Positions 1-64,000 of a stretch of DNA of 64,000 nucleotides are shown here, one piece after another. The position numbers and the translations under genes were made by a program. Below the pieces are notes generated by a model. The model had not been told where the DNA came from and searched no databases. It saw only the letters and a list, made by a program, of their open reading frames with translations. The stretch lies in the IMG/VR virus record IMGVR_UViG_3300012007_000008, positions 1 through 64,000 of that record; one strand, 5' to 3'. Each line of letters starts with the position of its first letter. The stretch's first letter is position 1. The stretch comes from a virus (lineage: Duplodnaviria; Heunggongvirae; Uroviricota; Caudoviricetes).

Positions 1-50
1 AGGAGCCGCTTCATGTATGGTAAGAATGGAGAAGGGAGGATGGTGATTAG

Positions 51-302
51 ATGGATGAAGAACGCTTCAAGCGTGAATGCGAAGAAGTCAAACGGCTTGG
101 CGATCAAATCGGATATGGAAACATGATGACGATTGCATCGGCATTATGGGCGAAGATATTAATTGATAAAGGATTGACAGATAGCGGAGCGTTTTATCCA
201 ACTATTTTGTCAAACATGAAACCCGGCGATTTGACAGTTTATGCCATGAAAGAGCGGGCGACATGCCTTCAGTTGTTCAAAAAATGGGAGGGCAGCGAAT
301 GA
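51..302 (+). CDS. hypothetical small early protein
   Basis: 83-aa ORF, ATG start, overlaps the next gene as in packed phage early operons. Confidence 0.4.
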   Translation: MDEERFKRECEEVKRLGDQIGYGNMMTIASALWAKILIDKGLTDSGAFYPTILSNMKPGDLTVYAMKERATCLQLFKKWEGSE

Positions 303-532
303 GCGATAAATATCATGTCGGTCTTGGCGTATTCGGGATTTACGCCGGGACTCTCAAAAACAAGGAAGAATGGAAGGATAAAAGCGAAGTCACGAGAGAG
401 GCGATTGATGCGGTTGCAGGATTCCTCTTGATTAACGAGAAGGAAAGCCGTTTTGAGTGGCAGGGCAAGAAATATGTTATGAGGGTAGAAGAATATCAGG
501 AGGACACCGATGTTAATGTTAAGAAAGGATGA
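263..532 (+). CDS. hypothetical protein
   Basis: 89-aa ORF; its 3' end encodes the conserved AGGAGGACACCGATG junction. Confidence 0.35.
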   Translation: MPSVVQKMGGQRMSDKYHVGLGVFGIYAGTLKNKEEWKDKSEVTREAIDAVAGFLLINEKESRFEWQGKKYVMRVEEYQEDTDVNVKKG

Positions 533-759
533 GAATGATCTGCATAAGAACGGGAATGAAAAGACTCCCTGAATACTGTGAAGATTGCCAGTGGTACAGC
601 ATCAGACCGCATCCGCATAAGGGATGGTCAGAATTATGTGAGTTGATGAGTCACTGCATGGATGATGATCAGCCGGAGGAATGGATATATGACGGGAACG
701 GCAGACCGAAAGCATGTCCGTTAGTTGAGGTAAAGGAGGACACAGATGAAGATAGGTGA
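529..759 (+). CDS. hypothetical Cys/His-rich protein
   Basis: 76-aa ORF with several Cys/His pairs; a short alternative frame from ATG 509 cannot be excluded. Confidence 0.35.
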   Translation: MRMICIRTGMKRLPEYCEDCQWYSIRPHPHKGWSELCELMSHCMDDDQPEEWIYDGNGRPKACPLVEVKEDTDEDR

Positions 760-1066
760 CAGAGTTTACGTCCACGGTTATAAGGAGATAGGAATGCGAA
801 CGAAGATATTTATGATTGCCATCTTAACATTTTGCCTATTTTTAACAGGGTGCGGAGCAAAAAAGGAGTCGGTGGCAGATTTAGATGTTAGCAATAAGTC
901 AATGTTTGTCATCGTAGAAAATGGAATGGATTACGAGATAGTATATCATCGCGACACGAAAGTGATGTATGCGATTTCTTACGGCGCCTATAACGCTGGA
1001 TATTTCACGGTGATGGTTGATAAATACGGAAAACCTCTTCTTTATCAGGAGGACACAGATGATTGA
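746..1066 (+). CDS. putative lipoprotein (alternative start at 794)
   Basis: SD AAAGGAGGA then ATG at 746; internal Met at 794 begins a signal peptide with lipobox LTGC. Confidence 0.45.
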   Translation: MKIGDRVYVHGYKEIGMRTKIFMIAILTFCLFLTGCGAKKESVADLDVSNKSMFVIVENGMDYEIVYHRDTKVMYAISYGAYNAGYFTVMVDKYGKPLLYQEDTDD

Positions 1067-1214
1067 TTTTGGAACCGAAAAGAAACAGTGTTTTGATGAC
1101 AACGAAAATGGATCACTAATAATGTCTGATGACAAGTGTAACGATTGTGAACATAAATATGAGTGCAGATTTATGAAAGCTGCAATGGACGAGGTGGTTT
1201 ATGGAGATGATTGA
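1059..1214 (+). CDS. small Cys-rich protein
   Basis: ATG five nt after the repeated AGGAGGACACAGATG junction; CxxC pairs. Confidence 0.35.
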   Translation: MIDFGTEKKQCFDDNENGSLIMSDDKCNDCEHKYECRFMKAAMDEVVYGDD

Positions 1215-1440
1215 CCGACAGGCGGCGATTGATTTATGGGAGAAATACCATCCCACAATATCCGTAGATGCGATGCAATATGATGCGGAATTAAGGCAGT
1301 TGCCACCCGCACAGCCTGAGCGGAAGAAAAGAAGATGGATAGTCTATTATGAATGTCCTAAGTGTGGTGAAATCACAAAGGATTTTACGGAATATTGTCC
1401 GTTTTGTAATGCTGATATGAGAGGTGAGAAAGATGGATGA
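1201..1440 (+). CDS. zinc-ribbon protein
   Basis: CPKCG...CPFC motif; N-terminal RQAAID motif shared with the next gene. Confidence 0.4.
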   Translation: MEMIDRQAAIDLWEKYHPTISVDAMQYDAELRQLPPAQPERKKRRWIVYYECPKCGEITKDFTEYCPFCNADMRGEKDG

Positions 1441-1909
1441 TTATATCAGCAGACAAGCGGCGATTGATGCGCTTGGTGAAGAACCAGAAGTGTGGACGGA
1501 AAATGATGAATATGCGCAAGGATTGAATAATCAGTGGTGGTATGATGTTAATGCACTTAAAGCATTGCAATCCGCACAGCCTGACACATATGAAGCCCTA
1601 CGGATATTAGATGCCATACGTTCAAGTGGAAGACTTGATTATGGTGATTATTGTGATCTACATGATGCAATCTCGGAGATTGGAGGGTGCAAAGAGGATG
1701 CAGTTGAACCTTATAAGGTCGGCCACTGGGTTGAAGTCCATGGCTATGTGACCCCGGGTGGTGATCCGGTCTGGGCTTGCTCTGAATGCGGAAAGGGCAT
1801 CCATGTGTACGGTATCGAACATGGGACTTATGGTGCGGATGTTTCCGATGGTCAGTGGGTAAGCTGCCCGAATTGTGGGACTGTAATGATAAACGAGAAA
1901 GGAAATTGA
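1424..1909 (+). CDS. zinc-ribbon protein, N-terminal paralog of the previous gene
   Basis: SRQAAIDALG N-terminus; C-terminal CSECG...CPNCG. Confidence 0.45.
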   Translation: MRKMDDYISRQAAIDALGEEPEVWTENDEYAQGLNNQWWYDVNALKALQSAQPDTYEALRILDAIRSSGRLDYGDYCDLHDAISEIGGCKEDAVEPYKVGHWVEVHGYVTPGGDPVWACSECGKGIHVYGIEHGTYGADVSDGQWVSCPNCGTVMINEKGN

Positions 1910-1912
1910 AAT

Positions 1913-2311
1913 ATGCTATTAGGAGAAAAGATTTTCGTTGGAACTATTGCAGCAATTGAGACTGCTTTGGTAATCATAGCTCAGATAGAAGCAAGAGATT
2001 ACAGAGCCGAAGTAGAGCGCAACGGAGTTGCTCAGGTGAGAGAGTATTACTGTAATGAGCTTACTTCCGACATCTTGGAGAACCGCGGCGACGACATCAT
2101 AATCGAGAAAATCATCGGCGTCTGCGAGAACCGGAACCGAGATGGTCGTATCTTGAATGTGGCGGACCCTGAATATGACTATATTAGCTATAGGGGAGTC
2201 AAGGATGTCGACCACGGCGATGTAGTGCTGAGTGTTTGTATTTACCAGCCGGGAAACAGATATACAGATGATATTGCAGATAGGTTTGATTATATCATTT
2301 CTGCAGAGTAA
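1913..2311 (+). CDS. hypothetical protein
   Basis: 132-aa ORF followed by a terminator hairpin. Confidence 0.4.
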   Translation: MLLGEKIFVGTIAAIETALVIIAQIEARDYRAEVERNGVAQVREYYCNELTSDILENRGDDIIIEKIIGVCENRNRDGRILNVADPEYDYISYRGVKDVDHGDVVLSVCIYQPGNRYTDDIADRFDYIISAE

Positions 2312-2340
2312 AACCGAATAAAACTTAATATCTTGTTCTC

Positions 2341-2383
2341 AAAGATCTGATATTCTCAGGTCTTTTTTTATTGCCTTGGAGGT
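2341..2383 (+). terminator. intrinsic terminator
   Basis: hairpin AAGATC...GGTCTT followed by TTTTTTTATT. Confidence 0.45.
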
Positions 2384-2389
2384 GAACAT

Positions 2390-3160
2390 ATGTACGAAAA
2401 TCAGATTGTCGATGCGCGTTGGAACTTTAAGGGAAATACGAAAGTGGGCAACATTGCTACCTGGTCAACTCTTCCGTCCGACATGGTTTTTGTCTCTGAA
2501 AGATACGGCAAAGTGAAAGGGACTTGCTCAGATTGCTGCGAACATTGTGGGCATATCATAAAAGACGGAAAACGGCCGCCTTGCTATGTCTTTAAAAGTC
2601 ACAGATATCCGTCGGTGGTTGACTCTCAGGCTCGCAATACTCTTTCCATCAGGAATGATCCCGAGAAGGCGTTCCGCCAGCTCTCAGATTCTCTGAGTAG
2701 AAAGCGAAATCCGATTGTCGCTGCGCGTTTCGACCAATCCGGGGAGATCGAGAATAAAGTTCAGCATAACGGCATGTGTATGGTAGCAAGTGAGCATACA
2801 GAGACTCCTTTCTATATCTATTCTAAGAAGTATGGAGTGATAACTCCTGCTCTCGAAGCTGGTACTGTCCCTAAGAATTTCACTCATCTGTACTCGATCT
2901 GGCATGAACAAGGGATCAAGGAATTTCTTAAGGTAGCTCATCTGCCGAATGTCAAAGCATTTGTCTACTGCGATAAAAATATCGATCCCACCAACGGATG
3001 GGGCGTTGAAGAGTACGCCGCTCACGGTATCATCATTCAAACATTCTGCAAGGCATATGGAACGGACGGGAAAATGAACCATGATATCGTCTGTGAGAAG
3101 TGCAAGAAGTGTTTCAACAGAAGCAAGAAAGCAAAAGTGATTGGATGTCTATCTCATTAA
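2390..3160 (+). CDS. Cys-rich hypothetical protein
   Basis: 256-aa ORF, SD GGAGGTGA, cluster CSDCCEHCGH. Confidence 0.5.
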   Translation: MYENQIVDARWNFKGNTKVGNIATWSTLPSDMVFVSERYGKVKGTCSDCCEHCGHIIKDGKRPPCYVFKSHRYPSVVDSQARNTLSIRNDPEKAFRQLSDSLSRKRNPIVAARFDQSGEIENKVQHNGMCMVASEHTETPFYIYSKKYGVITPALEAGTVPKNFTHLYSIWHEQGIKEFLKVAHLPNVKAFVYCDKNIDPTNGWGVEEYAAHGIIIQTFCKAYGTDGKMNHDIVCEKCKKCFNRSKKAKVIGCLSH

Positions 3161-3395
3161 AGAAAGGAGGATAATTATGCGTATTAGATTTGAAACCGCG
3201 ACTCTACCTGACATTCCGGGCGGGAAAGTTCTGTTTATTCAAGGAGCGCACATAGTCGCATTTGAAGAATCAAGGATTGGAGGCAAGGATGCAACTGCTA
3301 TTTATCTGGATGGCGGGCATTGCTTTCATGTGAAAGGAAATGTTTTTGAAATAAACCGTAAATTGCAGAAACGAGGAGGTAACTATAGTGGCTGA
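3141..3395 (+). CDS. hypothetical protein
   Basis: 84-aa ORF, start overlaps upstream gene. Confidence 0.35.
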   Translation: MDVYLIKERRIIMRIRFETATLPDIPGGKVLFIQGAHIVAFEESRIGGKDATAIYLDGGHCFHVKGNVFEINRKLQKRGGNYSG

Positions 3396-3675
3396 TATAA
3401 ACAATTATTTCACGCTTGACGATATCAACGATGTTATCGAGACATTCGAAGATTTTCTCGAAAGATATAGCACGAGGATCCTGGCGTCCGATGAGGAATT
3501 GGCGGATAACGGAGAAACTCCGTACACGAATGACGCGAGGATTTACGGAACAGTATACGGAGATTTACAGGGAAGTTTGCTGGAACTATTCGAGAGAAAG
3601 GCGCTTGCCGGGAAGGTAAAGCCTGTAGTTAAAAGCTGGGAATCAGAAGTAGAAGAATGGATGGTAGAAAAATGA
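3388..3675 (+). CDS. hypothetical acidic protein
   Basis: 95-aa ORF. Confidence 0.35.
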   Translation: MADINNYFTLDDINDVIETFEDFLERYSTRILASDEELADNGETPYTNDARIYGTVYGDLQGSLLELFERKALAGKVKPVVKSWESEVEEWMVEK

Positions 3676-3995
3676 GATATGTAATACTGCAGCTTCCGCC
3701 GTCTCATAATGCGAAATATATGCATTACGACTACGTAAAGAAAAATGGATACGTGCCAAACCGGGAAGATTATGTCCTGGTTTATGTTGGACAGATGTGG
3801 GGAGAAAGCAGAGATGTAGAAAGCGAACTGGAACATATTTTCTGTAGACTCAACGCAGATGATCGGACCTATGACTATAGAGTTTGGAGTCCGTCAGTTA
3901 GCGATGTGATTGGTTTAGAAACCGCAAATGATCAATGGGAGTTTTATTACATAGACATGATCGGATTTAAGAAAATTTGGGAGGAAAACTTATGA
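3657..3995 (+). CDS. hypothetical protein
   Basis: 112-aa ORF. Confidence 0.4.
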   Translation: MDGRKMRYVILQLPPSHNAKYMHYDYVKKNGYVPNREDYVLVYVGQMWGESRDVESELEHIFCRLNADDRTYDYRVWSPSVSDVIGLETANDQWEFYYIDMIGFKKIWEENL

Positions 3996-4198
3996 AATAC
4001 GAACTGATTGTTAACGGAAACACTGGTTATTATCATTTGAACATTGACGGCGTCTATGCGATAGCGACGCACAATCTTGGATTGAATTTTCAACTCTACA
4101 GGGAAAACGAAGAACATACCAAAATTGCGGAAGGGATTTTGTCTTGGGACGCCCTCGATGAATGCATGAGGTGGGAGAGAAGAAGGTTTGCGGCGTGA
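3977..4198 (+). CDS. hypothetical protein
   Basis: 73-aa ORF. Confidence 0.35.
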   Translation: MGGKLMKYELIVNGNTGYYHLNIDGVYAIATHNLGLNFQLYRENEEHTKIAEGILSWDALDECMRWERRRFAA

Positions 4199-4210
4199 AA
4201 AGAGGATGAG

Positions 4211-4444
4211 ATGAACAAATCGAGAAGAGAAAGATTGAAAGATAGTATCCCTATGATCTCAAAATTAATGGATGTTATAGAGTCAATACGAGACGAAGAG
4301 CAGGAATCGTTAGATTCGCTACCGGGCAATCTATCAGAATCTGAAAGAGCCATGAGAATGGAAGAGATTATAGATTCACTTGATGAGGCGTGTAATAATC
4401 TTGATGACATAAATGCTACTATTAATGATATAATATATGGGTAA
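4211..4444 (+). CDS. hypothetical acidic protein
   Basis: 77-aa ORF. Confidence 0.35.
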   Translation: MNKSRRERLKDSIPMISKLMDVIESIRDEEQESLDSLPGNLSESERAMRMEEIIDSLDEACNNLDDINATINDIIYG

Positions 4445-4507
4445 GGAGGTGACTTAAATCTGAATTGACCAACTAAGAAAACAAACAAATAAAGGGAGGA
4501 CATAATT

Positions 4508-4729
4508 ATGTTCAAAAAAGTTAACGGAAATATATATGAATCCGATAACGGGTATGTCGTAGAGTTTCAGACGGTCGAAGGGAGCAAAGCCGCTTTGGTC
4601 GGGAAGAAGGCGGACAACGGAAGCACGAGGTTGCTGTTTATTGTTTCTGCGGAAGGGATTACGAGAAATAAGTTTTTGACACATTTAGAAGAGAATTTTG
4701 ATCAGTATTTAGATAAATATGCTAAATAA
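4508..4729 (+). CDS. hypothetical protein
   Basis: 73-aa ORF, SD AAGGGAGGA; followed by GC hairpin GGCCGG...CCGGCC at 4750-4775. Confidence 0.4.
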   Translation: MFKKVNGNIYESDNGYVVEFQTVEGSKAALVGKKADNGSTRLLFIVSAEGITRNKFLTHLEENFDQYLDKYAK

Positions 4730-4789
4730 TGATTGAAAAACTAGGCATAGGCGGGCCGGGATTCATAGTGATTCCGGCCTAAATAATAT

Positions 4790-5782
4790 TTGGAGGTGAA
4801 TATATTGACAATCCAAACAGGGAAAGCAGAGCATAGAGCAGAATCTGTGAAGAAAATTAAGGAGATGTTAAAAGACAAGCCAGATTTCGTGACTGGGTTT
4901 TATTATTACATGGTAAATTCAGGCAAGACCGCAAGTTATAGAACCCATGAGGCTTATTTGAAATACGTGATTTTATTCCTGAAAGATATAGATAAAGATA
5001 TATCTACAATTAATATGGATGATATTAGCAGATATCTTGCAGGCAAAGCATATAAAGACGACGGAACGGAAACGAGCGGCAGTTATAGGGTCGCCGTTTA
5101 TAGTGCGTTGAAAAAGTTCTTTTATTACTTGAATATTAGTGGTAAAATAAATAGTAACCCAATAGAGAATATTGAACGCCCAAAACCAAAAGCAGCGAGC
5201 CTTGTAGAGAGAACTTATCTTAAGCCGGACGAGATACAAAAATGCTTTGCATATGTCGGCAAGAGAGGGGGAACCTGGGAAAAGCGGAACAAAGCGATGC
5301 TTGTTATGTATTTCGCTACAGGCATCAGAAACACATGTCTCACTGAGATAAATGTTGACAACGTAGATTTCGAGAACAGGTGCGTCTACGTTATAGACAA
5401 AGGAACGAAGCCAAACACCGTTTATCTCGATGAAGAGAAAATGAATGTCTTAAGGGAGTGGATCGCGGACAGGGCAGAAAAGATGGTCGGGCACGCTCAT
5501 ACGAATGCTTTATTTATCAATAAAGAATACAAGAGAATCGAACCGGGAGGGGCGGCTTGGGTAATTAAGAATATTACTAAGAATATCGGACACAAAATCT
5601 CTCCACATAAAGCAAGAGCCTCATTCCTCACTAATGCATATAATTCGGGTATACCGCTTGATGTGGTGTCGAAGCTCGCAAACCACTCATCAACAAAAGT
5701 AACTTCAGATTGTTATATTCAGGGTCAAGATGAAAGGGTTAAAGAAGCTGGAATCAAGGCAACTGAATATCTTAAAATCTAA
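4790..5782 (+). CDS. tyrosine recombinase/integrase (true start possibly TTG 4805)
   Basis: C-terminal catalytic signature HKARASF (HxxR), LANHSS, and Tyr in DCYIQ; N-terminal SAM-like domain. Confidence 0.8.
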   Translation: MEVNILTIQTGKAEHRAESVKKIKEMLKDKPDFVTGFYYYMVNSGKTASYRTHEAYLKYVILFLKDIDKDISTINMDDISRYLAGKAYKDDGTETSGSYRVAVYSALKKFFYYLNISGKINSNPIENIERPKPKAASLVERTYLKPDEIQKCFAYVGKRGGTWEKRNKAMLVMYFATGIRNTCLTEINVDNVDFENRCVYVIDKGTKPNTVYLDEEKMNVLREWIADRAEKMVGHAHTNALFINKEYKRIEPGGAAWVIKNITKNIGHKISPHKARASFLTNAYNSGIPLDVVSKLANHSSTKVTSDCYIQGQDERVKEAGIKATEYLKI

Positions 5783-5796
5783 AGAGAGGTGATTGT

Positions 5797-6465
5797 ATGA
5801 GTCGTTTTAATATGACGATTCTTAGTACCAAAGAGATTTTATCTGGTTTGACAGAATTAAGAACCGGAATGAAGAAAGATGAATATTTAGACAAAGAATT
5901 CTCGGCCATATTAGAAGACTCAGAGAGAAGGATAAGATCTTGTGAATGGCGTGATTATACAAAAGAGAGGCCAAAAGAAAATATAAAAGTAGTCTTCAAG
6001 ATACCAGATTCTATATTTAATTCTCGTTGGGTCGGGGATTTTTTTGAGGATGATGCGCAAATTAAGAAGGACTGCGAAGAAGATGGCTACACTTATAAAG
6101 AAGGAGAACTACTATGGAAACCGTTTGAAACAGAATCTAAACTTTCTTTTGATCTTGTTTGGCGGAAAATGTTTATCCTAGAAAAAGGATTTAATGAAGA
6201 TGAATATATGAGAAATAAATACTCGAATTTGATTACCAATATAATGGAACGTGTTAATTCTGGAGAATGGAGAAATCTTAGGGGGTATAGGCCTGTTGAA
6301 AAAATGCCTGTAATCTATAAAGCTCTATATAAACATTGTGATGATTACTATAAGTACGGAGTATCTATGTATTATCCAGATTGTAATAAGATTATGGAGA
6401 TAAGTGACAAAAATCTCTTTCGTACCATCAAATGGAAACCGCTGGAAATAGAGGAGATTATATAA
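5797..6465 (+). CDS. hypothetical protein, tandem paralog A
   Basis: 222 aa; first ~110 nt of coding sequence ~95% identical at DNA level to the paralog at 6493. Confidence 0.55.
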   Translation: MSRFNMTILSTKEILSGLTELRTGMKKDEYLDKEFSAILEDSERRIRSCEWRDYTKERPKENIKVVFKIPDSIFNSRWVGDFFEDDAQIKKDCEEDGYTYKEGELLWKPFETESKLSFDLVWRKMFILEKGFNEDEYMRNKYSNLITNIMERVNSGEWRNLRGYRPVEKMPVIYKALYKHCDDYYKYGVSMYYPDCNKIMEISDKNLFRTIKWKPLEIEEII

Positions 6466-6492
6466 TACGAGAAGATTATAAGAGGTAATAAT

Positions 6493-7146
6493 ATGACTGT
6501 TCTTAGCACAGGAGAGATTTTGTCCGGGTTAAATATGTTCAGAACCGGAATGAAGAAAGATGAATTTTTAGATAAAGAATTCTCGGCCATATTAGAAGAC
6601 TCAGAGAGAAGGATAAGGTCTTGCGAATGGCGCGATTACATGATAGAAAAGCCCGAAGAAGGCACGAAGATTATTTTCAACTGCCCTAAATATTTATATA
6701 AGAAAGCTTATTTTTATGATGTTTATAAAAATAAATGTATGATGGAACAATATGCAAAATTTAACGGCCGTACATGTAAAGAAGGAGATTTGCTATGGAA
6801 ACCATTTGAGACAGAATATAGAATTCCTTTTGAAACAGTTCAGAGAAAACTGCTTATTATGAAAAGTATATTTGACGAAGATGAGTATATGCGAAACAAA
6901 TACTCGAATTTGGTTACAAATATAATAGAGCGCGTTAATTCTGGAGAATGGAAGATCCTTAGAGAATACATACCAGTTAAAGATATGTATATAATGTTTA
7001 AGGCATTGTATAAAAATAGTGATGACCGTTGGATGTATGGTGCGTCTTTGTATGTTGCAAAACAAAATAGGATTCTGAGTGTGGAAAGAAAAATAGATTT
7101 TCAGGTTATCAAATGGAAGCCATTAGAAATAGAGGAGCTTATATAA
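6493..7146 (+). CDS. hypothetical protein, tandem paralog B
   Basis: 217 aa; shared blocks EFSAILEDSERRIRSCEWRDY, LLWKPFETE, YMRNKYSNL, WKPLEIEE. Confidence 0.55.
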   Translation: MTVLSTGEILSGLNMFRTGMKKDEFLDKEFSAILEDSERRIRSCEWRDYMIEKPEEGTKIIFNCPKYLYKKAYFYDVYKNKCMMEQYAKFNGRTCKEGDLLWKPFETEYRIPFETVQRKLLIMKSIFDEDEYMRNKYSNLVTNIIERVNSGEWKILREYIPVKDMYIMFKALYKNSDDRWMYGASLYVAKQNRILSVERKIDFQVIKWKPLEIEELI

Positions 7147-7147
7147 T

Positions 7148-7744
7148 ATGCCGGGTAATACAGAAAACAAACTATTTTGGTGTATAGTTGCCTCGTTGAT
7201 TTTAATGTTTTTAAAAGGTGGATTTGTAGTAATAGCTGTATTGTGGGCGGTCTTTTTTCTATATATGCTACCAAAAGAAATAAAGATGAAAAACCACGCA
7301 GATGAAATCGCTGAGCTTAAAAAGAATCCAAATAAATTTAAAGCTGCCTTACTAAATGCGAAGGATATTTGCGATAAAGATATACATTTTGAGAGCAGTA
7401 GAGCAAATGCCGGACATTGGTGGTTTGAAGAGTTAGATCCAGAAACACGAGAATATATACGAAAAACTCCTTATTATGATCATCGTCTCTTTAAAAAAAT
7501 AAAATCGGCAGATCAATATATAACGGACCAAGATAAAAAATATATTAAAGCAGTTGAAATGTACGGAAAAGCGAATATTGATGCCGCAATATACGCTAAA
7601 AGAATCATAAACCGCGAAGTCGTTCTGTCTGACTATGAGAAAAGAAAATGGTGGTGGGATAAACTCACTCCGGAAGAGAGACGTTTTATACAGAGACTCG
7701 GTTATTGTAAAAACCCAGCATTTGATTGTATTATGAATTATTAG
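7148..7744 (+). CDS. membrane protein
   Basis: N-terminal TM segment; ends with TAG immediately followed by TGA. Confidence 0.5.
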   Translation: MPGNTENKLFWCIVASLILMFLKGGFVVIAVLWAVFFLYMLPKEIKMKNHADEIAELKKNPNKFKAALLNAKDICDKDIHFESSRANAGHWWFEELDPETREYIRKTPYYDHRLFKKIKSADQYITDQDKKYIKAVEMYGKANIDAAIYAKRIINREVVLSDYEKRKWWWDKLTPEERRFIQRLGYCKNPAFDCIMNY

Positions 7745-7876
7745 TGAGACGATGGTATATGATCTATCATCAGAATTGCGGGAACTCAATAACTAGTAGA
7801 TGAGTTAATCTTTCAAGAAAAACTGTATTTTACAACTATAATTCGGATTACAGGATATAAATAATAGCAAGAAATT

Positions 7877-7912
7877 ACCGTGGATCCGCCGGCCGGGTTC
7901 ACGGTTTTTTGT
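7877..7912 (+). terminator. intrinsic terminator
   Basis: GC-rich hairpin ACCGTGGATCCGCCGGCCGGGTTCACGGT followed by TTTTTT. Confidence 0.55.
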
Positions 7913-7944
7913 TACAGAAAATTAAAAATCCTGTAACATTTCTC

Positions 7945-7973
7945 TTGACACGAACAAATGTTCGTATTATAGT
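7945..7973 (+). promoter_or_regulatory. sigma70-type promoter with embedded operator palindrome
   Basis: -35 TTGACA, 17-nt spacer, -10 TATAGT; spacer holds perfect inverted repeat ACGAAC-AAAT-GTTCGT (7950-7965). Confidence 0.55.
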
Positions 7974-7980
7974 GGAAAAC

Positions 7981-8075
7981 GTAAAAGAGAGATCCATTAT
8001 AGGGCCGCCACCCTAGGATCTCTCACGAGTAAGAGCTGAAACGTGCCCAGCTCGTATGTTCATCATAGCATATCT
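7981..8075 (+). promoter_or_regulatory. structured 5' leader upstream of the sigma-like gene
   Basis: nested hairpins GAGAGATCC...GGATCTCTC around TAGGGCCGCCACCCTAG, and GAGCTG...CAGCTC. Confidence 0.3.
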
Positions 8076-8210
8076 GAGCACGTCTTTTCAACTCGTAATT
8101 CTCTACTTTCTAAACGAAAATAAAGCGTTTAGTCTACTTAGTTTGTCTCTATTTTTAGAAGATATAACTATAGATCCTTTTTGTTCACCAGAAAGAAGGA
8201 GGTCGAGATA

Positions 8211-9944
8211 ATGCCGAACATAGGCCTAGATGAAGTAACAGTGCAACCAGAAGATTGGGAAAAGTTCAAAACCGACACCCTTTTGCATTATTTTGGAAAT
8301 GGAGGAGCCGAAATAGCCAGGGTTTCTGACAGTATTCTCCGGAGCATTCACTACCACCCGAACGGAAGCAAGGAACTCGACGAATTCTATTCTCTCGCCG
8401 GGGCATTGTTCGAGGGAATTCTGGATAGTTGGGATAGAAAACATAAATTTGAATCGTTCTTATATATTTGCCTGTCAAACAGATTTAAGACATATCTTAC
8501 GGAGTTAACGGCCCAGAAGAGAGGAGGGAGGCAGATTGATAGGTCGCTATATGAGGAGGTTGGGGATGGATTAGTTCTTCAAGATACTATAGGCGGAGAA
8601 ATGGATTTTGATTTTTTGAGTCCAGAGTTGACGGACTATATCGGGAAACTTTCTGCAACACAGAAAAAGATTTTTTATATGTTGTATGAAGGATATTCGG
8701 CGTTTGAAATCCAGAAAGAGTTGGGTATTTCAGCAAAGAAATATCAAGAACTAATCCGGAATGCCAAACAGTATAAGAAGATCAAGTCGATTGTCAACGT
8801 AACCAACAAAAAGGTCGATGTAAAAACTAACAACGAGGAAGGTAAAGAGTTTATGCAGACAACTGAGACATCTAAAAGTGCAATCAAAACCGCGGCTCGT
8901 ATGGCAGAAGATCTTAATGATGAGACTATCCGCGATGATAACCAGATTCAGCGTGATTTTGTCTGGACCAATGTCATGATGGGGAACCTTATCGTAACAA
9001 CGCTTCTTGGTTATCTGATTCCGCCTGTAGTTATAGCAGAACAGAAATTGGATAATGGCTCCATCAAGTGGCTTCTCGACGGAAAACAGCGCTTGACTAC
9101 ACTCTCGATGTATCTTGCAAACGCATTTAGGATCTCAAAGAAAGTTGAGCATCCGTTTATTAGTTATCAGACAGTCAAGACGGATGAGAACGGAAATAAG
9201 GTTTACGACGAGAATAGACTTCCGGTTTATGAGGAGAAAACTTTCGACGTGCGTAACAAGAGATTCGGAGATCTCCCAAGAGAATTGCAGAAGAGGATCG
9301 AAGATTACGGAATCCGTTACGATCTTTATCTTGGATGTACGGCAAGCGAGATCGAGAGTCACATTCGCAGGTATAACACGTCAAGATCTATGAATCACAG
9401 CCAGAGAGGACTTACCTTCCTCGGATTGGATCTCGGCCTTAATTTGCGTGGAATTCAGAGAAAGAGTTTCTTTGCCAAAACATATAAGGAAAAAGATTTC
9501 TCGAATGGCGCCGTCCAGAGAATCATCATGGAATCCATTATGCTTATTGGATATCAGGATGCGTGGAAGTCTTCACCAGAAAAAATCGGAGAATATCTGA
9601 GTAAGAATGCAGATGGAAGTGATTTTGTCGAGTTTGCGGAATACGTAGATCGTATTGATGATATTCTTGACGACAAAACAAGAGAAATGTTCACGACGAA
9701 AGACTCGTTCCTGTGGTTCAAAATCTTCTCAGATTTCTCAGATCTCGGATACCCGGATGAAATGTTCAATGATTTTCTCAAAGCGTTTGATTCTCTTAAG
9801 AACACCAATATTGATGGAGAGACATTTGAATCCTTAAATTCAAGGTCTACCAAGATGGCATCGGTGATCGAGAAAAAGATTTCATATATTGAGGAGTTGA
9901 TGTTGCGGTATTTGGATAGTCAGAATAAAGAAAAAGCTTCGTAA
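8211..9944 (+). CDS. fusion protein: sigma-70-like regions 2 and 4 (N-terminal) plus DUF262/ParB-like domain
   Basis: region-4 HTH LSATQKKIFYMLYEGYSAFEIQKELGIS; DUF262 hallmarks IQRDFVW and LLDGKQRLTTL; SD AAGGAGG before ATG 8211. Confidence 0.6.
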   Translation: MPNIGLDEVTVQPEDWEKFKTDTLLHYFGNGGAEIARVSDSILRSIHYHPNGSKELDEFYSLAGALFEGILDSWDRKHKFESFLYICLSNRFKTYLTELTAQKRGGRQIDRSLYEEVGDGLVLQDTIGGEMDFDFLSPELTDYIGKLSATQKKIFYMLYEGYSAFEIQKELGISAKKYQELIRNAKQYKKIKSIVNVTNKKVDVKTNNEEGKEFMQTTETSKSAIKTAARMAEDLNDETIRDDNQIQRDFVWTNVMMGNLIVTTLLGYLIPPVVIAEQKLDNGSIKWLLDGKQRLTTLSMYLANAFRISKKVEHPFISYQTVKTDENGNKVYDENRLPVYEEKTFDVRNKRFGDLPRELQKRIEDYGIRYDLYLGCTASEIESHIRRYNTSRSMNHSQRGLTFLGLDLGLNLRGIQRKSFFAKTYKEKDFSNGAVQRIIMESIMLIGYQDAWKSSPEKIGEYLSKNADGSDFVEFAEYVDRIDDILDDKTREMFTTKDSFLWFKIFSDFSDLGYPDEMFNDFLKAFDSLKNTNIDGETFESLNSRSTKMASVIEKKISYIEELMLRYLDSQNKEKAS

Positions 9945-10030
9945 AAAGGACGGGGTTTCCGAAAAAATCTTGACTTAGATGTAACGGAAATCCCGTAGTT
10001 ATTATTATCAAGAAAAGGAGGAACCTAAAT

Positions 10031-10363
10031 ATGGCAAAGCCTAATAAAAATCGGCAGAGATTCTACGATGCGTATCAGAAACAGAATCGCAGAGAGAAGA
10101 ATGCCGAACGTAAGAAAGCAAAAAATTTGAAACATCAGGAGGAACTTAAAGCCCGCAGCACCGATCCTGTGATTCAGGAAAGGATGAAAGAAGCTCACGA
10201 TGTTCGGAAAGCAGACGCAAAAGCGCTGGGAAATGAACTGCGGACTCCACCAATGACTAGCAGGATAGGCGGTTTTAGAAGAATTATGGATCGTCTTAGT
10301 CACAAGCAGGAACTTGAAGAGAAAAAGAATAAGAAGCTTAAAGATAAACTCGAAAGGAGATAA
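10031..10363 (+). CDS. highly basic K/R/E-rich protein
   Basis: 110 aa, strong SD AAGGAGGAAC; coiled-coil-like charged sequence. Confidence 0.45.
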   Translation: MAKPNKNRQRFYDAYQKQNRREKNAERKKAKNLKHQEELKARSTDPVIQERMKEAHDVRKADAKALGNELRTPPMTSRIGGFRRIMDRLSHKQELEEKKNKKLKDKLERR

Positions 10364-10366
10364 ATA

Positions 10367-10810
10367 ATGGTACTCTGTGCGTCTGATATTATGAATTCTG
10401 TAAATGGTTTGGATTTTTTCAACACTATTAATACATGTTTGAGCAAGATCGTTTCTGTAAATATTATTAAAGAAGGTAAAGTAATCAGTTGCAAGTTCGC
10501 CGATGGAGATGAACAGAAGGCGGTATGTGACGACCATGATCATTATTCTTTAGAAAACGGAATCGCCGTTTGCGTTGCAAAACACGCGATGGGCGGATCA
10601 AGTGCATATAACAGAGCGATCCGCCAGGGTGTTCGTGTGTTTGAAGAGCAGGAAAAGAAGAAGGCAGATCTGGAAGAGCGGAAGAGAATCGAAGAAAACC
10701 ATAAGAGAAAGCACGATCGCTATATCGAGCGGAAGAGGAAAAGAGCGAGGGATGCCAGGGTTCAGGAAATGGCAGAGGCTTTCAAGCTGGCTCTGAAAGA
10801 GATGACTTGA
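10367..10810 (+). CDS. hypothetical protein with basic C-terminal tail
   Basis: 147-aa ORF. Confidence 0.4.
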   Translation: MVLCASDIMNSVNGLDFFNTINTCLSKIVSVNIIKEGKVISCKFADGDEQKAVCDDHDHYSLENGIAVCVAKHAMGGSSAYNRAIRQGVRVFEEQEKKKADLEERKRIEENHKRKHDRYIERKRKRARDARVQEMAEAFKLALKEMT

Positions 10811-10826
10811 ATGCAGGAGGGACATC

Positions 10827-11366
10827 ATGAAAAGAACGGTTAGAAACGGAATATTTGAAACAAATTCTTCGTCTGTTCACGTAATCGCTATTAGTAAAGA
10901 TGAGCCGAAAAAGCTGCCGATTTCCATTGCGTTCGGGCATGGGGAATTCGGATGGGAATTTCGTTATTATAATAATCCTTATTCAAAGGCAGATTATTTC
11001 AACGAAGCTATCCAGGCGATGTGTGGAAATAAATATTGGAACGATGAAGAAAAAAGAAAAGAAGAAGTCAAGGCGATACGGGACAAAATAATTGCTTGCC
11101 TCGCAGAAAGAGGAATCGAAGCCGTGTTTGAGCCTGATATATATGAGCAGTACGATTCTACGCGTTATTATGCAAGTGGTTATATCGATCATGGAACAGA
11201 ACTGATTGGCTGGGTTAATGAACTGTTGGAAGATACAGATAAACTAATTAGATTCCTGTTTTCAAGTGATTCATATGTAGAAACCGGTAATGATAATGTT
11301 GATTCGGAAGATATCCCTAAGGCTCCGGATGAAGATAAATATGACGTGTATGAAAAATGGAATTAA
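10827..11366 (+). CDS. hypothetical protein
   Basis: 179-aa ORF, SD GGAGGGA. Confidence 0.45.
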   Translation: MKRTVRNGIFETNSSSVHVIAISKDEPKKLPISIAFGHGEFGWEFRYYNNPYSKADYFNEAIQAMCGNKYWNDEEKRKEEVKAIRDKIIACLAERGIEAVFEPDIYEQYDSTRYYASGYIDHGTELIGWVNELLEDTDKLIRFLFSSDSYVETGNDNVDSEDIPKAPDEDKYDVYEKWN

Positions 11367-12275
11367 ATGAAAGGCGGCCGGATGGACAACGAAATTCTTT
11401 CAAAATATAAAAACGGAAACGTGTCTGTAACTCTAATGGCGGATGGATCGAAGATTCGGGAGACTGTTGACGATGAATTCCGTCCAGATTTTGCAGAGAA
11501 TATAGATATTACGATTAGCACAAGATGTTCTCATGGCTGCGATTATTGTTATGCTGGGTGTACTCCGAATGGGAAAGCCGCCAGCTTGGAAGATTATAAA
11601 ATTTTCGATACGATTCCAAAAGGAACGGAAATTGCTATTAATATAAATAGTGAGTTCCTTCCGGGATTCGAGAAATTCTTGGAACACATGAAAAATCAGG
11701 GAGTATTCGTCAACGCTACGATCCGTCAAGATGATTTCGAAGAGAATTACAACAGAATAATTCAATATTGCAAGAAAAAATTGCTGAGAGGAGTTGGTAT
11801 TTCACTTTTGAATCCGACTCCTTTGTTTATCCGGAGGGCATTATCTATTCCAAACGCTGTAGTTCACGTAATAAACGGAATTGTTACGAAAAAACAACTT
11901 GATCGGATGGCGGATATAGGATTGAAATTACTGATTCTTGGTTACAAAAATGTTGGGCGCGGAGTTGGATACCAGAAAAAACAAGTTGTAGAAATCAGGA
12001 ATAATTACGACTGGCTGAAAAAGAATTTGGACGAATATATTCCAAAGTTTAAAGTGGTCGCATTCGACAATTTGTCACTTGAACAACTTGAAGTAAGAAA
12101 TCGTCTTAGTGAAGAAGAGTGGGAAAGCTTCTATCAGGGAGACGAAGGAACATCGACATTCTTTCTGAATCTGGCAGAGGGATACTTTGCAAGAGACTCT
12201 TTGTCTAAGGTTCATTATCCGATCAGAGGAACTGTTATTGATATGTTTCATGTAATTCAAGATGCAAATAGATAA
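11367..12275 (+). CDS. radical SAM enzyme, substrate unknown
   Basis: CxxxCxxC motif CSHGCDYC. Confidence 0.6.
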   Translation: MKGGRMDNEILSKYKNGNVSVTLMADGSKIRETVDDEFRPDFAENIDITISTRCSHGCDYCYAGCTPNGKAASLEDYKIFDTIPKGTEIAININSEFLPGFEKFLEHMKNQGVFVNATIRQDDFEENYNRIIQYCKKKLLRGVGISLLNPTPLFIRRALSIPNAVVHVINGIVTKKQLDRMADIGLKLLILGYKNVGRGVGYQKKQVVEIRNNYDWLKKNLDEYIPKFKVVAFDNLSLEQLEVRNRLSEEEWESFYQGDEGTSTFFLNLAEGYFARDSLSKVHYPIRGTVIDMFHVIQDANR

Positions 12276-12492
12276 TCAGATTTACGTGTTTCCTTCAGTT
12301 TTTGTTATTTTCCGAAAAATAGAGGGGATAGATTATTACTTAACTGAGAATGTAATGTTGACAAGAGATATTCGTGAAGCGAAATTGTTTGATGCCGAGT
12401 CGGCAGGAGAAACCTCAGCGGCTTTGGATATTCTGTACGGAAAGGGAGTTTTTGAAACGGCGATTATGCGATCCGTATGGCGGCTGCAATAA
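12262..12492 (+). CDS. hypothetical protein
   Basis: 76-aa ORF. Confidence 0.3.
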   Translation: MQIDNQIYVFPSVFVIFRKIEGIDYYLTENVMLTRDIREAKLFDAESAGETSAALDILYGKGVFETAIMRSVWRLQ

Positions 12493-12595
12493 ATAACCAT
12501 CAGATGGGGCTGGTGTTTTAAATAGAGTTAATTCAATTACCGCCTTAGGGCGTTTATATATATGAAACTAAAAATATAGATAAGGAGATAACTTT

Positions 12596-13540
12596 ATGGC
12601 TTTTAAGAAAGCGAAGAGAGAGCAAGTATGGCTAAAGATACTTCTTACTGGACCCTCTGGATCAGGCAAGTCGTACAGTGCGCTTAGGCTTGCAACAGGG
12701 TTAGCACAGAAGTGTGGGTCAGATATTGCATACATTGGAACTGAGGGTTCGAGGGATAAGTATTACGCAAACGAGTTTCAATATGATCTAAATCAGTTAA
12801 GCAAAGATGGAAATCCGAGAACATATGAAGATTTCTCTCCGGAATCATATATTCACAATATCGAAGAGGCTGTTAATGGCGGGTACAAGGTCATAGTGAT
12901 CGATTCACTTTCACCAGAATGGACTTATATCAATGAAGTTCATGATGCGATGAAAGGAAATTCGTTCCAGAATTGGGGCCGTGTCAAGCCGCGCCATGCG
13001 ATGCTCATGGAGTATATTATGACAAGTCCAATTCATATTGTTGCTTGTGCAAGAGGGAAAGATGCATGGGTTCTTGAAGATAACAACGGGAAACAAGTAC
13101 CTCGAAAGGTCGGAATGGGAGCACAGCAAGACAAAGATTTGGTCTACCAGTACACCGTGTCATTTACTCTAAACGATCAAGACAAACATACATTCGAGTG
13201 TGATAAAGATAATACCCACCTTTTTAGTGGAATATTTGGAAAGCAGCTTACCGAGAAAGATGGAGAGGCTCTTTATGATTGGGCGAATGATTCTGATGTA
13301 CCAGCAACTGTGAGTGAACCGAAAAAGTTTGAGGCTGCGCAGATCAGCGACGATGAAAAGCTTACCACCGCAAAACAGACGATTGTATCTATGGCGGTTC
13401 AGCTTGGCGGGACGAAAAACGCTGCACTGATGGCGGAGCTTAAGAAGGTAGCACCCAACGGAAATCCGAATGCAATCAAGGATCTTGCCACCGCGGAAGC
13501 AGTAATTAAGGCGCTAAATAGCATCCAGCCGATTGGCTGA
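12596..13540 (+). CDS. phage AAA/RecA-like ATPase (Sak4-type)
   Basis: Walker A GPSGSGKS; sits directly upstream of SSB as in phage recombination/replication modules. Confidence 0.65.
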   Translation: MAFKKAKREQVWLKILLTGPSGSGKSYSALRLATGLAQKCGSDIAYIGTEGSRDKYYANEFQYDLNQLSKDGNPRTYEDFSPESYIHNIEEAVNGGYKVIVIDSLSPEWTYINEVHDAMKGNSFQNWGRVKPRHAMLMEYIMTSPIHIVACARGKDAWVLEDNNGKQVPRKVGMGAQQDKDLVYQYTVSFTLNDQDKHTFECDKDNTHLFSGIFGKQLTEKDGEALYDWANDSDVPATVSEPKKFEAAQISDDEKLTTAKQTIVSMAVQLGGTKNAALMAELKKVAPNGNPNAIKDLATAEAVIKALNSIQPIG

Positions 13541-13561
13541 TCATAAAAGGAGATAGAAAAT

Positions 13562-14038
13562 ATGAACGTTGTAGCACTTGTAGGACGTCTCGTGGGTGAT
13601 CCCGAGATTAGATATAGCCAGGGCGCGAATAGTACAGCCTTCGGGAATTTCACTATTGCGGTCGACAGAAACGTAAAGAGAGATCCCAATAACCCCGATC
13701 AGGTTACTGCGGATTTTCCGAGAATTCGCGTATTCGGGAAGACGGCAGAGTTTGTGCAGAACTACTTCCACAAGGGAATGAGGATTGGAATTACAGGCAG
13801 AATTCAGACCGGAAAGTACACGGACAAGAATGGACAGACGGTTTATACAACCGATGTCGTGGCTGACAGAGTCGAATTCGTCGAGAATAAGAATGGAGAC
13901 GGCGGCGGGAACCAGTTTAATCAGCAGCCACAACAGAATAACGTTTATGGCCGCCAGAATGATCCAGGAAACAATTATTATAACGGTGGGTTTACAAATA
14001 TCCCTGATGGAGTAGACGAGCAACTTCCGTTTAATTGA
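13562..14038 (+). CDS. ssb: single-stranded DNA-binding protein
   Basis: OB-fold N-terminus, Gly/Gln/Asn-rich linker, acidic tail DEQLPFN. Confidence 0.85.
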   Translation: MNVVALVGRLVGDPEIRYSQGANSTAFGNFTIAVDRNVKRDPNNPDQVTADFPRIRVFGKTAEFVQNYFHKGMRIGITGRIQTGKYTDKNGQTVYTTDVVADRVEFVENKNGDGGGNQFNQQPQQNNVYGRQNDPGNNYYNGGFTNIPDGVDEQLPFN

Positions 14039-14093
14039 TATTGAGAAGTAATAGGAGAGGCCAAAACCTCTCCTATAATTTTAAGGAGTAATT

Positions 14094-14561
14094 ATGAAGT
14101 GTAAGTATAGTCATTGTAAACATAAAACAAAGGAAATCCCGAAAGGCGAAGAAATCTTGGTAGGAAAGTCCTCATACTACCATCAAGATTGTTATGAGGA
14201 AATAGAGACAATAAAAAATATTATAGATACATATGTTAAAAAGGTTGATTCTCATCCAATAATGTCTTTGCTTAGAAAAGTTATCAATGAGATTATATAC
14301 AAGCATAATGTTGATGCAAATTTTTTGCTGTTTGCTCTTAATTACTGTATCGATCAGGGCTGGAATATAAGATACCCTCAGGGATTATACTATGTTGTAA
14401 AAAACAAGGAAGCAAATCAGAAATGGAAACAAATGATTTCATCGGAGTACAAGAGTCGTATTAAAAAAATGAAGAATGATATGAAAGATATTAATGAGGA
14501 AGAAAATACGTTTGAGTACCGAATGCAGAAAGCAGTAGGCTTCGATGATATTTTAAGATAA
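14094..14561 (+). CDS. hypothetical protein with N-terminal Cys/His cluster
   Basis: 155-aa ORF, CKYSHCKHK...HQDC. Confidence 0.4.
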   Translation: MKCKYSHCKHKTKEIPKGEEILVGKSSYYHQDCYEEIETIKNIIDTYVKKVDSHPIMSLLRKVINEIIYKHNVDANFLLFALNYCIDQGWNIRYPQGLYYVVKNKEANQKWKQMISSEYKSRIKKMKNDMKDINEEENTFEYRMQKAVGFDDILR

Positions 14562-14574
14562 AGGAGGTGAATAA

Positions 14575-15933
14575 ATGGACGTGAGCGATATTAATGACAT
14601 TCAGGCTGAGGCCGGTGTAATTGCGACATTGATATATCACCCAGATTTTATCCTTCATTCGGATTATTTGAAGCCGGGATACTTTTATAACGTTGAGAAC
14701 GGATGCCTTTATTGGGCAATTCAAGAATTAAGCAAAGCAGGAATTGAAAATATTGACGCATTAAACCTCACAAGTGTGATAAATAGCAATAGGGCAGTCA
14801 AAAGGAAACTAGATGAATATAATATCGTAAATTTGCAAGAGTATATAAATATGGCGCAGTATGCGGCCAGGCACACTCTTGAGGAATATAAATTACTGGT
14901 CAATATCGTAGTTGAAAATAGTTTTAAAAGAGATCTGATTAAGGCGACAACGGAAATCCAGCGTGAGTGTCATAACGAGGAAATTGATTTATCAAAACTA
15001 AATCAGATTTCAAATGACAAAATGACTTCACTGACGGAAAAGTATATAACGGGGAAGGAAGTAAAACTTCTTGGCGAACAGATAGATGAAATTTGGGATA
15101 AGATAGAGAATCAAGATCTTTCAAGGCGGCTACCATCAAAATTTGATTTGTTCAATAAATATTTTTGCTTTGAACCCGGAGAGTTGATATTGTTGACGGC
15201 ACGTTATAAAACTGGAAAATCTGTGTACCAAATGAATGAATTGATACATAAACTAAAGGCGGGTGTGCCATCTTTGTATATAGATACGGAAATGAGCACG
15301 ATTACGTTTACAAAAAGGCTGATTTCAAGTGTAACAGGAATTCCGTTTGAAGTAATTCGAGATAAAACATATAACGATCAACAAAATGAATTAATTCACA
15401 AGTGTCTGAATTGGATTAAGACTCTTCCGTTAGTTCACATGTATTTACCGGATCCTAACATGAATGAAGTATATTCCGTCTGCAAAATTTTAAAATATAA
15501 AATGAATCTTGCATTTGTGGTTTACGATTACCTTAAATCATACAACGAAGACGCTTATACCAATTCTGCTTTGTTAGGGCAAATGGCAGATTTCTTAAAA
15601 AATAAAATTGCCGGGGAACTAGATTTGGCAGTCCTCTCGGCGGCTCAGCTAAATAGAGACGACATGATAGCCAACTCCGATAATATAGCAAAGGCAATTT
15701 CAACTGGCATTTATTGGAGATTCAAAACTCCCGAAGAAATCATGAATGATGGCGGTCTGGATGCCGGAAACATAATTGCTTATATAAATATCAACAGAAA
15801 TGGGCCGCAGACAGACGAGGATGAAGCAATCTTCTTTAATTTTGACGGAGATAGGCAAAGGATTACTCAGGCAAAGATACAGAAAAAAGATATTCAGAGG
15901 ACACCTTTTGACAGAAACAAATCGGGAGGATAA
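14575..15933 (+). CDS. DnaB-family replicative helicase
   Basis: DnaB N-terminal domain; Walker A GELILLTARYKTGKS; RecA-like C-terminal domain. Confidence 0.85.
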   Translation: MDVSDINDIQAEAGVIATLIYHPDFILHSDYLKPGYFYNVENGCLYWAIQELSKAGIENIDALNLTSVINSNRAVKRKLDEYNIVNLQEYINMAQYAARHTLEEYKLLVNIVVENSFKRDLIKATTEIQRECHNEEIDLSKLNQISNDKMTSLTEKYITGKEVKLLGEQIDEIWDKIENQDLSRRLPSKFDLFNKYFCFEPGELILLTARYKTGKSVYQMNELIHKLKAGVPSLYIDTEMSTITFTKRLISSVTGIPFEVIRDKTYNDQQNELIHKCLNWIKTLPLVHMYLPDPNMNEVYSVCKILKYKMNLAFVVYDYLKSYNEDAYTNSALLGQMADFLKNKIAGELDLAVLSAAQLNRDDMIANSDNIAKAISTGIYWRFKTPEEIMNDGGLDAGNIIAYININRNGPQTDEDEAIFFNFDGDRQRITQAKIQKKDIQRTPFDRNKSGG

Positions 15934-15935
15934 TC

Positions 15936-16952
15936 GTGAGTAACATCGATCATGATGCTCTTCAAGAGATGTGCGACAAGGTTGATCTACTGGACTACGC
16001 AAGTCAGTCTTTTGAATTCAGGCGGAAGGGAGACGAGTATTATACTTCATGTCCGTTGCATTCTGATTCCGATCCATCCCTCTCAATAAATCCAAATAAG
16101 AACTTATTCTACTGCCGCTCATGTCATAAGGGCGGCAATATCATTAACTGGATGATGGTTTATGAAGGGAAGACTTTTAACGATGCCGTAGATGCAGTGT
16201 CAAAAATTACAGGAACCAAAGTCCACAATCTGAAAACTTGCGATTCTCTAAAGTTTTTCAAGAATTTGAGCCGTATGAAGGCTAAGTCGGAACCGGAAGA
16301 GATTGAAAGAGATATTCTACCAGATTCTTATATGAATCAGTTTAAGATATCTTCGCCTATTGAATGGGAAGAAGAAGGGATTTCTCCTTCCGTTATGAAA
16401 AATTACGGGGTATGTATAGACGAGGCATCTAACAGAATCTGTTACCCGATCTATGATGCTGAAGATCGGCTAATCGGAGTTAAAGGAAGAACCAGATATA
16501 AAAGATATAAAGAGATGAGAATCTCGAAGTATATGAATTATTCGAAGATTAAGACTATGAACAGTTTTGTCGGATTGAAACAGAACAGGAAAAAGATCCA
16601 GGAGCTACATTCCGCGATTTTGTTCGAAGGTATTAAGAGTGGATTAAAACTTCTAAGCTGGGGATTCCCTAATAACTGGCTGTCTGTAGAAACCAGTAGG
16701 ATCAACGAAGAGCAAGTGAAATTGCTTCTATCTATGAAGCTAAACGAAGTTACGATCGCATTTGACAGAGATGTTAATTATGCGGACATACAGAAATGTA
16801 CAGTAATGCTCAGACATTTTACAAATGTTTACGCAGTCCGCGACAGATACAGAGAGGAAGACAGATTGCTCCCAGGAGATAAAGATAGTCCGGTAGATGC
16901 CGGAAAGGAAGTCTGGGAAACTCTGTATAGCGAAAGGAAAAGAGTTTATTAA
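15936..16952 (+). CDS. DnaG-type DNA primase
   Basis: CHC2 zinc finger CPLH...CRSCH; Toprim EG and DRD motifs. Confidence 0.8.
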   Translation: MSNIDHDALQEMCDKVDLLDYASQSFEFRRKGDEYYTSCPLHSDSDPSLSINPNKNLFYCRSCHKGGNIINWMMVYEGKTFNDAVDAVSKITGTKVHNLKTCDSLKFFKNLSRMKAKSEPEEIERDILPDSYMNQFKISSPIEWEEEGISPSVMKNYGVCIDEASNRICYPIYDAEDRLIGVKGRTRYKRYKEMRISKYMNYSKIKTMNSFVGLKQNRKKIQELHSAILFEGIKSGLKLLSWGFPNNWLSVETSRINEEQVKLLLSMKLNEVTIAFDRDVNYADIQKCTVMLRHFTNVYAVRDRYREEDRLLPGDKDSPVDAGKEVWETLYSERKRVY

Positions 16953-17002
16953 AGAAAGGTTGGACTATGACGAGGGAGGAGGAGCAGTTCTTAATAAGTA
17001 CG

Positions 17003-17815
17003 ATGACGTGGAGCTTTTCGCGGCTAAATTCGTATTCGACTTGCCCATATGAATGGCACGAGAAATATCTGTAGAATAGCCAAGGAGAAGGGTCATTTTA
17101 CGCTGATTTCGGGAGTTTGTTGCATAAGTGCATAGAAGTATATGCCAAGGGAGAAGCGCCCAGAGAAATGCTTCCAGACGTCTTTGAAGCGCTTTGGGGC
17201 GAATATATACAGAACGATTTATATAAGGATGGCGAGGTGAATTATGCAAAAGAGGAGGAGTATTACGAACAGGGACTGAAATATCTTCGGGAACAAATTC
17301 TGGATTTATCTTCCTACGAGATTCTTGGTGTCGAAAAGGAAATAAATTTTCAGTTGACGGACGAAGAAGGATCCTATCCGATGATTGGGTACATCGATTT
17401 ACTCTTAAAAGATAAGGAGACAGGTGAGATCACTATCATGGATAATAAATCGGCTTCCATCAAGTTTAAGAAGAACGGAGATCCTTATAAAGCCGACGAA
17501 CAACATTGGTTGGAATTTAAAAGACAGTTGTACCTATATTCAGTTCCGTTCGTTGAAAATGGAGAAGAGATTTCTTATCTTTCTTGGAACCTGTTCCGGC
17601 TTGGAATCGTGAAGACTATACCATGGAACGCGGAGGAGTATAACGAAGCGAAGAAGTGGGCAATAGATACGATTCGCGAGATTGAAATGGAAAAGGAATG
17701 GGGTTATAAAGAAGATTTCTTTTATTGCCATAACCTTTGTTCGCTACGAGGGGAATGTGCGATGAATATTTCTCAAAGACAAAAAGGAGAATTTGATTCC
17801 TACTATGACTATTGA
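17003..17815 (+). CDS. PD-(D/E)xK Cas4/RecB-like nuclease with one in-frame TAG at 17072-17074
   Basis: N-terminus MTWSFSRLNSYSTCPYEW reads in frame through TAG into the 17117 ORF; core IGYIDLL...DNK; C-terminal Cys cluster CHNLC...C. Confidence 0.6.
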
Positions 17816-20800
17816 TAAAGACATACTTTACGATGCTTCAGATCAGGCGTCAAAACGATTAAAGTTCAAGTTTCCTTACGATATTCGTGATTGGATTGAA
17901 AATAGAAACATGGTAATTGAAAATTATCATCGCCATGATGCTCTAAGTAATTTTTATACCACCGCCGATTCAGCTACGACTCCAGAACAGTTCTTAGAGT
18001 ATTCTAAAAATTATGGTTGTAGATTAATGTTTTCAACGCAACATGGATTCCAGGGGCCGTGGATGGAGATCTATGATCTGTGTAAAGATTCCGATTTAAA
18101 ATTCAGATACGGAGTCGAAGCTTATTGGGTAAAAGACAAAGATAGAGTGTTTGTCGAGGAGTATGAAGATAAGAAGCATAATAAAAAGACTCGTGAATTA
18201 AAAGACAGAACAAACTGTCATATGGTGTTAATCGCCAGGAATTATACTGGTGTCCGTAAGCTTAATTATATCCTGTCTGAGGCCGCTCAGAATGGATTTT
18301 ATTACCGCCCTCGTATAGATCTTAACCTATTATTTACATTGTCTCCAGAGGACGTATACGTGACCTCTGCGTGCATTGCAGGATGGCTATATCCAGATGC
18401 GGAAGAGATTTGGCTTAAAATCTGGAAACATTTCGGAGATAGTTTTTTCTTGGAGTATCAGGCTAACAATACGGAAAAACAAAAAGAACTAAATAGTAAA
18501 ATCTATAGAATGTCAAAGCAATTCGGAATTCAAACTATAATTGGACTTGATACTCACTATCTTAATGAAGAGGACAGAATAAAAAGAGAAAATCTTCTGC
18601 AGAGAAAGAAAATTTCCTATCCTGAAGAAGAGGGCTGGTATATGGATTTCCCCAAAGGAACGGTTGTCTTGAAGAGAATGCAGGAGCAAGATGTCCTTCC
18701 TCTTGATGAGATAATTTATTCCATGATGAATACGCATGTTTTTATAAACGGCTGCAAAGATTTTGAGTTGGATACAGATTTCAAAATCCCTATTGAACCG
18801 AAACTTGTTAATTACACATATGACGAAAGATCAAAGGTATTACAGAATATATTGAATTCTCAATATCTTAAAGAACAAAATAAGTCAAAAGAAAGGATTG
18901 ACGGAATCCGCTATGAATTTGGAGAAATATATGGAAGCGGAACTGTCGATTATTTTATAGATAATTATGACATTATTAAACTCGCTACTTCTCCTAAATA
19001 TGGCGGTCAGTTGACTACCACGTCAAGAGGGTCGGCTGCGTCTTACTACTGTAGTAAACTTTTGGGTTTTACGACAATGGATCGTTTTGAAGTTGATGTC
19101 CCGATTTATCCAGAAAGATTTATAACAAAGGATCGAATATTGGCGTCTCATCAAATGCCGGACGTGGATCTGAATACAAGTTCTCAAGAGCCATTCGTAA
19201 AAGCTTCAAGGGAAATAATAGGAGAACATTCATGTTATCCGTTACTTGCAATTGGAACTCTTGGTGAAAAATCTGGATTTAAATTATATGCCAGCATAAA
19301 GGGAATTGAGCCAACAGTTGCAAATGATATTTCTAAATGCATAGATCAGTATAACGAAGCGTTAAAACAAGCAGAAGATGATGAAAAAGAAGATATCCGC
19401 ATCGAAGATTTCATAAAAAATGCTGAATATCTAAAAATATTTAATGAGTCAAAGCCGTATCAGGGAATTCCTGAAAATGCGAAAGTTCATGCTTGCGGAC
19501 ATATTCTCTTCAATGGAAATATTCGTCAGAAGGACGTTGTAGGGTATGGAGATATTCGTTATGAAATAGGGCTGATGAGATGTGTTTCTGAAAGCACCGG
19601 GAAATCTGTGGTTGTTGCGTGTGTTGAAGGAAGTCTTCTTGATAGCTACGGGTACGTAAAGTCGGATTTTCTGATCGTGGATGTTGTCAGCATAATCAAT
19701 AAACTATACTCAAGTATAGGAAAACCAGTTCCAACGACAACAGAGCTTCGCAAGATGGTTGAAAACGATTCTAAGACATGGAAGTTATATGAAATAGGAG
19801 CTACATGTTGTTTGAATCAATGTGAAAAATCTTCTACGACAAAAAAAGCGATGCAGTATAAACCTAAATCAATAAAAGAACTATCGGCGTTTATTGCTGG
19901 TATTAGACCAGGGTTTAAGTCACATATTGATAATTTTCTTGCACGAAAGCCATATACGAACGGAGAACCAGCGATAGATGATTTATTGTCGGGCTGTTTT
20001 AATTATATGATTTATCAAGAGGCGGTAATGAAGATCTTTGCCTATCTCGGAATTCCGATGAAGGATTCTTATGATACGATTAAGAAGATAAGTAAAAAGA
20101 AACTGAAAGGAGCCGCATTAAAACATGTTGAAGATACCTTAAAAGAACATTGGCTTGCGAACATTGGGAATACCGATAATTTTGATCCTGTATATCAGGT
20201 TGTGAAGGACTCGGCTCGCTATGCTTTTAATGCACCGCATGCCTTTGCTATGGCAAACGATAGTTTGTATGAAGCGTGGATGAAAGCTCATTACACAAGC
20301 AAATTTTATGAAGTGACATTAAATCATTATGCTGAAAAAGGAGATAAAAACAAAGTTGCGAAACTGGAAGAGGAAGCCAGACGTGTTTTTGGATATGAAA
20401 TTGGAACGTACGGATATGGACAGGATAATAGTAGGTTTCATGTTGATGATGAGAAGAAAATAATATACCCAAATTTAGGTTCCGTTAAGGGAATCGGAGC
20501 GAAAGCAGTTGAGGACTTATATCAAATATCGAAAAGTGGATATACCAATTTTGTTGATGTTTATATTGCAACTGCAAAAAGCAATGTTAACAAAACCGTT
20601 TTTACAAATCTGATTAAAATTGGATATTTTGAAAAATTTGGGTCTATTAAGAAACTACTTAGAGAAGTAGATATTGTAAATGAATGGAGTGGAGACTCAT
20701 GGAAAGGGCGTAAAGTATTATCTAAATCAGAATTGAATAAATATGATCTAACGGATGAGGAAATTAGAAGATTTGCGAGCGATATAACACCTAAAGGGAA

Positions 20801-21245
20801 TATAAGTAATACAAGATATACGATTACCGATTGGAAGGGAATTGCAAAACTACTTGCATCAAAAGTTCCAGAAGATGAATTCCCTCTTTCTGTTCTGATT
20901 AAATTTCAAATTGAGATCTTGCAATATATTGAATACAAGAATCCGAATTTGCCGAATAATTATGTTGCTATTACTAATCTTGATACTACTTATTCACCAA
21001 AATTTAATGCGTATCGCTTAATGGACGGTAAAATTGCTGAAATGAAGATCCATAAAAGATTGGATTTTCGGAATAAGAACATAAAAAAGTCTTTTGCAGA
21101 TAGCCCAGTGACAAATGGTGATATTATCAGGATCAATAAATGTGATAAAGAGCCTAAAAAGAGAAAAGGGCCTGATGGATGGGTCTCTGTTCCTGGCATG
21201 TTCGACTGGTGGATAGATGATTATTGTATTGTAAATACATTATGA
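17793..21245 (+). CDS. DNA polymerase III alpha subunit (DnaE-type); start may be ATG 17805
   Basis: PHP domain; catalytic core SRGSAASYYCSKLLGFT...PDVDLN. Confidence 0.85.
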   Translation: MIPTMTIDKDILYDASDQASKRLKFKFPYDIRDWIENRNMVIENYHRHDALSNFYTTADSATTPEQFLEYSKNYGCRLMFSTQHGFQGPWMEIYDLCKDSDLKFRYGVEAYWVKDKDRVFVEEYEDKKHNKKTRELKDRTNCHMVLIARNYTGVRKLNYILSEAAQNGFYYRPRIDLNLLFTLSPEDVYVTSACIAGWLYPDAEEIWLKIWKHFGDSFFLEYQANNTEKQKELNSKIYRMSKQFGIQTIIGLDTHYLNEEDRIKRENLLQRKKISYPEEEGWYMDFPKGTVVLKRMQEQDVLPLDEIIYSMMNTHVFINGCKDFELDTDFKIPIEPKLVNYTYDERSKVLQNILNSQYLKEQNKSKERIDGIRYEFGEIYGSGTVDYFIDNYDIIKLATSPKYGGQLTTTSRGSAASYYCSKLLGFTTMDRFEVDVPIYPERFITKDRILASHQMPDVDLNTSSQEPFVKASREIIGEHSCYPLLAIGTLGEKSGFKLYASIKGIEPTVANDISKCIDQYNEALKQAEDDEKEDIRIEDFIKNAEYLKIFNESKPYQGIPENAKVHACGHILFNGNIRQKDVVGYGDIRYEIGLMRCVSESTGKSVVVACVEGSLLDSYGYVKSDFLIVDVVSIINKLYSSIGKPVPTTTELRKMVENDSKTWKLYEIGATCCLNQCEKSSTTKKAMQYKPKSIKELSAFIAGIRPGFKSHIDNFLARKPYTNGEPAIDDLLSGCFNYMIYQEAVMKIFAYLGIPMKDSYDTIKKISKKKLKGAALKHVEDTLKEHWLANIGNTDNFDPVYQVVKDSARYAFNAPHAFAMANDSLYEAWMKAHYTSKFYEVTLNHYAEKGDKNKVAKLEEEARRVFGYEIGTYGYGQDNSRFHVDDEKKIIYPNLGSVKGIGAKAVEDLYQISKSGYTNFVDVYIATAKSNVNKTVFTNLIKIGYFEKFGSIKKLLREVDIVNEWSGDSWKGRKVLSKSELNKYDLTDEEIRRFASDITPKGNISNTRYTITDWKGIAKLLASKVPEDEFPLSVLIKFQIEILQYIEYKNPNLPNNYVAITNLDTTYSPKFNAYRLMDGKIAEMKIHKRLDFRNKNIKKSFADSPVTNGDIIRINKCDKEPKKRKGPDGWVSVPGMFDWWIDDYCIVNTL

Positions 21246-21254
21246 GGTAGTTTA

Positions 21255-21821
21255 ATGTTAAAAGAATTTAGATACTCCGAAACATAGAAAAAATAGATCA
21301 TCAAGAGTATGACTATTCTCCATGACACGAGATAGAAGTGCAACGAGCATATACTTGATTATTTTGACAGGAAAGGAATTCCGCATAAAGAACGTGCGTT
21401 AGAGCAAGGCGATTATTCTTTTATGATTCCTAAAAACGAGAAACTATCTATCTTAAGAGACTTGATATTTGACAAGTAGATAGTTATAGAAAGGAAAAGA
21501 AACCTTGATGAAATCGCCGGGAATCTCACAAATAAAAAAGATAAAAAGACCGGAGAGATATTAGACCATCGAGACAGATTTGAAAAGGAACTAACCTTAG
21601 CTCCGCATAATAAAATACTTCTCATAGAGAATGCAGATTATGAAGACTTGTCAGAAGCCAGATATCGTAGCGAATACAATAATCAGGCTTTTATGGCAAG
21701 CCTTCATACGTTCTGGTGGAGATATAATCTGCCGATATTCTTTATGAAGAATGATAAATATTCTGGAGAATTTATTTATAAAACATTTGGATACTATTTT
21801 AAAACAGTAATTTTGAGGTAA
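21255..21821 (+). CDS. ERCC4/XPF-like nuclease, possible resolvase, with five in-frame TAG codons
   Basis: hand translation gives GDYSF...IVIERKRNLDEIAGNL (ERK motif); missed by the ORF track because of the TAGs. Confidence 0.55.
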
Positions 21822-21823
21822 AT

Positions 21824-22630
21824 ATGGATAGAGATTTTAAGAGAAAAGTATTTGGCCTTATGGCTGACAAGTTTGAAACTGATGCATTTCGAGATTACTT
21901 CCTCGATCTATGTGCCGAACTTCCTGATTATGTATTCACAATACCGAGTTCAACATCCAAGAAATACCATTCTAAGCAACAATGTGTTACTCCTGGCGGC
22001 CAGATAATTCATGTATATCTGTTCAGTAGTATTCTGAATCACTTGCTTAGGCTTGAACATAATAGGGAAATCTTCGGTACGCCGGAGATCCGCGATGCAA
22101 TGAGAGTCGTCCCAATGGCTCACGACGCTATTAAGTGTGGCTGGAATGGCAGCAAATATACTGTTCCGAATCACCCTAAGCTGGCGGCGGAATGGATCTT
22201 AACAGTAAAAACGGAACACGACATCCCCAAGAGGTACAAGGAAGCTATTGCTGGGATGTGCGAAGCTCACTCTGGCGAATGGAATAAAGACCGCTCTGGC
22301 AACGAAATCATGAAAAAGCCAGAGAATCAAATGGAATTCCTGATACACGAATGCGATATCTTAGCGAGCCGTTCAGACATTATCTGGGATGTACCAAGAG
22401 AACTATCTGAAATAATGCACTTTGGTGAAGATGATGATCCTGGTTATGAGAAGATCACATGGAAGAATTATACCCTTCCATTTGGAAAGTATAAGGGAAA
22501 GACGTGGGAACAGATCGACAACGATGATCCAGGTTATATACAGTGGGCGCTTGATAAATTGGAAGCGACGAACGTAAAGAAATATCTTATTGATTATATT
22601 AAACTGAAGGAAGTAGCAAATAAGTCATGA
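21824..22630 (+). CDS. HD-domain phosphohydrolase with DUF3820-like C-terminal domain
   Basis: His...HD (PMAHDAIK) motifs; C-terminal PFGKYKGKTWEQIDNDDPGYIQWAL. Confidence 0.55.
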   Translation: MDRDFKRKVFGLMADKFETDAFRDYFLDLCAELPDYVFTIPSSTSKKYHSKQQCVTPGGQIIHVYLFSSILNHLLRLEHNREIFGTPEIRDAMRVVPMAHDAIKCGWNGSKYTVPNHPKLAAEWILTVKTEHDIPKRYKEAIAGMCEAHSGEWNKDRSGNEIMKKPENQMEFLIHECDILASRSDIIWDVPRELSEIMHFGEDDDPGYEKITWKNYTLPFGKYKGKTWEQIDNDDPGYIQWALDKLEATNVKKYLIDYIKLKEVANKS

Positions 22631-22842
22631 ACAGAAAAAATTTTGAATGGGATGAATAGAACGGACAGTGGGAAGGATGCGGAAATTTGGACGATTACGA
22701 TTGTATAGAACTTTGGAATACTTGCTCTCACTGCGACCATTGTTACTTAGAAAATGATAATACGATGGTTTGCGAATTGGACGATCATATAGTAAGTGTA
22801 GATACTATTTGTGATTATAATATGAAAAGTGAATTGCTATAA
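22627..22842 (+). CDS. small Cys-rich protein with one in-frame TAG
   Basis: ATGA overlap with upstream gene; CxxC motifs. Confidence 0.4.
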
Positions 22843-22922
22843 TGATTTCATAATTTTCGGACTTTGTTCAAGTGTAAATTTAGAAGTATATAAGGCAATA
22901 AAATATAGGAAGGGAAAGATAA

Positions 22923-23132
22923 ATGAATTACGATGACGTTAGAAATACGATCATGAAGAGGATTGATGAGAAAAAACAGGCTGTTATAGAACACATAAAT
23001 TCGGCGGCTAAACTCGAAGATTGGGAAGAGATTAAGGATGAGATCGAATTTATCCTCCAGGCCCATGGCGCAGTGATGGTAATCGACCACACACGAGAGA
23101 TCGGAGAAAAAGCTACCGAATCATCCAATTAA
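22923..23132 (+). CDS. hypothetical protein
   Basis: 69-aa ORF, SD AGGAAGGGAAAG. Confidence 0.4.
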   Translation: MNYDDVRNTIMKRIDEKKQAVIEHINSAAKLEDWEEIKDEIEFILQAHGAVMVIDHTREIGEKATESSN

Positions 23133-23157
23133 CATGTATATACAAAAGGAGGAACTT

Positions 23158-23415
23158 ATGGCAAGAAGAAGAGGAAAGAAGAAGCCCGTCGAGAAGAAGA
23201 ATAATGTTCAGACAATCAAGAAGAAGGGAAACGGATCCGACTTGAAGCCGACACGTTGTTCGCTTTGCCGTTTTGCAACGGATTCGAGAGGCAATGTCTG
23301 TTATGCCAGAGCAAGACTTCTTCCTGAATTCGAGAAGGTAGATTGTGTTCCGGCATTGATTCATTACTCTGATATGCAGCTAGAGACATTGATCTCCGAA
23401 AGGAGGTTTTCATGA
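23158..23415 (+). CDS. basic zinc-ribbon protein
   Basis: MARRRGKKKP...CSLC...C; SD AAGGAGG. Confidence 0.45.
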   Translation: MARRRGKKKPVEKKNNVQTIKKKGNGSDLKPTRCSLCRFATDSRGNVCYARARLLPEFEKVDCVPALIHYSDMQLETLISERRFS

Positions 23416-23663
23416 AGCTGCGGAATTTGGACAAAGATGATCTATACAGATTCTTCAAAGTCGTTGATAAATGCGAGGAAGATGTTGAACTCGTCGTTAA
23501 AGACGAGATGAGACTGAACCTGAAGAGCAAGCTCAGCCAGTTTGTTTCTCTCGTTGGACTTTTCTCACAGGTAAAAGTGCCGGAAATTGAGATTTACTGT
23601 AAGTCTAACCGCGACGTAAACAGGCTGGTTGATTTTCTTGTCGCAGACGGAGGGACGTATTGA
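23412..23663 (+). CDS. hypothetical protein
   Basis: 83-aa ORF, ATGA overlap. Confidence 0.4.
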   Translation: MKLRNLDKDDLYRFFKVVDKCEEDVELVVKDEMRLNLKSKLSQFVSLVGLFSQVKVPEIEIYCKSNRDVNRLVDFLVADGGTY

Positions 23664-23666
23664 ATT

Positions 23667-23900
23667 ATGAATATGCATATCAGGCTGGACTATGAAAATC
23701 CTGACATTTTTAAGGAGTTTTCTTCCGACGTAAATTCATTCAAGTCTGACATTGATGCAAAATCCGGGAGTATCCACGTAGACGCGAAAAGCCTTCTCGC
23801 TATTGTGGCTCTCGGAAAACCTGAATTCGATGTAACTATTGTTAGCTCAGACGCCGCTGAAATAGCGAGGTTTAAGAAAGTGATGGAGAAGTATACGTGA
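23667..23900 (+). CDS. hypothetical protein
   Basis: 77-aa ORF. Confidence 0.4.
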   Translation: MNMHIRLDYENPDIFKEFSSDVNSFKSDIDAKSGSIHVDAKSLLAIVALGKPEFDVTIVSSDAAEIARFKKVMEKYT

Positions 23901-24568
23901 AATTTGAAAACTGGCAGTGCTTCAATTTTATTGGGGCAATACAAGGCGCAAGAAATCCTTTTAACTCTTGGGAGAGGATGGATTCTTATGAACAAAACGG
24001 AAACGATGTTGCCGATTAGATTGAACCTAATAACATAATTATCGGGCCAAATGACCTGAAATTATGTCAGAATTTGTTGAAATCAGCAACAAAAGATCAT
24101 AGAGATTCACATTCAAAATTCTTACGGCAAATTATGGTGAGTGTTGATGTAACAGCGCCACTTTACTTTTTCAAGGAATGGGACACCTACAAGGTGGCGA
24201 CCACAACCAACTCCACGTCAACAATGTGGAAGCTTGCCTCTACCCCTATTACAAGAGAATGCTTTGAATTCGGTGATTATTCAGAAAACGAGGGTCTCGA
24301 TGACTTCTGGAGTGAATTGATAAATTATCTGGAACTTATCAGACAAACATTTAATAAAACAAAAGACAAGGCTGATTGGAAGGAATTGATCCGCCTTTTG
24401 CCGGAATCGTGGTTACAGACCAGACACTGGACTGGAAACTATCAGGTTCTGCGCAACATGTATTTTGACAGACGCAATCACAAGCTCACTGAATGGAACA
24501 AGGATTTTGTCGGTTGGGTTGAGCAACTTCCTTATGCAAAGGAACTCATCATGTACGAAGGAGACTAA
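23897..24568 (+). CDS. hypothetical protein with one in-frame TAG; GTG start
   Basis: SD GGAGAAG before GTG 23897; continues through TAG into the 24074 ORF. Confidence 0.45.
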
Positions 24569-24624
24569 ACAGTGAATGGATGTAACATAAAGCATATAGA
24601 AGAAACCGGCAAGGAGGAAGAGAA

Positions 24625-25218
24625 GTGTTTGTGATCATTGGCCGTAGCTGCTCCGGTAAGGACACTGTAGCTAAGGAGCTGGAGCGCCGTGGATACTTCC
24701 GTTACCGGACATACACGACTCGTCCTCAGCGTCCAGGGGAGCCGGATGATGCCTACAAGTTCGTTTCAGAACCTGTGTTTCTTGACATGGTTGGTCACGA
24801 CGAGTTCATGGAATATCGCAAATACACCGTCGCAGATGGCAGTGTATGGTACTACGGTTCAGAATGGCCTGTTGTAGGCAAAACTGACAACAAAAACTTT
24901 ATCATTCTTACACCGGACGGTTATCTGAACGCAAAGGATAAACTACCGGATGGATCTTACTGTATCTTGATCGACTGTAATAATGCAACGATTTTGAAGA
25001 GGTTTAAAAAGCGAGGAGATAGCCGGGAGGAATCTACCAGAAGATTTGAGACTGACGTTAAAGATTTTCAGAAAGCGTACCACATTGCAGATCACGTTTT
25101 CTATAACAATGACGGAAGGGATATCGAAGAACTGGCGGATGAGATAGAGGGATTCCTAGAGACAGAAAAGACTCAGGTTCGCGGGATTTATCCTCACGAC
25201 GGTTATCCACATGATTGA
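24625..25218 (+). CDS. P-loop nucleotide kinase, guanylate-kinase-like
   Basis: Walker A GRSCSGKDT; Gmk signature YTTRPQRPGE...YKFVS. Confidence 0.6.
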   Translation: MFVIIGRSCSGKDTVAKELERRGYFRYRTYTTRPQRPGEPDDAYKFVSEPVFLDMVGHDEFMEYRKYTVADGSVWYYGSEWPVVGKTDNKNFIILTPDGYLNAKDKLPDGSYCILIDCNNATILKRFKKRGDSREESTRRFETDVKDFQKAYHIADHVFYNNDGRDIEELADEIEGFLETEKTQVRGIYPHDGYPHD

Positions 25219-25423
25219 GGAGGTTGGTATGGCGGGCATGTCTATGTGTCAAAGTAAAACATGTAAGAAACGTTACTATTGCTATCGTTATAAGGCAGTT
25301 CCAGATAGACTCCAAGGATATTCTGTTGATGATCCGTCAGACCCCAAGGATGGATGTGATTTTTTCTGGGACATGAGACCTTCGGAGGAAAAGAATGACG
25401 GAATACAATTATAGAGGGTTTAA
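25211..25423 (+). CDS. Cys-rich hypothetical protein; terminal TAG read through for 2 codons
   Basis: 67-aa ORF ends TAG AGG GTT TAA. Confidence 0.35.
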
Positions 25424-25577
25424 GGCGATCATCCGGTTTGACGAAAAGGAAAATCTTTATGTCGGAAGAGTGGTCGGTACAGAAATTCATTTTGAGGGTG
25501 CCACTGAAGACTTAGCTAAGTCTCATTGTAGGCGCTCTATTAACGCTTTTATCGACTTCAGAAATGAAGGTCGATAA
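25395..25577 (+). CDS. hypothetical protein, HicB/UPF0150-like fold suspected
   Basis: 60-aa ORF. Confidence 0.3.
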   Translation: MTEYNYRGFKAIIRFDEKENLYVGRVVGTEIHFEGATEDLAKSHCRRSINAFIDFRNEGR

Positions 25578-25608
25578 TTTGTAATATTAAAGAAGGAGGT
25601 AGTAGTTT

Positions 25609-28600
25609 ATGAGGGTAATCAAGAGAGACGGAAGAAAAGTTGAATTTCAAGAAGACAAGGTAAAAATAGCCGTCTTAAAAGCCTTCAAGCAAATAGACGG
25701 AGAAACAACAGAGTATGCCAGAGATAAAGCTGATGCCATAGCCAAATATATAAAAAGCATGGATAAGGATCTGAATGTTGAAGAAATCCAGGATATTGTA
25801 GAATCAAAGCTGATGGCTTGTAACCGTAAAGACGTCGCAAAGGCATATATTATATATAGAAACGACAGAAGCCGAGAGCGTGAGAAGAATAGCTCTTTGA
25901 TGAAAAAAGTTGGCGTAAAGATTAAGGCCGCTAATATTCAGAACCAGAATGCCAACGTTGATGAAAAGTCGTTTGGTGGAAGGATCGGAGAGGCCAGCGG
26001 GGAACTCCTTCGTCAGTATGCTATCGACAATCTTTTATCTGACCTTTCCCGGAATAATCATTTGAACAATGAAATCTATATTCATGACCTAGATCATTAC
26101 GCGGTTGGTGATCATAATTGTTTGTCGATTCCATTTGATAAGCTTTTAGCGGAGGGATTCAATACTAGACAGACAGACGTCCGTCCGGCTCAATCGGTAA
26201 ATACGGCTTTTCAGTTGGTTGCCGTGATCTTCCAGCTACAGTCTCTTCAGCAATTTGGCGGAGTATCTGCCACGCATATAGATCACACAATGGTGCCTTA
26301 TGTCAGGAAGAGCTTTTATAAGCATTATGTCACCGAATATTTGAAGCGCACAAAAGAGTTTCTTGATCTGGATCTGATGAATTATCTCTTTGATACGTAT
26401 GAAGATGAAATCGGGGTTGTCAGGAACAGATTCGACGATTGGGTCGAAGAACATAAAGACGAATTCACTGAGAAGACCGGACTTAGATTTGAGGATTTTA
26501 CTCTCGACAATAAAAATGGTCTTAATCAAGAGCTATTCCAAGCAGCTTTATTCGACACGATCAATGAAACATATCAGGCAGTTGAAGGAATGTATCACAA
26601 CCTAAAAATATTTGGGCGACTCAATAGTGATGTTGAGAACATAGCTGCCTAAACGGGGGAACTCTCACGGAGACAATCCCGTGCTAAATTTGCATCGTTA
26701 TAAAGCGGATACCATTTGAAATATTATAACGATACACTAAACGCCTAACGACTATCCACATGAAACGTGGAGTACACCCAAGCGGGTGGAAATGGCAGCC
26801 TCCTATTTTATAGGATGAAGATATAGTCTAATCTTTATGACAACATAAAGAAGTTCATAAGAGAACTGCATAGGAGTAGCGAACCTATGTGAATATTAAT
26901 GAAATACATTGCAAAGCAGATCAGGGAATCAATTGCCATTCACTTCTATTAATTACGGTACATGCATAACCCCGGAAGGGCGTATGGTAACAAAAGCAAT
27001 TTTAGATGTTTCAATTAAGGGTATTGGTGTGTTGCATAAAACGTCGATCTTCCCATGTGGAATATTCCAGTGTATGAAAGGTGTAAACCGTAAACCGGGT
27101 GATCCAAATTATGATCTGTTTAGGTTGGCGCTTAAATCAACGGCGCGACGTCTCTATCCAAATTATGCCAACGTAGACTGGTCTGGAAACGCCGGATACG
27201 ATCCGAATGATCCGAAAACTTATTTCTCAACGATGGGTAGGTGTAAGCTACAGCTCATCTAAAATCTTTTGAACCCCGCCCGGGGGTGTCGCAAAAGCGG
27301 CTAACGGTTAGGACTCATTGAGTTGAGACCGTGCTAAATAATCAAGAATGGTAAGTAACTAGGAGATGGTATTTTGGTTATTTACAAAATTACAAATATT
27401 ATAAATGGTAAAATTTATGTTGGTAAAACAACAAGATCTCTGAAAGATAGATGGAATCGACATATATACGACGCACTTTCGAATCGTCTTGATACACATT
27501 TTAGTAGAGCAATACGAAAATATGGCCCAGAAAACTTTTAGACTTAGATAATTGATTCTGCAAAATCAGATGAAGAGTTATCTAAAAAAGAAAAATACTG
27601 GATAAATTATTTTAACTCGTGTGAGAACGGATACAATGAAACGATAGGTGGGGACGGTGGAAATACATATATGTCGAAGACCACAGAAGAGATGGATAAA
27701 ATAAAACAGAAGATACGTTCTACGAAAATCGGAAAAGATAATCCAATGGCAAGACCAATCAAATTATTAAGCATGAAAACAGGCGAGGAACTTCATTTTG
27801 GGAGTGCAGCGTAGGTAAGAGATTATTTTGGTGAATCAAACCATAATTTTGTCACCAGAAGAGTAAAACGTTAGATTAAATATTTGTTTAAAGGCGAATG
27901 GAATATAGCATACGAAGAAGATGAATACCCTACGGATGTTAGGTTTGATAAATCAATAAGAAAAAGTTGCCACATCCTTGTATAGGATTTGTATACTGGA
28001 GAAGTCGGTGAATTTGTAAGTTATGCATCTGCGGAAAGACATTTTGGCGTTCGAAACAAAAAGTTTAGTGGAAAAGCTTACAAACACACGTGTAAAGAAT
28101 TTGTTGTTGAAAGTAGATATAAAATTACCATTCTTGATTAAAAGTGTATCGACTATCCCTGATGAATGTATGGGAGTAGGGCTGGAGATAGGCACCAGCG
28201 ATGTTTTAGGAAACGAAGCGTCTGAAAACCGAAGCGGAAGACTGCGGAGAAATCCTGCGAAAGCATAAATGAATTAACATTTAGTAGAAGATATAGTCAG
28301 TTCCTCTGGCGATAGAGGAGGGAAACGTGTAGAACTGTGAATGGGGCAGACATCAACGCCGAACCTGGAACAAACCCTCAAACGAAAGACGGGCGCGGTA
28401 ACATCTGTCCTGTGACAATTATTATGCCTACATTGGCCATGGAGGCGTCTGGAGAAGTAGGCGACAAGGACATCAATTCTTTCATGGAAATTCTCGACCA
28501 GAAAATCCATGAGGCAAAAGATATGCTCATTGAAAGGTATGAGTACATCTGTAGTCAGTCGCCGGATTCGGCTAAATTCATGTATGAGAATGGTACAATG

Positions 28601-29323
28601 CTTGGCTATAAACCAGAAGAAGGAATCCGTTCAGCTTTGAGGCACGGCACAATCGTAATAGGGCAGCTTGGCCTTGCTGAAACTCTTCAGATTTTGATTG
28701 GCTGTGACCATACTACAGATAAAGGTATGAAATTGGCAAAGGAGATCGAACAGCTTTTTAAAGATCGCTGTGCTCAGTTTAAGAAAGAATATCGCTTAAA
28801 CTTTGGTGTGTACTATACACCCGCTGAGAATCTTTGTTACACGGCCATGCAGAAATTCAGGGACCGGTACGGAATAATTGAGAATATTTCAGATAAAGAT
28901 TTCTTTACGAACTCGATACATGTTCCAGTTTGGGTTAACATGAATCCGTTTGAAAAGATCGATATTGAATCTCAACTGACGGGATATAGCAATGCGGGTT
29001 GTATTACATACACAGAGGTTGAGGGATCCGTTAAAAACAACATTGATGCTCTTGAAGAGATTGTGAACTATGCTATGGATCATGACATTCCGTATTTTGC
29101 TGTAAACGTGCCGAACGACACATGTATGGATTGTGGATACTGTGATGAAATCAATGATAAATGTCCAAAATGTGGTGGCACTAATATTCAGAGATTACGC
29201 AGAGTCACAGGCTATCTTACAGGAAATTACACTACAGCTTTCAATAAAGGCAAACAGCAAGAAGTGAATATGAGGGTGAAGCATTGGACATCAGATATGA
29301 AACTCCCTGATAACTGGGAATGA
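25609..29323 (+). CDS. nrdD: anaerobic ribonucleoside-triphosphate reductase NrdD, split gene: join(25609..26603,26902..27238,28328..29323)
   Basis: ATP-cone N-terminus; junctions restore HNL|NTLQSRSGNQLPFTSINYG and STMG|CRT...DGRGN; Gly-radical RVTGYL and CxxC..CxxC at C-terminus; exon lengths sum to 2328 nt in frame. Confidence 0.8.
26604..26901 (+). other. group I intron 1 in nrdD, no ORF
   Basis: 5' exon ends in U paired to G in P1 (CCU|AAA / UUUGGG); intron ends in G; R element AACGACTA (26747-54), S element AAGATATAGTC (26818-28). Confidence 0.6.
27239..28327 (+). other. group I intron 2 in nrdD, carrying a GIY-YIG HEG
   Basis: 5' exon ends ...GGU, intron ends G before TGT(Cys); R-like TCGACTA (28149-55), S AAGATATAGTC (28288-98). 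Confidence 0.6.
27374..28141 (+). CDS. GIY-YIG homing endonuclease, intron-encoded, five in-frame TAG codons
   Basis: SD AGGAGATGG, TTG start; MVIYKITNIINGKIYVGKTT...KYGPENF[TAG]T[TAG]IIDS...KYWINYF...GYNETIGG; NUMOD-like C-terminus. Confidence 0.65.
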
Positions 29324-29829
29324 GATACGCGGGAATAAACCCGGCCGATATTGTCTGCGGAACTGGCGTAGGTGTTTCTGTTTATGTTCAGGGGTGCGAT
29401 TTTCATTGCAAAGGATGCTTTAATCCCCAAACTTGGAGTTTCAATGGGGGAAAAGTCTGGAACGAAGAAATGAATCGTGAGTTTCTGAATGGTATAAACA
29501 AACCTTATATTAAGAGGCTTTCTATCTTAGGAGGAGAGCCTCTTCATCCGAAAAATCTCAAAGGTGTTGACGGATTGATAAACGAAGCAGATAATGTTAA
29601 ACCTCTGACTAAATGGATCTTCTCAGGATATACGTGGGAAGAGATAATGTCTGACGATTCAGAAGCCGGAGAATTGAGAAAACACATCATCAGTAAAATA
29701 GATTATCTGATTGAGGGGCGATTTGAACAAGAGCTTAGAGATGTAACTCTGAAGTTCCGCGGCTCTTCAAATCAGCGCATTATCGATGTAAAGAAAACTT
29801 TAGAAAAAGGAGAAGTGGTGACGATATGA
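29320..29829 (+). CDS. nrdG: anaerobic RNR activating protein NrdG
   Basis: GCDFHCKGCFN CxxxCxxC radical SAM motif; directly downstream of nrdD. Confidence 0.85.
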   Translation: MRYAGINPADIVCGTGVGVSVYVQGCDFHCKGCFNPQTWSFNGGKVWNEEMNREFLNGINKPYIKRLSILGGEPLHPKNLKGVDGLINEADNVKPLTKWIFSGYTWEEIMSDDSEAGELRKHIISKIDYLIEGRFEQELRDVTLKFRGSSNQRIIDVKKTLEKGEVVTI

Positions 29830-30410
29830 TCGAAACAATCAGAAAAGAGATTCTTGCCGGACTTTTAATCGGAATCGGCGGATTCGCGTTTCTTTCGGTT
29901 GATAACAAGTACGTAGGGGCATTCCTGTTCTCGGTTGGACTGATTTCCGTAATCTTGCTCGGCGCGTTTCTATATACAGGAAAAGTCGGCTACGTCAGGA
30001 CAATTCACAGCGCGGTGCTAATGCTTCCTATGTGTTTACTGAATATGATAGGCGCGGTGTTGTTTGGCATTGTTACACAACCTTTGGTTAGAGATCAGGC
30101 AATACGATCTGTCGGCAATAAACTTGCGAAAGAACCGCTAAATGTCTTTATATCAGCCGCGATTTGTGGAGCACTGATCTACCTAGCGGTGGAACTGTTT
30201 AAGAGAAGCAAGAATATACTGGCGGTCATCATTCCGGTATTTGCGTTTGTGGCCGCCGGGACTGACCACTGTATAGCAAATGCGTATTACTTCGCTGCGG
30301 CGGGAGAGTTTACTTCAGACGCTTTGCTTTATTTGGTTATATGTATCTTTGGGAACGCGACCGGATCTCTGGTTGTTTCACTTCTTCAGGGAGAGAAGAA
30401 ATAGCCATGA
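29826..30410 (+). CDS. polytopic membrane protein
   Basis: 5-6 predicted TM helices; ends AAA TAG CCA TGA. Confidence 0.5.
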
Positions 30411-30435
30411 TTATAGAAGAAACGGAATGGCAAAT

Positions 30436-30463
30436 AGAGAGACTTCGGTCTCTCTTTTTTTTA
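30436..30463 (+). terminator. intrinsic terminator
   Basis: AGAGAGAC-TTCG-GTCTCTCT followed by T8. Confidence 0.6.
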
Positions 30464-30570
30464 TGCCTATATCTAAAGACTTTCCTACTTTTCAAAAAAA
30501 CTAGGTTTAGTTTGCTGAATAAATCAGAATGTATATATAGACACATGCAGTGTATAGAAAAGGAGGTAAT

Positions 30571-31041
30571 TTGGGAAAGTTAATAAATTCGTTACTATTG
30601 GTCGCGATTTTCGCGGTGTACATGCTTCTGTATATTTCTCCTGCTCGGGCGGCGGACGCTTTGGCTGGATACGGAAGTGAAGATGCACCATACTCAGCGG
30701 ATGATTTCTATGAACTAAGTCACGTCATCCAGGCGGAGGCTGGTTACTGTAAGCGTGAGATGATGATCGGCGTTGGGTCAGTAGTTCTAAACAGGGTAAA
30801 ACACTCCGCGTTCCCTGACACCATTTATGAAGTGATCCACCAGCCGGGGCAGTACAGCACAGTTTTGTTTCTGGATGCACAGGTCCCGACCGCCTTGGTA
30901 GAAGAGGTGACGGATTATCTTCTCAGAAATGGAAGTGAGTATCCGGCGGACGTTGTCTATCAGGCTAACTTTCCCCAGGGATCCGCTATCTATTTAACAC
31001 TCAGTACAAGTTACTCGACGATGTACTTCTGCTATGGGTAA
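30571..31041 (+). CDS. secreted cell-wall hydrolase, SleB/CwlJ (Hydrolase_2)-like
   Basis: signal peptide; HVIQAEAG...IGVGSVVLNRVKHSAFPDTIYEVIHQPGQY. Confidence 0.55.
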   Translation: MGKLINSLLLVAIFAVYMLLYISPARAADALAGYGSEDAPYSADDFYELSHVIQAEAGYCKREMMIGVGSVVLNRVKHSAFPDTIYEVIHQPGQYSTVLFLDAQVPTALVEEVTDYLLRNGSEYPADVVYQANFPQGSAIYLTLSTSYSTMYFCYG

Positions 31042-31078
31042 TGGGACGGCGGAAAGATTGGAGAGAAAAGAGGCGTTT

Positions 31079-31252
31079 ATGAATCCGGTATTTGTATTTT
31101 TGGTACTGATTGCGGCGTTCTTGATATGGGTCGTGTTGTCAACGCTGTTTAAGGCAACAGGCAAATTCATAGACAATGTCGCGATGAATGTAAAGAAAAA
31201 CATAGAGGATAACGAAATTAAGGAGGAAGAAAAAAATGATAGAGAATCATAA
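31079..31252 (+). CDS. small single-TM membrane protein
   Basis: MNPVFVFLVLIAAFLIWVVLSTLF then charged tail. Confidence 0.35.
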   Translation: MNPVFVFLVLIAAFLIWVVLSTLFKATGKFIDNVAMNVKKNIEDNEIKEEEKNDRES

Positions 31253-32195
31253 AGGATTGATTGGTGCAATAGCAATCGGGGTAGTAATCATCATAGTATT
31301 GATTATCGGCTTTTCGTGTGCAGTAAAGGTTCCGGCGGGCTACGTCGGAATACAGTACGAAATGAGTGGGGGAATTTCCGAAAAAGTACTTACACAAGGT
31401 TGGCATGTCATTTCTCCGACAAAGCAGGTGACTCTATACTCAATCGGTATTGAGCAGTCATATCTGACATCAGGAGATAACGGGGATTCGGAAAAGGATG
31501 ATTCGTTCGAGGTACCAACTTCGGACGGTAAAGGGCTTAAGGTAGATCTGACTTTTACCTATCGGTATGACCAGAACAAAGTGACGGAACTGTTCACTAA
31601 ATTTAAGGGGCAGTCAGGAAAGGAAGTCAGAGACTCATTTATCAAGCCAAACATTATTTCATGGGTAAAGGAAGTAACTGCAAAATATCCGGTAACGGAA
31701 ATCCTTGGTGATGAGAGAGCGAATCTGAACATTGCGGTAAGCGAATATATCCATGACAAATTCCTCCCATACGGGATCATCGTTGAAAATGTAAGCTTGA
31801 TTGATATTTCCGCAGATGATGAAACCCGCGCATCAGTGCAGCGGAAAGTGAATGCGCAACAGGAACTTGAACTTGCCCAGATTGAACAAAAGACGGCAAA
31901 CGTCCAGGCGCAGAAGGATAAAGAAGTTGCACTGGTCAAAGCAGAGCAAGACAAAGAAACGGCAGAGATTAACGCCGAACAGGCAAAGATAAAGGCTCAA
32001 GGCGAAGCGGACGCTATAAAGATTAAGGCTGAAGCGGAAGCTAATGCGAACAAGATGATCGCAGATTCGCTCACGCCCGAACTGATCGAGAATAATAAGA
32101 TCCGTAAGTGGAAAGGAGAAGTACCAACAGTATCCGGCAGTGGTGCAACAATTGTGGATGTTGGGAACGTAACTTCAACAACAACTGAAGGATAA
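31236..32195 (+). CDS. SPFH/Band-7 (prohibitin/HflK-like) membrane protein
   Basis: N-terminal TM, SPFH core, long Ala/Glu/Lys/Gln coiled-coil. Confidence 0.7.
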   Translation: MIENHKGLIGAIAIGVVIIIVLIIGFSCAVKVPAGYVGIQYEMSGGISEKVLTQGWHVISPTKQVTLYSIGIEQSYLTSGDNGDSEKDDSFEVPTSDGKGLKVDLTFTYRYDQNKVTELFTKFKGQSGKEVRDSFIKPNIISWVKEVTAKYPVTEILGDERANLNIAVSEYIHDKFLPYGIIVENVSLIDISADDETRASVQRKVNAQQELELAQIEQKTANVQAQKDKEVALVKAEQDKETAEINAEQAKIKAQGEADAIKIKAEAEANANKMIADSLTPELIENNKIRKWKGEVPTVSGSGATIVDVGNVTSTTTEG

Positions 32196-32243
32196 GATCA
32201 TTGGAATTCTGCTTTCCGACAGATTTTTGAACAGGAGGGAAAA

Positions 32244-32861
32244 ATGAAACACAGGATGACGGCAACGGCCTTTGCTATGGTCATTATCGCGGCATCTCTG
32301 GTATTCAGGACAGGGGCATAGGGCAACAAGCCTAAGATGCTCCTGGCCGGAAGTTCATCGATGCGAAGGTGGAAAGATGCGAAAACGGTCTTCAGTGATT
32401 TCAAGGTAATCAATAAAGCCATCGGCGGAACAACGGTCACTGACTGGCTGAGGCTATATAAGAAAAGGATCGTAGATCAGAAACCTGACGTGATCCTTTT
32501 TTATTGCGGCGCGAACGACATCCAGGACGGTGGCGGGATTACGGGCTTAGAGAACGCCGAAAATACGAAAGTATTATTAGAATCAATCAGAAAGAAATTG
32601 AAGAAAACGAAGATTTTCTATATTTCGATCAACCATTGCATAAGAAATCCTCATGCGTGGGGAGAAATAGATGCATCGAATGAAGCAATGAAACGGTATT
32701 GCGAAAAGAAAAAGAATATCTACTACGTGGATATAGTGGCTGTTTCCTTGCTTCCTGACGGAACACCGAACCCGGCATTGTTTAGGGAAGACGGGATTCA
32801 TCCGACAAAACAAGGGTTTAAGGTGTGGAATAGAGTTATAGGTAAAAAGGTAAATCGTTAA
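32244..32861 (+). CDS. secreted SGNH/GDSL-family hydrolase with one in-frame TAG at 32319
   Basis: signal peptide; blocks LLAGSSS, CGANDI, DGIHPT. Confidence 0.55.
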
Positions 32862-32874
32862 AAGGGAGGTATTT

Positions 32875-33681
32875 ATGTCTGTACATGATGAGCTCGGAAA
32901 ACGGATGAAAGAGTATTACGAACAGATTCCGAAAACAAAACTAATGAGACGTTGCCCTACGGTTGTGAGACTAGACGGCCGGTCGTTCCATAGCTTTACA
33001 AAAGGGTTTAAGCGTCCATTCGATGATCTTCTTATCAGGTCAATGCAAGAAACCATGAAGTATCTCTGTAAAAATGTCCAGGGATGTGTGATGGGATATC
33101 AGCAATCGGATGAAATCAGTTTGCTTCTTGTCGATTATCAGAAATTGACTTCTCAGGCGTTTTTCGACTACGAAGTACAGAAAGTATGTAGCATAACAGC
33201 ATCGATGACCACGATGATTTTCAACAAAATATTCTCAGAGAGAGTAAGGGGAATACAGTATTGCTCAGAGCATTATGATTGGTTTGATGGAAATAATGAG
33301 AAATATATTGATACCATAATTAAAGCGATGAATAAAGGGGCAATGTTTGATAGCCGCTGTTTCAATATCCCAAAAGAGGAAGCTACAAATTACTTCTACT
33401 GGAGACAGTTGGATGCAGTACGTAATTCGATCCAGATGGTAGGGCAAGCGAATTTCTCTCATAAGGAACTGTATCAGAAGACATGTAATAACATTCAAGA
33501 TATGCTTCATGAGCAGAAAGGTATTAACTGGAATGATTTCCCGACCCATAAAAAAAGAGGATCTTGCTGTATTAAGAAAAAGGAAATTATTGACGGAATT
33601 GAGAGATCTAAATGGGTGATCGATACAGAGATCCCAAACTTTGTAGATGAAGGTCGGGAATATATAGAAAGGTTGATCTGA
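32875..33681 (+). CDS. Thg1-like protein (tRNA-His guanylyltransferase family, 3'-5' nucleotidyltransferase)
   Basis: VRLDGRSFHSFTK...RPFDD...YQQSDEISLLL matches Thg1 signatures. Confidence 0.7.
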   Translation: MSVHDELGKRMKEYYEQIPKTKLMRRCPTVVRLDGRSFHSFTKGFKRPFDDLLIRSMQETMKYLCKNVQGCVMGYQQSDEISLLLVDYQKLTSQAFFDYEVQKVCSITASMTTMIFNKIFSERVRGIQYCSEHYDWFDGNNEKYIDTIIKAMNKGAMFDSRCFNIPKEEATNYFYWRQLDAVRNSIQMVGQANFSHKELYQKTCNNIQDMLHEQKGINWNDFPTHKKRGSCCIKKKEIIDGIERSKWVIDTEIPNFVDEGREYIERLI

Positions 33682-33691
33682 AAAATGGAAA

Positions 33692-33904
33692 ATGCGGAAT
33701 GAAAGGATAAACCGGATGAAGTTTATAGTTAACCAGATGCCAAAGAGTAAAAAGGAATGTCCGTTCTCAAAATATGAACAACCAAAAAATGGAATCAGAT
33801 TTAGTTCTGATTACTATAAGTGTAAGCTTGATAAAAAACGATGCAATTTAGATGAAGACTATCCAACCACATGTATGCCGTGTAGATGGCTGAAAGTACA
33901 ATGA
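33692..33904 (+). CDS. small Cys-rich protein
   Basis: 70 aa; preceded by ATGAAAGGAT junction motif. Confidence 0.4.
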   Translation: MRNERINRMKFIVNQMPKSKKECPFSKYEQPKNGIRFSSDYYKCKLDKKRCNLDEDYPTTCMPCRWLKVQ

Positions 33905-33916
33905 AAGGGTTATTTT

Positions 33917-34120
33917 ATGAATCTTAAAATTTGTCCTTTTTGTGGCGGAGACTCTAAAATTGAAAAGATTAGTTATGTAGATGGAAACTGCCATTATTTT
34001 GATTGGAACATATCATGTAATTCTTGCCCCGCAACTATGCGAATCGCAGCCGACTGCTACTATGGTAGAGAATATTTTACAGAAGAAGAAGCAATCGGAT
34101 TCTGGAATAGGAGAAAATAA
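33917..34120 (+). CDS. Lar-family restriction-alleviation-like zinc ribbon
   Basis: CPFCGG...C..C...EEAIGFWNRR. Confidence 0.5.
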   Translation: MNLKICPFCGGDSKIEKISYVDGNCHYFDWNISCNSCPATMRIAADCYYGREYFTEEEAIGFWNRRK

Positions 34121-34135
34121 TGAAAGGATTCTTTA

Positions 34136-34357
34136 ATGGATTATAAAGAATTTGCAAAAACACTTTTTGATTCTGATGATCAAATGTTCCCGAATGGTAC
34201 AGATGCTCAGACCTGTGTAAATATTTTAGCGGAACACTTTTTGGGAAAAGATTTGGTTTTGACCTATCCCGGATGTGGAACACAATGGAATTCTGAAGTA
34301 GTACATGAAATTCTAAGAAAATATCCATCTGGAAAAATCAGAAGGATACATAAATAA
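34136..34357 (+). CDS. hypothetical protein
   Basis: 73 aa; preceded by junction motif. Confidence 0.4.
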   Translation: MDYKEFAKTLFDSDDQMFPNGTDAQTCVNILAEHFLGKDLVLTYPGCGTQWNSEVVHEILRKYPSGKIRRIHK

Positions 34358-34370
34358 AGAGGTTATTTAA

Positions 34371-34472
34371 TGGATAGATGTGATTACTGCCGTTATAAAA
34401 ATACATGGGATTGCGAAGATGGTTGGAATCGTGTACGAAATGACAAAATTTGTGATGATTTTTGTACTTGAA
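34371..34472 (+). CDS. tiny Cys-rich ORF (33 aa)
   Basis: MDRCDYCRYKNTWDCEDGW; below ORF-track threshold. Confidence 0.25.
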
Positions 34473-34554
34473 TTTAACTTCTTATCCAAGAAGCAGCAGA
34501 AGCAGATTCAGAAAATCTTGATGCATCAAGACTAATGAAAGGATTATTTAATAA

Positions 34555-34732
34555 ATGAAACAAGAATTTAATTGTAGTAAATGCGAATCAAGATTTCATT
34601 GTAATGACAGAGATTATGTCGATGAGGCATTATCAAAAATGGAAACACGAGAAGATAACATTTATAATCCTGGATCATTTATTTATTTGATGAGATGTTC
34701 TAATTATAAATATGACGAAAATATACTTTGAT
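34555..34732 (+). CDS. small Cys-rich protein (58 aa)
   Basis: preceded by AATGAAAGGATTATTTAATAAATG junction. Confidence 0.35.
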
Positions 34733-34764
34733 GCAGATAAAACGATTCTTTCATCGGAGGTAAT

Positions 34765-35007
34765 ATGTGGGGAGATTCTGTAAAGATACAAGATTTCGAA
34801 ACGAGCGAGGATATATGGAATAATTCTGTTTATGTTATCGATAGAAATACTCAAAAAATCAAAGTACCAAAATCAGTTGATGATTGGATACACTGCAAGA
34901 CAGTATTAGTCTATAATGTGCCAGGACATGAGAGCAATGGCGAAGATAGATTTTTAATAAAAGCTGGTACAATGTGTCGTTGTTGGCGTATATGGATACA
35001 ATTTTGA
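34765..35007 (+). CDS. hypothetical protein
   Basis: 80-aa ORF. Confidence 0.35.
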   Translation: MWGDSVKIQDFETSEDIWNNSVYVIDRNTQKIKVPKSVDDWIHCKTVLVYNVPGHESNGEDRFLIKAGTMCRCWRIWIQF

Positions 35008-35224
35008 TGATGGTTATTTTATATGAGGTAATGTGATGACAGAAGAAAAAGCGCTTGAAGCGTTTAAAAATCTATATAACGACATAGATAAAGATAATCA
35101 TCTGTTTGTTGGAACGATTAATCCCGAGATGGTTATAGCTGCTATTGAAGCATTGGAATACAAGATTGGCACAAGAATCATTACAGATAGTATAACGATA
35201 GAATGAGTTTTTGATGGAGGATAT

Positions 35225-35608
35225 ATGAGAATTAATCCTAAAATGGATTTGGGCAATATGGCACAAATTTTTGTAAATGGAACAGACGGATATTTATATT
35301 TCGATATTGCATTAAGGGCAATAAATGATAATTGTCTGAACGAAATATTGAATGATACACAATCGATGCATATTTTCGCTAGAAACAATCAAGTTCCGGT
35401 CAAATGTGGTATTTGGATCGAAAACAATGAGTGGTATCCAATTATAAGATTCTCCACAGACCAAAAATTCTGTCTTATAGATGGCGATTGGATATTTGAA
35501 GAGAAGCTTAAAGGAGAGCCTGACGAGATTGAATATATCCATAATCAATTAAAATCATGTATGATGCTTGCAGATATTATCGAAAATACGACTGTAATGA
35601 CTTTTTGA
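35225..35608 (+). CDS. hypothetical protein
   Basis: 127 aa; upstream TTTTGATGGAGGATAT junction. Confidence 0.4.
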   Translation: MRINPKMDLGNMAQIFVNGTDGYLYFDIALRAINDNCLNEILNDTQSMHIFARNNQVPVKCGIWIENNEWYPIIRFSTDQKFCLIDGDWIFEEKLKGEPDEIEYIHNQLKSCMMLADIIENTTVMTF

Positions 35609-35621
35609 TGAGGATTATATT

Positions 35622-36104
35622 ATGAGTAAATCTTTGGATTTTTGTAAAAATAGAGCATCTAACCCAGAAATTTCAGGCTATGCTGACCGCGATTGGAATA
35701 ATGCGGTTGAACAGAATATAACTGATTGTTTGGATTTTATTATAAAAGGTGCGAGAAGCTATAAACTCACAGGGCATTTAGATGATGGTACAGAAGTATT
35801 CTATAATGTTAATTTAGAAATAAATCCAGATGCTGACTTTGATTATTTTATATCTGATTCTTTTATATGCGATGGGACATTAATATTTCTTGCTGAGTCA
35901 GTTGATAAGATGCTGCGAATAATTCTTAGCCTTGGGACATATAATAAAATTTTAGGCAAGCCTCCCAATGGTTGCACCGTAAATTTTATTATTGGCAACG
36001 CCGTTATTCTTGCGGAATATGATGGTGACTGGATACCAAAAGATAAACAATGGATGCGTGAAAGGAATACTGTACTAATACCTTTGAAGGTTTGGTACGA
36101 ATAA
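35622..36104 (+). CDS. hypothetical protein
   Basis: 160 aa; same junction type. Confidence 0.4.
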   Translation: MSKSLDFCKNRASNPEISGYADRDWNNAVEQNITDCLDFIIKGARSYKLTGHLDDGTEVFYNVNLEINPDADFDYFISDSFICDGTLIFLAESVDKMLRIILSLGTYNKILGKPPNGCTVNFIIGNAVILAEYDGDWIPKDKQWMRERNTVLIPLKVWYE

Positions 36105-36130
36105 AAAGATTATTTGAATGAGGTATCAAT

Positions 36131-36550
36131 ATGGAATTGTTATTAAACGGTTTTCTAACTAAAGACTATTACGATCATCCATCTTTAATAGAAGCGGCAA
36201 CATCACGTCAATGCTTTGCAGAATCAATTCCCAGAGAAATACAGTATAAATTTGGAAAAAAATATTATGATATTGGTCTTGGAAAAGATATTAGTTACAT
36301 CCCAGATTGCTGCATGAGTATTTGGTATACGAATGAAAAATGTACATTTGATGAAGCCCAGGAAGCTTTATGTAATTATTTAGATGGTTTTATGACAGTT
36401 GAAGTAGCGTACCAAGGCTATTCTGAATGGACGATCACTGGATTGGATTTAGAAGAATTCAGAATTGGTGGACACGATTTAAAGAAAGAACTCGAAGATC
36501 ATATTGGAGAATACTGCTGGATAAGAATAACAGGAAAGGATAATAATTAA
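36131..36550 (+). CDS. hypothetical protein
   Basis: 139-aa ORF. Confidence 0.4.
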   Translation: MELLLNGFLTKDYYDHPSLIEAATSRQCFAESIPREIQYKFGKKYYDIGLGKDISYIPDCCMSIWYTNEKCTFDEAQEALCNYLDGFMTVEVAYQGYSEWTITGLDLEEFRIGGHDLKKELEDHIGEYCWIRITGKDNN

Positions 36551-37467
36551 TGACACAAAAACATTTTATGGATATAGAAAATCTGAGAGAGAACGATACT
36601 GATCTGAGACGCGGCAATGGTTATGGATTCGAAAAAGGTGATATTGTCAGCATTACGGAGAAAATCGACGGAAGTAATGCTTCTATAAAATATGACCCTG
36701 AAACAGATAGGCTCGTTGCTTTTTCAAGAAAACAAGAACTATCCTTTAATCGTACTCTTCAAGGATTTTGGAATTATGTACAGACTCTCGATATAAAGCC
36801 TTTCAAAGATCATCCATCATGGTTTGTATTCGGTGAGCAAAATGGAACAAATAAAATCCATTACAGGCCGGAGTATGTCAAGAAATGGATTGTATATGAT
36901 ATCTATGATGCTGATACAGAGCAGTGGCAGTCACAGGATGTCGTAAAGAAGTTCTGTGAAGATTATAACTTCCCGTATATTAATGAGCTATATTATGGTC
37001 CATTTATTTCATGGGATCACGTTCGTACTTTCTTGCATAGCCCTGGCTACGGTGATAGACAGGAAGGAATTGTGGTAAAGAATCAGACAAAGCTCAACAG
37101 TCCAGATTCAAGACTTCCGTTTTATTTGAAGATCGTGAATGAAGACTTCAAGGAATCCATGAAAACGAAAGAGAGAGTTATCGATCCTGAGAAAGAAGCA
37201 GCAAAAGCAGAAGCGCAAAGAATTGTTGAATCTATTGTAACAAAAAACAGAGTGGAGAAAGAATTATTTAAGATGCGTGATGAGGGTATCCTTCCAGCGA
37301 AACTCCAGCCAAGCGATATGAGACTCGTAGCACAGAATCTTCCGAAGAGAATTTATGATGACTGCATGAAAGAAGAGAAGGAATTAGTCATGGCAGCCGG
37401 TGAGCACTTTGGGAAGTTGTGTGGGTCATATACTATGAAATTAGCGAGAGAAGTGGTTTTGGGCTGA
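36550..37467 (+). CDS. ATP-dependent RNA ligase, Rnl2-like
   Basis: motif I KIDGSN, motif IV EGIVVK, motif V LKIVNEDFK. Confidence 0.6.
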   Translation: MTQKHFMDIENLRENDTDLRRGNGYGFEKGDIVSITEKIDGSNASIKYDPETDRLVAFSRKQELSFNRTLQGFWNYVQTLDIKPFKDHPSWFVFGEQNGTNKIHYRPEYVKKWIVYDIYDADTEQWQSQDVVKKFCEDYNFPYINELYYGPFISWDHVRTFLHSPGYGDRQEGIVVKNQTKLNSPDSRLPFYLKIVNEDFKESMKTKERVIDPEKEAAKAEAQRIVESIVTKNRVEKELFKMRDEGILPAKLQPSDMRLVAQNLPKRIYDDCMKEEKELVMAAGEHFGKLCGSYTMKLAREVVLG

Positions 37468-37480
37468 AGGGAATATAAAA

Positions 37481-37717
37481 ATGGCTGAAGAAATTAGAAA
37501 ATGTCCTGTTTGTGGAAAAGATAACAAATATACGAGTTATTCAGAATGGGAGTTCGGAATTGTTGAGCAATATTACTGGTGTCCAAGATGCACTTACTTT
37601 GTAGATCAATGCTATAGCGGAGTATATAAAGGAATCAGCACGGATTGTCCGGAAGAATATCTGAGAAGATCCGAAGAGCTTGAGCTAAATTTTTGTAAAC
37701 CAGAGGAGATACCGTGA
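37481..37717 (+). CDS. zinc-ribbon protein
   Basis: CPVCG...CPRC. Confidence 0.4.
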   Translation: MAEEIRKCPVCGKDNKYTSYSEWEFGIVEQYYWCPRCTYFVDQCYSGVYKGISTDCPEEYLRRSEELELNFCKPEEIP

Positions 37718-37720
37718 ATC

Positions 37721-38047
37721 ATGATTGACTTCAGATTTGGGACGGCATTTAGAAATAATTTAACCGATGAAGAAGAAGCTGCTATGGATCACCTGTTAGA
37801 TATGATGACTGCTATAAAACAACAAATTCTTTTAAGAAGGGCAATGAAACGCGAAACTTACTCAAACGAGGAAAAACATATGTGGGATCCCGAGAAAGAT
37901 GCTTGTGAATATTGCTTTGATTGTAAATGCTTTTTAGATGATTATCAGAACTGTCAGGGCGACGTAGAACCTTGTTTTGAGTTTCTCCCGAAGACAAGTT
38001 CTAAATTGAAAAAGGTTGATATTGAAGTAGATAATAGGAGAGATTAA
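37721..38047 (+). CDS. hypothetical protein
   Basis: 108-aa ORF. Confidence 0.35.
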   Translation: MIDFRFGTAFRNNLTDEEEAAMDHLLDMMTAIKQQILLRRAMKRETYSNEEKHMWDPEKDACEYCFDCKCFLDDYQNCQGDVEPCFEFLPKTSSKLKKVDIEVDNRRD

Positions 38048-38475
38048 TGAAGGTTGCAATTACTGGACATCGACCAGGAAGAATTGCTGGTCAGGAACAA
38101 AATATAAAGAAGTGGATTGAAGATTATCTTGCGGGAGTGGACTGTACGGAAGCGTATTCTGGCATGGCTATGGGAACTGATCAGATCTTTGCCAGAGTTG
38201 TTGAAGAGATGGGAATTCAGTTGATTTGCTGCTATCCGTATAGAAGAGATAGATTTCATCCAGCTGAGGAGCAGATTAATGCCAAGGCGAAAGATGTGCG
38301 TTTTATCTCAGAACAATATAGCAAGAAAGCATATTGGATAAGAGATAAATATATGGTTGATAACTGTGATGTTCTTCTGGCTGTATTTGATGGCGAGAAA
38401 GTGGGCGGGACATGGATCACAGTTGATTATGCACAGAGGATTGGAAAGCCTGTAGTGTTTTATGAGTTTAGATAA
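38047..38475 (+). CDS. SLOG/YpsA (DUF1273)-like protein
   Basis: MKVAITGHRP N-terminus. Confidence 0.4.
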   Translation: MKVAITGHRPGRIAGQEQNIKKWIEDYLAGVDCTEAYSGMAMGTDQIFARVVEEMGIQLICCYPYRRDRFHPAEEQINAKAKDVRFISEQYSKKAYWIRDKYMVDNCDVLLAVFDGEKVGGTWITVDYAQRIGKPVVFYEFR

Positions 38476-38506
38476 AACAAGTCTTTGATTAGGAAATTAG
38501 ATTTAA

Positions 38507-38854
38507 TTGGAGGAAAATATGAGTTACAACGAGAACGGTATTTGTAAAATCGCAATAGAACGAGAAAACAGTTGTGGTTCGCATCGACATTATCCGTTAC
38601 AGCTGGTGGCAAGAATAGATGTTGACGACCTGGTAAAGCTATTCGATGAAGCCCCGACAAATTTTGATGGTGAGAACCCAATTTGTAAAGTAAAAGATCC
38701 AATTAAATTTACGGAGTTTGTTATCAGGAGATTATGGGACGATGCACCATATGAAGCCGATGACGTTGTTTGGGCACAACCGTTTACTTATATCTTTGAA
38801 CAATTATTGGAAGATTATAAGCCAGAGTTTCTTGAGTATTTTGAGGAGGAGTAA
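38507..38854 (+). CDS. hypothetical protein
   Basis: 115-aa ORF. Confidence 0.4.
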   Translation: MEENMSYNENGICKIAIERENSCGSHRHYPLQLVARIDVDDLVKLFDEAPTNFDGENPICKVKDPIKFTEFVIRRLWDDAPYEADDVVWAQPFTYIFEQLLEDYKPEFLEYFEEE

Positions 38855-38859
38855 AGAAT

Positions 38860-39066
38860 ATGGTTAAAGTATTTACAACAAACAGTGATGGTAAAATCGA
38901 ATTTACCAAAGACGAATTAGAGAAAGTATTAAATGAAGTGTGGCAAGACGGTCGTAATTCTTGTTACTGGTGGTCATCGCCGACGACGATTACGAGTGAT
39001 AAAATAACAGCAACACCGTATTATACAGATAAATCTGTGGTGGTTACTTGTGATTCGGGAAAATGA
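38860..39066 (+). CDS. hypothetical protein
   Basis: 68-aa ORF. Confidence 0.35.
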   Translation: MVKVFTTNSDGKIEFTKDELEKVLNEVWQDGRNSCYWWSSPTTITSDKITATPYYTDKSVVVTCDSGK

Positions 39067-39254
39067 AATTGAGGTTTGATATGACTAATTTTGAAAAATA
39101 TGCGAATAGCTTAGCACAAGATAAATTTATAGATTCAATGATATTGAATTGTGATGGTTGCCCAGCATATCCGTGTAATACTGAATATGTCACAGAAGAC
39201 AATGGACTTGATTGCGAAGAAAAACTTCGTGATTGGTGTGAAACTGAAAACTAA
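39063..39254 (+). CDS. hypothetical Cys-containing protein
   Basis: 63-aa ORF. Confidence 0.35.
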   Translation: MKLRFDMTNFEKYANSLAQDKFIDSMILNCDGCPAYPCNTEYVTEDNGLDCEEKLRDWCETEN

Positions 39255-39257
39255 ATT

Positions 39258-39515
39258 TTGAAGGAGAAGTATATGGATAAAAAAGCGATAAATATTGTAT
39301 TAAACTATATCTCTGAACATCTGGATAAGTCTGACCCGTCAGTTGAGTTCGCGGCGTATATAGTTTGGAAATGTAAGACTTTACAGAACTGGAAGTACTT
39401 GATTGGCAGTGATCTTCCAGACGGAATGTACTATGAATTAACTTATAATGGGGACAAGAAAGAGTGGTATCTGGATGCTTACAAGAAATTTGAAAATAGA
39501 GTAATTACGGATTGA
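39258..39515 (+). CDS. hypothetical protein
   Basis: 85-aa ORF. Confidence 0.4.
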   Translation: MKEKYMDKKAINIVLNYISEHLDKSDPSVEFAAYIVWKCKTLQNWKYLIGSDLPDGMYYELTYNGDKKEWYLDAYKKFENRVITD

Positions 39516-39699
39516 ATATTTGATCTGACGTGGCGGAATGGGGATAAACGCTAAAGTGTGGCTTCTTATAGATTGGTTGGATTCGACAGGTGTGATCCGT
39601 AAAAAGGTAACAACGAGTCAGCTAAACTCCATCGTAGCAAAAATCGTGGAGTAGATAAATAGCAGGGGGTAATACGCAGAATAACTCAAAACTCCAATC

Positions 39700-39727
39700 A
39701 TGTGAGGTTCGAATCCTCACCGCCAGA
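39700..39727 (+). other. tRNA-like 3' fragment (T-arm plus 3' acceptor strand) inside a 245-nt ORF-free gap
   Basis: canonical T-arm TGAGG-TTCGAAT-CCTCA (G53/C61, T54 T55 C56, A58) then CCGCCAG-A; no complete cloverleaf found upstream; nearest complementary 5' strand TGGCGG lies ~190 nt upstream (39528-33). Confidence 0.35.
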
Positions 39728-39761
39728 TTACAATAAAATAAGTATTTAATATGGAGGAGTT

Positions 39762-39953
39762 ATGGTTAATAAAGAAATTGACAACAGATTTAAATTGAGA
39801 AAATGTGTCTGTGGCGGGACCGTAACACTTTGGGGAGGTATCCCATCATATCAGGGATATAAAATATTTTGTGAGAAATGTGGTGGGAAATGGGAATTCC
39901 CCAATATTTATTCCCCAGTAGAAGTAGCTGAAAGATGGGGAATAGAAAACTGA
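39762..39953 (+). CDS. Lar-like zinc ribbon
   Basis: CVCGG...CEKCGG...VAERWGIEN. Confidence 0.4.
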   Translation: MVNKEIDNRFKLRKCVCGGTVTLWGGIPSYQGYKIFCEKCGGKWEFPNIYSPVEVAERWGIEN

Positions 39954-40101
39954 TTTCATGCCCTCCGGGCTTGCGGACTGTCGGTGAAAGCTCGCTTTTG
40001 CGGAAGAATGAGAAAGGCTTTATTTAAGGAGGTATATGAGAACAATTTATATCGCAGATGACGGAACTCAATTCGATGTCAAGTATAAAGGTAGGTAAAC
40101 A

Positions 40102-40434
40102 ATGACAAATTGCCCAAACTGCGGAGCGCCGATTGAGCCGTATAAATGTAAGTGCGAATATTGCGGCACTTGGTATTTCGACTTTACGGCTTTTGATATG
40201 AGCGATAATAAGCCGTATTACGTTAAGTTCAGGAGTCCGTATGGAATAATAACAACATTGGCGCGACCCGAACTACAGACTATCGAAGTAAATAGCGATT
40301 ATGTTGATTGTTGCGATTCTGTGGGAAACGTAATCACTAGATTTGCGACGAATAGAACTTGCGATCTTGAGGTGGTTTTTCACGCGCAGCCTAATCCTGA
40401 AACCAAGGAATTGTATAGATTGGAGGTACAGTGA
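40102..40434 (+). CDS. zinc-ribbon protein
   Basis: CPNCG...CKCEYCG. Confidence 0.4.
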   Translation: MTNCPNCGAPIEPYKCKCEYCGTWYFDFTAFDMSDNKPYYVKFRSPYGIITTLARPELQTIEVNSDYVDCCDSVGNVITRFATNRTCDLEVVFHAQPNPETKELYRLEVQ

Positions 40435-40586
40435 TGACTAAACAAGAATTAGTAGACATGTTAGTAAGCATAGATCCTCTGCTCGTAACAGATGAGCTTG
40501 AAAAGCTAGGGATCTATCCTTGGGAACGTGATTTTATTTTTGTTTGGAAAGATATTCAAGAACTATATAAAACGTTACAAGAATAA
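40434..40586 (+). CDS. small ORF (50 aa), TGATG overlap
   Basis: below ORF-track threshold. Confidence 0.25.
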   Translation: MTKQELVDMLVSIDPLLVTDELEKLGIYPWERDFIFVWKDIQELYKTLQE

Positions 40587-40606
40587 AATTAAGGATGTGT
40601 TAGATA

Positions 40607-40918
40607 ATGAACCAAGACAGCATAGCTTTTCTGAAGTTAATGAATAGAGACTCTGGTCGCGTTTCTATTGATGAAGACAAAGTTCGTCTAGCGAGAGAAA
40701 TGAGGAATAGACAAATGGGCGGGAAAGAAAAGAATCCGAAACAGGTATTGATCGATTGGGTAAAGAATGTGAATTATGCAGCTACTTGTGGGAAAAATGC
40801 TCTTCACGCTAATAATGGATTATCAAAGGAAAAGAAATTCGATGTTGCTTCTGGTCAATTTGAAAGGATCCTTGGTCAGTGCGAAGCGATGATGACGGTA
40901 CTGGATAATTCGGATTAA
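40607..40918 (+). CDS. hypothetical protein
   Basis: 103-aa ORF. Confidence 0.4.
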   Translation: MNQDSIAFLKLMNRDSGRVSIDEDKVRLAREMRNRQMGGKEKNPKQVLIDWVKNVNYAATCGKNALHANNGLSKEKKFDVASGQFERILGQCEAMMTVLDNSD

Positions 40919-40970
40919 GTTTTTTACAGTTGGAATAGATTGAGGTATACCTGAAGAAAGGAAAGACTTT

Positions 40971-41243
40971 ATGAGCGTAATAATTCGCGGTGTGGATATA
41001 CCAGAAACTTGCTACGAATGCCCTTGTTGGTGGGAGGATGGTGAGTGTTGGGCTACCTCTTATTGTCAGGCTGGAAGTGAATATGTGGAAAATCCGATGG
41101 ATGATAATGAGCAAACCAAGCGCCCGGATGATTGTCCTATTCTTGATTTCGATGAGGTCATGATGAAACATTATAAACAAGGTAGGCTCGATGAAACTGC
41201 CGAAAGAGAAGGTCGGCTAATGCAGTCGTTTAGCCCAGATTGA
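40971..41243 (+). CDS. Cys-rich protein, paralog of 41254
   Basis: shared V.I.G..MP..C.EC...CPL.D...IDFD pattern. Confidence 0.45.
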   Translation: MSVIIRGVDIPETCYECPCWWEDGECWATSYCQAGSEYVENPMDDNEQTKRPDDCPILDFDEVMMKHYKQGRLDETAEREGRLMQSFSPD

Positions 41244-41253
41244 GAGGAATTGT

Positions 41254-41517
41254 ATGGGAGTGTACATCAAAGGCATGAAGATGCCGGATCATTGTTGGGA
41301 ATGCTGGCTGATGCGGAACATGATATGTGGTGCGAGTGGTGAGTTGATTCCGTCATCAGGGAAGCGGAAGTATTGTCCTCTTGTCGATCTTGGAAAGCAT
41401 GGAGGGCTGATCGATTTTGATGCTCTGATAGAAAAATATTGGGATGGAAACAGCATGACGATAACAGCGAGGGATTTAAAAGATATCAAGGCAGTAATCG
41501 AAGCGGAGGGAAAGTGA
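41254..41517 (+). CDS. Cys-rich protein, paralog of 40971
   Basis: see the 40971 gene. Confidence 0.45.
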   Translation: MGVYIKGMKMPDHCWECWLMRNMICGASGELIPSSGKRKYCPLVDLGKHGGLIDFDALIEKYWDGNSMTITARDLKDIKAVIEAEGK

Positions 41518-41681
41518 TGAACAAAGTATACGATGTTTTCGCTGACGAATACATAGATGTGGAAGAGATAGATCCGATTGCGCCGCCAGAACGATACAAG
41601 GAAATTACACCTGATCTTCTCATCAAGAACGCTACACGATGGTTGCGCGAAGGATTGAAAGAAGCGGAGGACGGAACATGA
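41517..41681 (+). CDS. small acidic protein (54 aa)
   Basis: ATGA overlap. Confidence 0.3.
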   Translation: MNKVYDVFADEYIDVEEIDPIAPPERYKEITPDLLIKNATRWLREGLKEAEDGT

Positions 41682-41771
41682 CAATAGATGATTATAACAA
41701 GGCAAGAGATTTGGTGATCGAAATAGAAAGAATATTAAGTATCTCAGCTATGTAAGCGTGATGGATGGATA

Positions 41772-41960
41772 ATGCAGACGATGGACGAAAGCGAAGGAGG
41801 ACGAGTGATGACTATAGAAGAGTGGGAAGAGGAACGTGCCGATTGGTGTTACGAATGCACTGGGTATGGTGATGATTACTATTACGATAAAGAAACTGGA
41901 GAATATGTCAGCGCCTGTGATGGTTGTCCGTGGAATGAAGAGCAAGAAATATATGATTGA
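41772..41960 (+). CDS. small Cys-rich protein
   Basis: CYEC...CDGC. Confidence 0.35.
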   Translation: MQTMDESEGGRVMTIEEWEEERADWCYECTGYGDDYYYDKETGEYVSACDGCPWNEEQEIYD

Positions 41961-41997
41961 TGAGAACTGGAACGACAGTGATATAGGAGGTATAAAT

Positions 41998-42960
41998 ATG
42001 AGAGCAATAACTAAAACACATACGGGAATGATTGTTTCTGACGATGAATTAAAATTAGAATATCTTTATGTCGGAGATTATGGCAAGGAAAACAACATAA
42101 AGGCAGACTTTCTTGGCTACACAAAGAGAATTGAAAAGGTCAAGCATAAGGATGTAGATATAACAGACAAACTTGTTGTAACTGTATCTTCACAAAAAGG
42201 ATGTCCTATGGACTGTGACTTCTGCGATTGTCCCAAGTATGGTTTTCATGGAAATTGTTCAGTCGTCGAGCTTATTTCAGAGATTACAACCGGAATAGCA
42301 TTGTCTGGAATCAAACACGGAAAAAGACTTAATGTACACTTTGCCCGTATGGGAGAACCCACATTTAATTCCGATGTTATAAAGGCTGCCTCCATCATAG
42401 CTACTATGGTGGAGCCGGGGAATACCGTAAGTTTTGATGAATATCACCCGGTAGTATCTACTATGATGCCTAAAAGCAACAGCCATCTTGAAAACTTTTT
42501 GCAAGAATGGGTTAAGTGGGGCAAAACATACGGTGGAGAGGATGGTTTTGGACTTCAGTTCTCTATCAATACTCTCAATGAAACGGACAGAAACCAAATG
42601 TTTAGAAACAGATCTCTTTCCTTATGGGAGATAGCTGACATTATCCAAAGGCTTCCTGCTCCAGGAAAAAGGAAGTATACCCTTAATTTTGCGGTAACAA
42701 GCAAGAGCGACCTAAATCCTGATCTTATGAATCAGTTTTTTGATAAAGAGAAGTGTATTGTTAAGATTACGCCTATCCATGAAACTCATGAGGCTGTAAA
42801 TCAGGGGTATGAAATCATCAAGAATTTTGATGTCTATGAAAAATTTGAAAGACCTCTTGTTGAAGCAGGATGGGAAGTCATCGTGTTTGTACCGTCCGAA
42901 GAGGAAGATAAAGACAGGATTACCTGTGGAAACTCACTGATTGCAAAAGCCTCAAAATAA
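41998..42960 (+). CDS. radical SAM enzyme, substrate unknown
   Basis: SD ATAGGAGG; CPMDCDFC motif; GEPTF. Confidence 0.6.
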   Translation: MRAITKTHTGMIVSDDELKLEYLYVGDYGKENNIKADFLGYTKRIEKVKHKDVDITDKLVVTVSSQKGCPMDCDFCDCPKYGFHGNCSVVELISEITTGIALSGIKHGKRLNVHFARMGEPTFNSDVIKAASIIATMVEPGNTVSFDEYHPVVSTMMPKSNSHLENFLQEWVKWGKTYGGEDGFGLQFSINTLNETDRNQMFRNRSLSLWEIADIIQRLPAPGKRKYTLNFAVTSKSDLNPDLMNQFFDKEKCIVKITPIHETHEAVNQGYEIIKNFDVYEKFERPLVEAGWEVIVFVPSEEEDKDRITCGNSLIAKASK

Positions 42961-43207
42961 CGATGAAAGCCCTTGTCAGAATCATATAGGGAGGAATGAT
43001 ACGACAAACGCTGAAGCAATCGAATACATCAAAAAGAATTGTTATGGAGAATGGTGAGAAGATGATTGGCGAGAAGCTATGGATATGGCTATTAAGGCTC
43101 TGGAATCACCATCACCATGCGACCTGTGCGCATACAATCCGCCATCAAGGTATTGGAAACCGTGTAATTGTTGTCCGGCGGAACCAATGATAGATAATAT
43201 GTAAATT

Positions 43208-43241
43208 AACCGGGTAATTATCACCCGGTTTTATTTTTTTT
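43208..43241 (+). terminator. strong intrinsic terminator
   Basis: AACCGGGT-AATTATC-ACCCGGTT followed by a T-rich run. Confidence 0.65.
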
Positions 43242-43308
43242 AAAGCTTTGAGTAGGCGGATATTCAGAAGTAATAACTGTAAGCGGAAAATCCAGAAAAG
43301 GAGAACAC

Positions 43309-43431
43309 ATGAAAAAATTAGATATTCTGATAATTTCTATTTATGGGGCAATTGTATTTTGTGTCATTAGGAAGATTATTGCAAAGAAGCGGAGAAAGTA
43401 TACTACTGTCCGAAGGAAGATCTTGGTATGA
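43309..43431 (+). CDS. holin-like small membrane protein (40 aa)
   Basis: one TM then basic tail; SD AAAGGAGAAC; upstream of endolysin. Confidence 0.35.
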   Translation: MKKLDILIISIYGAIVFCVIRKIIAKKRRKYTTVRRKILV

Positions 43432-43736
43432 ACGATTACTATGTTAACCCAGATGTTACCGTTAAAATGATGAGAAAAAATAGATTTGTCGAATACGGAG
43501 ACAGATGGGAATATGTTTCAGACTTAATTAACGGATTCGTGTATGTCAGAATCATTATATATAAGGACGATTTAAGCATAATAGATAATGTGATGACGGC
43601 CGGGACGAATAGTTCCTATATCGCGTTTTATAACGAACTGTTTTATAAAAACAATCTTGTCGCTCAGAAGGCAAAGAAAAAATATAATCGGATTTTGTCA
43701 AGACTGGCAAATAACGAAATCCTAATTCATAAATAA
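43428..43736 (+). CDS. hypothetical protein
   Basis: 102-aa ORF, ATGA overlap. Confidence 0.4.
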   Translation: MNDYYVNPDVTVKMMRKNRFVEYGDRWEYVSDLINGFVYVRIIIYKDDLSIIDNVMTAGTNSSYIAFYNELFYKNNLVAQKAKKKYNRILSRLANNEILIHK

Positions 43737-43810
43737 TGGGATTAGTTAACGCTTGGATCTAGAATATGTTATTGCAGGATGATTAATTTTAACAGAGAAA
43801 GGAGTTAAAA

Positions 43811-44584
43811 GTGACAAATGCTGAAAAATTTATATCTACGCTAAAAGAGATGAATAAACTCTTTAAGTAGGATATTGCGAAAGGCCATAAGTGGTGCTAC
43901 ACAAACAAGACATCTCGGAAGGCGAAGACTTTTGATAACGCCCTGAAGTACGGGAAATACTGGTGTAATTGCGTCGATGGCGTTCAATGGGCGCTTAAGA
44001 GATCGGGACTTGCGGAGTCAGATGGTCTCGCCTGGTACGGTTCAGAAGGATCCGGCATGAACTGGATCGGGTCTAACTCTAAGAAGAATGCCGAGAAATA
44101 CCTGAAAGTGAAGAAAATCGGGAACAAGACGGTCGGACAACTAAAGGCTTCCGGCCAACTTCGTCCCGGCGACATCGTAACCTATATGACGTTTAGCCAT
44201 ACAAACGTATTTCTGGGCGGTAATAAATGGTTCGACTCAGGTCACGCCACTTGTACTCAATCAACGGGAGATGGCGTTCCGTATAAAAAATCTGGCTGGA
44301 TCTGTACGAGAAAACTCGACAATTATAGGGTGGGTTACATCCTGAGAGTAAAAGAGACGGTCTCCTATCGCGTTAGAGTTGGAATCTATTCAGTAAGAGA
44401 AAATGCGGACGCTAAGCTCGCAAGTTTGGCGGCGGTAGGGTTAGACGGCTTCCTGGAATCTCAGAAGGATGGGCTTCATGTGTATAGTGGAAAGACTTAC
44501 TCAAAGAAGCCTAACGCTCAGGCTCGAATGAAGGAACTGGCAGATAAGAAGATTGCCGCCGTGATCGAGACTGTGAAGGTATAA
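43811..44584 (+). CDS. endolysin: Cys/His peptidoglycan hydrolase (CHAP/Amidase_5-like) plus C-terminal SPOR domain; one in-frame TAG at 43868
   Basis: SD AAAGGAG, GTG start; GHKWCY...CNCVDGVQWAL, FDSGHATC; SPOR-like YRVRVGIYS...AKLASLAAVGLDGFL...HVYSG. Confidence 0.6.
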
Positions 44585-44635
44585 GATATGAAATTTAGAA
44601 ATTTTAGAAGAAATAGAAAGAAAAGGAGAAAAGTT

Positions 44636-45145
44636 ATGAGTGATACAACTGTTAATAAGAATCTGTCAATTTCCGCTCCGTGGGTCACGTACTATCACCA
44701 GGTCAATGCTCTGTTTGATGAGGACCCGAATGTTTCTGTTGTTTACGATGAGGAGAACAACGTAATCAAGCTTTATGTTGACGGAACCGATAAGGCAGAG
44801 GCTCTTAGTAGACTTCTTCCGACAGAGAAGAACTTTGGCGGAGTATCTGTCAAGGTCGAGATCATTCCGGCAAACAAGACGGAAAGCATAGCCGACACTC
44901 TGGCTGCTGCGTTTGATGGGAATCCGAACTTTGTAGAAGTTGTTGAGGCACATTCTAGCTACGGCGAGCCGACATTCATCTATTGCGCGTTCGCCGCGAA
45001 GGTCGCACAGTACTGGAATGACAATCTCCACGATCTTCATGGAAATACTTCGACTCTTTACGAGGATCTTGCTCGCGAAGTAATCGGAGAAGAAATCGGC
45101 GTGTGTTTCTGTACTGACGAGATCGTGAAGGAAGAGACGGAATAA
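44636..45145 (+). CDS. hypothetical acidic protein
   Basis: 169 aa, SD GAAAAGGAGAAAAG. Confidence 0.45.
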   Translation: MSDTTVNKNLSISAPWVTYYHQVNALFDEDPNVSVVYDEENNVIKLYVDGTDKAEALSRLLPTEKNFGGVSVKVEIIPANKTESIADTLAAAFDGNPNFVEVVEAHSSYGEPTFIYCAFAAKVAQYWNDNLHDLHGNTSTLYEDLAREVIGEEIGVCFCTDEIVKEETE

Positions 45146-45221
45146 TATAAGGTAGACATAACGGCAACTGTTGACTTGTTCAGTAGTTGCCGTTTCTATT
45201 CGAGAGAATTTGGTGGAATAC

Positions 45222-45428
45222 ATGGGAATTTATAAATACTCTCCTGGTGACTATGTGTGGTTTACCGCATGGGATCCGAATGAACATGGGGATGTTAGGA
45301 AAATCGGAAGAGTTGTAGAAGCATATCCGGCGACTGAACGGCCGGGTATTCAGGATTTATACATTGCGTACGAAAGACTGGTTTATACTCGGCAGTCTGA
45401 CGAAGTTGAAAGTATAAGAAAGAAGTAA
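45222..45428 (+). CDS. hypothetical protein
   Basis: 68-aa ORF. Confidence 0.35.
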   Translation: MGIYKYSPGDYVWFTAWDPNEHGDVRKIGRVVEAYPATERPGIQDLYIAYERLVYTRQSDEVESIRKK

Positions 45429-45430
45429 AA

Positions 45431-46156
45431 ATGAAGATTAAAGTTTTGAACGAACAACCTTTGACGCGAGTGAAAAATGTGTATGGATGTACGAATTTCG
45501 GTGGGTTAGAAATCGTTGGGAAGAAAATGTATACGATTAAAACCAAATCAGACAATCAACTTTCCGTTATTTCTGTGTATCCAGATTACACAAAGCCTGA
45601 AAGAACAAATCATAAGTATGCCTGTTGCATGTGGCATGGCAATGACCTCGCATACAATAACGGCCTTCTGTATGTTGCCCCGTGTGACAAATTTGTTGAG
45701 GTAGTGAACACTGGAGATTGGTCGCATCAGAGACTTGATTGTAATATTTTCATTTCCGCAATCGCCCATGTTTCTGGAAATCAGTTTGTAGGGTTGTCGC
45801 AGAATTACGGTGACTCACTTGGGCTTGCGGTATTGGAACATCGTGGCTACCGGATGGAAGTGCTGAGTGAATGGAATTTGAGAAATCCAAAATCTAAAGA
45901 TGGCTATCTGGTTACTCAAGGGATTGGGTTTAAGAAGAATAACAACTCAATCTTTCTTGTTATTTCAAAAAATGATTTTCATAGAAATATTCTACTGAGA
46001 TGCAAGATCGGCGACCAAGAACCCGATTATTGTTTCAGATCTAAGAAATCAACTGGGCGTTACGAGTTTGAGGGAATTAGTTTTACGAAGTCGGGACAGA
46101 AAGTCATTGGTAGTAACTTGCCGAACGGACAGGACAAAATTTTTATTGCCGCATAA
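45431..46156 (+). CDS. hypothetical protein
   Basis: 241-aa ORF. Confidence 0.45.
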   Translation: MKIKVLNEQPLTRVKNVYGCTNFGGLEIVGKKMYTIKTKSDNQLSVISVYPDYTKPERTNHKYACCMWHGNDLAYNNGLLYVAPCDKFVEVVNTGDWSHQRLDCNIFISAIAHVSGNQFVGLSQNYGDSLGLAVLEHRGYRMEVLSEWNLRNPKSKDGYLVTQGIGFKKNNNSIFLVISKNDFHRNILLRCKIGDQEPDYCFRSKKSTGRYEFEGISFTKSGQKVIGSNLPNGQDKIFIAA

Positions 46157-46286
46157 TGAACGAATTTTTTGGACTTAAGTCATTGAGAAATTCTGAAGAG
46201 AATAAAGGAGGACATAATCTCTGCGATTGGGGAGACGGGCTGCTCCGATCTCCTTACTCGCCATTTGTAAAGACCGAGGTAAAAGA

Positions 46287-46823
46287 ATGTTAAAACCAGC
46301 GATATCGTACAAGGAAGAACTTGAAGATTTATTCTCCCAGGAAATATATACAGAGAACTACTTCCTCTACTCAGGATATGCATACTGTCACGAATTGCCG
46401 AAGATTGGGGCGGAAGATAACCATTTTCAGTGGGCGATTGTTAACAGCCAGGAAGAAGTGATTGGCTATATGGCATATCAGGTAGATCCTGGAAGTGATA
46501 CTGTGAAAAACTTTGGACTGTATTCGTTCGATCATAGTAACCCAACAATTGGGAGAGACCTGTTTACAAAAATGGAAGAACTGGTCGCCAGATATCGAAG
46601 AATTGAGTGGGGGATGATCGGCGGGAACCCGGTCAAGAAACACTACGACCGTTTTTGTAAGAAGCATGGTGGGAATTGTGTAAAACTGAATCAAGTGACA
46701 AGAGATGAAGCAGGAAATTACCGTGATGTATATATCTATGAGATTGTGAGGGATTTAGAATGTCAGATTACAAAGAACCCAGAATCGGTCAGCGTTGTTT
46801 CTTCGCATTTCGCGCAGGAATAA
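46287..46823 (+). CDS. possible GNAT-family acetyltransferase
   Basis: 178 aa; weak acyl-CoA-binding-like block RIEWGMIGGNP. Confidence 0.3.
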   Translation: MLKPAISYKEELEDLFSQEIYTENYFLYSGYAYCHELPKIGAEDNHFQWAIVNSQEEVIGYMAYQVDPGSDTVKNFGLYSFDHSNPTIGRDLFTKMEELVARYRRIEWGMIGGNPVKKHYDRFCKKHGGNCVKLNQVTRDEAGNYRDVYIYEIVRDLECQITKNPESVSVVSSHFAQE

Positions 46824-46933
46824 ATCAGTTTGGAAATATTATAGCCATTGAAGATGATGGAACTCGGATACAGATTCGCGGCGATGACGGAAGAATATAT
46901 GCCGGTTGGACTAAGGACGTGGTTCTACTGTGA
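46760..46933 (+). CDS. small ORF (57 aa) overlapping the end of the 46287 gene
   Basis: MSDYKEPRIGQR...; lies at the left border of the TnpB element. Confidence 0.2.
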   Translation: MSDYKEPRIGQRCFFAFRAGINQFGNIIAIEDDGTRIQIRGDDGRIYAGWTKDVVLL

Positions 46934-47031
46934 GTCTAATTTGTGGAAATACTGGCGCTCCAGTTGGTAAAAACTGTGTTTTGTCCACGCTACAGAAGAA
47001 AAATATTCAATATCCCTGGATAGGTGGTAAT

Positions 47032-48123
47032 ATGAATAAAGGTGTTAAATTTAGAGCGTACCCAAATAAGGATCAACAAAACTTAATAAATCAAACATTC
47101 GGATGTTGTAGATTGATTTATAATAAAGGTCTCGCGATGCGAAACGATGCTTTTGAGAACGGTCAAAAGGTTGGATATACGCAGACATCTTCAATGCTTA
47201 CCGATCTTAAGAAGCAAGATGAATATTCATTCTTGAGAGATGTCGATTCGATTGCTCTGCAACAGTCATTAAGGGATTTGGATCGTGGATTCAAGAATTT
47301 CTTCGAGAAACGGACGAAGCATCCGAGATTTAAGAGCAAACATAATAATAGACAGTCGTATAGGACAATTAACCAAAAGGATAATATACGTATTGTTGGA
47401 AAATATATCAAGTTACCAAAGATAGGATATGTGAAGATTAAACAGTCAATGGATGTTGGACATATCAATAACGTGACTATTGAGAAGACTCCCACTGACA
47501 AATATTATGTAGTTCTGAATGTCGATTTCGAACCAGAGTTTCGTCAGAATGATGGATGTATGATTGGTATAGATGTCGGTATAAAGGAATTCTATTCTGA
47601 CAGTAATGGGAATATTATTGAAAACCCAAAATACCTTGAGAAGTCCTCACGTAAACTCCGCAGGGAACAAAGAAGACTCTCTCGGAAGCAGAAAGGAAGT
47701 AGTAATAGGAATAAACAGCGGATCAGGGTTGCCAGAATGCATGAGAAGATTACAAATCAAAGAAATGATTTTTTACAGAAGCAGACAACTATGCTTGTGC
47801 GTGAAAACCAAACCATCTGCATAGAGGATCTGAACGTAAGAGGGATGCTTCGTAACCATAGGCTTGCGAAGTCAATATCAAGTGCATCTTGGTCGAAATT
47901 TTTTACAATATTGGAGTATAAAGCGATGTGGTACGGAAATGATATAATTAGAGTACCGACCATGTATCCAAGTAGTCAGACTTGTTCTTGTTGTGGATAT
48001 AAAAATCCATTAGTAAAGAATCTGGCAGTCAGAGAATGGGAGTGCCCAAGATGTCATACCATACATGGCAGAGATAAGAACGCTGCGATTAATATTTTGA
48101 ACAAAGGGCTGTCAGTAGCCTAA
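47032..48123 (+). CDS. tnpB: IS200/IS605-family TnpB (OrfB); no TnpA present
   Basis: RuvC-I IGIDVGIKEF, RuvC-II ICIEDLNV, zinc finger CSCCGY...CPRCH, RuvC-III RDKNAAINI. Confidence 0.8.
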   Translation: MNKGVKFRAYPNKDQQNLINQTFGCCRLIYNKGLAMRNDAFENGQKVGYTQTSSMLTDLKKQDEYSFLRDVDSIALQQSLRDLDRGFKNFFEKRTKHPRFKSKHNNRQSYRTINQKDNIRIVGKYIKLPKIGYVKIKQSMDVGHINNVTIEKTPTDKYYVVLNVDFEPEFRQNDGCMIGIDVGIKEFYSDSNGNIIENPKYLEKSSRKLRREQRRLSRKQKGSSNRNKQRIRVARMHEKITNQRNDFLQKQTTMLVRENQTICIEDLNVRGMLRNHRLAKSISSASWSKFFTILEYKAMWYGNDIIRVPTMYPSSQTCSCCGYKNPLVKNLAVREWECPRCHTIHGRDKNAAINILNKGLSVA

Positions 48124-48334
48124 GAAACTGATAAATACCGTAGGGCATACGGGAATATACGCTTGTGGAGATCGTGTAAGACTAAATCCTTGTGATGATG
48201 CAGTGGTCGTTGAAGCAAGAATCCCATGACTAAAGTTGTGTGGAGTGTCAACCTAATGGTGAATGGAAAAAGTCTGGAAGAACAGATTCCGTCTCATGGC
48301 AAGTGTGGCTTTCGGAGCAATATGATGCTGAGGA
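48124..48334 (+). ncRNA. putative omegaRNA/right-end region of the TnpB element
   Basis: ~210 nt non-coding directly 3' of tnpB; hairpin CCGTA-GGGCA-TACGG at 48141. Confidence 0.35.
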
Positions 48335-48349
48335 TTGGAGAGAAGAGGA

Positions 48350-48796
48350 ATGAAAATTTTATTCACTGATGTGGATGGTGTTCTAAACGATGAAGCAACG
48401 ACAGCCAAAAGTCCGTGCGGTTATACCGGAATCATGGATTCTAAGGTTAAGCTACTGAAAAAGATAATTGATGTAACTGGAGCAAAGATAGTTCTTAGTT
48501 CTGACTGGCGTTTGTGTGATGAGGACGACCCTGATTATAAGTACCTCCTAAATAAACTCCGGTATAAGGGTGGAATTGGTATCTATGATAAAACGCCGGA
48601 TCTCAGTTGGCAAAGACGTGGATTGGAAATTGAAACATGGTTGAAATGTCATCCTGAAGTCGAAGCATGGGTTGTGTTGGATGACATTGATTTTAGTGAT
48701 TTTAATGAAATAACGGATCATGTTGTGTTGACGGATGGATATTACGGGCTTCAGGAGGCCGATGTTGAGAAGGCGATTGAAATATTGAAAGGATGA
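48350..48796 (+). CDS. HAD-superfamily phosphatase
   Basis: motif I FTDVDGVLN; motif III/IV region VVLDDIDFSD. Confidence 0.55.
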   Translation: MKILFTDVDGVLNDEATTAKSPCGYTGIMDSKVKLLKKIIDVTGAKIVLSSDWRLCDEDDPDYKYLLNKLRYKGGIGIYDKTPDLSWQRRGLEIETWLKCHPEVEAWVVLDDIDFSDFNEITDHVVLTDGYYGLQEADVEKAIEILKG

Positions 48797-48805
48797 AGAA
48801 TAGTT

Positions 48806-49240
48806 ATGAATTATAAAAGATTAACTGACAACGCGAAACTGCCAACCCGTGCAGACGAAGGATCCGCTGGGTATGATCTGTACGGTAACAACACTTACAG
48901 AATTGAAATCCAACCACACAAAACCGTGAAGATCGGAACAGGGATCTGTATTGAAACGCCGCGTGGATGCATGGCCGCCATTTTTGCTCGTTCAGGGATT
49001 TCAACAAAAAGAGGATTACGCCCGGCAAATTGTGTAGGCGTGGTAGACCCATCTTATCGGGGAGAACTGATCGTGCCTCTTCACAACGACACTGACGAAC
49101 CTCAGTACGTAGAACCTGAAGAACGTATCGCTCAGCTTGTATTCCTGAGCTTCGGAGTTATTCGTGAGTGGAACGAAGTAGATGAACTCTCTGAGACAGA
49201 GCGCGGAACTGGTGGATTTGGCTCTTCGGGCACAACATAA
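48806..49240 (+). CDS. dut: dUTP pyrophosphatase
   Basis: GSAGYDL, RSG, GVVDPSYRGE trimeric dUTPase motifs. Confidence 0.85.
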   Translation: MNYKRLTDNAKLPTRADEGSAGYDLYGNNTYRIEIQPHKTVKIGTGICIETPRGCMAAIFARSGISTKRGLRPANCVGVVDPSYRGELIVPLHNDTDEPQYVEPEERIAQLVFLSFGVIREWNEVDELSETERGTGGFGSSGTT

Positions 49241-49250
49241 GGAGATAAGT

Positions 49251-49751
49251 ATGATAAGTTACGACGAATTCCGGGCGGCAATGCTCCGCTCGGATGATCC
49301 TGAGGATAAAGAACGGAATAAAGCACTGGTTGAGCGCTACCCCTTCCTTCTTCCGCGATACGAATGGTCTCAGGAACCTCTGGAAGGCTACGACTATGGG
49401 TTTACCAATTTTGATGATCTTCCGAGAGGCTGGATTAAGGCGTTCGGCATTCAGATGTGCGAGGAACTCCGAGATATTCTGATCGATGGCGATTACCTTG
49501 ACAATTACAGGATCCTTCAGTGGAAAGAAAAGTTCGGCCAACTCAGAATCTACTCAAACGGCATCCCCAAGAAGATTGCGGATCAATACTATGCCTGGGA
49601 GGCTAAGTACGAGAAACTTTCAGGCGAAACCTGTTACAGTTGCGGTAAGCCAGGCCATCTGATGAAAACCGGATGGATTCTTCCGTATTGTGAAGAGTGC
49701 TTCCGTGAGACACATCCTGGGCAGGATTATGAAAAGTGGAGGATTGAATGA
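49251..49751 (+). CDS. hypothetical protein with C-terminal Cys cluster
   Basis: 166 aa; CYSCGKPGH...CEEC. Confidence 0.45.
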   Translation: MISYDEFRAAMLRSDDPEDKERNKALVERYPFLLPRYEWSQEPLEGYDYGFTNFDDLPRGWIKAFGIQMCEELRDILIDGDYLDNYRILQWKEKFGQLRIYSNGIPKKIADQYYAWEAKYEKLSGETCYSCGKPGHLMKTGWILPYCEECFRETHPGQDYEKWRIE

Positions 49752-50320
49752 CAAAGGATCAATTTGATGAGTTTATGGCCGACATAGCTGCGCTGAAGGA
49801 AAAATATAACGTAAAGGAAAGCGATGTTTCGCGGGCATTTAGTCAAACCATTAGAAACTCTGCGCATATGGGAATAATACAGAAAGCAAAAGAGAACAAA
49901 AAATACGTCGGCAAATACTATGTCATGAGAGTAAAACCTCAGGGCGGCATGTTTCCTGAAATGAACCGTTACTACAAAGTTATCTCTTATCAGTCATCGA
50001 ATGAGTATCATGTTGAAACGCTTGCCTTTGACGAACACCCCACATACTTCTTCGATTATCACAGTTCTATGATTGGGGAGCCGGGCGATTATTTCCTGGG
50101 AAATTTCTCCTTTGAAGGTTTTAATGTTGAAGACATCTTCGTCCAGACACTGCTCATGTCGGCGAAAGAAATTTCCGAAGAAGAGTATTGGTCGGCGGCT
50201 GAAAAGTACCTCTCTGAACTCAGAGAAACACCTTGGTATGCCGATCATTATAGATGTGGAGGAAAACTTCCGACTGATCCCGGGTGGGTAAGTAAAGGGG
50301 TTAAGAAAGACGCAAACTGA
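49748..50320 (+). CDS. hypothetical protein
   Basis: 190-aa ORF. Confidence 0.45.
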   Translation: MTKDQFDEFMADIAALKEKYNVKESDVSRAFSQTIRNSAHMGIIQKAKENKKYVGKYYVMRVKPQGGMFPEMNRYYKVISYQSSNEYHVETLAFDEHPTYFFDYHSSMIGEPGDYFLGNFSFEGFNVEDIFVQTLLMSAKEISEEEYWSAAEKYLSELRETPWYADHYRCGGKLPTDPGWVSKGVKKDAN

Positions 50321-50347
50321 GAAGTAATTCTCAGAAAGGAGGCCGCT

Positions 50348-50686
50348 ATGGACAGTAAGACAATAGAAAAGATTCGGGAATACTTGATCGACTGTGGACT
50401 GAATGACCACGATAAATTCAGCTGTGGTGACACGATCATGTACACGCCATCAGAGGTCGCGGATCTATTGAAGAAAATGCCTGAGGATAAACCGCCGCTT
50501 GGCGTAAGGCCGTTCGAGATTGTTTTCAGTGAAAGGATCTGCGAACTGGCGACGGCGATTACCATATACTCAGATCGTTGTACGACAAACGCTGACACAA
50601 TAAAGCTCTGGGCGCAAGAAATCGAAGAACTTTGTAACATCATTTGGTACTTGAAACAGACAAAGGAGGAAATGAACAATGGCTGA
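50348..50686 (+). CDS. hypothetical protein
   Basis: 112 aa, SD AAAGGAGG. Confidence 0.45.
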   Translation: MDSKTIEKIREYLIDCGLNDHDKFSCGDTIMYTPSEVADLLKKMPEDKPPLGVRPFEIVFSERICELATAITIYSDRCTTNADTIKLWAQEIEELCNIIWYLKQTKEEMNNG

Positions 50687-50859
50687 AGTAGTAAAGAAAT
50701 CAACGGTAAGGGATGACATTGCCTTAGTGGACGATATTTACGAGATTCTGAGGAAAGTAGGGGGAGAACTGAAGGCTCCCGGCACGACAAACCCGGCCTT
50801 GCTGGAATCCTACGACTCTCTCATGAACACCTACCTCGACATTGCAGTGAGTGAGTAAA
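50680..50859 (+). CDS. small protein (59 aa)
   Basis: ATGGCTGA overlap with upstream stop. Confidence 0.3.
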
Positions 50860-50860
50860 T

Positions 50861-51109
50861 ATGGGTAAGCTGATAGATTCAGAGGCCCTGAAGGAAAGCT
50901 TGGGCTATTATCCGATGCTAACAGACCTGATGATCAGGATGTTCACTCGGATCATTAACGAACAAGAAGAAGCAGATGTTCCGGCGGTCAGGACAGGCCG
51001 CTGGATCCCTGAAGGGAAAAATTTTGAGTGTTCACGCTGTTGGGGCGTAAGTAAGAAGGCGACCTTGTTTTGTCCGTACTGCGGAAGCCGGAATAAGGAG
51101 GAAAAATGA
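50861..51109 (+). CDS. zinc-ribbon protein
   Basis: CSRC...CPYCG. Confidence 0.4.
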   Translation: MGKLIDSEALKESLGYYPMLTDLMIRMFTRIINEQEEADVPAVRTGRWIPEGKNFECSRCWGVSKKATLFCPYCGSRNKEEK

Positions 51110-51315
51110 GAGATCCGAATAGACTGGATGGTTTTTATGACGAGTTGAAGAGTATTCACAAGAAGTATTTTCCCGACTGGAGATTTGGACAACTTTGTTC
51201 AAACTTCTTCGGTTGGCTGATGTCAAAGAAGAAAATGGATCTGTTTTTCCCGGAGGAAGACCAGATGATCAAGTATTTCAGGGAGTACGTAGGAGGAGAG
51301 TCTTGTGACGAATGA
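51106..51315 (+). CDS. hypothetical protein
   Basis: 69-aa ORF. Confidence 0.35.
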   Translation: MRDPNRLDGFYDELKSIHKKYFPDWRFGQLCSNFFGWLMSKKKMDLFFPEEDQMIKYFREYVGGESCDE

Positions 51316-51487
51316 TAGGGCTATTGAGATTCTGAACGACGAACGCGAGATATGGCGTAGGATTGTGAACGTGTTCGATGAAAAGTCGGAGTGGTTCAAA
51401 GACGGGATTGAGAAGATCGAGGCTTTTAGGTGGGCGATTGATGCCCTAATTAAGAGGAAGGAAAATGAAGAGAGAAGAGCTGATTGA
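51305..51487 (+). CDS. hypothetical protein
   Basis: 60-aa ORF. Confidence 0.3.
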   Translation: MTNDRAIEILNDEREIWRRIVNVFDEKSEWFKDGIEKIEAFRWAIDALIKRKENEERRAD

Positions 51488-51620
51488 GCTGCTTCTAAAA
51501 GAAGAGGAGAAGGAAAATGTTTGATCTGGTTCAGTTTTTAGATACGTATAAGGCTGATATTTGTTTCGTGGCATTGTTGGTGATCTTTATTGCGTGTCTG
51601 ATAAAAGAAATGAGGTAAAA

Positions 51621-51899
51621 ATGGAGAAGTTTAAAAAGAACTGGAAAAAGGTAGAGGTATGTCTTGATTTTGTCTCGATGGTATGCTCTCTTATATTGAT
51701 GATAGCTGGTCTGGTTTTCGTGTTTCAGCGAAAATACGACAGTTCGGCATGCTGTTTTCTTATGGCGTTCATTTCGACGTGGTCGAATGATAAAAAGTAT
51801 AGCGTGGATCCGTTGATCAAAAGAGTCAATAAGCTCCTGGATAACGCGAACCAGATCGACATCTATAAGGAGTCGGAAGAAGAATCAGAGGAAGGGTAA
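51621..51899 (+). CDS. small membrane protein
   Basis: TM helix VCSLILMIAGLVFVF; followed by hairpin AGAGAGCC...GGCTCTCT at 51903-51930. Confidence 0.4.
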   Translation: MEKFKKNWKKVEVCLDFVSMVCSLILMIAGLVFVFQRKYDSSACCFLMAFISTWSNDKKYSVDPLIKRVNKLLDNANQIDIYKESEEESEEG

Positions 51900-52048
51900 A
51901 CAAGAGAGCCGGGAGACTGGCTCTCTTTGTAACGGAAGGAGACAAAATGGCACAAGAAGCAATACAGGAAAACCTGTGGGGATGTTTATAGAAGTTGCGC
52001 CAGATAGAAATCGATGGTATAATTGAACCAGAAGCGGCGCAAACATTA

Positions 52049-53233
52049 ATGGCAAGTAAGAAAGAGAGGATCCTTAAGCAATACCCACCTAGGCAAGCAG
52101 CGGATGGTTCATGGTACGTAAACATCAGGTTTGCCCCAGGGCCAAACGGCAGGAAGGCAATAAGGAAGGGGAGTAAAGAAACCCTTGAAAAGGCGATTAT
52201 AGAATTCGTCGGGGAAAACTTGAAGCCAAAAGAAAAGAAAGGCACTCATTTAAGACTCAACTATAAGGATGCTTTTGAAAGATGGATCAGAGCACAACAG
52301 TACAGAAACAAGAATACAGAGGGTAGGAATCGCCGGGAATATCGCAGGTTTTTTGAGAAATTTGAATTAGGCCGTGAAATAGCTAAAATGGACATAAGGG
52401 CGATCACGTCCTTCCAGATCGAGCAGTTCATGAGCCAAGCGATCCAGGAATATGACCTGACGGCAAGAAAGGCGCTGGAAAACTACAGGATGTTTTTTGA
52501 GTTCGTGTACCGTCAGGCTGTGGTAGACAGGGTCGTTAAACCTGATGAAAATCCTTGTACGTATATCATCGAAAATAGATTCCTCCAGTTCGGAAGGTCT
52601 GAGTCCGATAGGAAAGAAGAATCAAGGACTATTGATCCTGACACAATGAGCATCCTTGACATAGCAATCAGAAAGGACCATGAGAGAAAAGAGGATTACA
52701 TGCCACCATACGCCTGTGAACTTGCGTTTCTGACTGGCATGAGGGTCGGGGAACTTAGCGGATTAACCTGGGACCACATCGATATGGACAAAGGCGCTAT
52801 CTATATAGTTCAGAGCATGAAATACGACTTGGCTACCAAAGAGTACTACATCTCTTCAACGAAAAACAAAAAGAAACGTGTGTTCCCTATCACGGATGAT
52901 ATTCGCGAACTCCTGGAAAGGATTATGTCAATTCAGGATAAGTATGGCAAAACAGAAAACTATGTCTTTTCTACGGCAAAGAAAGCATCAACGAATAGAC
53001 AGCTTAGTGACTACCTTATGAACAAGAGGAAGCAGTACGGTATCACGATTCCGGTAAGCATTCATGCAGCGAGAAGGACGCTTAACAGCAACATGGCGGC
53101 CCAGGGCGTGTCCGTGGACCTCAGGGCGTCCCTCCTCGGTCATATCCCGAGGGTAAATGAAACGAATTACACTTACGATTTGGTATCCTTGGAGGAAAAA
53201 ACAAAAGTGGTTGCAAAAGCTGGGAAACGGTGA
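52049..53233 (+). CDS. tyrosine integrase (second copy)
   Basis: TGMRVGEL box I; HAARRT (HxxR); LLGH; catalytic Tyr in NYTYD. Confidence 0.8.
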   Translation: MASKKERILKQYPPRQAADGSWYVNIRFAPGPNGRKAIRKGSKETLEKAIIEFVGENLKPKEKKGTHLRLNYKDAFERWIRAQQYRNKNTEGRNRREYRRFFEKFELGREIAKMDIRAITSFQIEQFMSQAIQEYDLTARKALENYRMFFEFVYRQAVVDRVVKPDENPCTYIIENRFLQFGRSESDRKEESRTIDPDTMSILDIAIRKDHERKEDYMPPYACELAFLTGMRVGELSGLTWDHIDMDKGAIYIVQSMKYDLATKEYYISSTKNKKKRVFPITDDIRELLERIMSIQDKYGKTENYVFSTAKKASTNRQLSDYLMNKRKQYGITIPVSIHAARRTLNSNMAAQGVSVDLRASLLGHIPRVNETNYTYDLVSLEEKTKVVAKAGKR

Positions 53234-53239
53234 TATAAA

Positions 53240-53480
53240 TGCCATATCCCCGCAAATAACAGTGGGGAAAAAGATGCGTTGGGTGGCTGAAATATCGCCT
53301 GAAACACTCAGGCTGAAACATCAAAAAACCCAGCAAATTCAATACTTTAAGTCTTCAGGATGAGGTGAGATTCCCTAATCTAAAGGCCAAAAATCCAGTA
53401 AAATCAAGGTGTTTCAGGGTATGGAAGACTGAAACATCTGAAACATATGCAGATGCAAAGATAAAAATTACATAGGAAGG
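53240..53480. repeat. attP-like region with at least five TGAAACA arm-type repeats
   Basis: CCTGAAACACTCAGG, GCTGAAACATC, GTGTTTCAGGG, GACTGAAACATCTGAAACATATG directly 3' of integrase. Confidence 0.35.
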
Positions 53481-53487
53481 ATTTCAA

Positions 53488-53530
53488 AGAAAGGAGAGTG
53501 TGCCGCTTCGTCCTTTCTTTTTTTTATTTG
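53488..53530 (+). terminator. intrinsic terminator, plus strand
   Basis: GAAAGGA...TCCTTTC hairpin then T8. Confidence 0.5.
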
Positions 53531-53544
53531 AACAATGCTTCGAG

Positions 53545-53585
53545 ACGAAAAAATAGGGTCGTCCTTTCGGATAACCCTTTTTTTG
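53545..53585. terminator. bidirectional terminator hairpin
   Basis: GGGTCGTCCTTTCGGATAACCC flanked by A6 on one side and T7 on the other. Confidence 0.5.
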
Positions 53586-53589
53586 TTTC

Positions 53590-54696
53590 TTACCGCTTTC
53601 TCAGCATTTCCACTGAACTCTTCAGTTTCTTGATCGCATAATCCAAATCTTCCTGCGTAGTATCTCTGCCTAACGTCAGGCGCAGAGAGCCGTTTGCTTC
53701 TTCTTCACTCAGCCCTATCGCGGTAAGGACATGGCTTGGTTCTCCACTTCCGGTCTCACAGGCCGATCCTGAAGAGCAGTAGATGTCGTACATAGAGAGC
53801 AGTTCAACCAGTTCTTCTCCGCGGATCCCGTCAAAGACGAAGCTGGCGTTGTTTGGCAACCTGTATACAGGATCTCCGGTCAGCTTACTGCCAGGGATCT
53901 CGGTTAAGACATTCTTGATCAGGTGTGACCTTAGTTCGATCAACCGTGGGGATTCAGTATGGATGGCGGCACAGGATATCTCAGCCGCCTTAGCCATCGC
54001 AACGATCCCGAATACGTTCTCGGTTCCGGCGCGGAGTCCTCGTTCCTGACGACCGCCCTGAAGAAGAGGATGTAGGTCGGTATCCTTTCTGACATACAGG
54101 AAGCCGACGCCCTTAGGCCCGCCGAACTTATGAGCGGAGGCAGAGATAAAGTCTACCTTGATCTCATTTACGTTCAGGATCTGATGTCCATAATACTGCG
54201 TCGCGTCAGTATGGAATTTAACGCCAAAATCGCGGCATAGAGCGGCGATCTCCTTTATAGGTTCCACAGTACCTATTTCGTTGTTGGCCGCCATAACGGA
54301 CACGAGAGGCGTGTATACGTGGCTCTCAATCGTCCTCTTTACATCGTCAGGATCTACTAGACCAGTCTCACTGACGGGTAGCGAATATATCCCTACTTCA
54401 CACGCTGGCATAAGTATCGCGTGGTGTTCGATTGGCGTAGTAATCACGTTGTCGAATGACTGGATCACTGTGTTGTTCGCCTCAGTAGCCCCTGAAGTAA
54501 AGAATATCTCTTCAGGCTCAGCACCGAGAGTATCCGCGATTGTCTACCGCGCTTGTTCTATAGCCGCCCTGGCTTCAATCCCCGGCACATAAGCAGCGGA
54601 AGGATTGTGCCAGTGTTCATATAGATACGGCAGACCCGCCTCTATCGCTTCTGGATAAGGACGGGTAGTTGCCGCATTGTCTAAATATACGTTCAT
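53590..54696 (-). CDS. cysteine desulfurase (IscS/NifS/DndA-like, class V aminotransferase) with in-frame TAG at 54544-54546
   Basis: rebuilt N-terminus MNVYLDNAATTRPYPEAIEAG...EQAR[TAG]TIADTLGAEPEEIFFTSGATEANN; PLP region SASAHKFGGPKGVGFLYV. Confidence 0.75.
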
Positions 54697-54731
54697 TATC
54701 CTTTATTCCTTTCAAACAAACATCGGAGAGA

Positions 54732-56585
54732 TCAGTTTCGCCTGTTCCTAATCACGTAAGCGAGAACCACCAACACCGCGAAAGAGAGCAGTAGGGCGCA
54801 TACAAACCTCATGATCGGAGAGTCATCGCCGGTCTTCGGTATCACGACAAGCTCTTCCGTGGCGGCCTTGATGGCCACTTCGGTGTCTCTGTTGGCACCT
54901 TTAACTTCGCTGATCTTCTTGGTTCTATGTGTTTCTTCGGTCTTTTTTCCCCGGCTTTCGCCCATGGCTCCGCCATCCTGTTTCTTCGTTTCTTCTTCCG
55001 GCGGAAGAGTTTCGTTAGGCGTTGTTTCCTTGGCCGGGATATAGACGGGGACATAGGACGGGTTATTGACTACGGGGATAGGAGAGGTAGGCGTTTCTGT
55101 CACGTTAACTTCTGTAGGCAAGATAACCGTTTCAGTTTCCGTGGTGAGAGATATCTGAGACTCTGTGATTGATATCTGAGGCTCTGTGATTGATATCTCA
55201 GTCTCTCTGAGCGATATTTGGGTCTCAGGTATAAGTTCAGAGATCGGTGGATCTGTCTCTTCCGTTTCGACAAGTTTTGGTTCCGTTTCTATCACGGGCT
55301 GTTCTGTTTCAATAACCGTCACGGGCTGTTCTGTTTCAATAACCGTGATATCAGTTTCGATTAACGGGATCTCTGTTGGTTGTTCGGTTTGAACCGGCTC
55401 AGTCTGCCTCGGCTCAGTATCAGGGATCACAATCTCTTCGGTTTCTATGATCGGAATGATTTCTGACTGTGTTTCCGACTGCTCTGAGATAAGTTCCGAT
55501 TCCTCCGACTGTGTTTCCGGTTCTTCCGACTGTGTTTCCGGTTCCGGTTCAGGGATCCGGGTAGATCCTTGGTAAGGCCACATATGTCCCTCAGCGAGAG
55601 TAGAGATATTCTGACCGAATAAACAGCCATTCGTATTGCCGCCGTTGATCTGAATATCGGCGTAAGGCGCGAGGACACACCCGATCTCTGGCGTCAGTTC
55701 CGTAGGTATCACTACTGTATTAGCGTTCGGATAGACGATACAGATCGGTTCGCTGCCGCCGTTTTCTTCACCCTGGGATAGCCCTACAACCTGAGGGTTC
55801 AGTACGGTTCCTGAGTCGAGTACGTTTATAATAGTACCTTCTCCAGTCGGGTTCCCGGTAAGCCGGATTTTTACAAAATTTCCCTGAACTAGAAGATTAG
55901 TGATAGTACCGCGCTGGATCTCTATTTCTTGCCAGTTCCAGTCTGGCTTAACAGTTGGTGCGAGAGAAGATAGGTTCTGAATACGATAGACTTCAGATGT
56001 TGCCGCCTCGTAGATCCGCGCCCAGTCCACGTAATTGTCCGTAACGATGATCGGATCGTCATGGTTGTACCAGTTCATCCCGTTCAGGGTGGTTCCGTCG
56101 ACAGTATTGGAAGAGCCGACGTAGAGTGGGATCCCGCTGTATTTGGATCTTCCGTTAGGGCCTCCTGGCTTACTCACGTATCCGGCGATGTAGCTCGGAG
56201 CGACAGTATAGGGTGAGTCTGCGAAGTTGTTATAGTTCCCGGACAGGTCGCCCTGAACTAGAAGATTGCCCATACAGTGCTGGTTGATGTCGGCGTTGCC
56301 TAAGGCTATCACACCGTAGTAGTTCATGAGATAGTCGAGAGAGTAGTCCTGAAGAGTAGGATTATCAGGAGTTTCTTCAATCAGATTCTCTGGTAATGTT
56401 TCTTCTTCGGGAGGGGTTTCGTAGTAATTATCGGGAACGATTTCTTCGTAAGGCTCAGTCTACGCCGCTTCGGTTACATACGGAATCGCAACCTTGAACA
56501 TCAGGATCAGGGTCAGGATACCGATTAAACAGATCACCGCAGACGGCACGATTTCCTTCAGGAATTCGGTCACCTTCTTTATCAT
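54732..56585 (-). CDS. LPxTG-type (IPKTG) cell-wall-anchored surface protein with Thr/Glu/Gln-rich repeats and in-frame TAG at 56460-56462
   Basis: SD AAGGAGGTGA; signal peptide MIKKVTEFLKEIVPSAVICLIGILTLILMF; C-terminal IPKTG then hydrophobic stretch then RNRRN; DNA tandem repeats 55140-55560. Confidence 0.65.
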
Positions 56586-56586
56586 C

Positions 56587-56760
56587 TTAATCACCTCCTT
56601 CGTAATTGTCCCTCACTTTCTTTTCTGAAAATTTATCCTGTTTTCTCTTTTTGCTACGGTCTTTCACTTTGATTCCGTATTCGCGGAGAGCGTAATCATT
56701 ACCATCCTATTCGGAAAAATCGAAAGCGTAGCTGGTATAGTTTCGGGTTTCTTTCTTCAT
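56587..56760 (-). CDS. small basic protein (57 aa) with one in-frame TAG
   Basis: SD AGGAGAATAACAG; stop overlaps SD of the surface-protein gene. Confidence 0.35.
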
Positions 56761-56997
56761 CTGTTATTCTCCTAAAATAAAAAAGAGCAAGAGCGCGAGG
56801 CTCCTGTGGTGTTGAGTTAATAGCATGTAATTCTCTAATAATAAATGCCTGACTAAACAGGCATTAAAATATGAGCGACGCCCCAGCTACCTGAGGATGT
56901 TGTCTATGGTATATTTAATGACCCCCAATCGGGTGTACGGGTCGCTCCTTCCGCCTTTACTTCGACTTTCGTCAGGCATTTCTCCTAAGCTAATGGC

Positions 56998-58224
56998 TTA
57001 TTCTGTACAAGAAGCAGGTCTTGTGCCAAGATTGGTTAGATCGATCTCTTCTAGACATAGTTCGTCTTTAAGAGCGAGGTATTGGTCTTCATAGACCCAG
57101 ATGTCTCCGTAGGAATAGTGGGTTTTGGCTTCAACCGCATATTGGACTGAACCTCCATACTTATCAATAGCCACCTTTAAGTATGGTAGTTTTTCTATAA
57201 ATTTACCATCGTGAAAACGTAACACTGGGCGTAGTCTTTTGTTCTTCCACGGTTCAACATCTTTCCCATGTGTTTCTTCGTCATAGTAGAATAAGAATCC
57301 TTTCATATGATGGTATATGTTCTTACTATTACACGCGTGTTCAATACTTCTTGGTGACACATTTGTATATTCTGAAGCGGCGTCACTATTCTGAAATGTT
57401 TGAATTAACTTCCCGGACATATCGTAAACACAGACCTTTTTCCGATTGGGATTTTTCTTTGGACCAAATTTTCTATTGATAAGCTTTTGAACGGCTTCCT
57501 CACTGTAGTCCGGTTCGAAAAACCAGAAAAACCCATACGCAGATATGCTAGTGCCACAACAGCATTGTCTGATTTGTTCGTATTCTTTTGGCGTATAACC
57601 ATCGATTTTATGAAGGTCGTCATATATTTGTATTAGTGTGCCATCATAATCAACTTTATACACTTTAGGATATTTTTTAACAGTATTTCCTGGAAATCCT
57701 GTATATGGTGGCATCTTGTCAACTTTTTCAAAAGACCACTGAAAACCATGAGCTTGTTTCCGATTCTTACTAGCTGCTTCACCAATCTTTTTCCCTTTTA
57801 TATGAAGAGTTTCCGCCGCCTCACTAATTGTACCCCATTCTTTGACAAAATCTCCCTACCAAGTATACTGGAATACGGATTTACTCATAGGGTGTTCTAC
57901 TCCATATAATCCATTTCCTGTGTCTCCACCTTTTGCAATATTGTATGCGATATCTGGATTTCTTAGGTCAAATTTGGCAATTAAATAAATCTATATCATC
58001 TTGGCTTGTTCTTTCTCCAGATTTTCAATAAGAATAACATGATCAAAGTTATCCCAGCCGTATTTTTGAATTGCTTTCCAAAAGTGATGAGAACCTACGT
58101 ATTGTCTTCCATTTGAACTCCATCTTTGTTTTGTGTTCTTTGAAATTCCGACATAATATTTCCCGTTAATTTTATTTCTGTGATAGTAAACACACCACCT
58201 ATTTTCACTAATATAATGTTCCAT
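56998..58224 (-). CDS. free-standing GIY-YIG homing endonuclease with two in-frame TAG codons
   Basis: N-terminus WCVYYHRNKINGKYYVGISKNTKQRW...KYGWDNF; reads through TAG into the NUMOD-like C-terminal ORF (56998-57714); RBS region is the AATGAAAGGATTATATTATG motif. Confidence 0.6.
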
Positions 58225-58253
58225 AATATAATCCTTTCATTTGACCCGTATAA

Positions 58254-58451
58254 TTATAATGGGTTTCTTTTGCAAAAATCTTTGTAATCATTCATGGCTC
58301 TTCTAATATCAGGAGTATCCTTAAAGAAGAATACATTTCTCCCAGACCCTTCACGATCAGGACGCATCCCGGCAAGAACAAACCCGCGTAGAAGAAGATA
58401 ACCAGTCATACGTTGACCAAAGATTGTTAACGTTTTTGTATCCATTTCCAT
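58254..58451 (-). CDS. hypothetical protein (65 aa)
   Basis: ATG start with SD AAAAAGGATAG. Confidence 0.4.
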   Translation of the reverse strand: MEMDTKTLTIFGQRMTGYLLLRGFVLAGMRPDREGSGRNVFFFKDTPDIRRAMNDYKDFCKRNPL

Positions 58452-58466
58452 CTATCCTTTTTGTTA

Positions 58467-58862
58467 TCATTCCTGTTTCGGCGGCTCGGTAGGTAATTCA
58501 ACAATTTTATTCGCAATTTGCGCTATTACCCCGTTTCCATTATCGGCGCGATAGGCCTACCACATCTCGTGAAAAACTTCTCTTTCCTCCGGAGAGTAGA
58601 AACCTTTCTAAACACAGGATTTGTAATTGTCCAGTAACATCATGCGTGCAATTCCAAGAGTCAATCTATCATTCGCTTCATCTCTGATACGTCGCTTCTC
58701 AGCCTCTGCGTCTTCTTTTTGTTCACGTTCCCTACGATATTCTCTGTTCTCGTCTGAAAATTTTTGCAAGCGGTGAGACAAATATCCCGTCAAAACAGAA
58801 ACAACAATTCCTACAATCGTTGTTAAAATTGCATATATCTCTGGTGTAATAACCATCTTCAT
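58467..58862 (-). CDS. membrane protein (131 aa) with two in-frame TAG codons
   Basis: SD GAAGGAGG; MKMVITPEIYAILTTIVGIVVSVLTGYL TM; TAG at 58608-58610 read through to TGA at 58467. Confidence 0.45.
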
Positions 58863-58877
58863 TTTCCTCCTTCTAAA

Positions 58878-58903
58878 TAAAGAAGACCGGGCGTTAACCC
58901 GGC
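58878..58903 (-). terminator. terminator hairpin, minus strand
   Basis: GACCGGGCGTTAACCCGGTC then TTCTTTATTT on the minus strand. Confidence 0.4.
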
Positions 58904-58934
58904 CTCTCAATCAACCCTCAGTCGGTGCCGTATC

Positions 58935-59351
58935 TTATTCGGCAGAAGTTTCCTCCTTCTTTTCCGGCTCAGGTCTTTCCACCAAATACGTGTCGATCAC
59001 CGCGAAGTCCGACATCGTCAGGTCGGCATCGGCGAACTTTTCAAGCGCATCCTCTGAAATCTGATACAGGTCAACCTCTTCAGTCTGGATAAGGATCTCA
59101 GTGATCTCTTCGACAAACTTAGGGTAGTTCTCTGACCCCTTCCTGACGACAGTCTGTTCTCCATCTTTTTCCCCGTACTTGAGAATAAGTTCATTTCTCG
59201 CCTTCTCGAAATCATCTGCAATCTTAGCTACATTTGAGAGGTTTCTGTATGCCAGGTATGCGGGTTTTCCGGTCAGTCCGGCATTTGCCATCTTCTTAAG
59301 GGTATCAGCCAGAGTGACGATCTCGTTTGTGGTCAAAACAAAGTGTTTCAT
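58935..59351 (-). CDS. hypothetical acidic protein
   Basis: 138-aa ORF. Confidence 0.45.
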   Translation of the reverse strand: MKHFVLTTNEIVTLADTLKKMANAGLTGKPAYLAYRNLSNVAKIADDFEKARNELILKYGEKDGEQTVVRKGSENYPKFVEEITEILIQTEEVDLYQISEDALEKFADADLTMSDFAVIDTYLVERPEPEKKEETSAE

Positions 59352-59393
59352 ATCAATTACTTCCTTTCTTCATAAAATCCTAACGCTCTGATA

Positions 59394-59549
59394 TCAGAGC
59401 CTTTCCCAATAACAGTTCTCGTCGTATTCTATCCCGAGATACTTCGAGAATAACTTCTTTATTTCTTCGTCCGTGATATCATCAGGGACATCTACGGTTA
59501 CTTCATTACGCCCAACGAACTGAGCGTCGATAATTAGTTTCAATCTCAT
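59394..59549 (-). CDS. small ORF (51 aa)
   Basis: SD GGAAGGGGAAACAG; below ORF-track threshold. Confidence 0.25.
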   Translation of the reverse strand: MRLKLIIDAQFVGRNEVTVDVPDDITDEEIKKLFSKYLGIEYDENCYWERL

Positions 59550-59748
59550 CTGTTTCCCCTTCCGGAAACCCTTATTATCGGCAGTTACAGTTTAATTACC
59601 TGACCAGTAGACAAACACCATTCATAAAAACAGATGATTCTCCTGATCAGGTTGATAACGGAACTACTAATATCCGGTATTCTTTCTGGACTTTTGATTT
59701 TTATCTCCGTCATATCCTTACCTCCCGAGCCACTCAGAACTTTCCCCA

Positions 59749-59991
59749 TCATACTTCCTCCATTGCTCTAACAATCGTCGCCCGGTATTCCTGAAGCAGA
59801 GAAATCAGGTTGTCCCTGATCGCCGAACCGATCCCGATGTTTACATTTCCGCAAGAAGCGCGGGTGTTCAGTGTGATGCTACTATACTGTTTGATGTTCT
59901 TCAGGGCTTCGTCTACCTTATTCAACTCATATTCGTAGCTTTGGTACTTCGCCGCCCGTTCTTTTACTTGTGTATATTCTTCCTTCGTCAT
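59749..59991 (-). CDS. hypothetical protein
   Basis: 80 aa, SD GGAGGTATCC. Confidence 0.4.
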   Translation of the reverse strand: MTKEEYTQVKERAAKYQSYEYELNKVDEALKNIKQYSSITLNTRASCGNVNIGIGSAIRDNLISLLQEYRATIVRAMEEV

Positions 59992-60059
59992 CGTGGATAC
60001 CTCCTTTCCTATACTTACTTCTCAAAACAGAAGAGAAGTAAACCCTCAATCTATCGAGT

Positions 60060-60088
60060 TGACAAATTCAATTTGCAGGAATAAGATA
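60060..60088 (+). promoter_or_regulatory. sigma70-like promoter
   Basis: TTGACA, 17-nt spacer, TAAGAT. Confidence 0.35.
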
Positions 60089-60099
60089 GGAAATGGCAG

Positions 60100-60993
60100 A
60101 TGTTTGAACTAATCCTGAAGGGAGAGAAGGGTATGAAGAGTAAGAGAAGATTGCTACTGGCGGCGTTACTGATGGTGATCTTGACGGTACTGTTAGCCGT
60201 ACCAGTCTTAGCGAAGCCGAAACTGGACGAGAAGAAGGATGAAAAATCAAATCTACAATTACATGCCGCTATATCTGTAATGAATGGAAAGTATGCAGAT
60301 ATTTATTTACCTCAAGATCATGCAACCTATCATCAGGGCGATATTTTCAAATACCACTTCTCAGTTCAAGACACATGGTCAACTTTATACACGCGAGCTT
60401 TATTCGGAATTATGGATGAAGAAGGAAATTTCCAATTCTTTAATTATACGGAAGTTATTCCAAAAAATTCCACAAAAGAATTTTCAGGAGAAGTATTAAC
60501 AAATGATATTCCTGTTGGGAAATATACATTTGGAGTATGTAACTATTGTTTTGAGGATGCTGCTGGAAATAGAGAATCATGGCGTGTAAATGTAGATGAT
60601 CTTCCGTATGTAGAGGTTGAGATTGAAATTTTACCTCCGTTACCACCGGAACCAGCACCAGAACCGGAACCAACACCTGAACCAGTTAGTTCTCCTGGCG
60701 CAGATACTATACAGAGAGAAACACCGTCCATATTTAATGTGAAAGCTAAAAAGAACAGGATTTTTGTCTTTTGGGAAAAAGTTAAAACCCCGACTCAGAT
60801 GAAATCTATTGAAATTGAATATGCTACAAATCCAAAGTTTACTAAAAATGTTAGTATAGTATCTGTTAATCCAAATAAAACGAGAACAACATTGAAATTG
60901 AAAAGAAAAAAGACATACTATATCCGAATTCGATATAAATGGAGCGACGGGGTGTCTGCGTGGAGTGCGAATAAGAAAGTTAGAACAAAATAA
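60100..60993 (+). CDS. secreted protein with Pro-rich linker and C-terminal fibronectin-III/Ig-like domain
   Basis: signal peptide MKSKRRLLLAALLMVILTVLLAVPVLA; linker LPPLPPEPAPEPEPTPEP. Confidence 0.55.
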   Translation: MFELILKGEKGMKSKRRLLLAALLMVILTVLLAVPVLAKPKLDEKKDEKSNLQLHAAISVMNGKYADIYLPQDHATYHQGDIFKYHFSVQDTWSTLYTRALFGIMDEEGNFQFFNYTEVIPKNSTKEFSGEVLTNDIPVGKYTFGVCNYCFEDAAGNRESWRVNVDDLPYVEVEIEILPPLPPEPAPEPEPTPEPVSSPGADTIQRETPSIFNVKAKKNRIFVFWEKVKTPTQMKSIEIEYATNPKFTKNVSIVSVNPNKTRTTLKLKRKKTYYIRIRYKWSDGVSAWSANKKVRTK

Positions 60994-61161
60994 AAAATAG
61001 CCATAAAAACTTTGAAAAGACTAAAGAAAACATCGGGTCGGCGTATATCGAGGGTTATTTGCGATAACCGGAAGCGGAATGCTTTGCGGTAGTAATACAC
61101 GTGAATAAAGTTTTCCGTAACCCGACCAGTCTGATCCTGTTATTCCTTCCTTACTAGCAAA

Positions 61162-61497
61162 GTGTTATCATATTGTAGCAATAGCAATACGACAACATGC
61201 TTTAACAGTAAGGAGGAATGTGCTATGGACGAACAGACTATGTTCAAGCTACTGGAAATCTACAACGCGACGCAGGATATCTGGAAGATCCAGGAGATGC
61301 TGATCGGAATCCCTTGCGACGTAGGATACGGCGAGGGCATCCTGGGTGAGCTGGACTACACTCAGGAAATCATCTCGAAGTTCTCGCCGGTTTACGATCC
61401 GACAGAAGATTACGAAGAATCAAAATTCTGGCAGATCCTGGACAACCGGGAGATAGATAATCATGTGAAAGCTCGGCTCCTTTTGGGGCTTGTGTGA
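61162..61497 (+). CDS. hypothetical acidic protein
   Basis: 111 aa, SD TAAGGAGGAA. Confidence 0.45.
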   Translation: MLSYCSNSNTTTCFNSKEECAMDEQTMFKLLEIYNATQDIWKIQEMLIGIPCDVGYGEGILGELDYTQEIISKFSPVYDPTEDYEESKFWQILDNREIDNHVKARLLLGLV

Positions 61498-61613
61498 GTG
61501 GGTTTTATTGGGCGGCATCTGCTTCGGCGGGTGCCGTTTCCGTATAGATTCCGAAAAGATGAGTTTTCGGAAGAAATAAAAAAGACCCTCGCGAAGAGAG
61601 CCTTTCTTACTGT

Positions 61614-61835
61614 TCAGTTCTTCAGCATTTCCAGGACTTCCTCAACCGTCTTGCCGGATTCCCTGACGGCTGCCATGAGTGTCGTTATCTGTTCGGCTTC
61701 TTTCTCCTTCAGGAGTCCTTTGAGTTCGTCCTTCTTTTCCTTGACGGTTTCGTTGAGTTCCTTCAGTTCGGCTTCGAGATTCTCGATCCTCTGGTCCAAC
61801 GTGAGTTCGTCTTTTCTTTTACGTCCTCTGGGCAT
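61614..61835 (-). CDS. small basic coiled-coil protein (73 aa), divergent from the cassette locus
   Basis: SD GGAAGGAG; MPRGRKRKDELTLDQRIENLEAELKEL; preferred over the low-complexity plus-strand ORF 61498-61857. Confidence 0.45.
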   Translation of the reverse strand: MPRGRKRKDELTLDQRIENLEAELKELNETVKEKKDELKGLLKEKEAEQITTLMAAVRESGKTVEEVLEMLKN

Positions 61836-61893
61836 GGCAAACACTCCTTCCTTTTGAGTTATGGTTTTGCCATAATAATAAGGGAGGAGAGAG

Positions 61894-62175
61894 GTGCGTG
61901 TCAACTGGTTAAATTCCAGTATTTCAAATCTAAACTCAAAGGGTATAATAACTAGTAGTACGCAACTTTCTGTATCTCTACAGCCTAATGAGGTCAAATA
62001 TTATGAGACAGTTAAACCAGATGGGTTATACGCGTGGATCATGTACGGTATAGATACTGGAACCTGGGCTATTTGTGCTAATGATTTTAGTAATTATGGG
62101 TTAAGAGTAAAAAATAATAATGCCACACAGAGTTCTACTAGCAACATAAGAATGTGGTGGTTTAGATTTGGTTAA
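61894..62175 (+). CDS. expressed copy (cassette 1) of a cassette-family protein
   Basis: only cassette with RBS AAGGGAGGAGAGAG and GTG start; codons 5-8 are a variant junction TTAAATTCCAGTATT. Confidence 0.5.
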   Translation: MRVNWLNSSISNLNSKGIITSSTQLSVSLQPNEVKYYETVKPDGLYAWIMYGIDTGTWAICANDFSNYGLRVKNNNATQSSTSNIRMWWFRFG

Positions 62176-62212
62176 ACTCTTGCTTTGTATTCTTTGTTGA
62201 AAAGTATAATAA

Positions 62213-62490
62213 ATTCCAGAATAACTCCTATGTTTCAAAAGAGGAGAGTTACATTACATGGAGATGGAGAGAGTAAAACAGGATTCGTATACCATTATGG
62301 TAATGCCCCATCTATAAGTGGATATACACCAGTAGGAATTGTAGGGTATAACTGTGGTGGAGGATCTGCTTTCGGACTAAATATGTTTGATTGTTATTGT
62401 AACCCTGAGGGTAGGTTTGCTATAAATACACAGGGTTCAATAGGTTCTAGCCTATCCATTGATGTTGAGATCTTGTATCTCCGTAATTAA
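62213..62490 (+). other. silent cassette 2 (~92 codons, no RBS)
   Basis: opens NSRITPMFQKRR..., ends TAA inside the next repeat. Confidence 0.45.
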
Positions 62491-62783
62491 ATTCCAGAAT
62501 AAACAGCAATAACTCAGATATAATTGCAATAAATGATACAAGATATTATAAATCTAATGATCTAAATTTGATTGGAGAATTAAAAAGTGGAATATATGCA
62601 TACTCTTCTGATTCGTCTAATGCGCCTACGACAAATGGAGGAGTAGTGTTACACGCAAGAACCTTTGCTGACGGAGCGCAAGGATTTCAAATTGCGCATG
62701 CTAACAACCAAACCTTCTTAAGTGTTAGACTTCTTAACGCTGGTTCATGGAAACCATGGATGAAATTTACTATTGCTACTTAA
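62490..62783 (+). other. silent cassette 3
   Basis: NSRINSNNSD...KFTIAT then TAA-repeat. Confidence 0.45.
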
Positions 62784-63274
62784 ATTCCAGAACAAAAGGG
62801 TTTTTTAATTCTGAATCTTCCCCGAACCATAACGGTATAAAGATAGACTTTGCCTACAGAGAGAAGGAATACTCTTTGCAGTTTCATGTTGATAGAAATA
62901 ACTCGAATACTTGGATGACAATGTATGAACTGCCAGGGTATACAGCCATATGGACATTGACGAATCCGGCACTTGTAACGAGTGGCAGTCTAAATTATGC
63001 AATATCAGTCAAAACACCTGAATGGCAATGTATATGGCGTCGTATGGGAAAACTGGTAGTCATTAGTGGTTATTTCAACCCAATAAATGAAGTGGCAATG
63101 CATACAACCTTAGTAAACCTACCATTCTCCATTTCAGGAGAATACTTCGAATCCCCTAATTCATCGGGTGCGAGTCCCGGAAGACTTCATATTGTCAGTT
63201 CAAAACTCTAGAACGAATACGTGCTTAAGGCTGGGCAGTTCTATAGCTATACAATAATTGGATTCACGGCTTGA
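62783..63274 (+). other. silent cassette 4 (contains in-frame TAG at 63209)
   Basis: NSRTKGFF...HIVSSKL[TAG]NEYVLKAGQFYSYTIIGFTA then TGA. Confidence 0.4.
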
Positions 63275-63285
63275 TGAATCAATGA

Positions 63286-63630
63286 AATTCCAGAATAGAG
63301 CCTATAGATGTGTCTGACCAATATACGAAAGTAACGACAAACGTATCATTTTCCGCATTACGCGCATATAAGTTTGGAAGATTGATACTATTGGACGTTG
63401 CTTTTGACTGTTCAAAGATATCAGGAGATACAAACCTCTTCTCACCAAACAACAATTCTGTGACACCAGTTGCTTCAACTTATATAGCTTTTGGAACGGG
63501 GCAGCATTCTTCGTTTTCAAATAAGAACTGTTATTTTACATATTATCAAGGTTTTTTCATGGTTGGCAATGGAGCGGGCGAAACGGGAGTGAGCTATAGA
63601 GTTCATACGTCATATGTCTCGCTTCAATAA
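63286..63630 (+). other. silent cassette 5
   Basis: NSRIEPIDVSDQ...YVSLQ then TAA-repeat. Confidence 0.45.
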
Positions 63631-63953
63631 ATTCCAGAAAAATGGAAGCATCGTTTCTCTATAAAGCCAACAGATCAACTGGTTCTTAGAGAGTGGTTTC
63701 TTTTATTGTTAATGCCGGAGTAAGTGATACAGATAAGAAAGTATATATGTTCTTTTCACACGGAAATGGTCATGCTACTATCGGATCTGTAATGTGCGTC
63801 GGAAAATATCCAACTGGCCATTGTTCTTTAGTATCAATGGTTTACAACAATGCATTTTCTGTTACAGCAACTTACGATGGAGGAACTACCTTATCTATTT
63901 CTACTACACCCTGGGACAGAGTATTTCTATTATCCCCGTATTATTGTGCATAA
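63630..63953 (+). other. silent cassette 6 (contains in-frame TAG)
   Basis: NSRKMEASFLYKANRSTGS[TAG]RVVSF...SPYYCA then TAA-repeat. Confidence 0.45.
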
Positions 63954-64000
63954 AATTCCAGAATAACCAACACCAATTCGAAGGTTAATACATTCTATAT
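63954..64000 (+). other. silent cassette 7, truncated by window end
   Basis: NSRITNTNSKVNTFY... Confidence 0.35.

Follow-up and report, generated by a model that had tools for sequence, protein, structure and literature searches.

The gene considered here encodes a protein in which a predicted sigma factor is followed by a ParB-like DUF262 domain, and it raises the question of what a phage would do with such a combination and what turns its expression on. A first-pass annotation had read the fusion as a regulator or as a defence/anti-defence switch. The gene lies in a 64-kb stretch of DNA from a large temperate gut phage, which we refer to as the window, and its relatives sit inside the chromosomes of Lachnospiraceae. 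These are among the most abundant bacteria of the human gut and their prophages are common; to our knowledge the induction of these prophages is largely unexplained. So far as we are aware, the ParB/DUF262 fold has hitherto been linked to chromosome partition, restriction and defence, and here it is placed in a predicted transcription-initiation factor.

Gene, Family and Genomic Context

The features of the locus are collected in Table 1. The ATG at 8211 was chosen as the start codon: an AAGGAGG sequence (8196-8202) ends 8 nt before it and in two relatives, L001 and L090, translation begins at the matching ATG. On these same grounds a TTG at 8181, with which the frame opens in the list of open reading frames (8181-9944), was dropped. 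A small leader reading frame (8056-8211) was also discarded, since in L001 the matching place is interrupted at once by a stop codon.

An identical protein is encoded on 174.8-kb contigs. A nucleotide search of 50,697 phage records returned no match, and a protein search of phages gave a single one, in the uncultured 176-kb phage MT835469.1, with 93% of the protein covered. Source databases give members of the family no label, the label 'hypothetical protein' or, for a BFVD/UniProt relative, 'DUF262 domain-containing protein'.

Table 1. Features of the sigma-DUF262 locus, in window coordinates (aa, residues of the protein)
Feature	Position	Strand	Details
Intrinsic terminator of upstream operon, possibly bidirectional	about 7877-7911	+	12-bp stem, 7 GC pairs, T-run
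Sigma-A-type promoter	7945-7973	+	TTGACA 7945-7950, 17-nt spacer, TATAGT 7968-7973; 11/12
Predicted LexA (SOS/Cheo) box	7951-7964		CGAACAAATGTTCG; within the 17-nt promoter spacer
5' leader, strongly structured	~7980-8210	+	~231 nt; MFE fold, conserved blocks in L001 and L090
Nested GC hairpin, 5'-proximal	7987-8024	+	GAGAGATCC...TAGGG-loop-CCCTA GGATCTCTC
Predicted antisense promoter facing the LexA promoter	8062-8091	-	TTGAAA, 18-nt spacer, TGnTATGAT; 10/12, extended -10
Predicted Shine-Dalgarno-sequestering hairpin	8173-8202	+	GATCCTTT pairs with AAGGAGGTC; RNAalifold of window, L001 and L090
Sigma-DUF262 fusion CDS	8211-9944	+	577 aa
Sigma-70-family module	8211-8810	+	N-terminal ~200 aa
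Subdivision of sigma module			sigma-2 ~aa 13-103; 3.2/4.1 linker ~aa 104-137; sigma-4 HTH ~aa 138-198
Disordered linker	8799-8861	+	pLDDT < 50 at aa 197-217
ParB/Srx-fold DUF262 domain	8871-9380	+	motif I QRxxxW, motif II DGxQR, motif III xxxN
All-helical C-terminal domain, ParBDB/NsnA-C-like	9381-9941	+	secondary structure of predicted model; nuclease motif absent
Long hairpin directly 3' of stop codon	9950-9996	+	conserved; arms covary in L001 and L090

The family comprises at least 203 clusters at 50% identity, with members in large gut phages and in the chromosomes of cultured Hungatella, Eisenbergiella, Enterocloster and Clostridium asparagiforme strains; the genome loci are mostly from Lachnospiraceae, and a second, word-indexed protein search using the alignment added almost no members. 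Across 86 viral and 67 genome loci the sigma and DUF262 modules always accompany each other, either fused or encoded side by side, and the pairing of the two is obligate. The N module directly precedes DUF262 in the genome loci and in every viral locus for which enough sequence is available. Among the genome loci 53 are fused and 14 split, the split forms of relatives end or begin within the region of the disordered linker, and in L028 the two genes overlap as ATGA. The existence of both forms suggests a 1:1 partnership of the sigma and DUF262 parts.

The phage is temperate: the window contains two integrase genes (4790-5782 and 51995-53233), and relatives lie within Lachnospiraceae chromosomes. 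The sigma-DUF262 gene heads a replication module (AAA_24, SSB, DnaB, DnaG, PolIII-alpha). The genes downstream encode proteins of 110, 147, 179 and 302 aa, none of them an ATPase; a conserved upstream partner ('gene X') and the four downstream genes gave no informative family match, and neither an NsnB ABC ATPase nor an NsnC effector is among the adjacent genes. Pairing and position are retained even among very different phages that have no conserved neighbouring genes. Next to the sigma-DUF262 gene and divergent to it, 43 of the 67 genome loci and 3 viral loci carry a gene for a protein of 870-1230 aa in which a GADxDGD motif is invariant; this gene is a member of phrog_8308, and its profile matches RDR2/QDE-1-type (YonO-like) polymerases. 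MT835469.1 encodes both this polymerase and the sigma-DUF262 protein, and the polymerase gene was not found in the 64-kb window. The idea that it is a constant companion was dropped because cultured Enterocloster and Thomasclavelia phages have the polymerase and lack the sigma-DUF262 gene.

Control Region

The terminator that sits just before the promoter, scored at 7877-7905, is the best within positions 1-20000, and its counterpart in L001 scores on both strands. The promoter, called near-consensus in the first-pass annotation, is indeed the top sigma-70-type match in the first 20 kb and is conserved in L001 and L090. Its spacer had been described as a perfect palindrome; the palindrome (7950-7965) is real, with exactly complementary 6-bp arms (ACGAAC/GTTCGT), but its 4-nt centre, AAAT, is not self-complementary. 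The sequence CGAACNNNNGTTCG is found exactly once in the 64 kb, and the box is the sole exact occurrence of CGAAC-N4-GTTCG in the window. It conforms to the CGAAC-RNRY-GTTCG pattern of the Firmicutes LexA regulon, overlaps the promoter and is conserved upstream of orthologues, so that the operator proposed in the first-pass annotation can be assigned, from its sequence, to the Firmicutes LexA/SOS box type.

Across the family GAAC-N4-GTTC boxes are concentrated approximately 10-fold upstream of the gene. In the viral set (29 clusters) 22 of the 26 exact boxes fall in 49 kb of upstream zones, with 598 kb searched, and in the genome set 66 of 76 lie inside 105 kb of such zones, with 793 kb searched. 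At least one exact box is present in 41 of 57 genome loci; in the remaining 16 none was seen within 1.7 kb upstream, a point against the LexA reading. The 78 unique boxes have the consensus centre RNRY, the centre having been left free by the search pattern, and pairs of boxes lie 28-34 bp apart. In L094 boxes are located 67 and 95 nt upstream of the start codon. Both the RNRY centre and the pair spacing agree with validated LexA sites of B. subtilis and SPbeta (PMC8270828). The family-wide conservation of a Firmicutes LexA box therefore points to host LexA, and not to an unknown phage repressor, as the protein that would bind the spacer box. LexA need not be the sole switch, since the SPbeta prophage is not induced when lexA alone is deleted (PMC8270828).

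The leader has a minimum free energy of -74.2 kcal/mol vs -47.5 ± 4.4 kcal/mol for shuffled sequences (z = -6.0), and its 5'-proximal hairpin is found both in the MFE fold and in the RNAalifold consensus of the three sequences, where it is nearly invariant. An RNA from the predicted antisense promoter would run from ~8055 leftwards to ~7875; in L001 and L090 the one further promoter-like match is this same site, at the corresponding place of the alignment. The hexamers of this promoter coincide with invariant blocks of the leader, so that part of the leader conservation is due to the promoter and not to RNA structure. Rfam searches, run with gathering thresholds on the window and at E <= 5 on the leader, left the leader without a match and ARAGORN reported no tRNA, so that a known riboswitch or tRNA can be discounted here. 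No second copies of the conserved leader blocks were found across the rest of the window. The leader is specific to the clade to which the window belongs; in most relatives the boxes lie 15-120 nt from the start codon, and in others tRNA genes and an extra gene occupy the space between box and start. The long structured leader with GC hairpins that had been noted at the outset thus exists in the window, as the z score and the nested hairpin indicate, but was overstated in that it is not a family trait and owes its conservation in part to the antisense promoter.

The Sigma Module

In the window protein Sigma70_r4_2 of Pfam matches aa 140-186 with 24.1 bits, under the cut-off of 25.7, and ECF-type sigma models of NCBIfam match aa 70-186 (E 1.7e-7), again under their cut-offs. 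That all of the protein's own matches to sigma models, from Pfam and NCBIfam, are sub-threshold counts against the sigma reading.

A profile of the N module, built from 73 sequences, was searched against the PDB and its strongest matches are exclusively sigma factors, the best being C. difficile SigA (7l7b_F, E 2.4e-10). The alignment with SigA includes region 2.2-2.4, skips domain 3 and then takes up the 3.2/4.1 'SLDxPxG...GD' motif, where SxDAPxG...TxGD, the consensus of the family, lies opposite SLETPIGeeedshLGDfI in SigA. Among 37 relatives Pfam recognizes Sigma70_r2 in 13, r4_2 in 5 and Sigma70_ECF in 2, and the stand-alone sigma reading frame of L028 exceeds the Pfam cut-off for region 2. 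All of the elements expected of a sigma-70 family member of the group 3/4-like kind (sigma-2 plus sigma-4) are present, namely region 2, the region 4 HTH and the 3.2/4.1 linker. By homology the N-terminal module is a true sigma-70-family module, and as such it would bind core RNA polymerase. The first-pass annotation, which took the N-terminal ~200 aa for an ECF-like sigma factor with a region-4 HTH and named profile searching as the check, is borne out by the PDB matches and by the Pfam matches of relatives. No phage-specific promoter motif that the sigma factor might read emerged from k-mer enrichment in the intergenic regions of the window, and repeat and k-mer searches for such a motif gave only Shine-Dalgarno-like words.

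The DUF262 and Helical Domains

Pfam places GmrSD_N/DUF262 at aa 242-368 with E 1.4e-15, over the curated cut-off, and the two stretches on which the first-pass annotation had based the same assignment can be read directly in the sequence, QRDFVW at aa 247-252 (nt 8949-8966) and DGKQRLTTL at aa 290-298 (nt 9078-9104). Nucleotide-binding motifs I-III are all three invariant in the family, and a DUF262 N-domain with these motifs is what is found in GmrSD-type restriction enzymes. Structural neighbours of the C module in a fold comparison include ParB, Noc, KorB and PadC. The C module shares the ParB/Srx fold with the ParB/Noc/KorB clamps; its motifs (QRxxxW, DGxQR) belong to the DUF262 type. A search of PDB sequences with the full-length family profile (E <= 1) returned no DUF262 structure, and such structures were found by fold comparison only. 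With a pTM of 0.46 for the structure model, the arrangement of the domains relative to one another is uncertain.

The invariant residues of the C-terminal helical domain, for which NsnA-C/GmrSD-M serves as comparison (PMC12065111), are mostly hydrophobic. There is no Pfam match to a DUF1524 HNH/His-Me nuclease, the all-helical C-terminus being without a recognisable nuclease motif. The best PADLOC match is Menshen NsnA (E 8.6e-14), covering the DUF262 part only. By inference, the DUF262 module would act as an in-cis regulator or a DNA-targeting partner of the sigma module.

Proposed Mechanism and Alternatives

The whole is best explained, with a probability that we put at roughly 0.58, by a phage sigma factor that is released from LexA repression and sets lytic transcription going. 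This explanation builds on what is established above, namely which domains are present, that they are obligately paired, that SOS boxes accompany the gene and that its context is temperate. Because hundreds of gut Clostridia phages and prophages share the combination of gene and LexA site, the locus is probably a damage-triggered lytic switch. In the lysogen LexA would occupy the spacer box of the strong sigma-A promoter and keep the gene off, with the antisense promoter and the predicted hairpin at the ribosome-binding site probably dampening leaky expression. Upon DNA damage, RecA-stimulated self-cleavage of LexA would allow the promoter to fire, after which the sigma module would use its regions 2, 3.2 and 4 to bind host core RNA polymerase and redirect it to phage promoters, a regulon most plausibly made up of the downstream replication and nucleotide-metabolism genes. 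The ParB/DUF262 and helical domains, an obligate partner whether fused or encoded by the next gene, would bind nucleotide and DNA and may either gate the sigma module in cis, as do some C-terminal extensions of ECF factors, or hold it on phage DNA. A more elaborate version, rather unlikely in our estimation, has the sigma factor permanently tethered to a nucleotide-gated ParB-like DNA sensor or clamp and competent only on the phage's own DNA, be it replicating, damaged or chemically marked. If true, the tethered sigma would be a one-polypeptide counterpart of T4 gp55-gp33-gp45 and would embody a new principle, in which promoters are recognized under licence from an NTP-dependent DNA-tracking domain. 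Given how often a YonO-like polymerase gene lies divergently beside it, the gene may also have a role in a handover of transcription to that enzyme.

ParB, Noc and KorB use an HTH as a site-specific DNA-binding domain, and the sigma-4-type HTH might do likewise in a protein that is not a sigma factor at all, a ParB-like NTPase acting as DNA-binding regulator or partition/replication factor that loads on phage DNA and silences or organizes it after induction. The presence of ParB, Noc, KorB and PadC among the structural neighbours, the place of the gene at the head of the replication module and the DNA binding reported for the helical domain after DUF262 in SspE (PMC12065111) would all fit. However, region 2 and the 3.2/4.1 linker are kept besides the HTH, which is sensible only for contact with core RNA polymerase, region 2 reaches the Pfam cut-off in relatives and a repeat scan showed no parS-like repeats, so that we consider this alternative unlikely. 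It is quite improbable that the protein belongs to defence or counter-defence, as a prophage-borne Menshen/GmrSD-like sensor that detects foreign or modified DNA or as a decoy or inhibitor of host DUF262 systems. The PADLOC match to NsnA, the varied N-terminal DNA-binding domains of type II NsnA proteins (PMC12065111) and an AbiH gene adjoining the chromosomal locus L094 speak for such a role; against it, neither NsnB/NsnC genes downstream nor a DUF1524 nuclease are seen, the N-terminal domains of NsnA are reported to be region-1.1-like and not sigma-2 plus sigma-4, very different phages retain pairing and position although their neighbouring genes are not kept, and a LexA-repressed gene silent in the lysogen has the wrong logic for prophage-encoded immunity. 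The 'regulator' of the first-pass annotation is thereby supported and its defence part is not, the gene being conserved, predicted to be SOS-wired and the first of the replication module in temperate phages.

Two further explanations retain parts of the scheme. That the protein is a specificity or loading factor for the phage's YonO-like single-subunit RNA polymerase, and not for the host enzyme, is suggested by the frequency of the divergent gene and by MT835469.1, which has both; we nevertheless hold it to be highly improbable in view of the cultured phages with the polymerase alone, its absence from the window, the fact that the docking elements for sigma regions 2 and 4, on beta-prime and beta, belong to multisubunit polymerases, and the nearness of the boxes to the sigma start codon, as in L094. 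GAAC-N4-GTTC might instead be the operator of a phage repressor whose sites resemble LexA boxes, which would make sigma-DUF262 an ordinary early gene under immunity control. L001 and L004 do have MrpR-like genes (SPbeta master-repressor fold) a few kb upstream, and GIL01 encodes LexA-like and LexA-assisting proteins (PMC6182141, PMC4551915). Core, RNRY centre and spacing are, however, kept across clusters of 25-35% protein identity with no common neighbours, so that a conserved host factor fits better than fast-evolving phage repressors, and no LexA-type Pfam domain is recorded around the gene in the 174.8-kb contig loci or in ten further window proteins; we give this explanation little credence.

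A LexA-derepressed phage sigma factor, our preferred reading, would imply a circuit from LexA through phage sigma to lytic genes that is shared by at least 203 clusters. If DUF262 gates or targets the sigma module, this would be a new way of sigma regulation and a new job for the fold.

Comparison with Known Systems

ECF41 and ECF42 factors consist of sigma-2 and sigma-4 with a C-terminal extension that regulates in cis and replaces a separate anti-sigma factor, the known extensions being SnoaL-like or TPR domains. Sigma-DUF262 likewise has sigma-2 and sigma-4 covalently joined to a C-terminal domain, but its extension of ~350 aa combines a ParB/DUF262 NTP-binding domain with a helical one of DNA-binding type, and it is phage-borne. 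T4 late transcription (gp55 sigma, gp33 and the gp45 sliding clamp) offers an analogy only, as the ParB-like domain is not a PCNA-type clamp. Unlike the DUF262-DUF1524 type IV restriction enzymes GmrSD, BrxU and SspE, the protein is without DUF1524/HNH, is phage-encoded and sigma-joined, and is predicted to be SOS-induced. With Menshen NsnA it shares the ParB-DUF262 plus ParBDB core, the helical part being judged by secondary structure only, and an added N-terminal nucleic-acid-binding module, optional in NsnA (PMC12065111); it differs in having a complete predicted sigma factor in place of a sensor domain, in its lytic-cycle gene logic and in having no NsnB/NsnC.

Phage promoters with overlapping boxes for host LexA are known from SPbeta, where aGAACnnnnGTTCt boxes are paired ~30 bp apart (PMC8270828), and from GIL01 (PMC4551915). 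In GIL01 LexA represses early promoters directly with gp7 as helper, whereas here the predicted LexA target is a sigma gene, which would add a step at the level of the transcription machinery.

The closest parallel in logic is SigN (ZpdN) of pBS32 in B. subtilis, a mobile-element sigma factor with a strong sigma-A promoter that is directly LexA-repressed, that is switched on by DNA damage and whose regulon consists of the element's replication and nucleotide-metabolism genes (PMC6751061). A tblastn search with the window protein against 72,556 plasmid records, in which pBS32 is assumed to be included, matched the DUF262 part only and never the sigma part, so that no BLAST-level similarity to plasmid-borne sigma factors, SigN among them on that assumption, was detected. 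SigN has an autoregulatory promoter of a kind not found for sigma-DUF262, the paper on SigN mentions no ParB-like partner (PMC6751061), and the hosts are Bacillus and Lachnospiraceae, respectively. Common to both are the mobile-element sigma factor, the LexA-boxed sigma-A promoter and a long upstream region with further promoters (PMC6751061). A LexA-repressed sigma factor on a mobile element is already known, and sigma-DUF262 would be a new variant thereof.

Locus Layout

The sigma-DUF262 reading frame is preceded by a terminator, a promoter and a leader (see table). The promoter is as close to consensus as the first-pass annotation had claimed and is the top scorer in the first 20 kb of the window, while the real start of the ORF is the ATG at 8211, with AAGGAGG ending 8 nt before it, a choice that is supported by the identical start codon in relatives.

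Features of the sigma-DUF262 locus (window positions unless a relative's locus, L number, is named)
Feature	Position	Strand	Details
Intrinsic terminator, strong	7877-7905 plus T-run		First part in region 7877-9944
Sigma-A-type promoter	TTGACA 7945-7950; TATAGT 7968-7973		17-nt spacer; 11/12, near consensus
Leader	Between promoter and ORF		~231 nt
Antisense promoter	8091 to 8062	-	TTGAAA, 18 nt, TGnTATGAT; 10/12, extended -10
sigma-DUF262 gene	8211-9944	+	577 aa
Hairpin, long, conserved	9950-9996		Directly after stop; ACGGGGTTTCCG ... CGGAAATCCCGT, inner ATCT/AGAT stem
Fe-S/radical-SAM-like gene	11367-12275		Three genes downstream; CxxxCxxC; phrog_16999 'Fe-S oxidoreductase', E 1.1e-28
nrdD pieces	25609-26652 and 28337-29323
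Group I intron	26594-26850		Rfam RF00028, 70.1 bits; splits anaerobic ribonucleotide reductase gene nrdD
Tyrosine integrase	51995-53233		Then intergenic region with repeated CTGAAACA motifs and terminators
Class-V aminotransferase gene, truncated	53593-54468	-	Lacks about the first 88 profile positions
Gene X	L017 8886-9494; L045 2794-3459; L028 8478-9107
YonO-like polymerase gene	L094 1923-5612; L025 7018-9747	-	44 further loci

Sigma and DUF262 Modules

The first-pass annotation had read the N-terminus as a sigma factor with a region-4 helix-turn-helix (HTH) and the remainder as DUF262, and both assignments hold. Taken singly, the window protein is sub-threshold, scoring 24.1 bits against Sigma70_r4_2 (cut-off 25.7) and E-values of 1.7e-7 and 3.2e-5 against TIGR02985 and TIGR02937, both under their cut-offs; it matches PHROG 1740, 'RNA polymerase sigma factor', at 1.5e-7. 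The family-wide evidence nevertheless settles the matter, identifying the N-terminal module from its sequence as a sigma factor. In a search of all PDB sequences with a profile built from 73 non-redundant N modules, the strongest matches were all sigma factors, which dominate the list, with C. difficile SigA best (E 2.4e-10), followed by sigma-A/RpoD (B. subtilis, cyanobacterial, mycobacterial and E. coli), SigB, RpoS, FliA and sigma-H. The alignment to SigA covers region 2.2-2.4, skips domain 3 and begins again from the region 3.2/4.1 motif, where the family consensus reads SxDAPxG...TxGD and SigA reads SLETPIGeeedshLGDFI. Pfam recognizes Sigma70_r2 in 13 of 37 diverse relatives, r4_2 in 5 and Sigma70_ECF in 2, and the stand-alone sigma ORF of one relative, L028, lies above the region 2 cut-off. 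In an AlphaFold model of the whole protein (mean pLDDT 80.5) the N module comprises sigma-2 of four helices, a low-confidence linker and the HTH bundle of sigma-4, the inter-domain geometry being unreliable at a pTM of 0.46.

The C-terminal module consists of a ParB/DUF262 domain and a helical domain and lacks a nuclease. Pfam places GmrSD_N at aa 242-368 (E 1.4e-15), and the noted hallmarks QRDFVW and DGKQRLTTL lie at aa 247-252 and 290-298. The DUF262 motifs have been defined as QRxxxW, DGxQR and FxxxN (PMC12065111); counterparts of motif I (Q247, R248, W252), motif II (D290, G291, Q293, R294) and motif III (I385, R387, N389) are invariant in 37 relatives of ~30% identity, so that nucleotide binding is probably kept. 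Residues 390-577 are all helical, with invariant positions that are mostly hydrophobic, and no DUF1524/HNH match was found in the C module; the protein is not a GmrSD-type enzyme. The window's clade lacks a further C-terminal domain, of ~145 aa, that most relatives possess.

The modules form an obligate pair. With one HMM per module, every ORF in 86 viral (IMG/VR) and 71 genome (GTDB) loci was scanned. Both modules, the N module directly upstream, are present wherever a locus has enough sequence, either as one ORF or as two adjacent ORFs divided precisely at the disordered linker (aa 197-217); among genome loci 53 are fused and 14 split, and in L028 the split genes overlap as ATGA. Across 1.84 billion cluster representatives, scanned exhaustively with HMMER, 203 matched at E <= 1e-30, 376 at <= 1e-10 and 840 at <= 1e-3, the best 150 being about half full-length fusions and half DUF262-only partners. 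Bacillus phages carry DUF262-only relatives without sigma, and the pairing is thus a specialisation. The great majority of genome loci, several of them within complete chromosomes, belong to Lachnospiraceae or other, related Clostridia (Eisenbergiella, Hungatella, Enterocloster, C. asparagiforme, Lachnospiraceae 28-4, E. plexicaudatum, Petralouisia, Lactonifactor), and the viral contigs are mostly 90-180 kb. Neighbour genes are not conserved across the family, and the gene is absent from the cultured phages of a 50,697-record collection. Source databases leave the protein nameless or 'hypothetical protein', and a BFVD/UniProt relative is called 'DUF262 domain-containing protein'.

SOS Box and Leader

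CGAAC-RNRY-GTTCG is the established LexA/DinR consensus of Firmicutes. It is fitted by CGAACAAATGTTCG in the promoter spacer, and CGAAC-N4-GTTCG occurs just once in the 64 kb. The 'perfect palindrome' claimed for this spacer is exact over the 6-bp arms ACGAAC/GTTCGT, but its AAAT centre is not palindromic. The operator is an SOS box, a predicted LexA site, and no other feature of the locus is as well conserved. Validated sites of SPbeta and B. subtilis (PMC8270828) and the sigN site (PMC6751061) show the same consensus. Counting exact GAAC-N4-GTTC matches, with the upstream zone taken as 1.7 kb before the sigma module and expectations from a uniform spread, we find 22 of 26 in the upstream 49 kb of 29 non-redundant viral clusters (598 kb; expected ~2) and 66 of 76 in the upstream 105 kb of the genome set (793 kb; expected ~10). 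At least one box is present in 41 of 57 genome loci with enough upstream sequence. The 78 unique upstream boxes have the consensus aGAAC-A(A/T)A(T/C)-GTTCta, with R at centre positions 1 (76/78) and 3 (69/78) and Y at position 4 (71/78), a centre that the search pattern did not impose. Box pairs are frequent, 28-34 bp apart and bracketing the promoter, as in the relatives L002 and L003 (TTGACC-17-TATAAT), an arrangement like that of the SPbeta yolC/yolD boxes (PMC8270828).

The long structured leader that had been pointed out is genuine in the window, where it folds far better than shuffled sequences (z = -6.0) with a nested GC hairpin at its 5' end (7987-8024), but it is not a family trait, the boxes of most genome loci lying 15-120 nt from the start codon. 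Leader and antisense readings are based on three close relatives. Their consensus fold has a hairpin pairing the ribosome-binding site, which, with just three similar sequences, is a prediction rather than evidence. Two invariant leader blocks are the hexamers of the minus-strand promoter, which faces the LexA promoter and which recurs at the aligned position in the window's close relatives, L001 and L090, with no third promoter-like site in the intergenic region; the L002 and L003 leaders have a weaker minus-strand site (9/12) in roughly the same place. The predicted antisense RNA of ~180 nt would overlap the promoter as well as the initial 75 nt of the sigma mRNA, and could stop at the upstream hairpin, which in L001 scores as a terminator on both strands. 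The facing promoters are a plausible safeguard against leaky expression, and over-produced SigN is reported to be toxic (PMC10601692). The long hairpin behind the stop codon has no U-run, and its arms covary in L001 and L090.

Genome Context

An identical protein is found on contigs of 174,817 and 174,889 bp. Its gene is preceded by numerous small genes and a tyrosine recombinase (4790-5782) and followed by four genes without an informative family match, one of them the Fe-S/radical-SAM-like gene, then by AAA_24, SSB, DnaB, DnaG and PolIII-alpha genes and, farther along, by the intron-bearing nrdD, nrdG, Thg1, RNA ligase, TnpB, dUTPase and a second integrase. The stretch 51995-54468 looks like attP beside a host-gene fragment, or an attachment-site remnant; together with the integrases this marks the phage as temperate, which suits SOS control. 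Several other elements were noted: tandem paralogues at 5797-6465 and 6493-7146 (72-76% nucleotide identity), the latter with no Pfam match on scan; a TnpB/IS605 OrfB-type gene at 46930-48123 (HTH_OrfB_IS605, OrfB_IS605, Cas12f1-like_TNB); and GGTTCGAATCCTCACCGCCAG at ~39690-39730, which resembles a tRNA T-arm and acceptor 3' end and where neither ARAGORN nor Rfam called a tRNA.

Many large viral relatives hold tRNA-Gln(UUG), with or without tRNA-Met, Leu or Ile, in the 1.0-1.5 kb after the SOS promoter and ahead of the sigma gene (L017 8566-8853; L012, L016, L028, L039, L067, L083), and these would be SOS-inducible phage tRNAs. Most large viral clades, the window's excepted, also have between SOS promoter and sigma module a conserved gene of ~200-220 aa, gene X, with no Pfam match and a sole PHROG match, of the L017 copy, to an unknown-function family. 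MrpR-like genes (MrpR_N_CB and MrpR_C_cat, the SPbeta master-repressor fold) occur in L001 (1402-2289) and L004 (1135-1968 and 7612-8475), elements that look SPbeta-like in their regulatory parts. They lie upstream of the sigma-DUF262 gene, and in L004 the gene comes after a RepA_N plasmid-type replication gene.

Mechanism

The best-supported reading is that of a LexA-gated phage sigma: LexA would gate its production and the sigma would redirect host RNA polymerase to phage genes. The 64 kb covered of the 175-kb genome yielded no cognate promoter motif. The operator might instead belong to a phage repressor, yet the same box is kept among proteins 25-35% identical and in elements with unrelated neighbours, which argues for host LexA rather than phage-specific repressors. 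The sigma could also be a specificity factor for another enzyme. A gene of 870-1230 aa (phrog_8308) lies divergently upstream at 43 of the 67 genome loci and at 3 viral loci, with an invariant GADxDGD and profile matches to RDR2/QDE-1-type polymerases. It encodes a YonO-like single-subunit RNA polymerase, homologues of which head the late operon of Enterocloster phage PMBT24. Cultured phages with such a polymerase and no sigma-DUF262 gene indicate, however, that the two are often neighbours but not mutually dependent.

A ParB-like DNA organiser using a sigma-type HTH is another rival reading, but from known sigma structures the conserved 3.2/4.1 linker suggests contact with core RNA polymerase and not a mere HTH protein. 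A defence or counter-defence sensor is a further alternative: the top PADLOC match is Menshen NsnA (8.6e-14). The C-module layout resembles the 'ParB-DUF262 + ParBDB' core of NsnA, DndB, GmrSD and SspE (PMC12065111), here in a module without a nuclease. For DUF262 beside a LexA-gated sigma we favour a role in regulation in cis or in targeting, as suggested by obligate 1:1 pairing, motif conservation and analogy to ECF sigmas with C-terminal extensions and to sigma/anti-sigma operons.

The literature searched yielded no description of DUF262 joined to a module of sigma-2 and sigma-4. Each part has been described before: a mobile element is known to encode a sigma under LexA repression, DUF262 is known as an NTPase that senses DNA, and some sigmas are known to bear C-terminal extensions. 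Their combination is new, and the precedent for the proposed LexA-gated phage sigma is the SigN circuit of the B. subtilis plasmid pBS32.

Follow-up and report, generated by a model that had tools for sequence, protein, structure and literature searches.

Glutamate as the likely meaning of TAG in a large gut phage

The window analysed here, a 64-kb stretch of DNA from a gut metagenome, very likely belongs to the non-structural part of the genome of a tailed phage of roughly 175 kb, the host of which is probably a Firmicute of the class Clostridia. In this large gut phage TAG encodes an amino acid: it occurs within conserved genes and is absent as a terminator. We put at about 0.8 the probability that UAG is not used to end genes and is a rare sense codon for glutamate. 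If true, viruses would have a genetic-code variant not described before. Glutamine is what all phage annotation pipelines assign to TAG, and public protein sets translate the TAGs described here as Q, catalytic residues included.

TAG as a sense codon

A first-pass annotation of the sequence had proposed that TAG is sense and that TGA and TAA terminate genes, and both proposals are borne out. In-frame TAGs occur where it had placed them, with conserved domains running across them (Table 1); some 20-35 lie within real genes between 17 and 64 kb of the window, at a frequency near 1.9 per 1000 codons. With TAG treated as sense, a codon-usage gene model comprises 120 genes, 65 ending in TAA and 55 in TGA, and needs no TAG terminator; its score drops if TGA or TAA is made sense instead. 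Recalling genes with TAG as sense rather than stop increases coding density, from 0.872 to 0.911 for the whole window and from 0.851 to 0.903 in the 17-64 kb part, with no change in the first 17 kb. The table-11 'genes' ending in TAG are all (10/10) front parts of longer open reading frames; for nine the downstream stop lies far on or directly behind, and for the tenth (25229-25414) only two more codons precede a TAA.

Table 1. Features of the window relevant to TAG usage (codon numbers in brackets)
Feature	Coordinates	Strand	TAG	Domains and remarks
TAG-free block	1..16966	+		about 30 small genes, with replication genes; all modelled genes without internal TAG
TAG + TGA tandem stop	7742..7747	+	7742	end of gene 7148-7747; base after TAG is T
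Cas4-like PD-(D/E)XK nuclease	16967..17815	+	17072 (36)	PDDEXK_1, residues 14-264, across TAG
ERCC4-type nuclease	21255..21821	+	21285 (11), 21294 (14), 21333 (27), 21477 (75)	ERCC4 (Pfam) and phrog_3490 matches across TAGs 21294, 21333, 21477
phrog_6721 protein	23897..24568	+	24017 (41)	PHROG match, residues 2-219, across TAG
Near-terminal TAG (TAG AGG GTT TAA)	25412..25423	+	25412	61-codon ORF 25229-25423, strong ribosome-binding site
GIY-YIG homing endonuclease (HEG1)	27374..28141	+	27539 (56), 27545 (58), 27812 (147), 27872 (167), 27983 (204)	in second nrdD intron; Pfam and PHROG matches; GIY-YIG domain, residues 2-88, spans first two TAGs
Near-terminal TAG (TAG CCA TGA)	30402..30410	+	30402	membrane protein 29826-30410; base after TAG is C
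SGNH/GDSL hydrolase	32244..32861	+	32319 (26)	Lipase_GDSL_2, residues 52-193
SPOR-domain cell-wall protein	43811..44584	+	43868 (20)	SPOR, residues 185-251
Tyrosine recombinase	51947..53233	+	51989 (15)	Phage_integrase
Cysteine desulfurase-like protein	53590..54696	-	54546-54544 (51)	Aminotran_5, residues 3-353, across TAG
LPxTG-anchored adhesin-like protein	54732..56585	-	56462-56460 (42)	pAdhesive_15; TAG after signal peptide
Second GIY-YIG/NUMOD1 homing endonuclease (HEG2)	56998..58224	-	57993-57991 (78), 57858-57856 (123)	codon 78 is the catalytic Glu
131-aa protein	58467..58862	-	58610 (85), 58559 (102)	no assigned function

Weaker cases are those of the integrase, the SGNH hydrolase and some small ORFs, where an alternative start codon may lie downstream of the TAG. 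In the hydrolase the TAG directly follows the predicted signal peptide and an ATG five codons further on could be an alternative start; for the recombinase, the public gene call yields the same 428-aa product and a downstream start is possible. The ERCC4-type gene contains four TAGs, not five as first counted, and the gene described as an endolysin does carry its TAG, the name coming only from the SPOR domain and a weak PHROG endolysin match.

That TAG still stops translation, and that the genes concerned are decaying pseudogenes or split accessory or selfish genes, is extremely unlikely. Many of them are homing endonucleases or accessory genes, some TAGs precede alternative start codons, and coding density gains a modest 3.9 points, where cut-offs of 5-10% are in use. 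Homing endonucleases often decay, and damage could in principle account for a nonsense codon at one of their catalytic residues. Against this, only TAG occurs in frame inside genes, never TAA or TGA, and TAG terminates none of them, whereas 10-30% of genes end in TAG in standard-code relatives (n=10). The window and its relatives L001, L002 and L015 have 0-1 such genes, TGA ending roughly one third to one half. Moreover, TAGs are conserved across relatives, and the strict purine context and match to Glu columns described below are not expected from random damage.

Assembly errors, which the first-pass annotation had raised as a way in which its proposal could fail, do not account for the TAGs either, and the chance that these stem from assembly or sequencing errors or a chimeric contig is practically negligible. 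The genome is known from one sample only, but two assemblies and a Logan contig from that sample agree with the window, the three assemblies base for base, and several of the TAGs recur in relatives from other samples, namely ERCC4 codons 11 (L001, L121) and 14 (L121), phrog_6721 codon 41 (L001, protein 95.5% identical) and HEG2 codon 78 (L116-L119). The public gene calls for the source contig, too, treat these TAGs as sense.

Glutamate or glutamine

Translation table 15, in which TAG is glutamine, had been the initial assignment, but every test of Glu against Gln favours Glu, and on comparative grounds we take TAG in this phage to mean glutamate. The clearest sites are catalytic or motif residues. 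Codon 27 of the ERCC4-type nuclease, the Glu of the D-T-R-E motif, falls in a column with E in all 104 homologs, and codon 11 in one with E in 82 of 90; codon 14 is mixed (45 E, 16 Q), as is codon 75 (D/E/K). The column of HEG2 codon 78, aligned with E75 of I-TevI in the family profile, has E in 116/120 homologs; the remaining four entries are written Q, of which three were checked in DNA and are TAG, the fourth (P0001) being a 97%-identical copy of the window's own gene. In HEG1, codon 58 stands in a column with 105 E out of 120 and codon 147 in one with 94 E and 18 D, codons 56, 167 and 204 being variable. Relatives carry D, E, R or L at the TAG site of the Cas4-like nuclease, and about half of the window's TAG sites are variable columns that hold little information.

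Close relatives exchange TAG with glutamate codons. In L121 (81% nucleotide identity) all four TAG/sense interchanges involve GAA or GAG and none a CAR codon: its ERCC4 gene has TAG at codons 11 and 14, GAA at 27 and GAG at 75, and TAG again at codons 31 and 50, both of them GAG in the window. The desulfurase orthologue of L118 contains 12 TAGs, ten of which align to a window residue, six opposite Glu codons and none opposite Gln; two of its TAGs coincide with glutamates that are conserved in solved desulfurases, those of EH and GTEN. In the L118 LPxTG protein, TAG occupies Glu positions both in T-E repeats and in the acidic run YD-x-EDE-x-D-x-DD-x-KD. The L118/L119 orthologue of the 131-aa protein has D and T opposite the window's TAG codons 85 and 102, and its own TAGs stand opposite GAA, GAG and CGT.

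Two scoring schemes both put E some 19 nats ahead of Q. For 11 sites of the window, Codetta-like profile log-odds are +16.2 for E, -2.9 for Q and -4.1 for K, and an empirical pairwise model over 41 sites gives lnL values of -89.3 for E, -108.6 for Q and -110.1 for D. As a control, 13-site draws of CAG or CAA are assigned to Q in at least 99.6% of draws, with a median lnL(E)-lnL(Q) of -10.6 (95th percentile about -5); GAG draws have a median of +7.3, and the TAG sites score +5.15, a value unlike that of any draw of true Gln codons.

It is therefore very unlikely that TAG is glutamine here, as it is in crAss-like, Lak and phAss-1 phages, with a Gln-type suppressor as its reader, even though no TAG reassignment other than this one has been reported for phages, Gln and Glu interchange easily and several TAG columns are mixed E/Q/K. 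One L118 TAG does fall at a well-conserved Gln (AIQKYGW, 108 Q out of 116) and two more lie opposite CAA in the window. Such a code would, however, replace the invariant active-site Glu by Gln in two nucleases, in the case of HEG2 in at least four lineages, and the suppressor of a close relative is not of the Gln type.

A candidate suppressor tRNA in relatives

No tRNA was found in the 64-kb window or in 15.5 kb of its flanks, out of a genome of about 175 kb. The one suppressor tRNA detected among close relatives is that of L001, the nearest in IMG/VR (71% identity in Pol III alpha and as much as 95% in other genes); it is a tRNA(CUA) built on a tRNA-Glu body. It has U11-A24, C12-G23, U13.G22 and C1-G72, a D loop of 9 nt and a variable loop of 4 nt, and C instead of U before the anticodon. 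Its Glu identity, which we take from its shape and the E. coli tRNA-Glu identity rules, is consistent with the distribution of its exact 15-nt D arm among IMG/VR tRNAs (13 tRNA-Glu, one tRNA-Gln and itself); the tRNA-Gln genes of related phages are quite unlike it. A second Glu-type tRNA(CUA) lies in a 163-kb IMG/VR contig, and 44 further such loci occur in metagenomes and MAG contigs, some of them on contigs binned as Ruminococcus, Lachnospiraceae and Clostridia. Relatives of the phage, judging from these genes, carry a predicted Glu-type tRNA(CUA).

Ambiguous decoding, in which TAG would stand for a mixture of Glu and Gln, or for one or the other in different relatives, could arise through two suppressor tRNAs or through partial amidation of Glu-tRNA(CUA) by GatCAB. 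A few L118 TAGs sit at Gln positions beside the many at Glu positions, phAss-1 has three tRNA(CUA) genes, and only part of the genome has been seen, about 95 kb lying outside the data. Such decoding nevertheless seems unlikely: Gln stands opposite TAG at 2 of 28 sites of the relatives, near the pure-Glu expectation (P(Q|E) = 0.043), and the Glu-type suppressors found begin with C1-G72 or G1-C72, whereas the Glu-to-Gln amidotransferase uses U1-A72.

Codon context and distribution of TAGs

The base following an internal TAG is A or G in 34/34 cases (background 0.66, p ~5e-7), and T or C at the two clearly terminal TAGs; a purine after TAG is the classic good context for amber suppression and T a poor one. 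The tandem stop at 7742, once thought the only terminal candidate, stands as such and functions under either decoding state, but two more near-terminal TAGs accompany it, at 25412 and 30402. At the latter, the L001 orthologue of the membrane protein has TGA exactly at the TAG codon of the window.

TAGs are biased towards 5' ends, 13 of 20 lying in the first quarter of the gene. As first described, the initial 17 kb or so is without internal TAG; this block, with genes annotated through PHROG as integrase-like, GmrSD_N/DUF262, Sak4-like ATPase, SSB, DnaB and primase, reaches about 8.5 kb upstream of the window (roughly 25 kb in all), and in the flank on that side (L024) the only TAG within a plausible gene is a near-terminal one. 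The proposed early-standard, late-recoded pattern is borne out only as to this block. The distribution is gene-by-gene rather than a clean code block, because many genes of the 17-64 kb part are also TAG-free, among them Pol III alpha (1146 codons), the NrdD exons, NrdG, Thg1-like, RNA ligase and TnpB, and no structural (late) genes are recognisable in the 64-kb window. The TAG-bearing genes encode nucleases, homing endonucleases, cell-wall and surface proteins, the recombinase and the cysteine desulfurase.

Proposed mechanism and known systems

We infer that UAG is read by an amber-suppressor tRNA(CUA) derived from tRNA-Glu, its gene probably located elsewhere in the phage genome, as in the closest relative. 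The host glutamyl-tRNA synthetase would charge it with Glu, which would stay Glu because the suppressor would be without the U1-A72 pair needed by the amidotransferase. Internal TAGs would be tolerated only before a purine because the suppressor would compete with host release factor 1; genes terminate with TAA or TGA, the few gene-end TAGs being backed by a second stop. The small-gene and replication block, presumably early, avoids TAG entirely, and TAGs near 5' ends would silence accessory genes until the suppressor is present.

The code-15 gut phages (crAss-like, Lak, Garnet/Agate-type and the phAss-1 group) likewise have TAG as sense in a standard-code host, TAA and TGA stops, clade members with a suppressor tRNA(CUA) and a part of the genome free of the recoded codon. 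Only TAG-to-Gln and TGA-to-Trp were observed by Borges et al., and we found no report of TAG-to-Glu in phages. In contrast to the code-15 phages, the present case involves Glu and a suppressor with a tRNA-Glu body, light use restricted to purine-following contexts, and TAGs in accessory and nuclease genes, with no late structural block visible in the window.

In NCBI genetic code 30, the nuclear code of peritrich ciliates, TAA and TAG are both Glu and TGA is the only stop; there, too, UAG is glutamate through a tRNA-Glu-like suppressor. That code is eukaryotic, whereas here a bacteriophage is concerned, TAA is the commonest stop and the change applies only inside the infected cell.

A CUA tRNA in a host that lacks GlnRS and makes Gln-tRNA indirectly (non-discriminating GluRS and GatCAB) would first receive Glu, and this may be why Firmicute phages would come to Glu where Bacteroidetes phages come to Gln; neither a synthetase nor an amidotransferase gene was seen in the 64-kb window. 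Classical amber suppression (E. coli supE, phage T4 psu) also sets a CUA tRNA against RF1 and shows the purine context; Bossi, and Miller and Albertini, are said to have found in 1983 that it is more efficient with a purine as the next base. In those cases the suppressor is a laboratory mutation by which nonsense mutants are rescued, whereas here TAG is built into wild-type genes, including at catalytic residues.

TAG as a sense codon

Sequence comparison confirms that TAG is to be read as a sense codon, and not as a terminator, in this phage. The TAGs named in the first-pass annotation are present, and in at least six genes conserved domains recognised by Pfam or PHROG run over them (see table). 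Alignments with homologs are likewise unbroken over the TAGs of the ERCC4-type nuclease, of the GIY-YIG intron endonuclease (HEG1) and of the second, GIY-YIG/NUMOD1 homing endonuclease (HEG2); the ERCC4 gene holds four TAGs rather than the five originally counted. When genes were modelled from codon usage trained on long ORFs, the model being solved by weighted interval scheduling, reading TAG as sense gave 120 genes, 65 ending in TAA and 55 in TGA. Both had been proposed as the working terminators, and none of the 120 genes needs TAG for that role, again as proposed. Coding density rises with TAG as sense from 0.872 to 0.911 (3.9 points) over the whole window and from 0.851 to 0.903 (5.2 points) between 17 and 64 kb, staying unchanged in 1-17 kb, a gain that lies at or below the 5-10% cut-offs in use for recoded phages (10% is the literature cut-off quoted for stop-codon recoding). 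TGA or TAA as a sense codon was rejected, as gene-model score and coding density both fall.

All ten of the "genes" that close in TAG under table 11 are front parts of longer ORFs, although for one of them (25229-25414) just two further codons precede a TAA. The TAG at 7742 (TAG TGA), formerly considered the sole end-of-gene TAG, is joined by those at 30402 (TAG CCA TGA) and 25412 (TAG AGG GTT TAA), and the three sit zero to two codons ahead of TAA or TGA. The TAGs of the SGNH hydrolase and integrase genes are upstream of possible alternative starts. No release-factor gene was found among the PHROG matches of 0-59.5 kb of the window.

Stop usage in related phages is in agreement with this picture. 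TAG ends 10-30% of the genes of ten standard-code relatives, with few TGA ends, whereas in the window and three relatives (L001, the closest in IMG/VR, L002 and L015) zero or one gene ends in TAG and about one third to one half end in TGA. This difference argues that the sub-clade of the window gave up TAG as a stop. The TGA share of stops in the standard-code relatives is about 5-35% (mostly below 20%), and the former TAG stops of the sub-clade seem to have been turned into TGA, not TAA.

Features of the window and its flank, with TAG codons and profile matches
Feature	Position	Strand	TAG codons	Match or remark
Tyrosine recombinase 1	4805-5782			
Paralogous gene a	5797-6465			222 aa
Paralogous gene b	6493-7146			217 aa
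577-aa protein	8211-9944			phrog_1740 (weak), sigma-factor-like N-terminal part; GmrSD_N/DUF262
Cas4-like protein			36	PDDEXK_1, residues 14-264
ERCC4-type nuclease	21255-21821	+	11, 14, 27, 75	ERCC4, residues 24-176; phrog_3490, residues 13-183
Small gene	23412-23663			homologs adjoin tRNA(CUA) in L132 and L138
nrdD	25609-29323			three exons, two introns
nrdD intron 1, group I	26594-26850			Rfam RF00028, 70 bits
nrdD middle exon	~26851-27262			88-90% identity to L001 and L019
nrdD intron 2	~27263-28336			weak group I match, 28084-28319, 20.7 bits
Intron endonuclease (HEG1)	27374-28141	+	56, 58, 147, 167, 204	GIY-YIG, residues 2-88
Thg1-like tRNA-His guanylyltransferase	32875-33681			
RNA ligase	36550-37467			
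TnpB-like gene (IS200/IS605 OrfB family)	46930-48123		none	phrog_506, E = 2e-134
Tyrosine recombinase 2	51947-53233		15	
Cysteine desulfurase-like protein		-	51	Aminotran_5, residues 3-353
Homing endonuclease (HEG2)	56998-58224	-	78, 123	
phrog_6721 protein			41	phrog_6721, residues 2-219
Tyrosine recombinase 3	~65870-66925			beyond the window; L022

Residues aligned with TAG

The first-pass annotation had assigned table 15 to this phage, i.e. TAG read as Gln. That assignment fails on the aligned residue, on the interchange with close relatives and on the type of tRNA, and we put at roughly 80% the probability that TAG is instead a glutamate codon read by a suppressor in the window phage. Codon-level comparison with relatives places Glu and Asp, not Gln, opposite the window TAGs. 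An all-against-all BLASTP of TAG-read-through ORFs (window and 21 relatives) mostly paired wrong-frame and antisense ORFs of conserved genes, and tblastn of the modelled window proteins was used in its place. In the ERCC4 gene, codon 27 (21333) corresponds to the glutamate of the motif D-[ST]-R-E, a position occupied by E in all 104 homologs besides the phage's own entry; since phmmer gave no match of this protein to the PDB, we call the glutamate catalytic from its invariance in the family and by analogy with XPF and Hef. Codon 78 of HEG2 (57993) is E in 116 of 120 homologs, and the remaining four are written "Q" in database translations: three of these (P0002, P0052 and P0065) have TAG at the DNA level, and the fourth (P0001) is a 97%-identical copy of the window gene. 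In a 35-sequence profile this column aligns with E75 of I-TevI, the metal-binding catalytic residue of GIY-YIG nucleases. Single-sequence alignments with I-TevI ended before the site (phmmer) or set the TAG under E73 (MAFFT). Further columns dominated by glutamate are found at codon 11 of the ERCC4 gene (E in 82 of 90 homologs) and in HEG1 at codons 58 (105 E of 120) and 147 (94 E and 18 D). In total, E exceeds 75% at five window TAG sites, and no window TAG lies on a conserved Gln column, roughly half of the TAG columns being uninformative.

The ERCC4 gene of L121, a relative whose copy is 81% identical to that of the window at the nucleotide level, provides a comparison over a shorter distance. 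TAG is common to both genes at codons 11 and 14, and the four positions where TAG in one is matched by a sense codon in the other (window/L121: TAG/GAA, GAG/TAG, GAG/TAG and TAG/GAG) all involve GAA or GAG. At this level of identity codon changes are mostly synonymous, so CAG or CAA would be expected at these positions if TAG encoded Gln.

Two scoring schemes lead to the same amino acid. Codetta-like log-odds summed over 11 window sites are +16.2 for E, -2.9 for Q and -4.1 for K, and an empirical substitution model applied to 41 sites (13 window TAGs compared with relatives and 28 TAGs of relatives compared with the window, the model being derived from the same tblastn alignments) yields lnL values of -89.3 for E, -108.6 for Q and -110.1 for D. 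As a control, known codons were treated as unknown in draws of 13 sites. At least 99.6% of the CAG or CAA draws were assigned to Q, their lnL(E)-lnL(Q) having a median of -10.6 and a 95th percentile of about -5, and the median for GAG draws was +7.3, which shows that E and Q can be told apart in this way. The value for the 13 TAG sites, +5.15, is within the GAG range and beyond the CAG/CAA range: these sites look like Glu codons.

Phages with abundant TAG

Two contigs carry about ten times as many TAGs as the window (19-21 per 1000 codons), TAG being as common in them as GAG, or commoner. L118 (Logan SRR30476282_183070), which has TAG at 21 per 1000 codons, is related to the window in the 53-59 kb cassette, and L116 (Logan ERR11637140_82687) is an unrelated siphovirus-like contig in which coding density goes from 0.45 to 0.97 when TAG is sense. 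Ten of the 12 TAGs in the L118 cysteine desulfurase align to a window residue, six facing Glu codons and none a Gln codon, and two coincide with glutamates that solved desulfurases conserve in EH and GTEN. In the L118 adhesin, TAG stands where the T-E repeats have Glu, and also within an acidic run. In the L116 endonuclease, TAGs occupy the catalytic Glu, four other E-dominant columns and one mixed E/D/Q column.

Interchanges between L118 TAGs and window codons comprise 11 GAR and 2 CAA. These two CAA, along with one L118 TAG that stands in AIQKYGW where Gln is conserved (108 Q of 116), leave room for some ambiguity, that is, for a minor share of Gln decoding at TAG; yet TAGs facing Gln are about as frequent as would be expected of a pure Glu codon (P(Q|E) = 0.043 in the same alignments). 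It is fairly likely that one lineage of large phages of the gut and at least two other lineages with heavy TAG use, those of L116 and L118, have reassigned UAG to Glu by means of amber suppressors derived from tRNA-Glu. The desulfurase-adhesin-endonuclease cassette is common to L118 and to the window (53.5-59.5 kb), and may be a module exchanged among phages in which TAG is Glu.

Suppressor tRNAs

tRNA genes were found neither in the window nor in 15.5 kb of flanking sequence (8.5 kb upstream and 7 kb downstream) of the contig of about 174.9 kb to which it belongs. L001 has a tRNA(CUA) gene just downstream of its nrdD/nrdG region, with a D stem made of U10-A25, U11-A24, C12-G23 and U13.G22, a 9-nt D loop, a 4-nt variable loop (GAAC) and a C1-G72 pair. 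The "augmented D helix" determinants of Escherichia coli tRNA-Glu are U11-A24, U13.G22 with A46 and the absence of nucleotide 47, while the bacterial amidotransferase GatCAB recognises U1-A72 on tRNA-Gln. The tRNA-Gln genes of related phages have another D arm and start with U. Identity was checked by an exact D-arm search followed by ARAGORN: the 15-nt D arm of L001 occurs in 15 IMG/VR tRNAs, namely 13 tRNA-Glu, one tRNA-Gln(CUG) and the L001 suppressor itself. With the L001 tRNA as query, BLASTN on 50,697 phage records returned T-arm fragments of unrelated tRNAs only. Judged from its shape, the L001 suppressor would be of the tRNA-Glu and not of the tRNA-Gln type. Pyrrolysine, suggested by the "Pyl" label that ARAGORN gives to CUA tRNAs, was rejected in view of the ordinary Glu-type cloverleaf and of the Glu columns at TAG sites.

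A pattern combining a Glu-type D arm, a CUA anticodon and a T loop retrieved a second such tRNA from a 163-kb IMG/VR contig and 44 more genes (L122-L170) from contigs of JGI metagenomes and GTDB MAGs. Bins or sources of the latter include Ruminococcus, Lachnospiraceae, Clostridia and horse faeces, and part of the 44 may derive from eukaryotes or archaea. Homologs of the window TnpB-like gene adjoin Glu-type suppressors in two of these contigs (L126 and L167). The L001 suppressor (22965-23037 of that contig) has C at position 33 (loop CCCUAAC), where the near-universal base is U; the L120 suppressor has the normal U33.

Context and placement of TAG codons

In plausible genes, the base after an internal TAG is A or G in all 34 cases, against a background frequency of 0.66 (0.70 after GAG; p ~5e-7 to 5e-6). 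A pyrimidine follows only the terminal TAGs at 7742 and 30402 (T or C) and one TAG in a dubious ORF. Since a 3' purine is reportedly the classical context for efficient amber suppression (Bossi; Miller and Albertini, 1983), decoding of UAG seems to compete with release factor 1. L116 and L118, with their abundant TAG, show no such bias, as though freed from this constraint.

The 5' part of a gene is also where TAG is most often placed, 13 of 20 being in the first quarter, and in each of the seven genes having a single TAG it is within the first 20% of the ORF, the starts of three being uncertain. A TAG placed in this manner could act as a translational gate. The first ~17 kb are without internal TAG, as had been noticed, and belong to a TAG-free stretch of about 25 kb that begins ~8.5 kb upstream of the window. 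The early-standard, late-recoded pattern proposed for this phage (the Borges model) would restrict the recoded codon to late genes for structure and lysis and leave early genes and code-change genes in the standard code. The TAG-free block may fit this pattern. Genes with TAG are scattered among TAG-free ones, of which 17-64 kb holds many, and PHROG and Pfam scans detected no structural gene in the window by which "late" could be judged.

The order of events that we would infer is one in which early genes are presumably translated in the code of the host, a Glu-charged suppressor then appears, and genes with an early TAG would be made only once this suppressor is present. We hold the charging route and the timing so proposed with less confidence than the reading of TAG as glutamate itself.

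Relation to known genetic codes

Stop-codon recoding is well described in gut phages, for which the literature consulted reports TAG-to-Gln, TGA-to-Trp or, with code-25 hosts, TGA-to-Gly. The window phage is a member of the known class of TAG-recoded phages; it departs from code 15 in the residue aligned with TAG, in the codons exchanged with TAG in close relatives and in the type of tRNA seen in its closest relative. The literature searched, which was limited in coverage, contained no report of TAG-to-Glu in phages. To our knowledge, TAG is Glu only in peritrich ciliates, whose code (NCBI table 30) reassigns TAA too, in contrast to the window phage, which keeps TAA as a stop. As far as we found, a code in which TAG is Glu and TAA and TGA are stops has no NCBI table and no viral or bacterial description. 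With its few TAGs, well-suppressing purine contexts and back-up stops, the window phage would be at an early stage of the change.

If correct, this would be a third kind of phage recoding beside TAG-to-Gln and TGA-to-Trp, with another synthetase recruitable. The occurrence of two forms has been ascribed to the readiness with which GlnRS and TrpRS charge suppressor tRNAs. GlnRS is absent in many Firmicutes, which could explain Glu in their phages, and one could then test directly what determines the sense that a captured stop codon takes on. There are practical consequences as well. Gene callers and databases that apply table 15 write Gln at TAG, including at active-site glutamates of the proteins examined: five public proteins from the source contig and its relatives (P0121, P0001, P0002, P0052 and P0065) have Q at TAG positions, active-site residues among them. 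Such mistranslation affects function prediction, structure prediction and proteomic searches. Natural Glu-type amber suppressors working in Clostridia may also be of use in genetic-code engineering.

Gene content and setting

The window (40% G+C, with nearly every gene on the + strand) is, from PHROG and Pfam scans, the non-structural part of a large tailed phage, many of its small genes being without known function. The contig holding it was assembled twice from one gut metagenome, as found by exact-protein look-up, and both records (ENA ERZ964371 k127_265126 and ERZ28658117 WOLF17-1 scaffold_18) are base-for-base identical with the window. Its IMG/VR relatives are contigs of 39-205 kb, mostly 115-205 kb; the Pol III alpha of L001 is 71% identical to that of the window and some other genes 92-95%. 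Homologs of the ERCC4 nuclease bear the source names Coprococcus and Oscillospiraceae, which, together with the LPxTG and SPOR proteins, points to a host of the class Clostridia.

A replication module encodes a Sak4-like ATPase, SSB, DnaB, primase, the Cas4-like nuclease, a 1146-aa Pol III alpha and the ERCC4 nuclease. Also encoded are the anaerobic ribonucleotide reductase NrdD/NrdG, a Thg1-like enzyme, an RNA ligase, a TnpB-like transposase and two tyrosine recombinases, and a minus-strand cassette comprises the cysteine desulfurase-like protein, an LPxTG adhesin and a homing endonuclease. The first nrdD intron is a clear group I intron; the second holds the GIY-YIG endonuclease. The few kb between the genes for the Thg1-like enzyme and the RNA ligase suggest a function in tRNA repair or maturation, which may bear on a phage dependent on a special tRNA. 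The phage genome has three tyrosine recombinase genes, the third just beyond the window, and only the middle one contains TAG. In the TAG-free block, two adjacent paralogous genes code for clearly similar proteins with no assigned function, and a nearby gene for a protein joining a sigma-factor-like part to a GmrSD_N/DUF262 domain.

Follow-up and report, generated by a model that had tools for sequence, protein, structure and literature searches.

A phage that reads TAG as a sense codon very probably carries, within its nrdD gene, two group I introns of the type known from phage T4, the second of which houses a homing endonuclease gene that is itself recoded and whose expression would be gated to late infection. 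This reading, built on comparison of sequences, concerns positions 25609–29323 (+ strand) of a 64-kb window, the term we use for the whole stretch of phage DNA analysed.

The nrdD gene begins with an ATG at 25609 and ends with a TGA at 29321–29323, in agreement with the span given for it in the preliminary description. Exon 1 (25609..26603), which encodes an ATP-cone and the N-terminal part of NrdD, stops after the second base of codon L332; exon 2 (26902..27238) stops after codon G444; and exon 3 (28328..29323), whose first codon specifies the catalytic Cys445, encodes a Zn ribbon and the glycyl-radical motif RVTGYL. Joined together, the three + strand exons have a length that is a multiple of 3 and form a stop-free frame for a 775-aa NrdD. 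Pfam NRDD matches the spliced product as a single stretch (residues 114–763; 1.3e-144, 483 bits), ATP-cone and Gly_radical are matched as well, and an alignment to PDB 8p23 is unbroken over both junctions. The segments HNLNTLQSRSGNQLPFTSINYG and STMGCRT, which splicing had been said to restore, are both present in the translation. When aligned to T4 NrdD, the active-site cysteine of STMGCRT (Cys445) falls opposite T4 Cys290, and RRVTGYL corresponds to T4 RRTCGYL (Gly580). The product has the NRDD domain, ATP-cone, catalytic Cys, Zn ribbon and glycyl-radical motif of a class III NrdD.

Both 5′ exons end in U (U26603 and U27238) and both introns in G (G26901 and G28327), as had been noted before. 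The claim that the splice junctions can be placed to the nucleotide also holds up, since the ligated exons match base for base, ungapped through both junctions, the uninterrupted nrdD of a syntenic viral contig from a close relative, L003 (92% aa and 81% nt identity). The BLAST alignment to L003 forms a colinear block over 23341–30467 of the window, with its segments broken exactly at 26606/26902 and 27238/28348. The predicted ligated junctions are CACAACCU/AAAUACA and AUGGGU/UGUAGAA, where the slash marks the point of ligation. A metagenome scan for the second of these, which would come from an intron-less allele or from spliced RNA, gave 0 matches.

The gene for the activating enzyme, nrdG (29320..29829, +; Pfam Fer4_12 5.8e-41, Radical_SAM), overlaps the nrdD stop by 4 nt (ATGA) and lies in the same operon, which would be part of a replication and nucleotide-metabolism module of the TAG-recoded phage. 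A terminator-like site (30436–30455) follows the ORF next to nrdG. In a promoter and terminator scan of the operon, nothing inside the introns exceeded the shuffled expectation, and no promoter signal stood out.

TAG codons and the endonuclease gene of intron 2

The second intron contains an ORF (27374..28141, +) of 255 codons with a TTG start. Its frame includes five TAGs (27539, 27545, 27812, 27872 and 27983), the number reported earlier, and zero TAA or TGA before its terminal TAA, which lies within the 3′ strand of helix P6a. These counts support the conclusion that the ORF is open only if TAG is read as sense. With TAG translated as Q, Pfam detected the GIY-YIG domain previously ascribed to the product (PF01541, residues 2–88), at 39.5 bits versus a cut-off of 22.6. 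The match spans TAG56 and TAG58, relatives retrieved by tblastn align through these TAGs, and the residues opposite TAGs in homologues are V, E, K, T or N. We take residues VIY...YVG, R21, E72 and N87 to correspond to the I-TevI motifs. A protein search of viral contigs returned distant relatives only, with ≤57% identity over 37 residues and confined to the catalytic domain, and a metagenome scan for endonuclease homologues with TAG-x-TAG gave 6 spurious matches and 0 GIY-YIG genes.

Is TAG recoded in this phage, as had been proposed? Reading through TAG across the whole window increased ORF coverage no more than reading through TGA or TAA. Recoding was shown for individual genes instead. Conserved genes of the window are read through TAG: Pfam matches cross in-frame TAGs in the Aminotran_5 (class-V aminotransferase; match covering 3–353 of 368), ERCC4 and PDDEXK_1 (PD-(D/E)XK) genes. 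TAG is the terminator of 3 of the 68 + strand ORFs of at least 90 aa, and two of these three have a TGA within 1–2 codons. In L003, a tRNA with anticodon CUA is found 2 kb downstream of nrdD.

Three features would restrain translation of the endonuclease, namely the TTG start, a hairpin over the start region and the five TAGs, which would require a suppressor tRNA. The hairpin (27351..27385, +; −12.9 kcal/mol, z −3.95) pairs most of the Shine-Dalgarno GGAG (27362–27365) and the TTG (27374–27376). The frames of nrdD and nrdG are free of TAG. In line with a hypothesis of Borges et al. (bioRxiv 10.1101/2021.08.26.457843), under which a recoded endonuclease is made only late, NrdD could most likely be produced early in infection under the standard code of the host, and the endonuclease only once TAG is decoded.

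The TAGs themselves may have no regulatory meaning and have accumulated as in any gene of a recoded genome, with timing set by the hairpin or by promoters, as in T4; we give this account a substantial minority chance. It fits the presence of TAG in the aminotransferase, ERCC4 and PD-(D/E)XK genes, which are not obviously late, and the fact that T4 intron endonucleases are delayed without recoding (PMC2988022), a comparable hairpin being present here. On the other hand, the endonuclease has the highest TAG count among the window ORFs examined (5 in 255 codons), whereas no TAG occurs in nrdD (775 codons), in nrdG or in the gene for the 1150-aa DNA polymerase. An endonuclease ortholog in another contig, L171, which has long ORFs ending in TAG, likewise contains 0 TAG, and a family of intron endonucleases in Agate phages is described, in passages of the bioRxiv account (10.1101/2021.08.26.457843), as preferentially recoded. 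A tentative and rather doubtful extension of these observations is that the endonuclease gene has adapted to the alternative code, such that TAGs, hairpin and TTG together tie homing to the phage suppressor tRNA. If this were true, cleavage would be delayed to late infection and productive spread of the intron confined to TAG-recoded phages. The genetic code would then be a barrier to a selfish element, with the TAG-free L171 ortholog its counterpart across the barrier.

It is also conceivable, but improbable, that the ORF is a decaying pseudogene. The TAGs would then be true stops, in an immobile intron of which only the ribozyme is kept. Decay of this kind does occur, as intron 1 of the same gene, judging by the remnant described below, has demonstrably lost its endonuclease gene. 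A search of the 64-kb window for tRNAs (including Rfam) found none, hence no CUA suppressor; Pfam matched no DNA-binding module in residues 100–255, the C-terminal half of the protein, which aligns with the L171 ortholog up to residue 198; and the TTG start and sequestered Shine-Dalgarno suggest weak expression. Yet a pseudogene in AT-rich DNA would hardly be expected to hold five in-frame stops that are all TAG, when TAA or TGA occurs 11 and 23 times in the other two frames. At 255 aa, the product is also close in length to the intact L171 ortholog (251 aa), which sits in the same P6 loop (P6a) and is 46% identical over 198 aa, in an alignment that crosses four of the five TAGs. The in-frame TAGs in conserved genes with full-length Pfam matches also argue against decay.

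The two ribozymes and predicted splicing of nrdD

Intron 1 (26604..26901, +) is ORF-less, 298 nt long and resembles the T4 nrdD (sunY) intron, with P7.1/P7.2 and P9–P9.2. Its P1, proposed earlier from the pairing of CCU/AAA (26601–26606; slash at the splice site) with UUUGGG (26611–26616), is also P1 in the Rfam alignment and has a wobble, U26603·G26614, at the cleavage site. P10 (26609–26613/26902–26906; AAAUA/UAUUU), P3 (26644–26649/26794–26799), P7 (26750–26755/26823–26828) and P9 all pair as well, every P1 and P10 pair is standard, and hairpins P7.1 and P7.2 occupy 26756–26770 and 26775–26788. Alignment to the T4 nrdD intron core gave z=14. The P6a loop holds a remnant of a deleted GIY-YIG ORF, its last ~13 codons, which form part of P6a. 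Intron 1 is thus best seen as a decayed member of a family that elsewhere bears a GIY-YIG gene at this nrdD site; it kept its ribozyme and lost an endonuclease gene different from that of intron 2.

Intron 2 (27239..28327, +; 1089 nt) sits exactly 5′ of the catalytic Cys codon, the equivalent of T4 Cys290, and carries the endonuclease ORF in its P6a loop. P1 consists of 7 bp (27232–27238/27253–27259; GAUGGGU/GCUCAUC), with a wobble at U27238·G27253, and P10 of 5 bp (27248–27252/28328–28332; UGUAG/CUACA); the two share one contiguous guide, CUACA-GCUCAUC, and their pairs are again all standard. Further helices are P3 (27265–27271/28235–28241), P4/P5 (27305–27331), P6a (27339–27353/28126–28140), P7 (28151–28156/28293–28298), P7.1 (28157–28174), P7.2 with an inserted hairpin (about 28179–28230), P8, which closes three small hairpins (28242–28245/28284–28287), and P9 (28301–28320). 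Two additional + strand hairpins (27273–27287 and 27288–27301) separate the 5′ strand of P3 from the J3/4 UAA; their position is kept in all intron 2 relatives but has no place in the Rfam consensus. Subgroup IA2-type phage introns, as defined by Michel and Westhof, have two extra hairpins, P7.1 and P7.2, that follow the 5′ strand of P7 and precede the 3′ strand of P3; both hairpins are found in intron 1 and intron 2.

An Infernal scan with the group I covariance model, put forward in the preliminary description as a check on both introns, bore out one of them. Intron 1 matched RF00028 (Intron_gpI) over model positions 1–253 of 253 with 70.1 bits (E 9.8e-16), versus a gathering score of 50 bits. 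Intron 2, searched in place (27150–28450), gave no match at E≤10; when its halves were searched separately, the 3′ half reached 17.5 bits, below the gathering score, and the 5′ half gave nothing. An ORF-less relative of intron 2, in contig L200, also fell under that score, at 23.8 bits; the T4 nrdD intron scored 105 bits. The architecture of the model accommodates neither the 768-nt ORF of intron 2 nor the hairpins that separate P3 from J3/4.

In P7–P7.1, intron 2 and the T4 nrdD intron share a stretch of 32 nt with 97% identity (E 5e-5 in a search of 2.3 Gb), and global alignment of the two cores gave z=9.2. We also examined an alignment of five introns (window, L171, L200, L243 and T4), with the structure derived from one of the five. 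In this alignment, 88.3% of cells were paired, compared with 39–45% in slid controls, and 29 pairs had changed on both sides, compared with 4–8; 0 of 500 shuffles reached the observed value. Helices P3, P4/P5, P7.1, P7.2 and P8 covary, with compensatory change in 5 of the 7 pairs of P3, 7 of 7 in P7.2 and 3 of 4 in P8. The P3 chosen here, UCUUUUG/CGGAAGA, covaries in L200, L243, L194 and L180. An alternative P3 beside J3/4 (GCGG/CUGC), favoured by the Rfam alignment of L200, was rejected; it is ~6 kcal/mol worse, breaks down in L171 and, in L200, conflicts with P8. Intron 2 is a homologue of the experimentally established T4 nrdD intron. The T4 kinship of both introns and the loss of an endonuclease gene from intron 1 go beyond the preliminary description.

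R and S elements, previously noted in both introns, are indeed present, R as ACGACTATCC at 26748 and TCGACTATCC at 28149, and S as AAGATATAGTC at 26818 (intron 1) and 28288 (intron 2). The window contains no further exact copies, and on the + strand R and S follow one another in the correct order in both introns. One caveat is that about 1.7 (R) and 6.3 (S) one-mismatch matches are expected by chance, such that the motifs alone are not significant. The view that the two interruptions of nrdD behave as group I introns is supported instead by the covariance-model match, T4 homology and exon colinearity.

By homology with the characterised T4 intron, the nrdD pre-mRNA would contain two T4 nrdD (sunY)-type ribozymes. 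In each, pairing of the guide to the end of the upstream exon would form P1, with U·G at the cleavage site, and pairing to the first five nucleotides of the downstream exon would then form P10. A free guanosine occupying P7 would attack the 5′ splice site, and the freed exon would attack after the terminal G; the resulting mRNA would encode the full-length class III ribonucleotide reductase of 775 aa. A ribosome arriving from an upstream exon would halt 16 codons into intron 1, at the J3/4 UAA (26650–26652), and 8 codons into intron 2, at a stop at 27260–27262, in either case before the catalytic core.

Might intron 2 remain unspliced, leaving nrdD inactive or expressed as separate polypeptides, a "gene in pieces" comparable to nrdA of Aeromonas phage Aeh1? 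The failure of the generic Rfam model and the unusual insertions in J3/4, P7.2 and P8 are in line with this idea, and in the relative L171 nrdD is truly split into two ORFs, cut just upstream of the intron. We consider it very improbable all the same. The 5′ end of exon 3 has neither a Shine-Dalgarno nor a plausible start, and the first start, GTG 28337, comes after the Cys codon, so a separate C-terminal piece would be devoid of Cys445. Moreover, P1, P10, P3, P7 and the terminal G are intact, the core is kept by compensatory changes across relatives, and the exons are strongly conserved, as the amino acid identity to L003 attests. That the interruptions are inteins, which RNR genes commonly host according to passages of PMC3653736, or another insertion (group II intron or IS element) is refuted by the reading frames and can be dismissed: both inserts stop the exon frame within 8–16 codons, intron 1 is an Rfam group I match, and the inserts contain no intein or reverse-transcriptase ORF, GIY-YIG being their only Pfam domain.

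Precedents and relatives in other phages

Every element of this arrangement has already been described, in T4 nrdD with I-TevII, in nrdD of Jug phages and in the recoded endonuclease of Agate phages. T4 nrdD (sunY) is the same host gene with the same intron lineage. Besides the 32 nt in P7–P7.1, the T4 intron has the guide GCUCAU and the P3 context in common with intron 2, and it has the P9.2 region in common with intron 1. T4 and intron 2 each encode a GIY-YIG endonuclease with its ribosome-binding site in a hairpin (for T4, PMC2988022). In T4, however, there is a single intron, at codon Y180; intron 1 lies 7 nt downstream of the homologous position, and intron 2, before the Cys290-equivalent codon, represents a second site. 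The gene for I-TevII lies in the P9 region, 3′ of the core, and that of intron 2 in the P6a loop; T4 uses the standard code, unlike the TAG-recoded phage of the window.

Recoding of an intron endonuclease has its precedent in the work of Borges et al., which reportedly appeared in Nat Microbiol in 2022. Passages of the preprint (bioRxiv 10.1101/2021.08.26.457843) describe, in Agate phages, a recoded endonuclease of a group I intron in an early gene. As in the window, an intron-encoded endonuclease within an early gene is rich in the reassigned stop, although the reassigned codon is TGA (to Trp) rather than TAG; those passages do not say which gene is the host or how the intron is built. In Jug phages, according to passages of PMC12880540, nrdD is split by group I introns along with endonuclease genes and putative inteins, and its splicing was demonstrated with metatranscriptome reads; nrdE of Staphylococcus phage Twort has two introns (cited in passages of PMC3653736). 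Like the window, these cases as described combine several self-splicing introns per RNR gene, beside catalytic residues, with or without endonuclease genes. The phage lineages differ, and the passages of PMC12880540 give no statement on recoding of endonuclease stop codons.

The window thus brings three known phenomena into one gene: T4-type nrdD introns, recurrent insertion by catalytic residues and an endonuclease in an alternative code. Because the standard Rfam model does not detect the intron 2 family and the standard code breaks up the endonuclease ORF, routine annotation would report three fragments of nrdD along with several short ORFs. With a recoded gene here, a non-recoded ortholog in L171 and an empty target in L003, there is a test case for whether recoding delays or confines an endonuclease. 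The intron 2 endonuclease would, in its presumed role, cut an intron-less nrdD such as the L003 allele at co-infection, and repair would copy the intron.

None of the 80 viral nrdD genes closest to that of the window has an intron at either site, and among them only one (L064) has an insert, near residue 740. A search with a P7.1...S pattern for closer relatives of intron 2 yielded only an unrelated polA intron (L157). As a whole, the arrangement is found again in other metagenomic phages, which likewise goes beyond the preliminary description. Among unannotated IMG/VR relatives, both sites are occupied in L194, site 1 in L191 and L205, and site 2 in L171, L180 and L200, with insertion sites nucleotide-identical to those of the window and homologous intron cores. 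Site 2 is therefore polymorphic at the exact nucleotide (empty in L003; occupied in L171, L180, L194 and L200), which is compatible with homing but no proof of it. The contents of the introns vary as well: of the two introns of L194, only that at site 1 has an ORF, the one at site 2 being empty, and L180 has an HNH gene.

Exons and splice junctions of nrdD

The class III (anaerobic) ribonucleotide reductase gene, nrdD, occupies positions 25609–29323 as three open segments of one gene. When 25609–26603, 26902–27238 and 28328–29323 are joined, they form a continuous reading frame of 775 codons, whose product matches the Pfam NRDD family in a single stretch (residues 114–763, E = 1.3e-144) as well as the ATP-cone and glycyl-radical domains. 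The preliminary description predicted that splicing restores conserved NrdD segments, and the alignment of the ligated protein to solved NrdD structures is indeed unbroken across both junctions, with HNLNTLQSRSGNQLPF opposite hnmntihsrggnqvvf of 8p23 at the first and STMGCRT opposite atmgcrt of 8p23 at the second. Downstream, nrdG overlaps the nrdD stop codon.

An independent view of the junctions comes from L003 (IMGVR_UViG_3300021387_000199), a viral relative syntenic with window positions 23341–30467. Its nrdD is uninterrupted and shares 92% protein and 81% DNA identity with that of the window. Against it, the alignment of the ligated exons is gap-free, BLAST segments end exactly at the proposed splice sites, and the flanking bases permit no shift of either junction. 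The L003-type intron-less target runs from TTTAGTACGATGGGT directly into TGCCGTACGAGC, and the predicted spliced RNAs read CACAACCU-AAAUACA at 26603/26902 and AUGGGU-UGUAGAA at 27238/28328 (both + strand). Judged from these alignments, the nrdD splice junctions are exact, to the nucleotide, as had been claimed. Each upstream exon ends in U (U26603, U27238), each insert ends in G (G26901, G28327) and each contains one R and one S element in the correct order. At the level of sequence, these data confirm that two inserts interrupt nrdD and support the earlier reading of them as group I introns, one with a TAG-containing GIY-YIG gene.

Identity and relatives of the two introns

Intron 1 (26604–26901, + strand, 298 nt) scores 70.1 bits against the Rfam group I model, compared to a gathering score of 50 (E = 1e-15). 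Rfam draws the P1 helix noted previously, CCUAAA/UUUGGG with the splice site after CCU, including the U26603.G wobble. In P10, the 5′ end of exon 2 (AAAUA) pairs with UAUUU of the same guide sequence, and P2, P3, P7, P7.1, P7.2, P8, P9, P9.1 and P9.2 all form. Alignment to the core of the T4 nrdD intron gives z = 14. The insertion point (site 1) follows the second base of codon L332, and differs from the T4 splice site (codon Y180) in lying 7 nt downstream of the homologous position. Homologous introns occupy precisely site 1 in three viral relatives: those of L191 and L194 carry a 233-aa GIY-YIG gene within the P6a loop, and that of L205 is ORF-less. Because the short P6a loop of the window intron still matches the last ∼13 codons of the L191/L194 gene, intron 1 is evidently a copy from which the endonuclease gene has been deleted.

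Intron 2 (27239–28327, + strand, 1089 nt) is not detected by Rfam, either in place or as separate halves, so the covariance-model scan suggested earlier found no match here; its identity rests on five other lines of evidence, namely guide pairings, T4 homology, ORF position, same-site relatives and covariation. P1 consists of 7 bp between GAUGGGU and GCUCAUC, the last pair being U27238.G27253, and in P10 the exon 3 sequence UGUAG pairs with CUACA, directly 5′ of the P1 guide. As these two guide segments are contiguous, one guide specifies both splice sites. A 32-nt segment (J6/7-P7-P7.1) is 97% identical to the T4 nrdD intron (E = 5e-5, BLAST, 2.3 Gb), which itself scores 105 bits on Rfam, and the ORF-stripped intron reaches z = 9.2 in alignment to the T4 core. 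Common to both are the guide GCUCAU, both strands of P3, J3/4-P4, P6, P7-P7.1 and the S element. The P6a element, a perfect 15-bp stem (27339–27353 with 28126–28140), closes off the ORF, which ends with a TAA stop in the 3′ strand of P6a.

Relatives of intron 2 were recovered by a pattern scan for R...S spacing. Four viral contigs have introns at the identical position (site 2), of which those in L200 and L194 are ORF-less, that in L171 has a GIY-YIG gene and that in L180 an HNH gene; L243 has a cousin in a gene other than nrdD. To assess covariation, we used a five-sequence alignment and an analyst-specified structure (P1, P3–P6, P7, P7.1, P7.2, P8, P9, P10). With a structure derived from one of the five sequences, 88.3% of cells pair, compared to 39–45% with slid partners. 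Both sides have changed in 29 pairs across the five sequences, versus 4–8 in the slid controls, and none of 500 shuffles reaches the observed values. P3, for example, is UCUUUUG/CGGAAGA in the window, UCUCGUG/CGCGAGA in L200, CGGUGUG/CGCACCG in L243 and, read by eye, CCGAUUG/CGGUCGG in L194. The test is small; what the slid controls show agrees with the independent homology to T4. The comparison supports a conserved core that includes P3 and P7. Taken together, the evidence supports the identification of intron 2 as a group I intron.

Site 2 is in phase 0, between G444 and C445 of NrdD. C445, the Cys of STMGCRT, aligns with Cys290 of T4 NrdD, the catalytic cysteine, in agreement with the preliminary description. 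All intron 2 family members (window, L200, L171, L180, L194, L243) have an unusual pair of hairpins between the P3 5′ strand and the J3/4 UAA (27273–27301, + strand, in the window; counterpart at L200:8600–8640), the second being the site of long insertions in L171 and L180. In the window intron, P7.2 also contains an extra hairpin, and P8 three small ones. The Rfam consensus has no place for the paired hairpins, which accounts for the low scores of the family. Given that even the ORF-less L200 intron scores only 23.8 bits on Rfam RF00028, the family is probably under-detected by standard scans.

The intron 2 endonuclease and TAG recoding

The ORF of intron 2 (27374–28141, + strand) encodes a 255-aa GIY-YIG endonuclease with TAG as sense. 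The frame holds five TAGs, the number reported previously, and no TAA or TGA. One could suppose that the five TAGs mark a pseudogene; however, a pseudogene should gather TAA and TGA too, and 11 and 23 of these occur in the two remaining frames here. Readthrough of TAG fits the protein comparisons. The Pfam GIY-YIG match (39.5 bits, cut-off 22.6) covers residues 2–88 with TAG56 and TAG58 inside, and the alignments of >70 tblastn relatives continue through both of them. The same loop in L171 holds an orthologous, uninterrupted 251-aa ORF, 46% identical over 198 residues spanning four of the five TAG positions, where it has V, E, E and N/K. Among the long ORFs of the L171 contig are ones that terminate in TAG. 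Two GIY-YIG homing enzymes, I-TevI and I-TevII, make a staggered cut a few bases away from the site of insertion.

Other window genes are likewise open only with TAG as sense: a PD-(D/E)XK nuclease gene (16883–17815, +), an ERCC4 nuclease gene with four TAGs (21246–21821, +), a weak ThyX-like gene (23876–24568, +), a GDSL-like gene (32196–32861, +), an aminotransferase class-V (NifS-like) gene (53590–54702, −; Pfam match to residues 3–353 of 368), a secreted repeat protein gene (54732–56612, −) and, with two in-frame TAGs, a free-standing GIY-YIG/NUMOD1 endonuclease gene (56998–58236, −). The catalytic domain of the last is 48% identical (E = 6.5e-30) to the site 1 intron endonuclease of L191/L194. 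The T4 mobE gene acts in trans for the nrdB intron; by analogy, the free-standing enzyme might serve the ORF-less intron 1 in trans. TAG terminates only 3 of 68 + strand ORFs, and TAG codons are absent from nrdD, nrdG and the DNA polymerase gene of the window. No tRNA genes were found anywhere in the 64 kb; L003 has a tRNA with anticodon CUA (L003:8449–8521).

The endonuclease ORF starts with TTG, and most of its Shine-Dalgarno sequence, together with the start codon, is paired within a predicted hairpin (−12.9 kcal/mol, z = −3.95). We infer that these features, together with five required suppression events, restrain its expression. The exon 1 frame stops at 26650–26652, the J3/4 UAA of intron 1, and the exon 2 frame at 27260–27262, just after P1 of intron 2, which would keep ribosomes out of the ribozyme cores. 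Genes for a DnaB-like helicase, integrases and an RNA ligase are also present in the window, placing nrdD in a replication and nucleotide-metabolism module. Sharing the window with this module are an IS-type transposase gene (46930–48123, +; phrog_506, E = 3e-134) and two tyrosine integrase genes (4790–5782 and 51995–53233, both +). Synteny with L003 stops at 30467, directly past a terminator-like hairpin.

Comparison with other nrdD insertions

Group I introns are classic in phage ribonucleotide reductase genes, and a survey of phage genomes found nrdD to be split more often than any other of these genes (PMC3653736). In T4, the nrdD intron is mobile and encodes the GIY-YIG enzyme I-TevII (PMC2988022). 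The nrdD gene of Jug phages is fragmented in most genomes (into four pieces in one example), the inserts being group I introns, endonuclease genes or putative inteins; RNA reads confirm splicing at some junctions (PMC12880540). In Agate phages, an early-gene intron endonuclease is preferentially written with reassigned TGA, in contrast to TAG in the window, and recoding is proposed to delay its production (Borges et al., bioRxiv 10.1101/2021.08.26.457843). The window nrdD thus combines features already known separately, with TAG as the reassigned codon, and is no new kind of element. What it adds is clear evolutionary detail: of its two T4-type introns, each at a recurrent site, one is decayed and the other complete.

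Several further insertions were seen in viral nrdD genes. In Thomasclavelia phage TR-TP2 (L001, PQ571310), the deposited annotation at 3796–4672 has NrdD in two fragments and an HNH endonuclease. This segment reads as a group I intron whose P6a loop holds the HNH gene, inserted 4 nt upstream of window site 2. Rfam reports no match to it at E ≤ 0.01; at its 3′ end (P9.1-P9.2) it is almost identical to window intron 1. In L171 (− strand, ∼1290–1205), at a point ∼60 nt upstream of the site 2 intron, nrdD is split into two ORFs (...IIEEN stop, then MKKLVPVKDSPLAVFSTMG), possibly a ‘gene in pieces’ arrangement in addition to the intron. Other inserts (L064:6136–6888, L200:9354–9682, L180:2721–3767, L205:5669–5969 and 6650–6940) fall at about residues 160, 219, 609/610 and 740, the last position adjoining the glycyl-radical motif. 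The second insert of L205 lies ∼30 nt past its site 1 intron.
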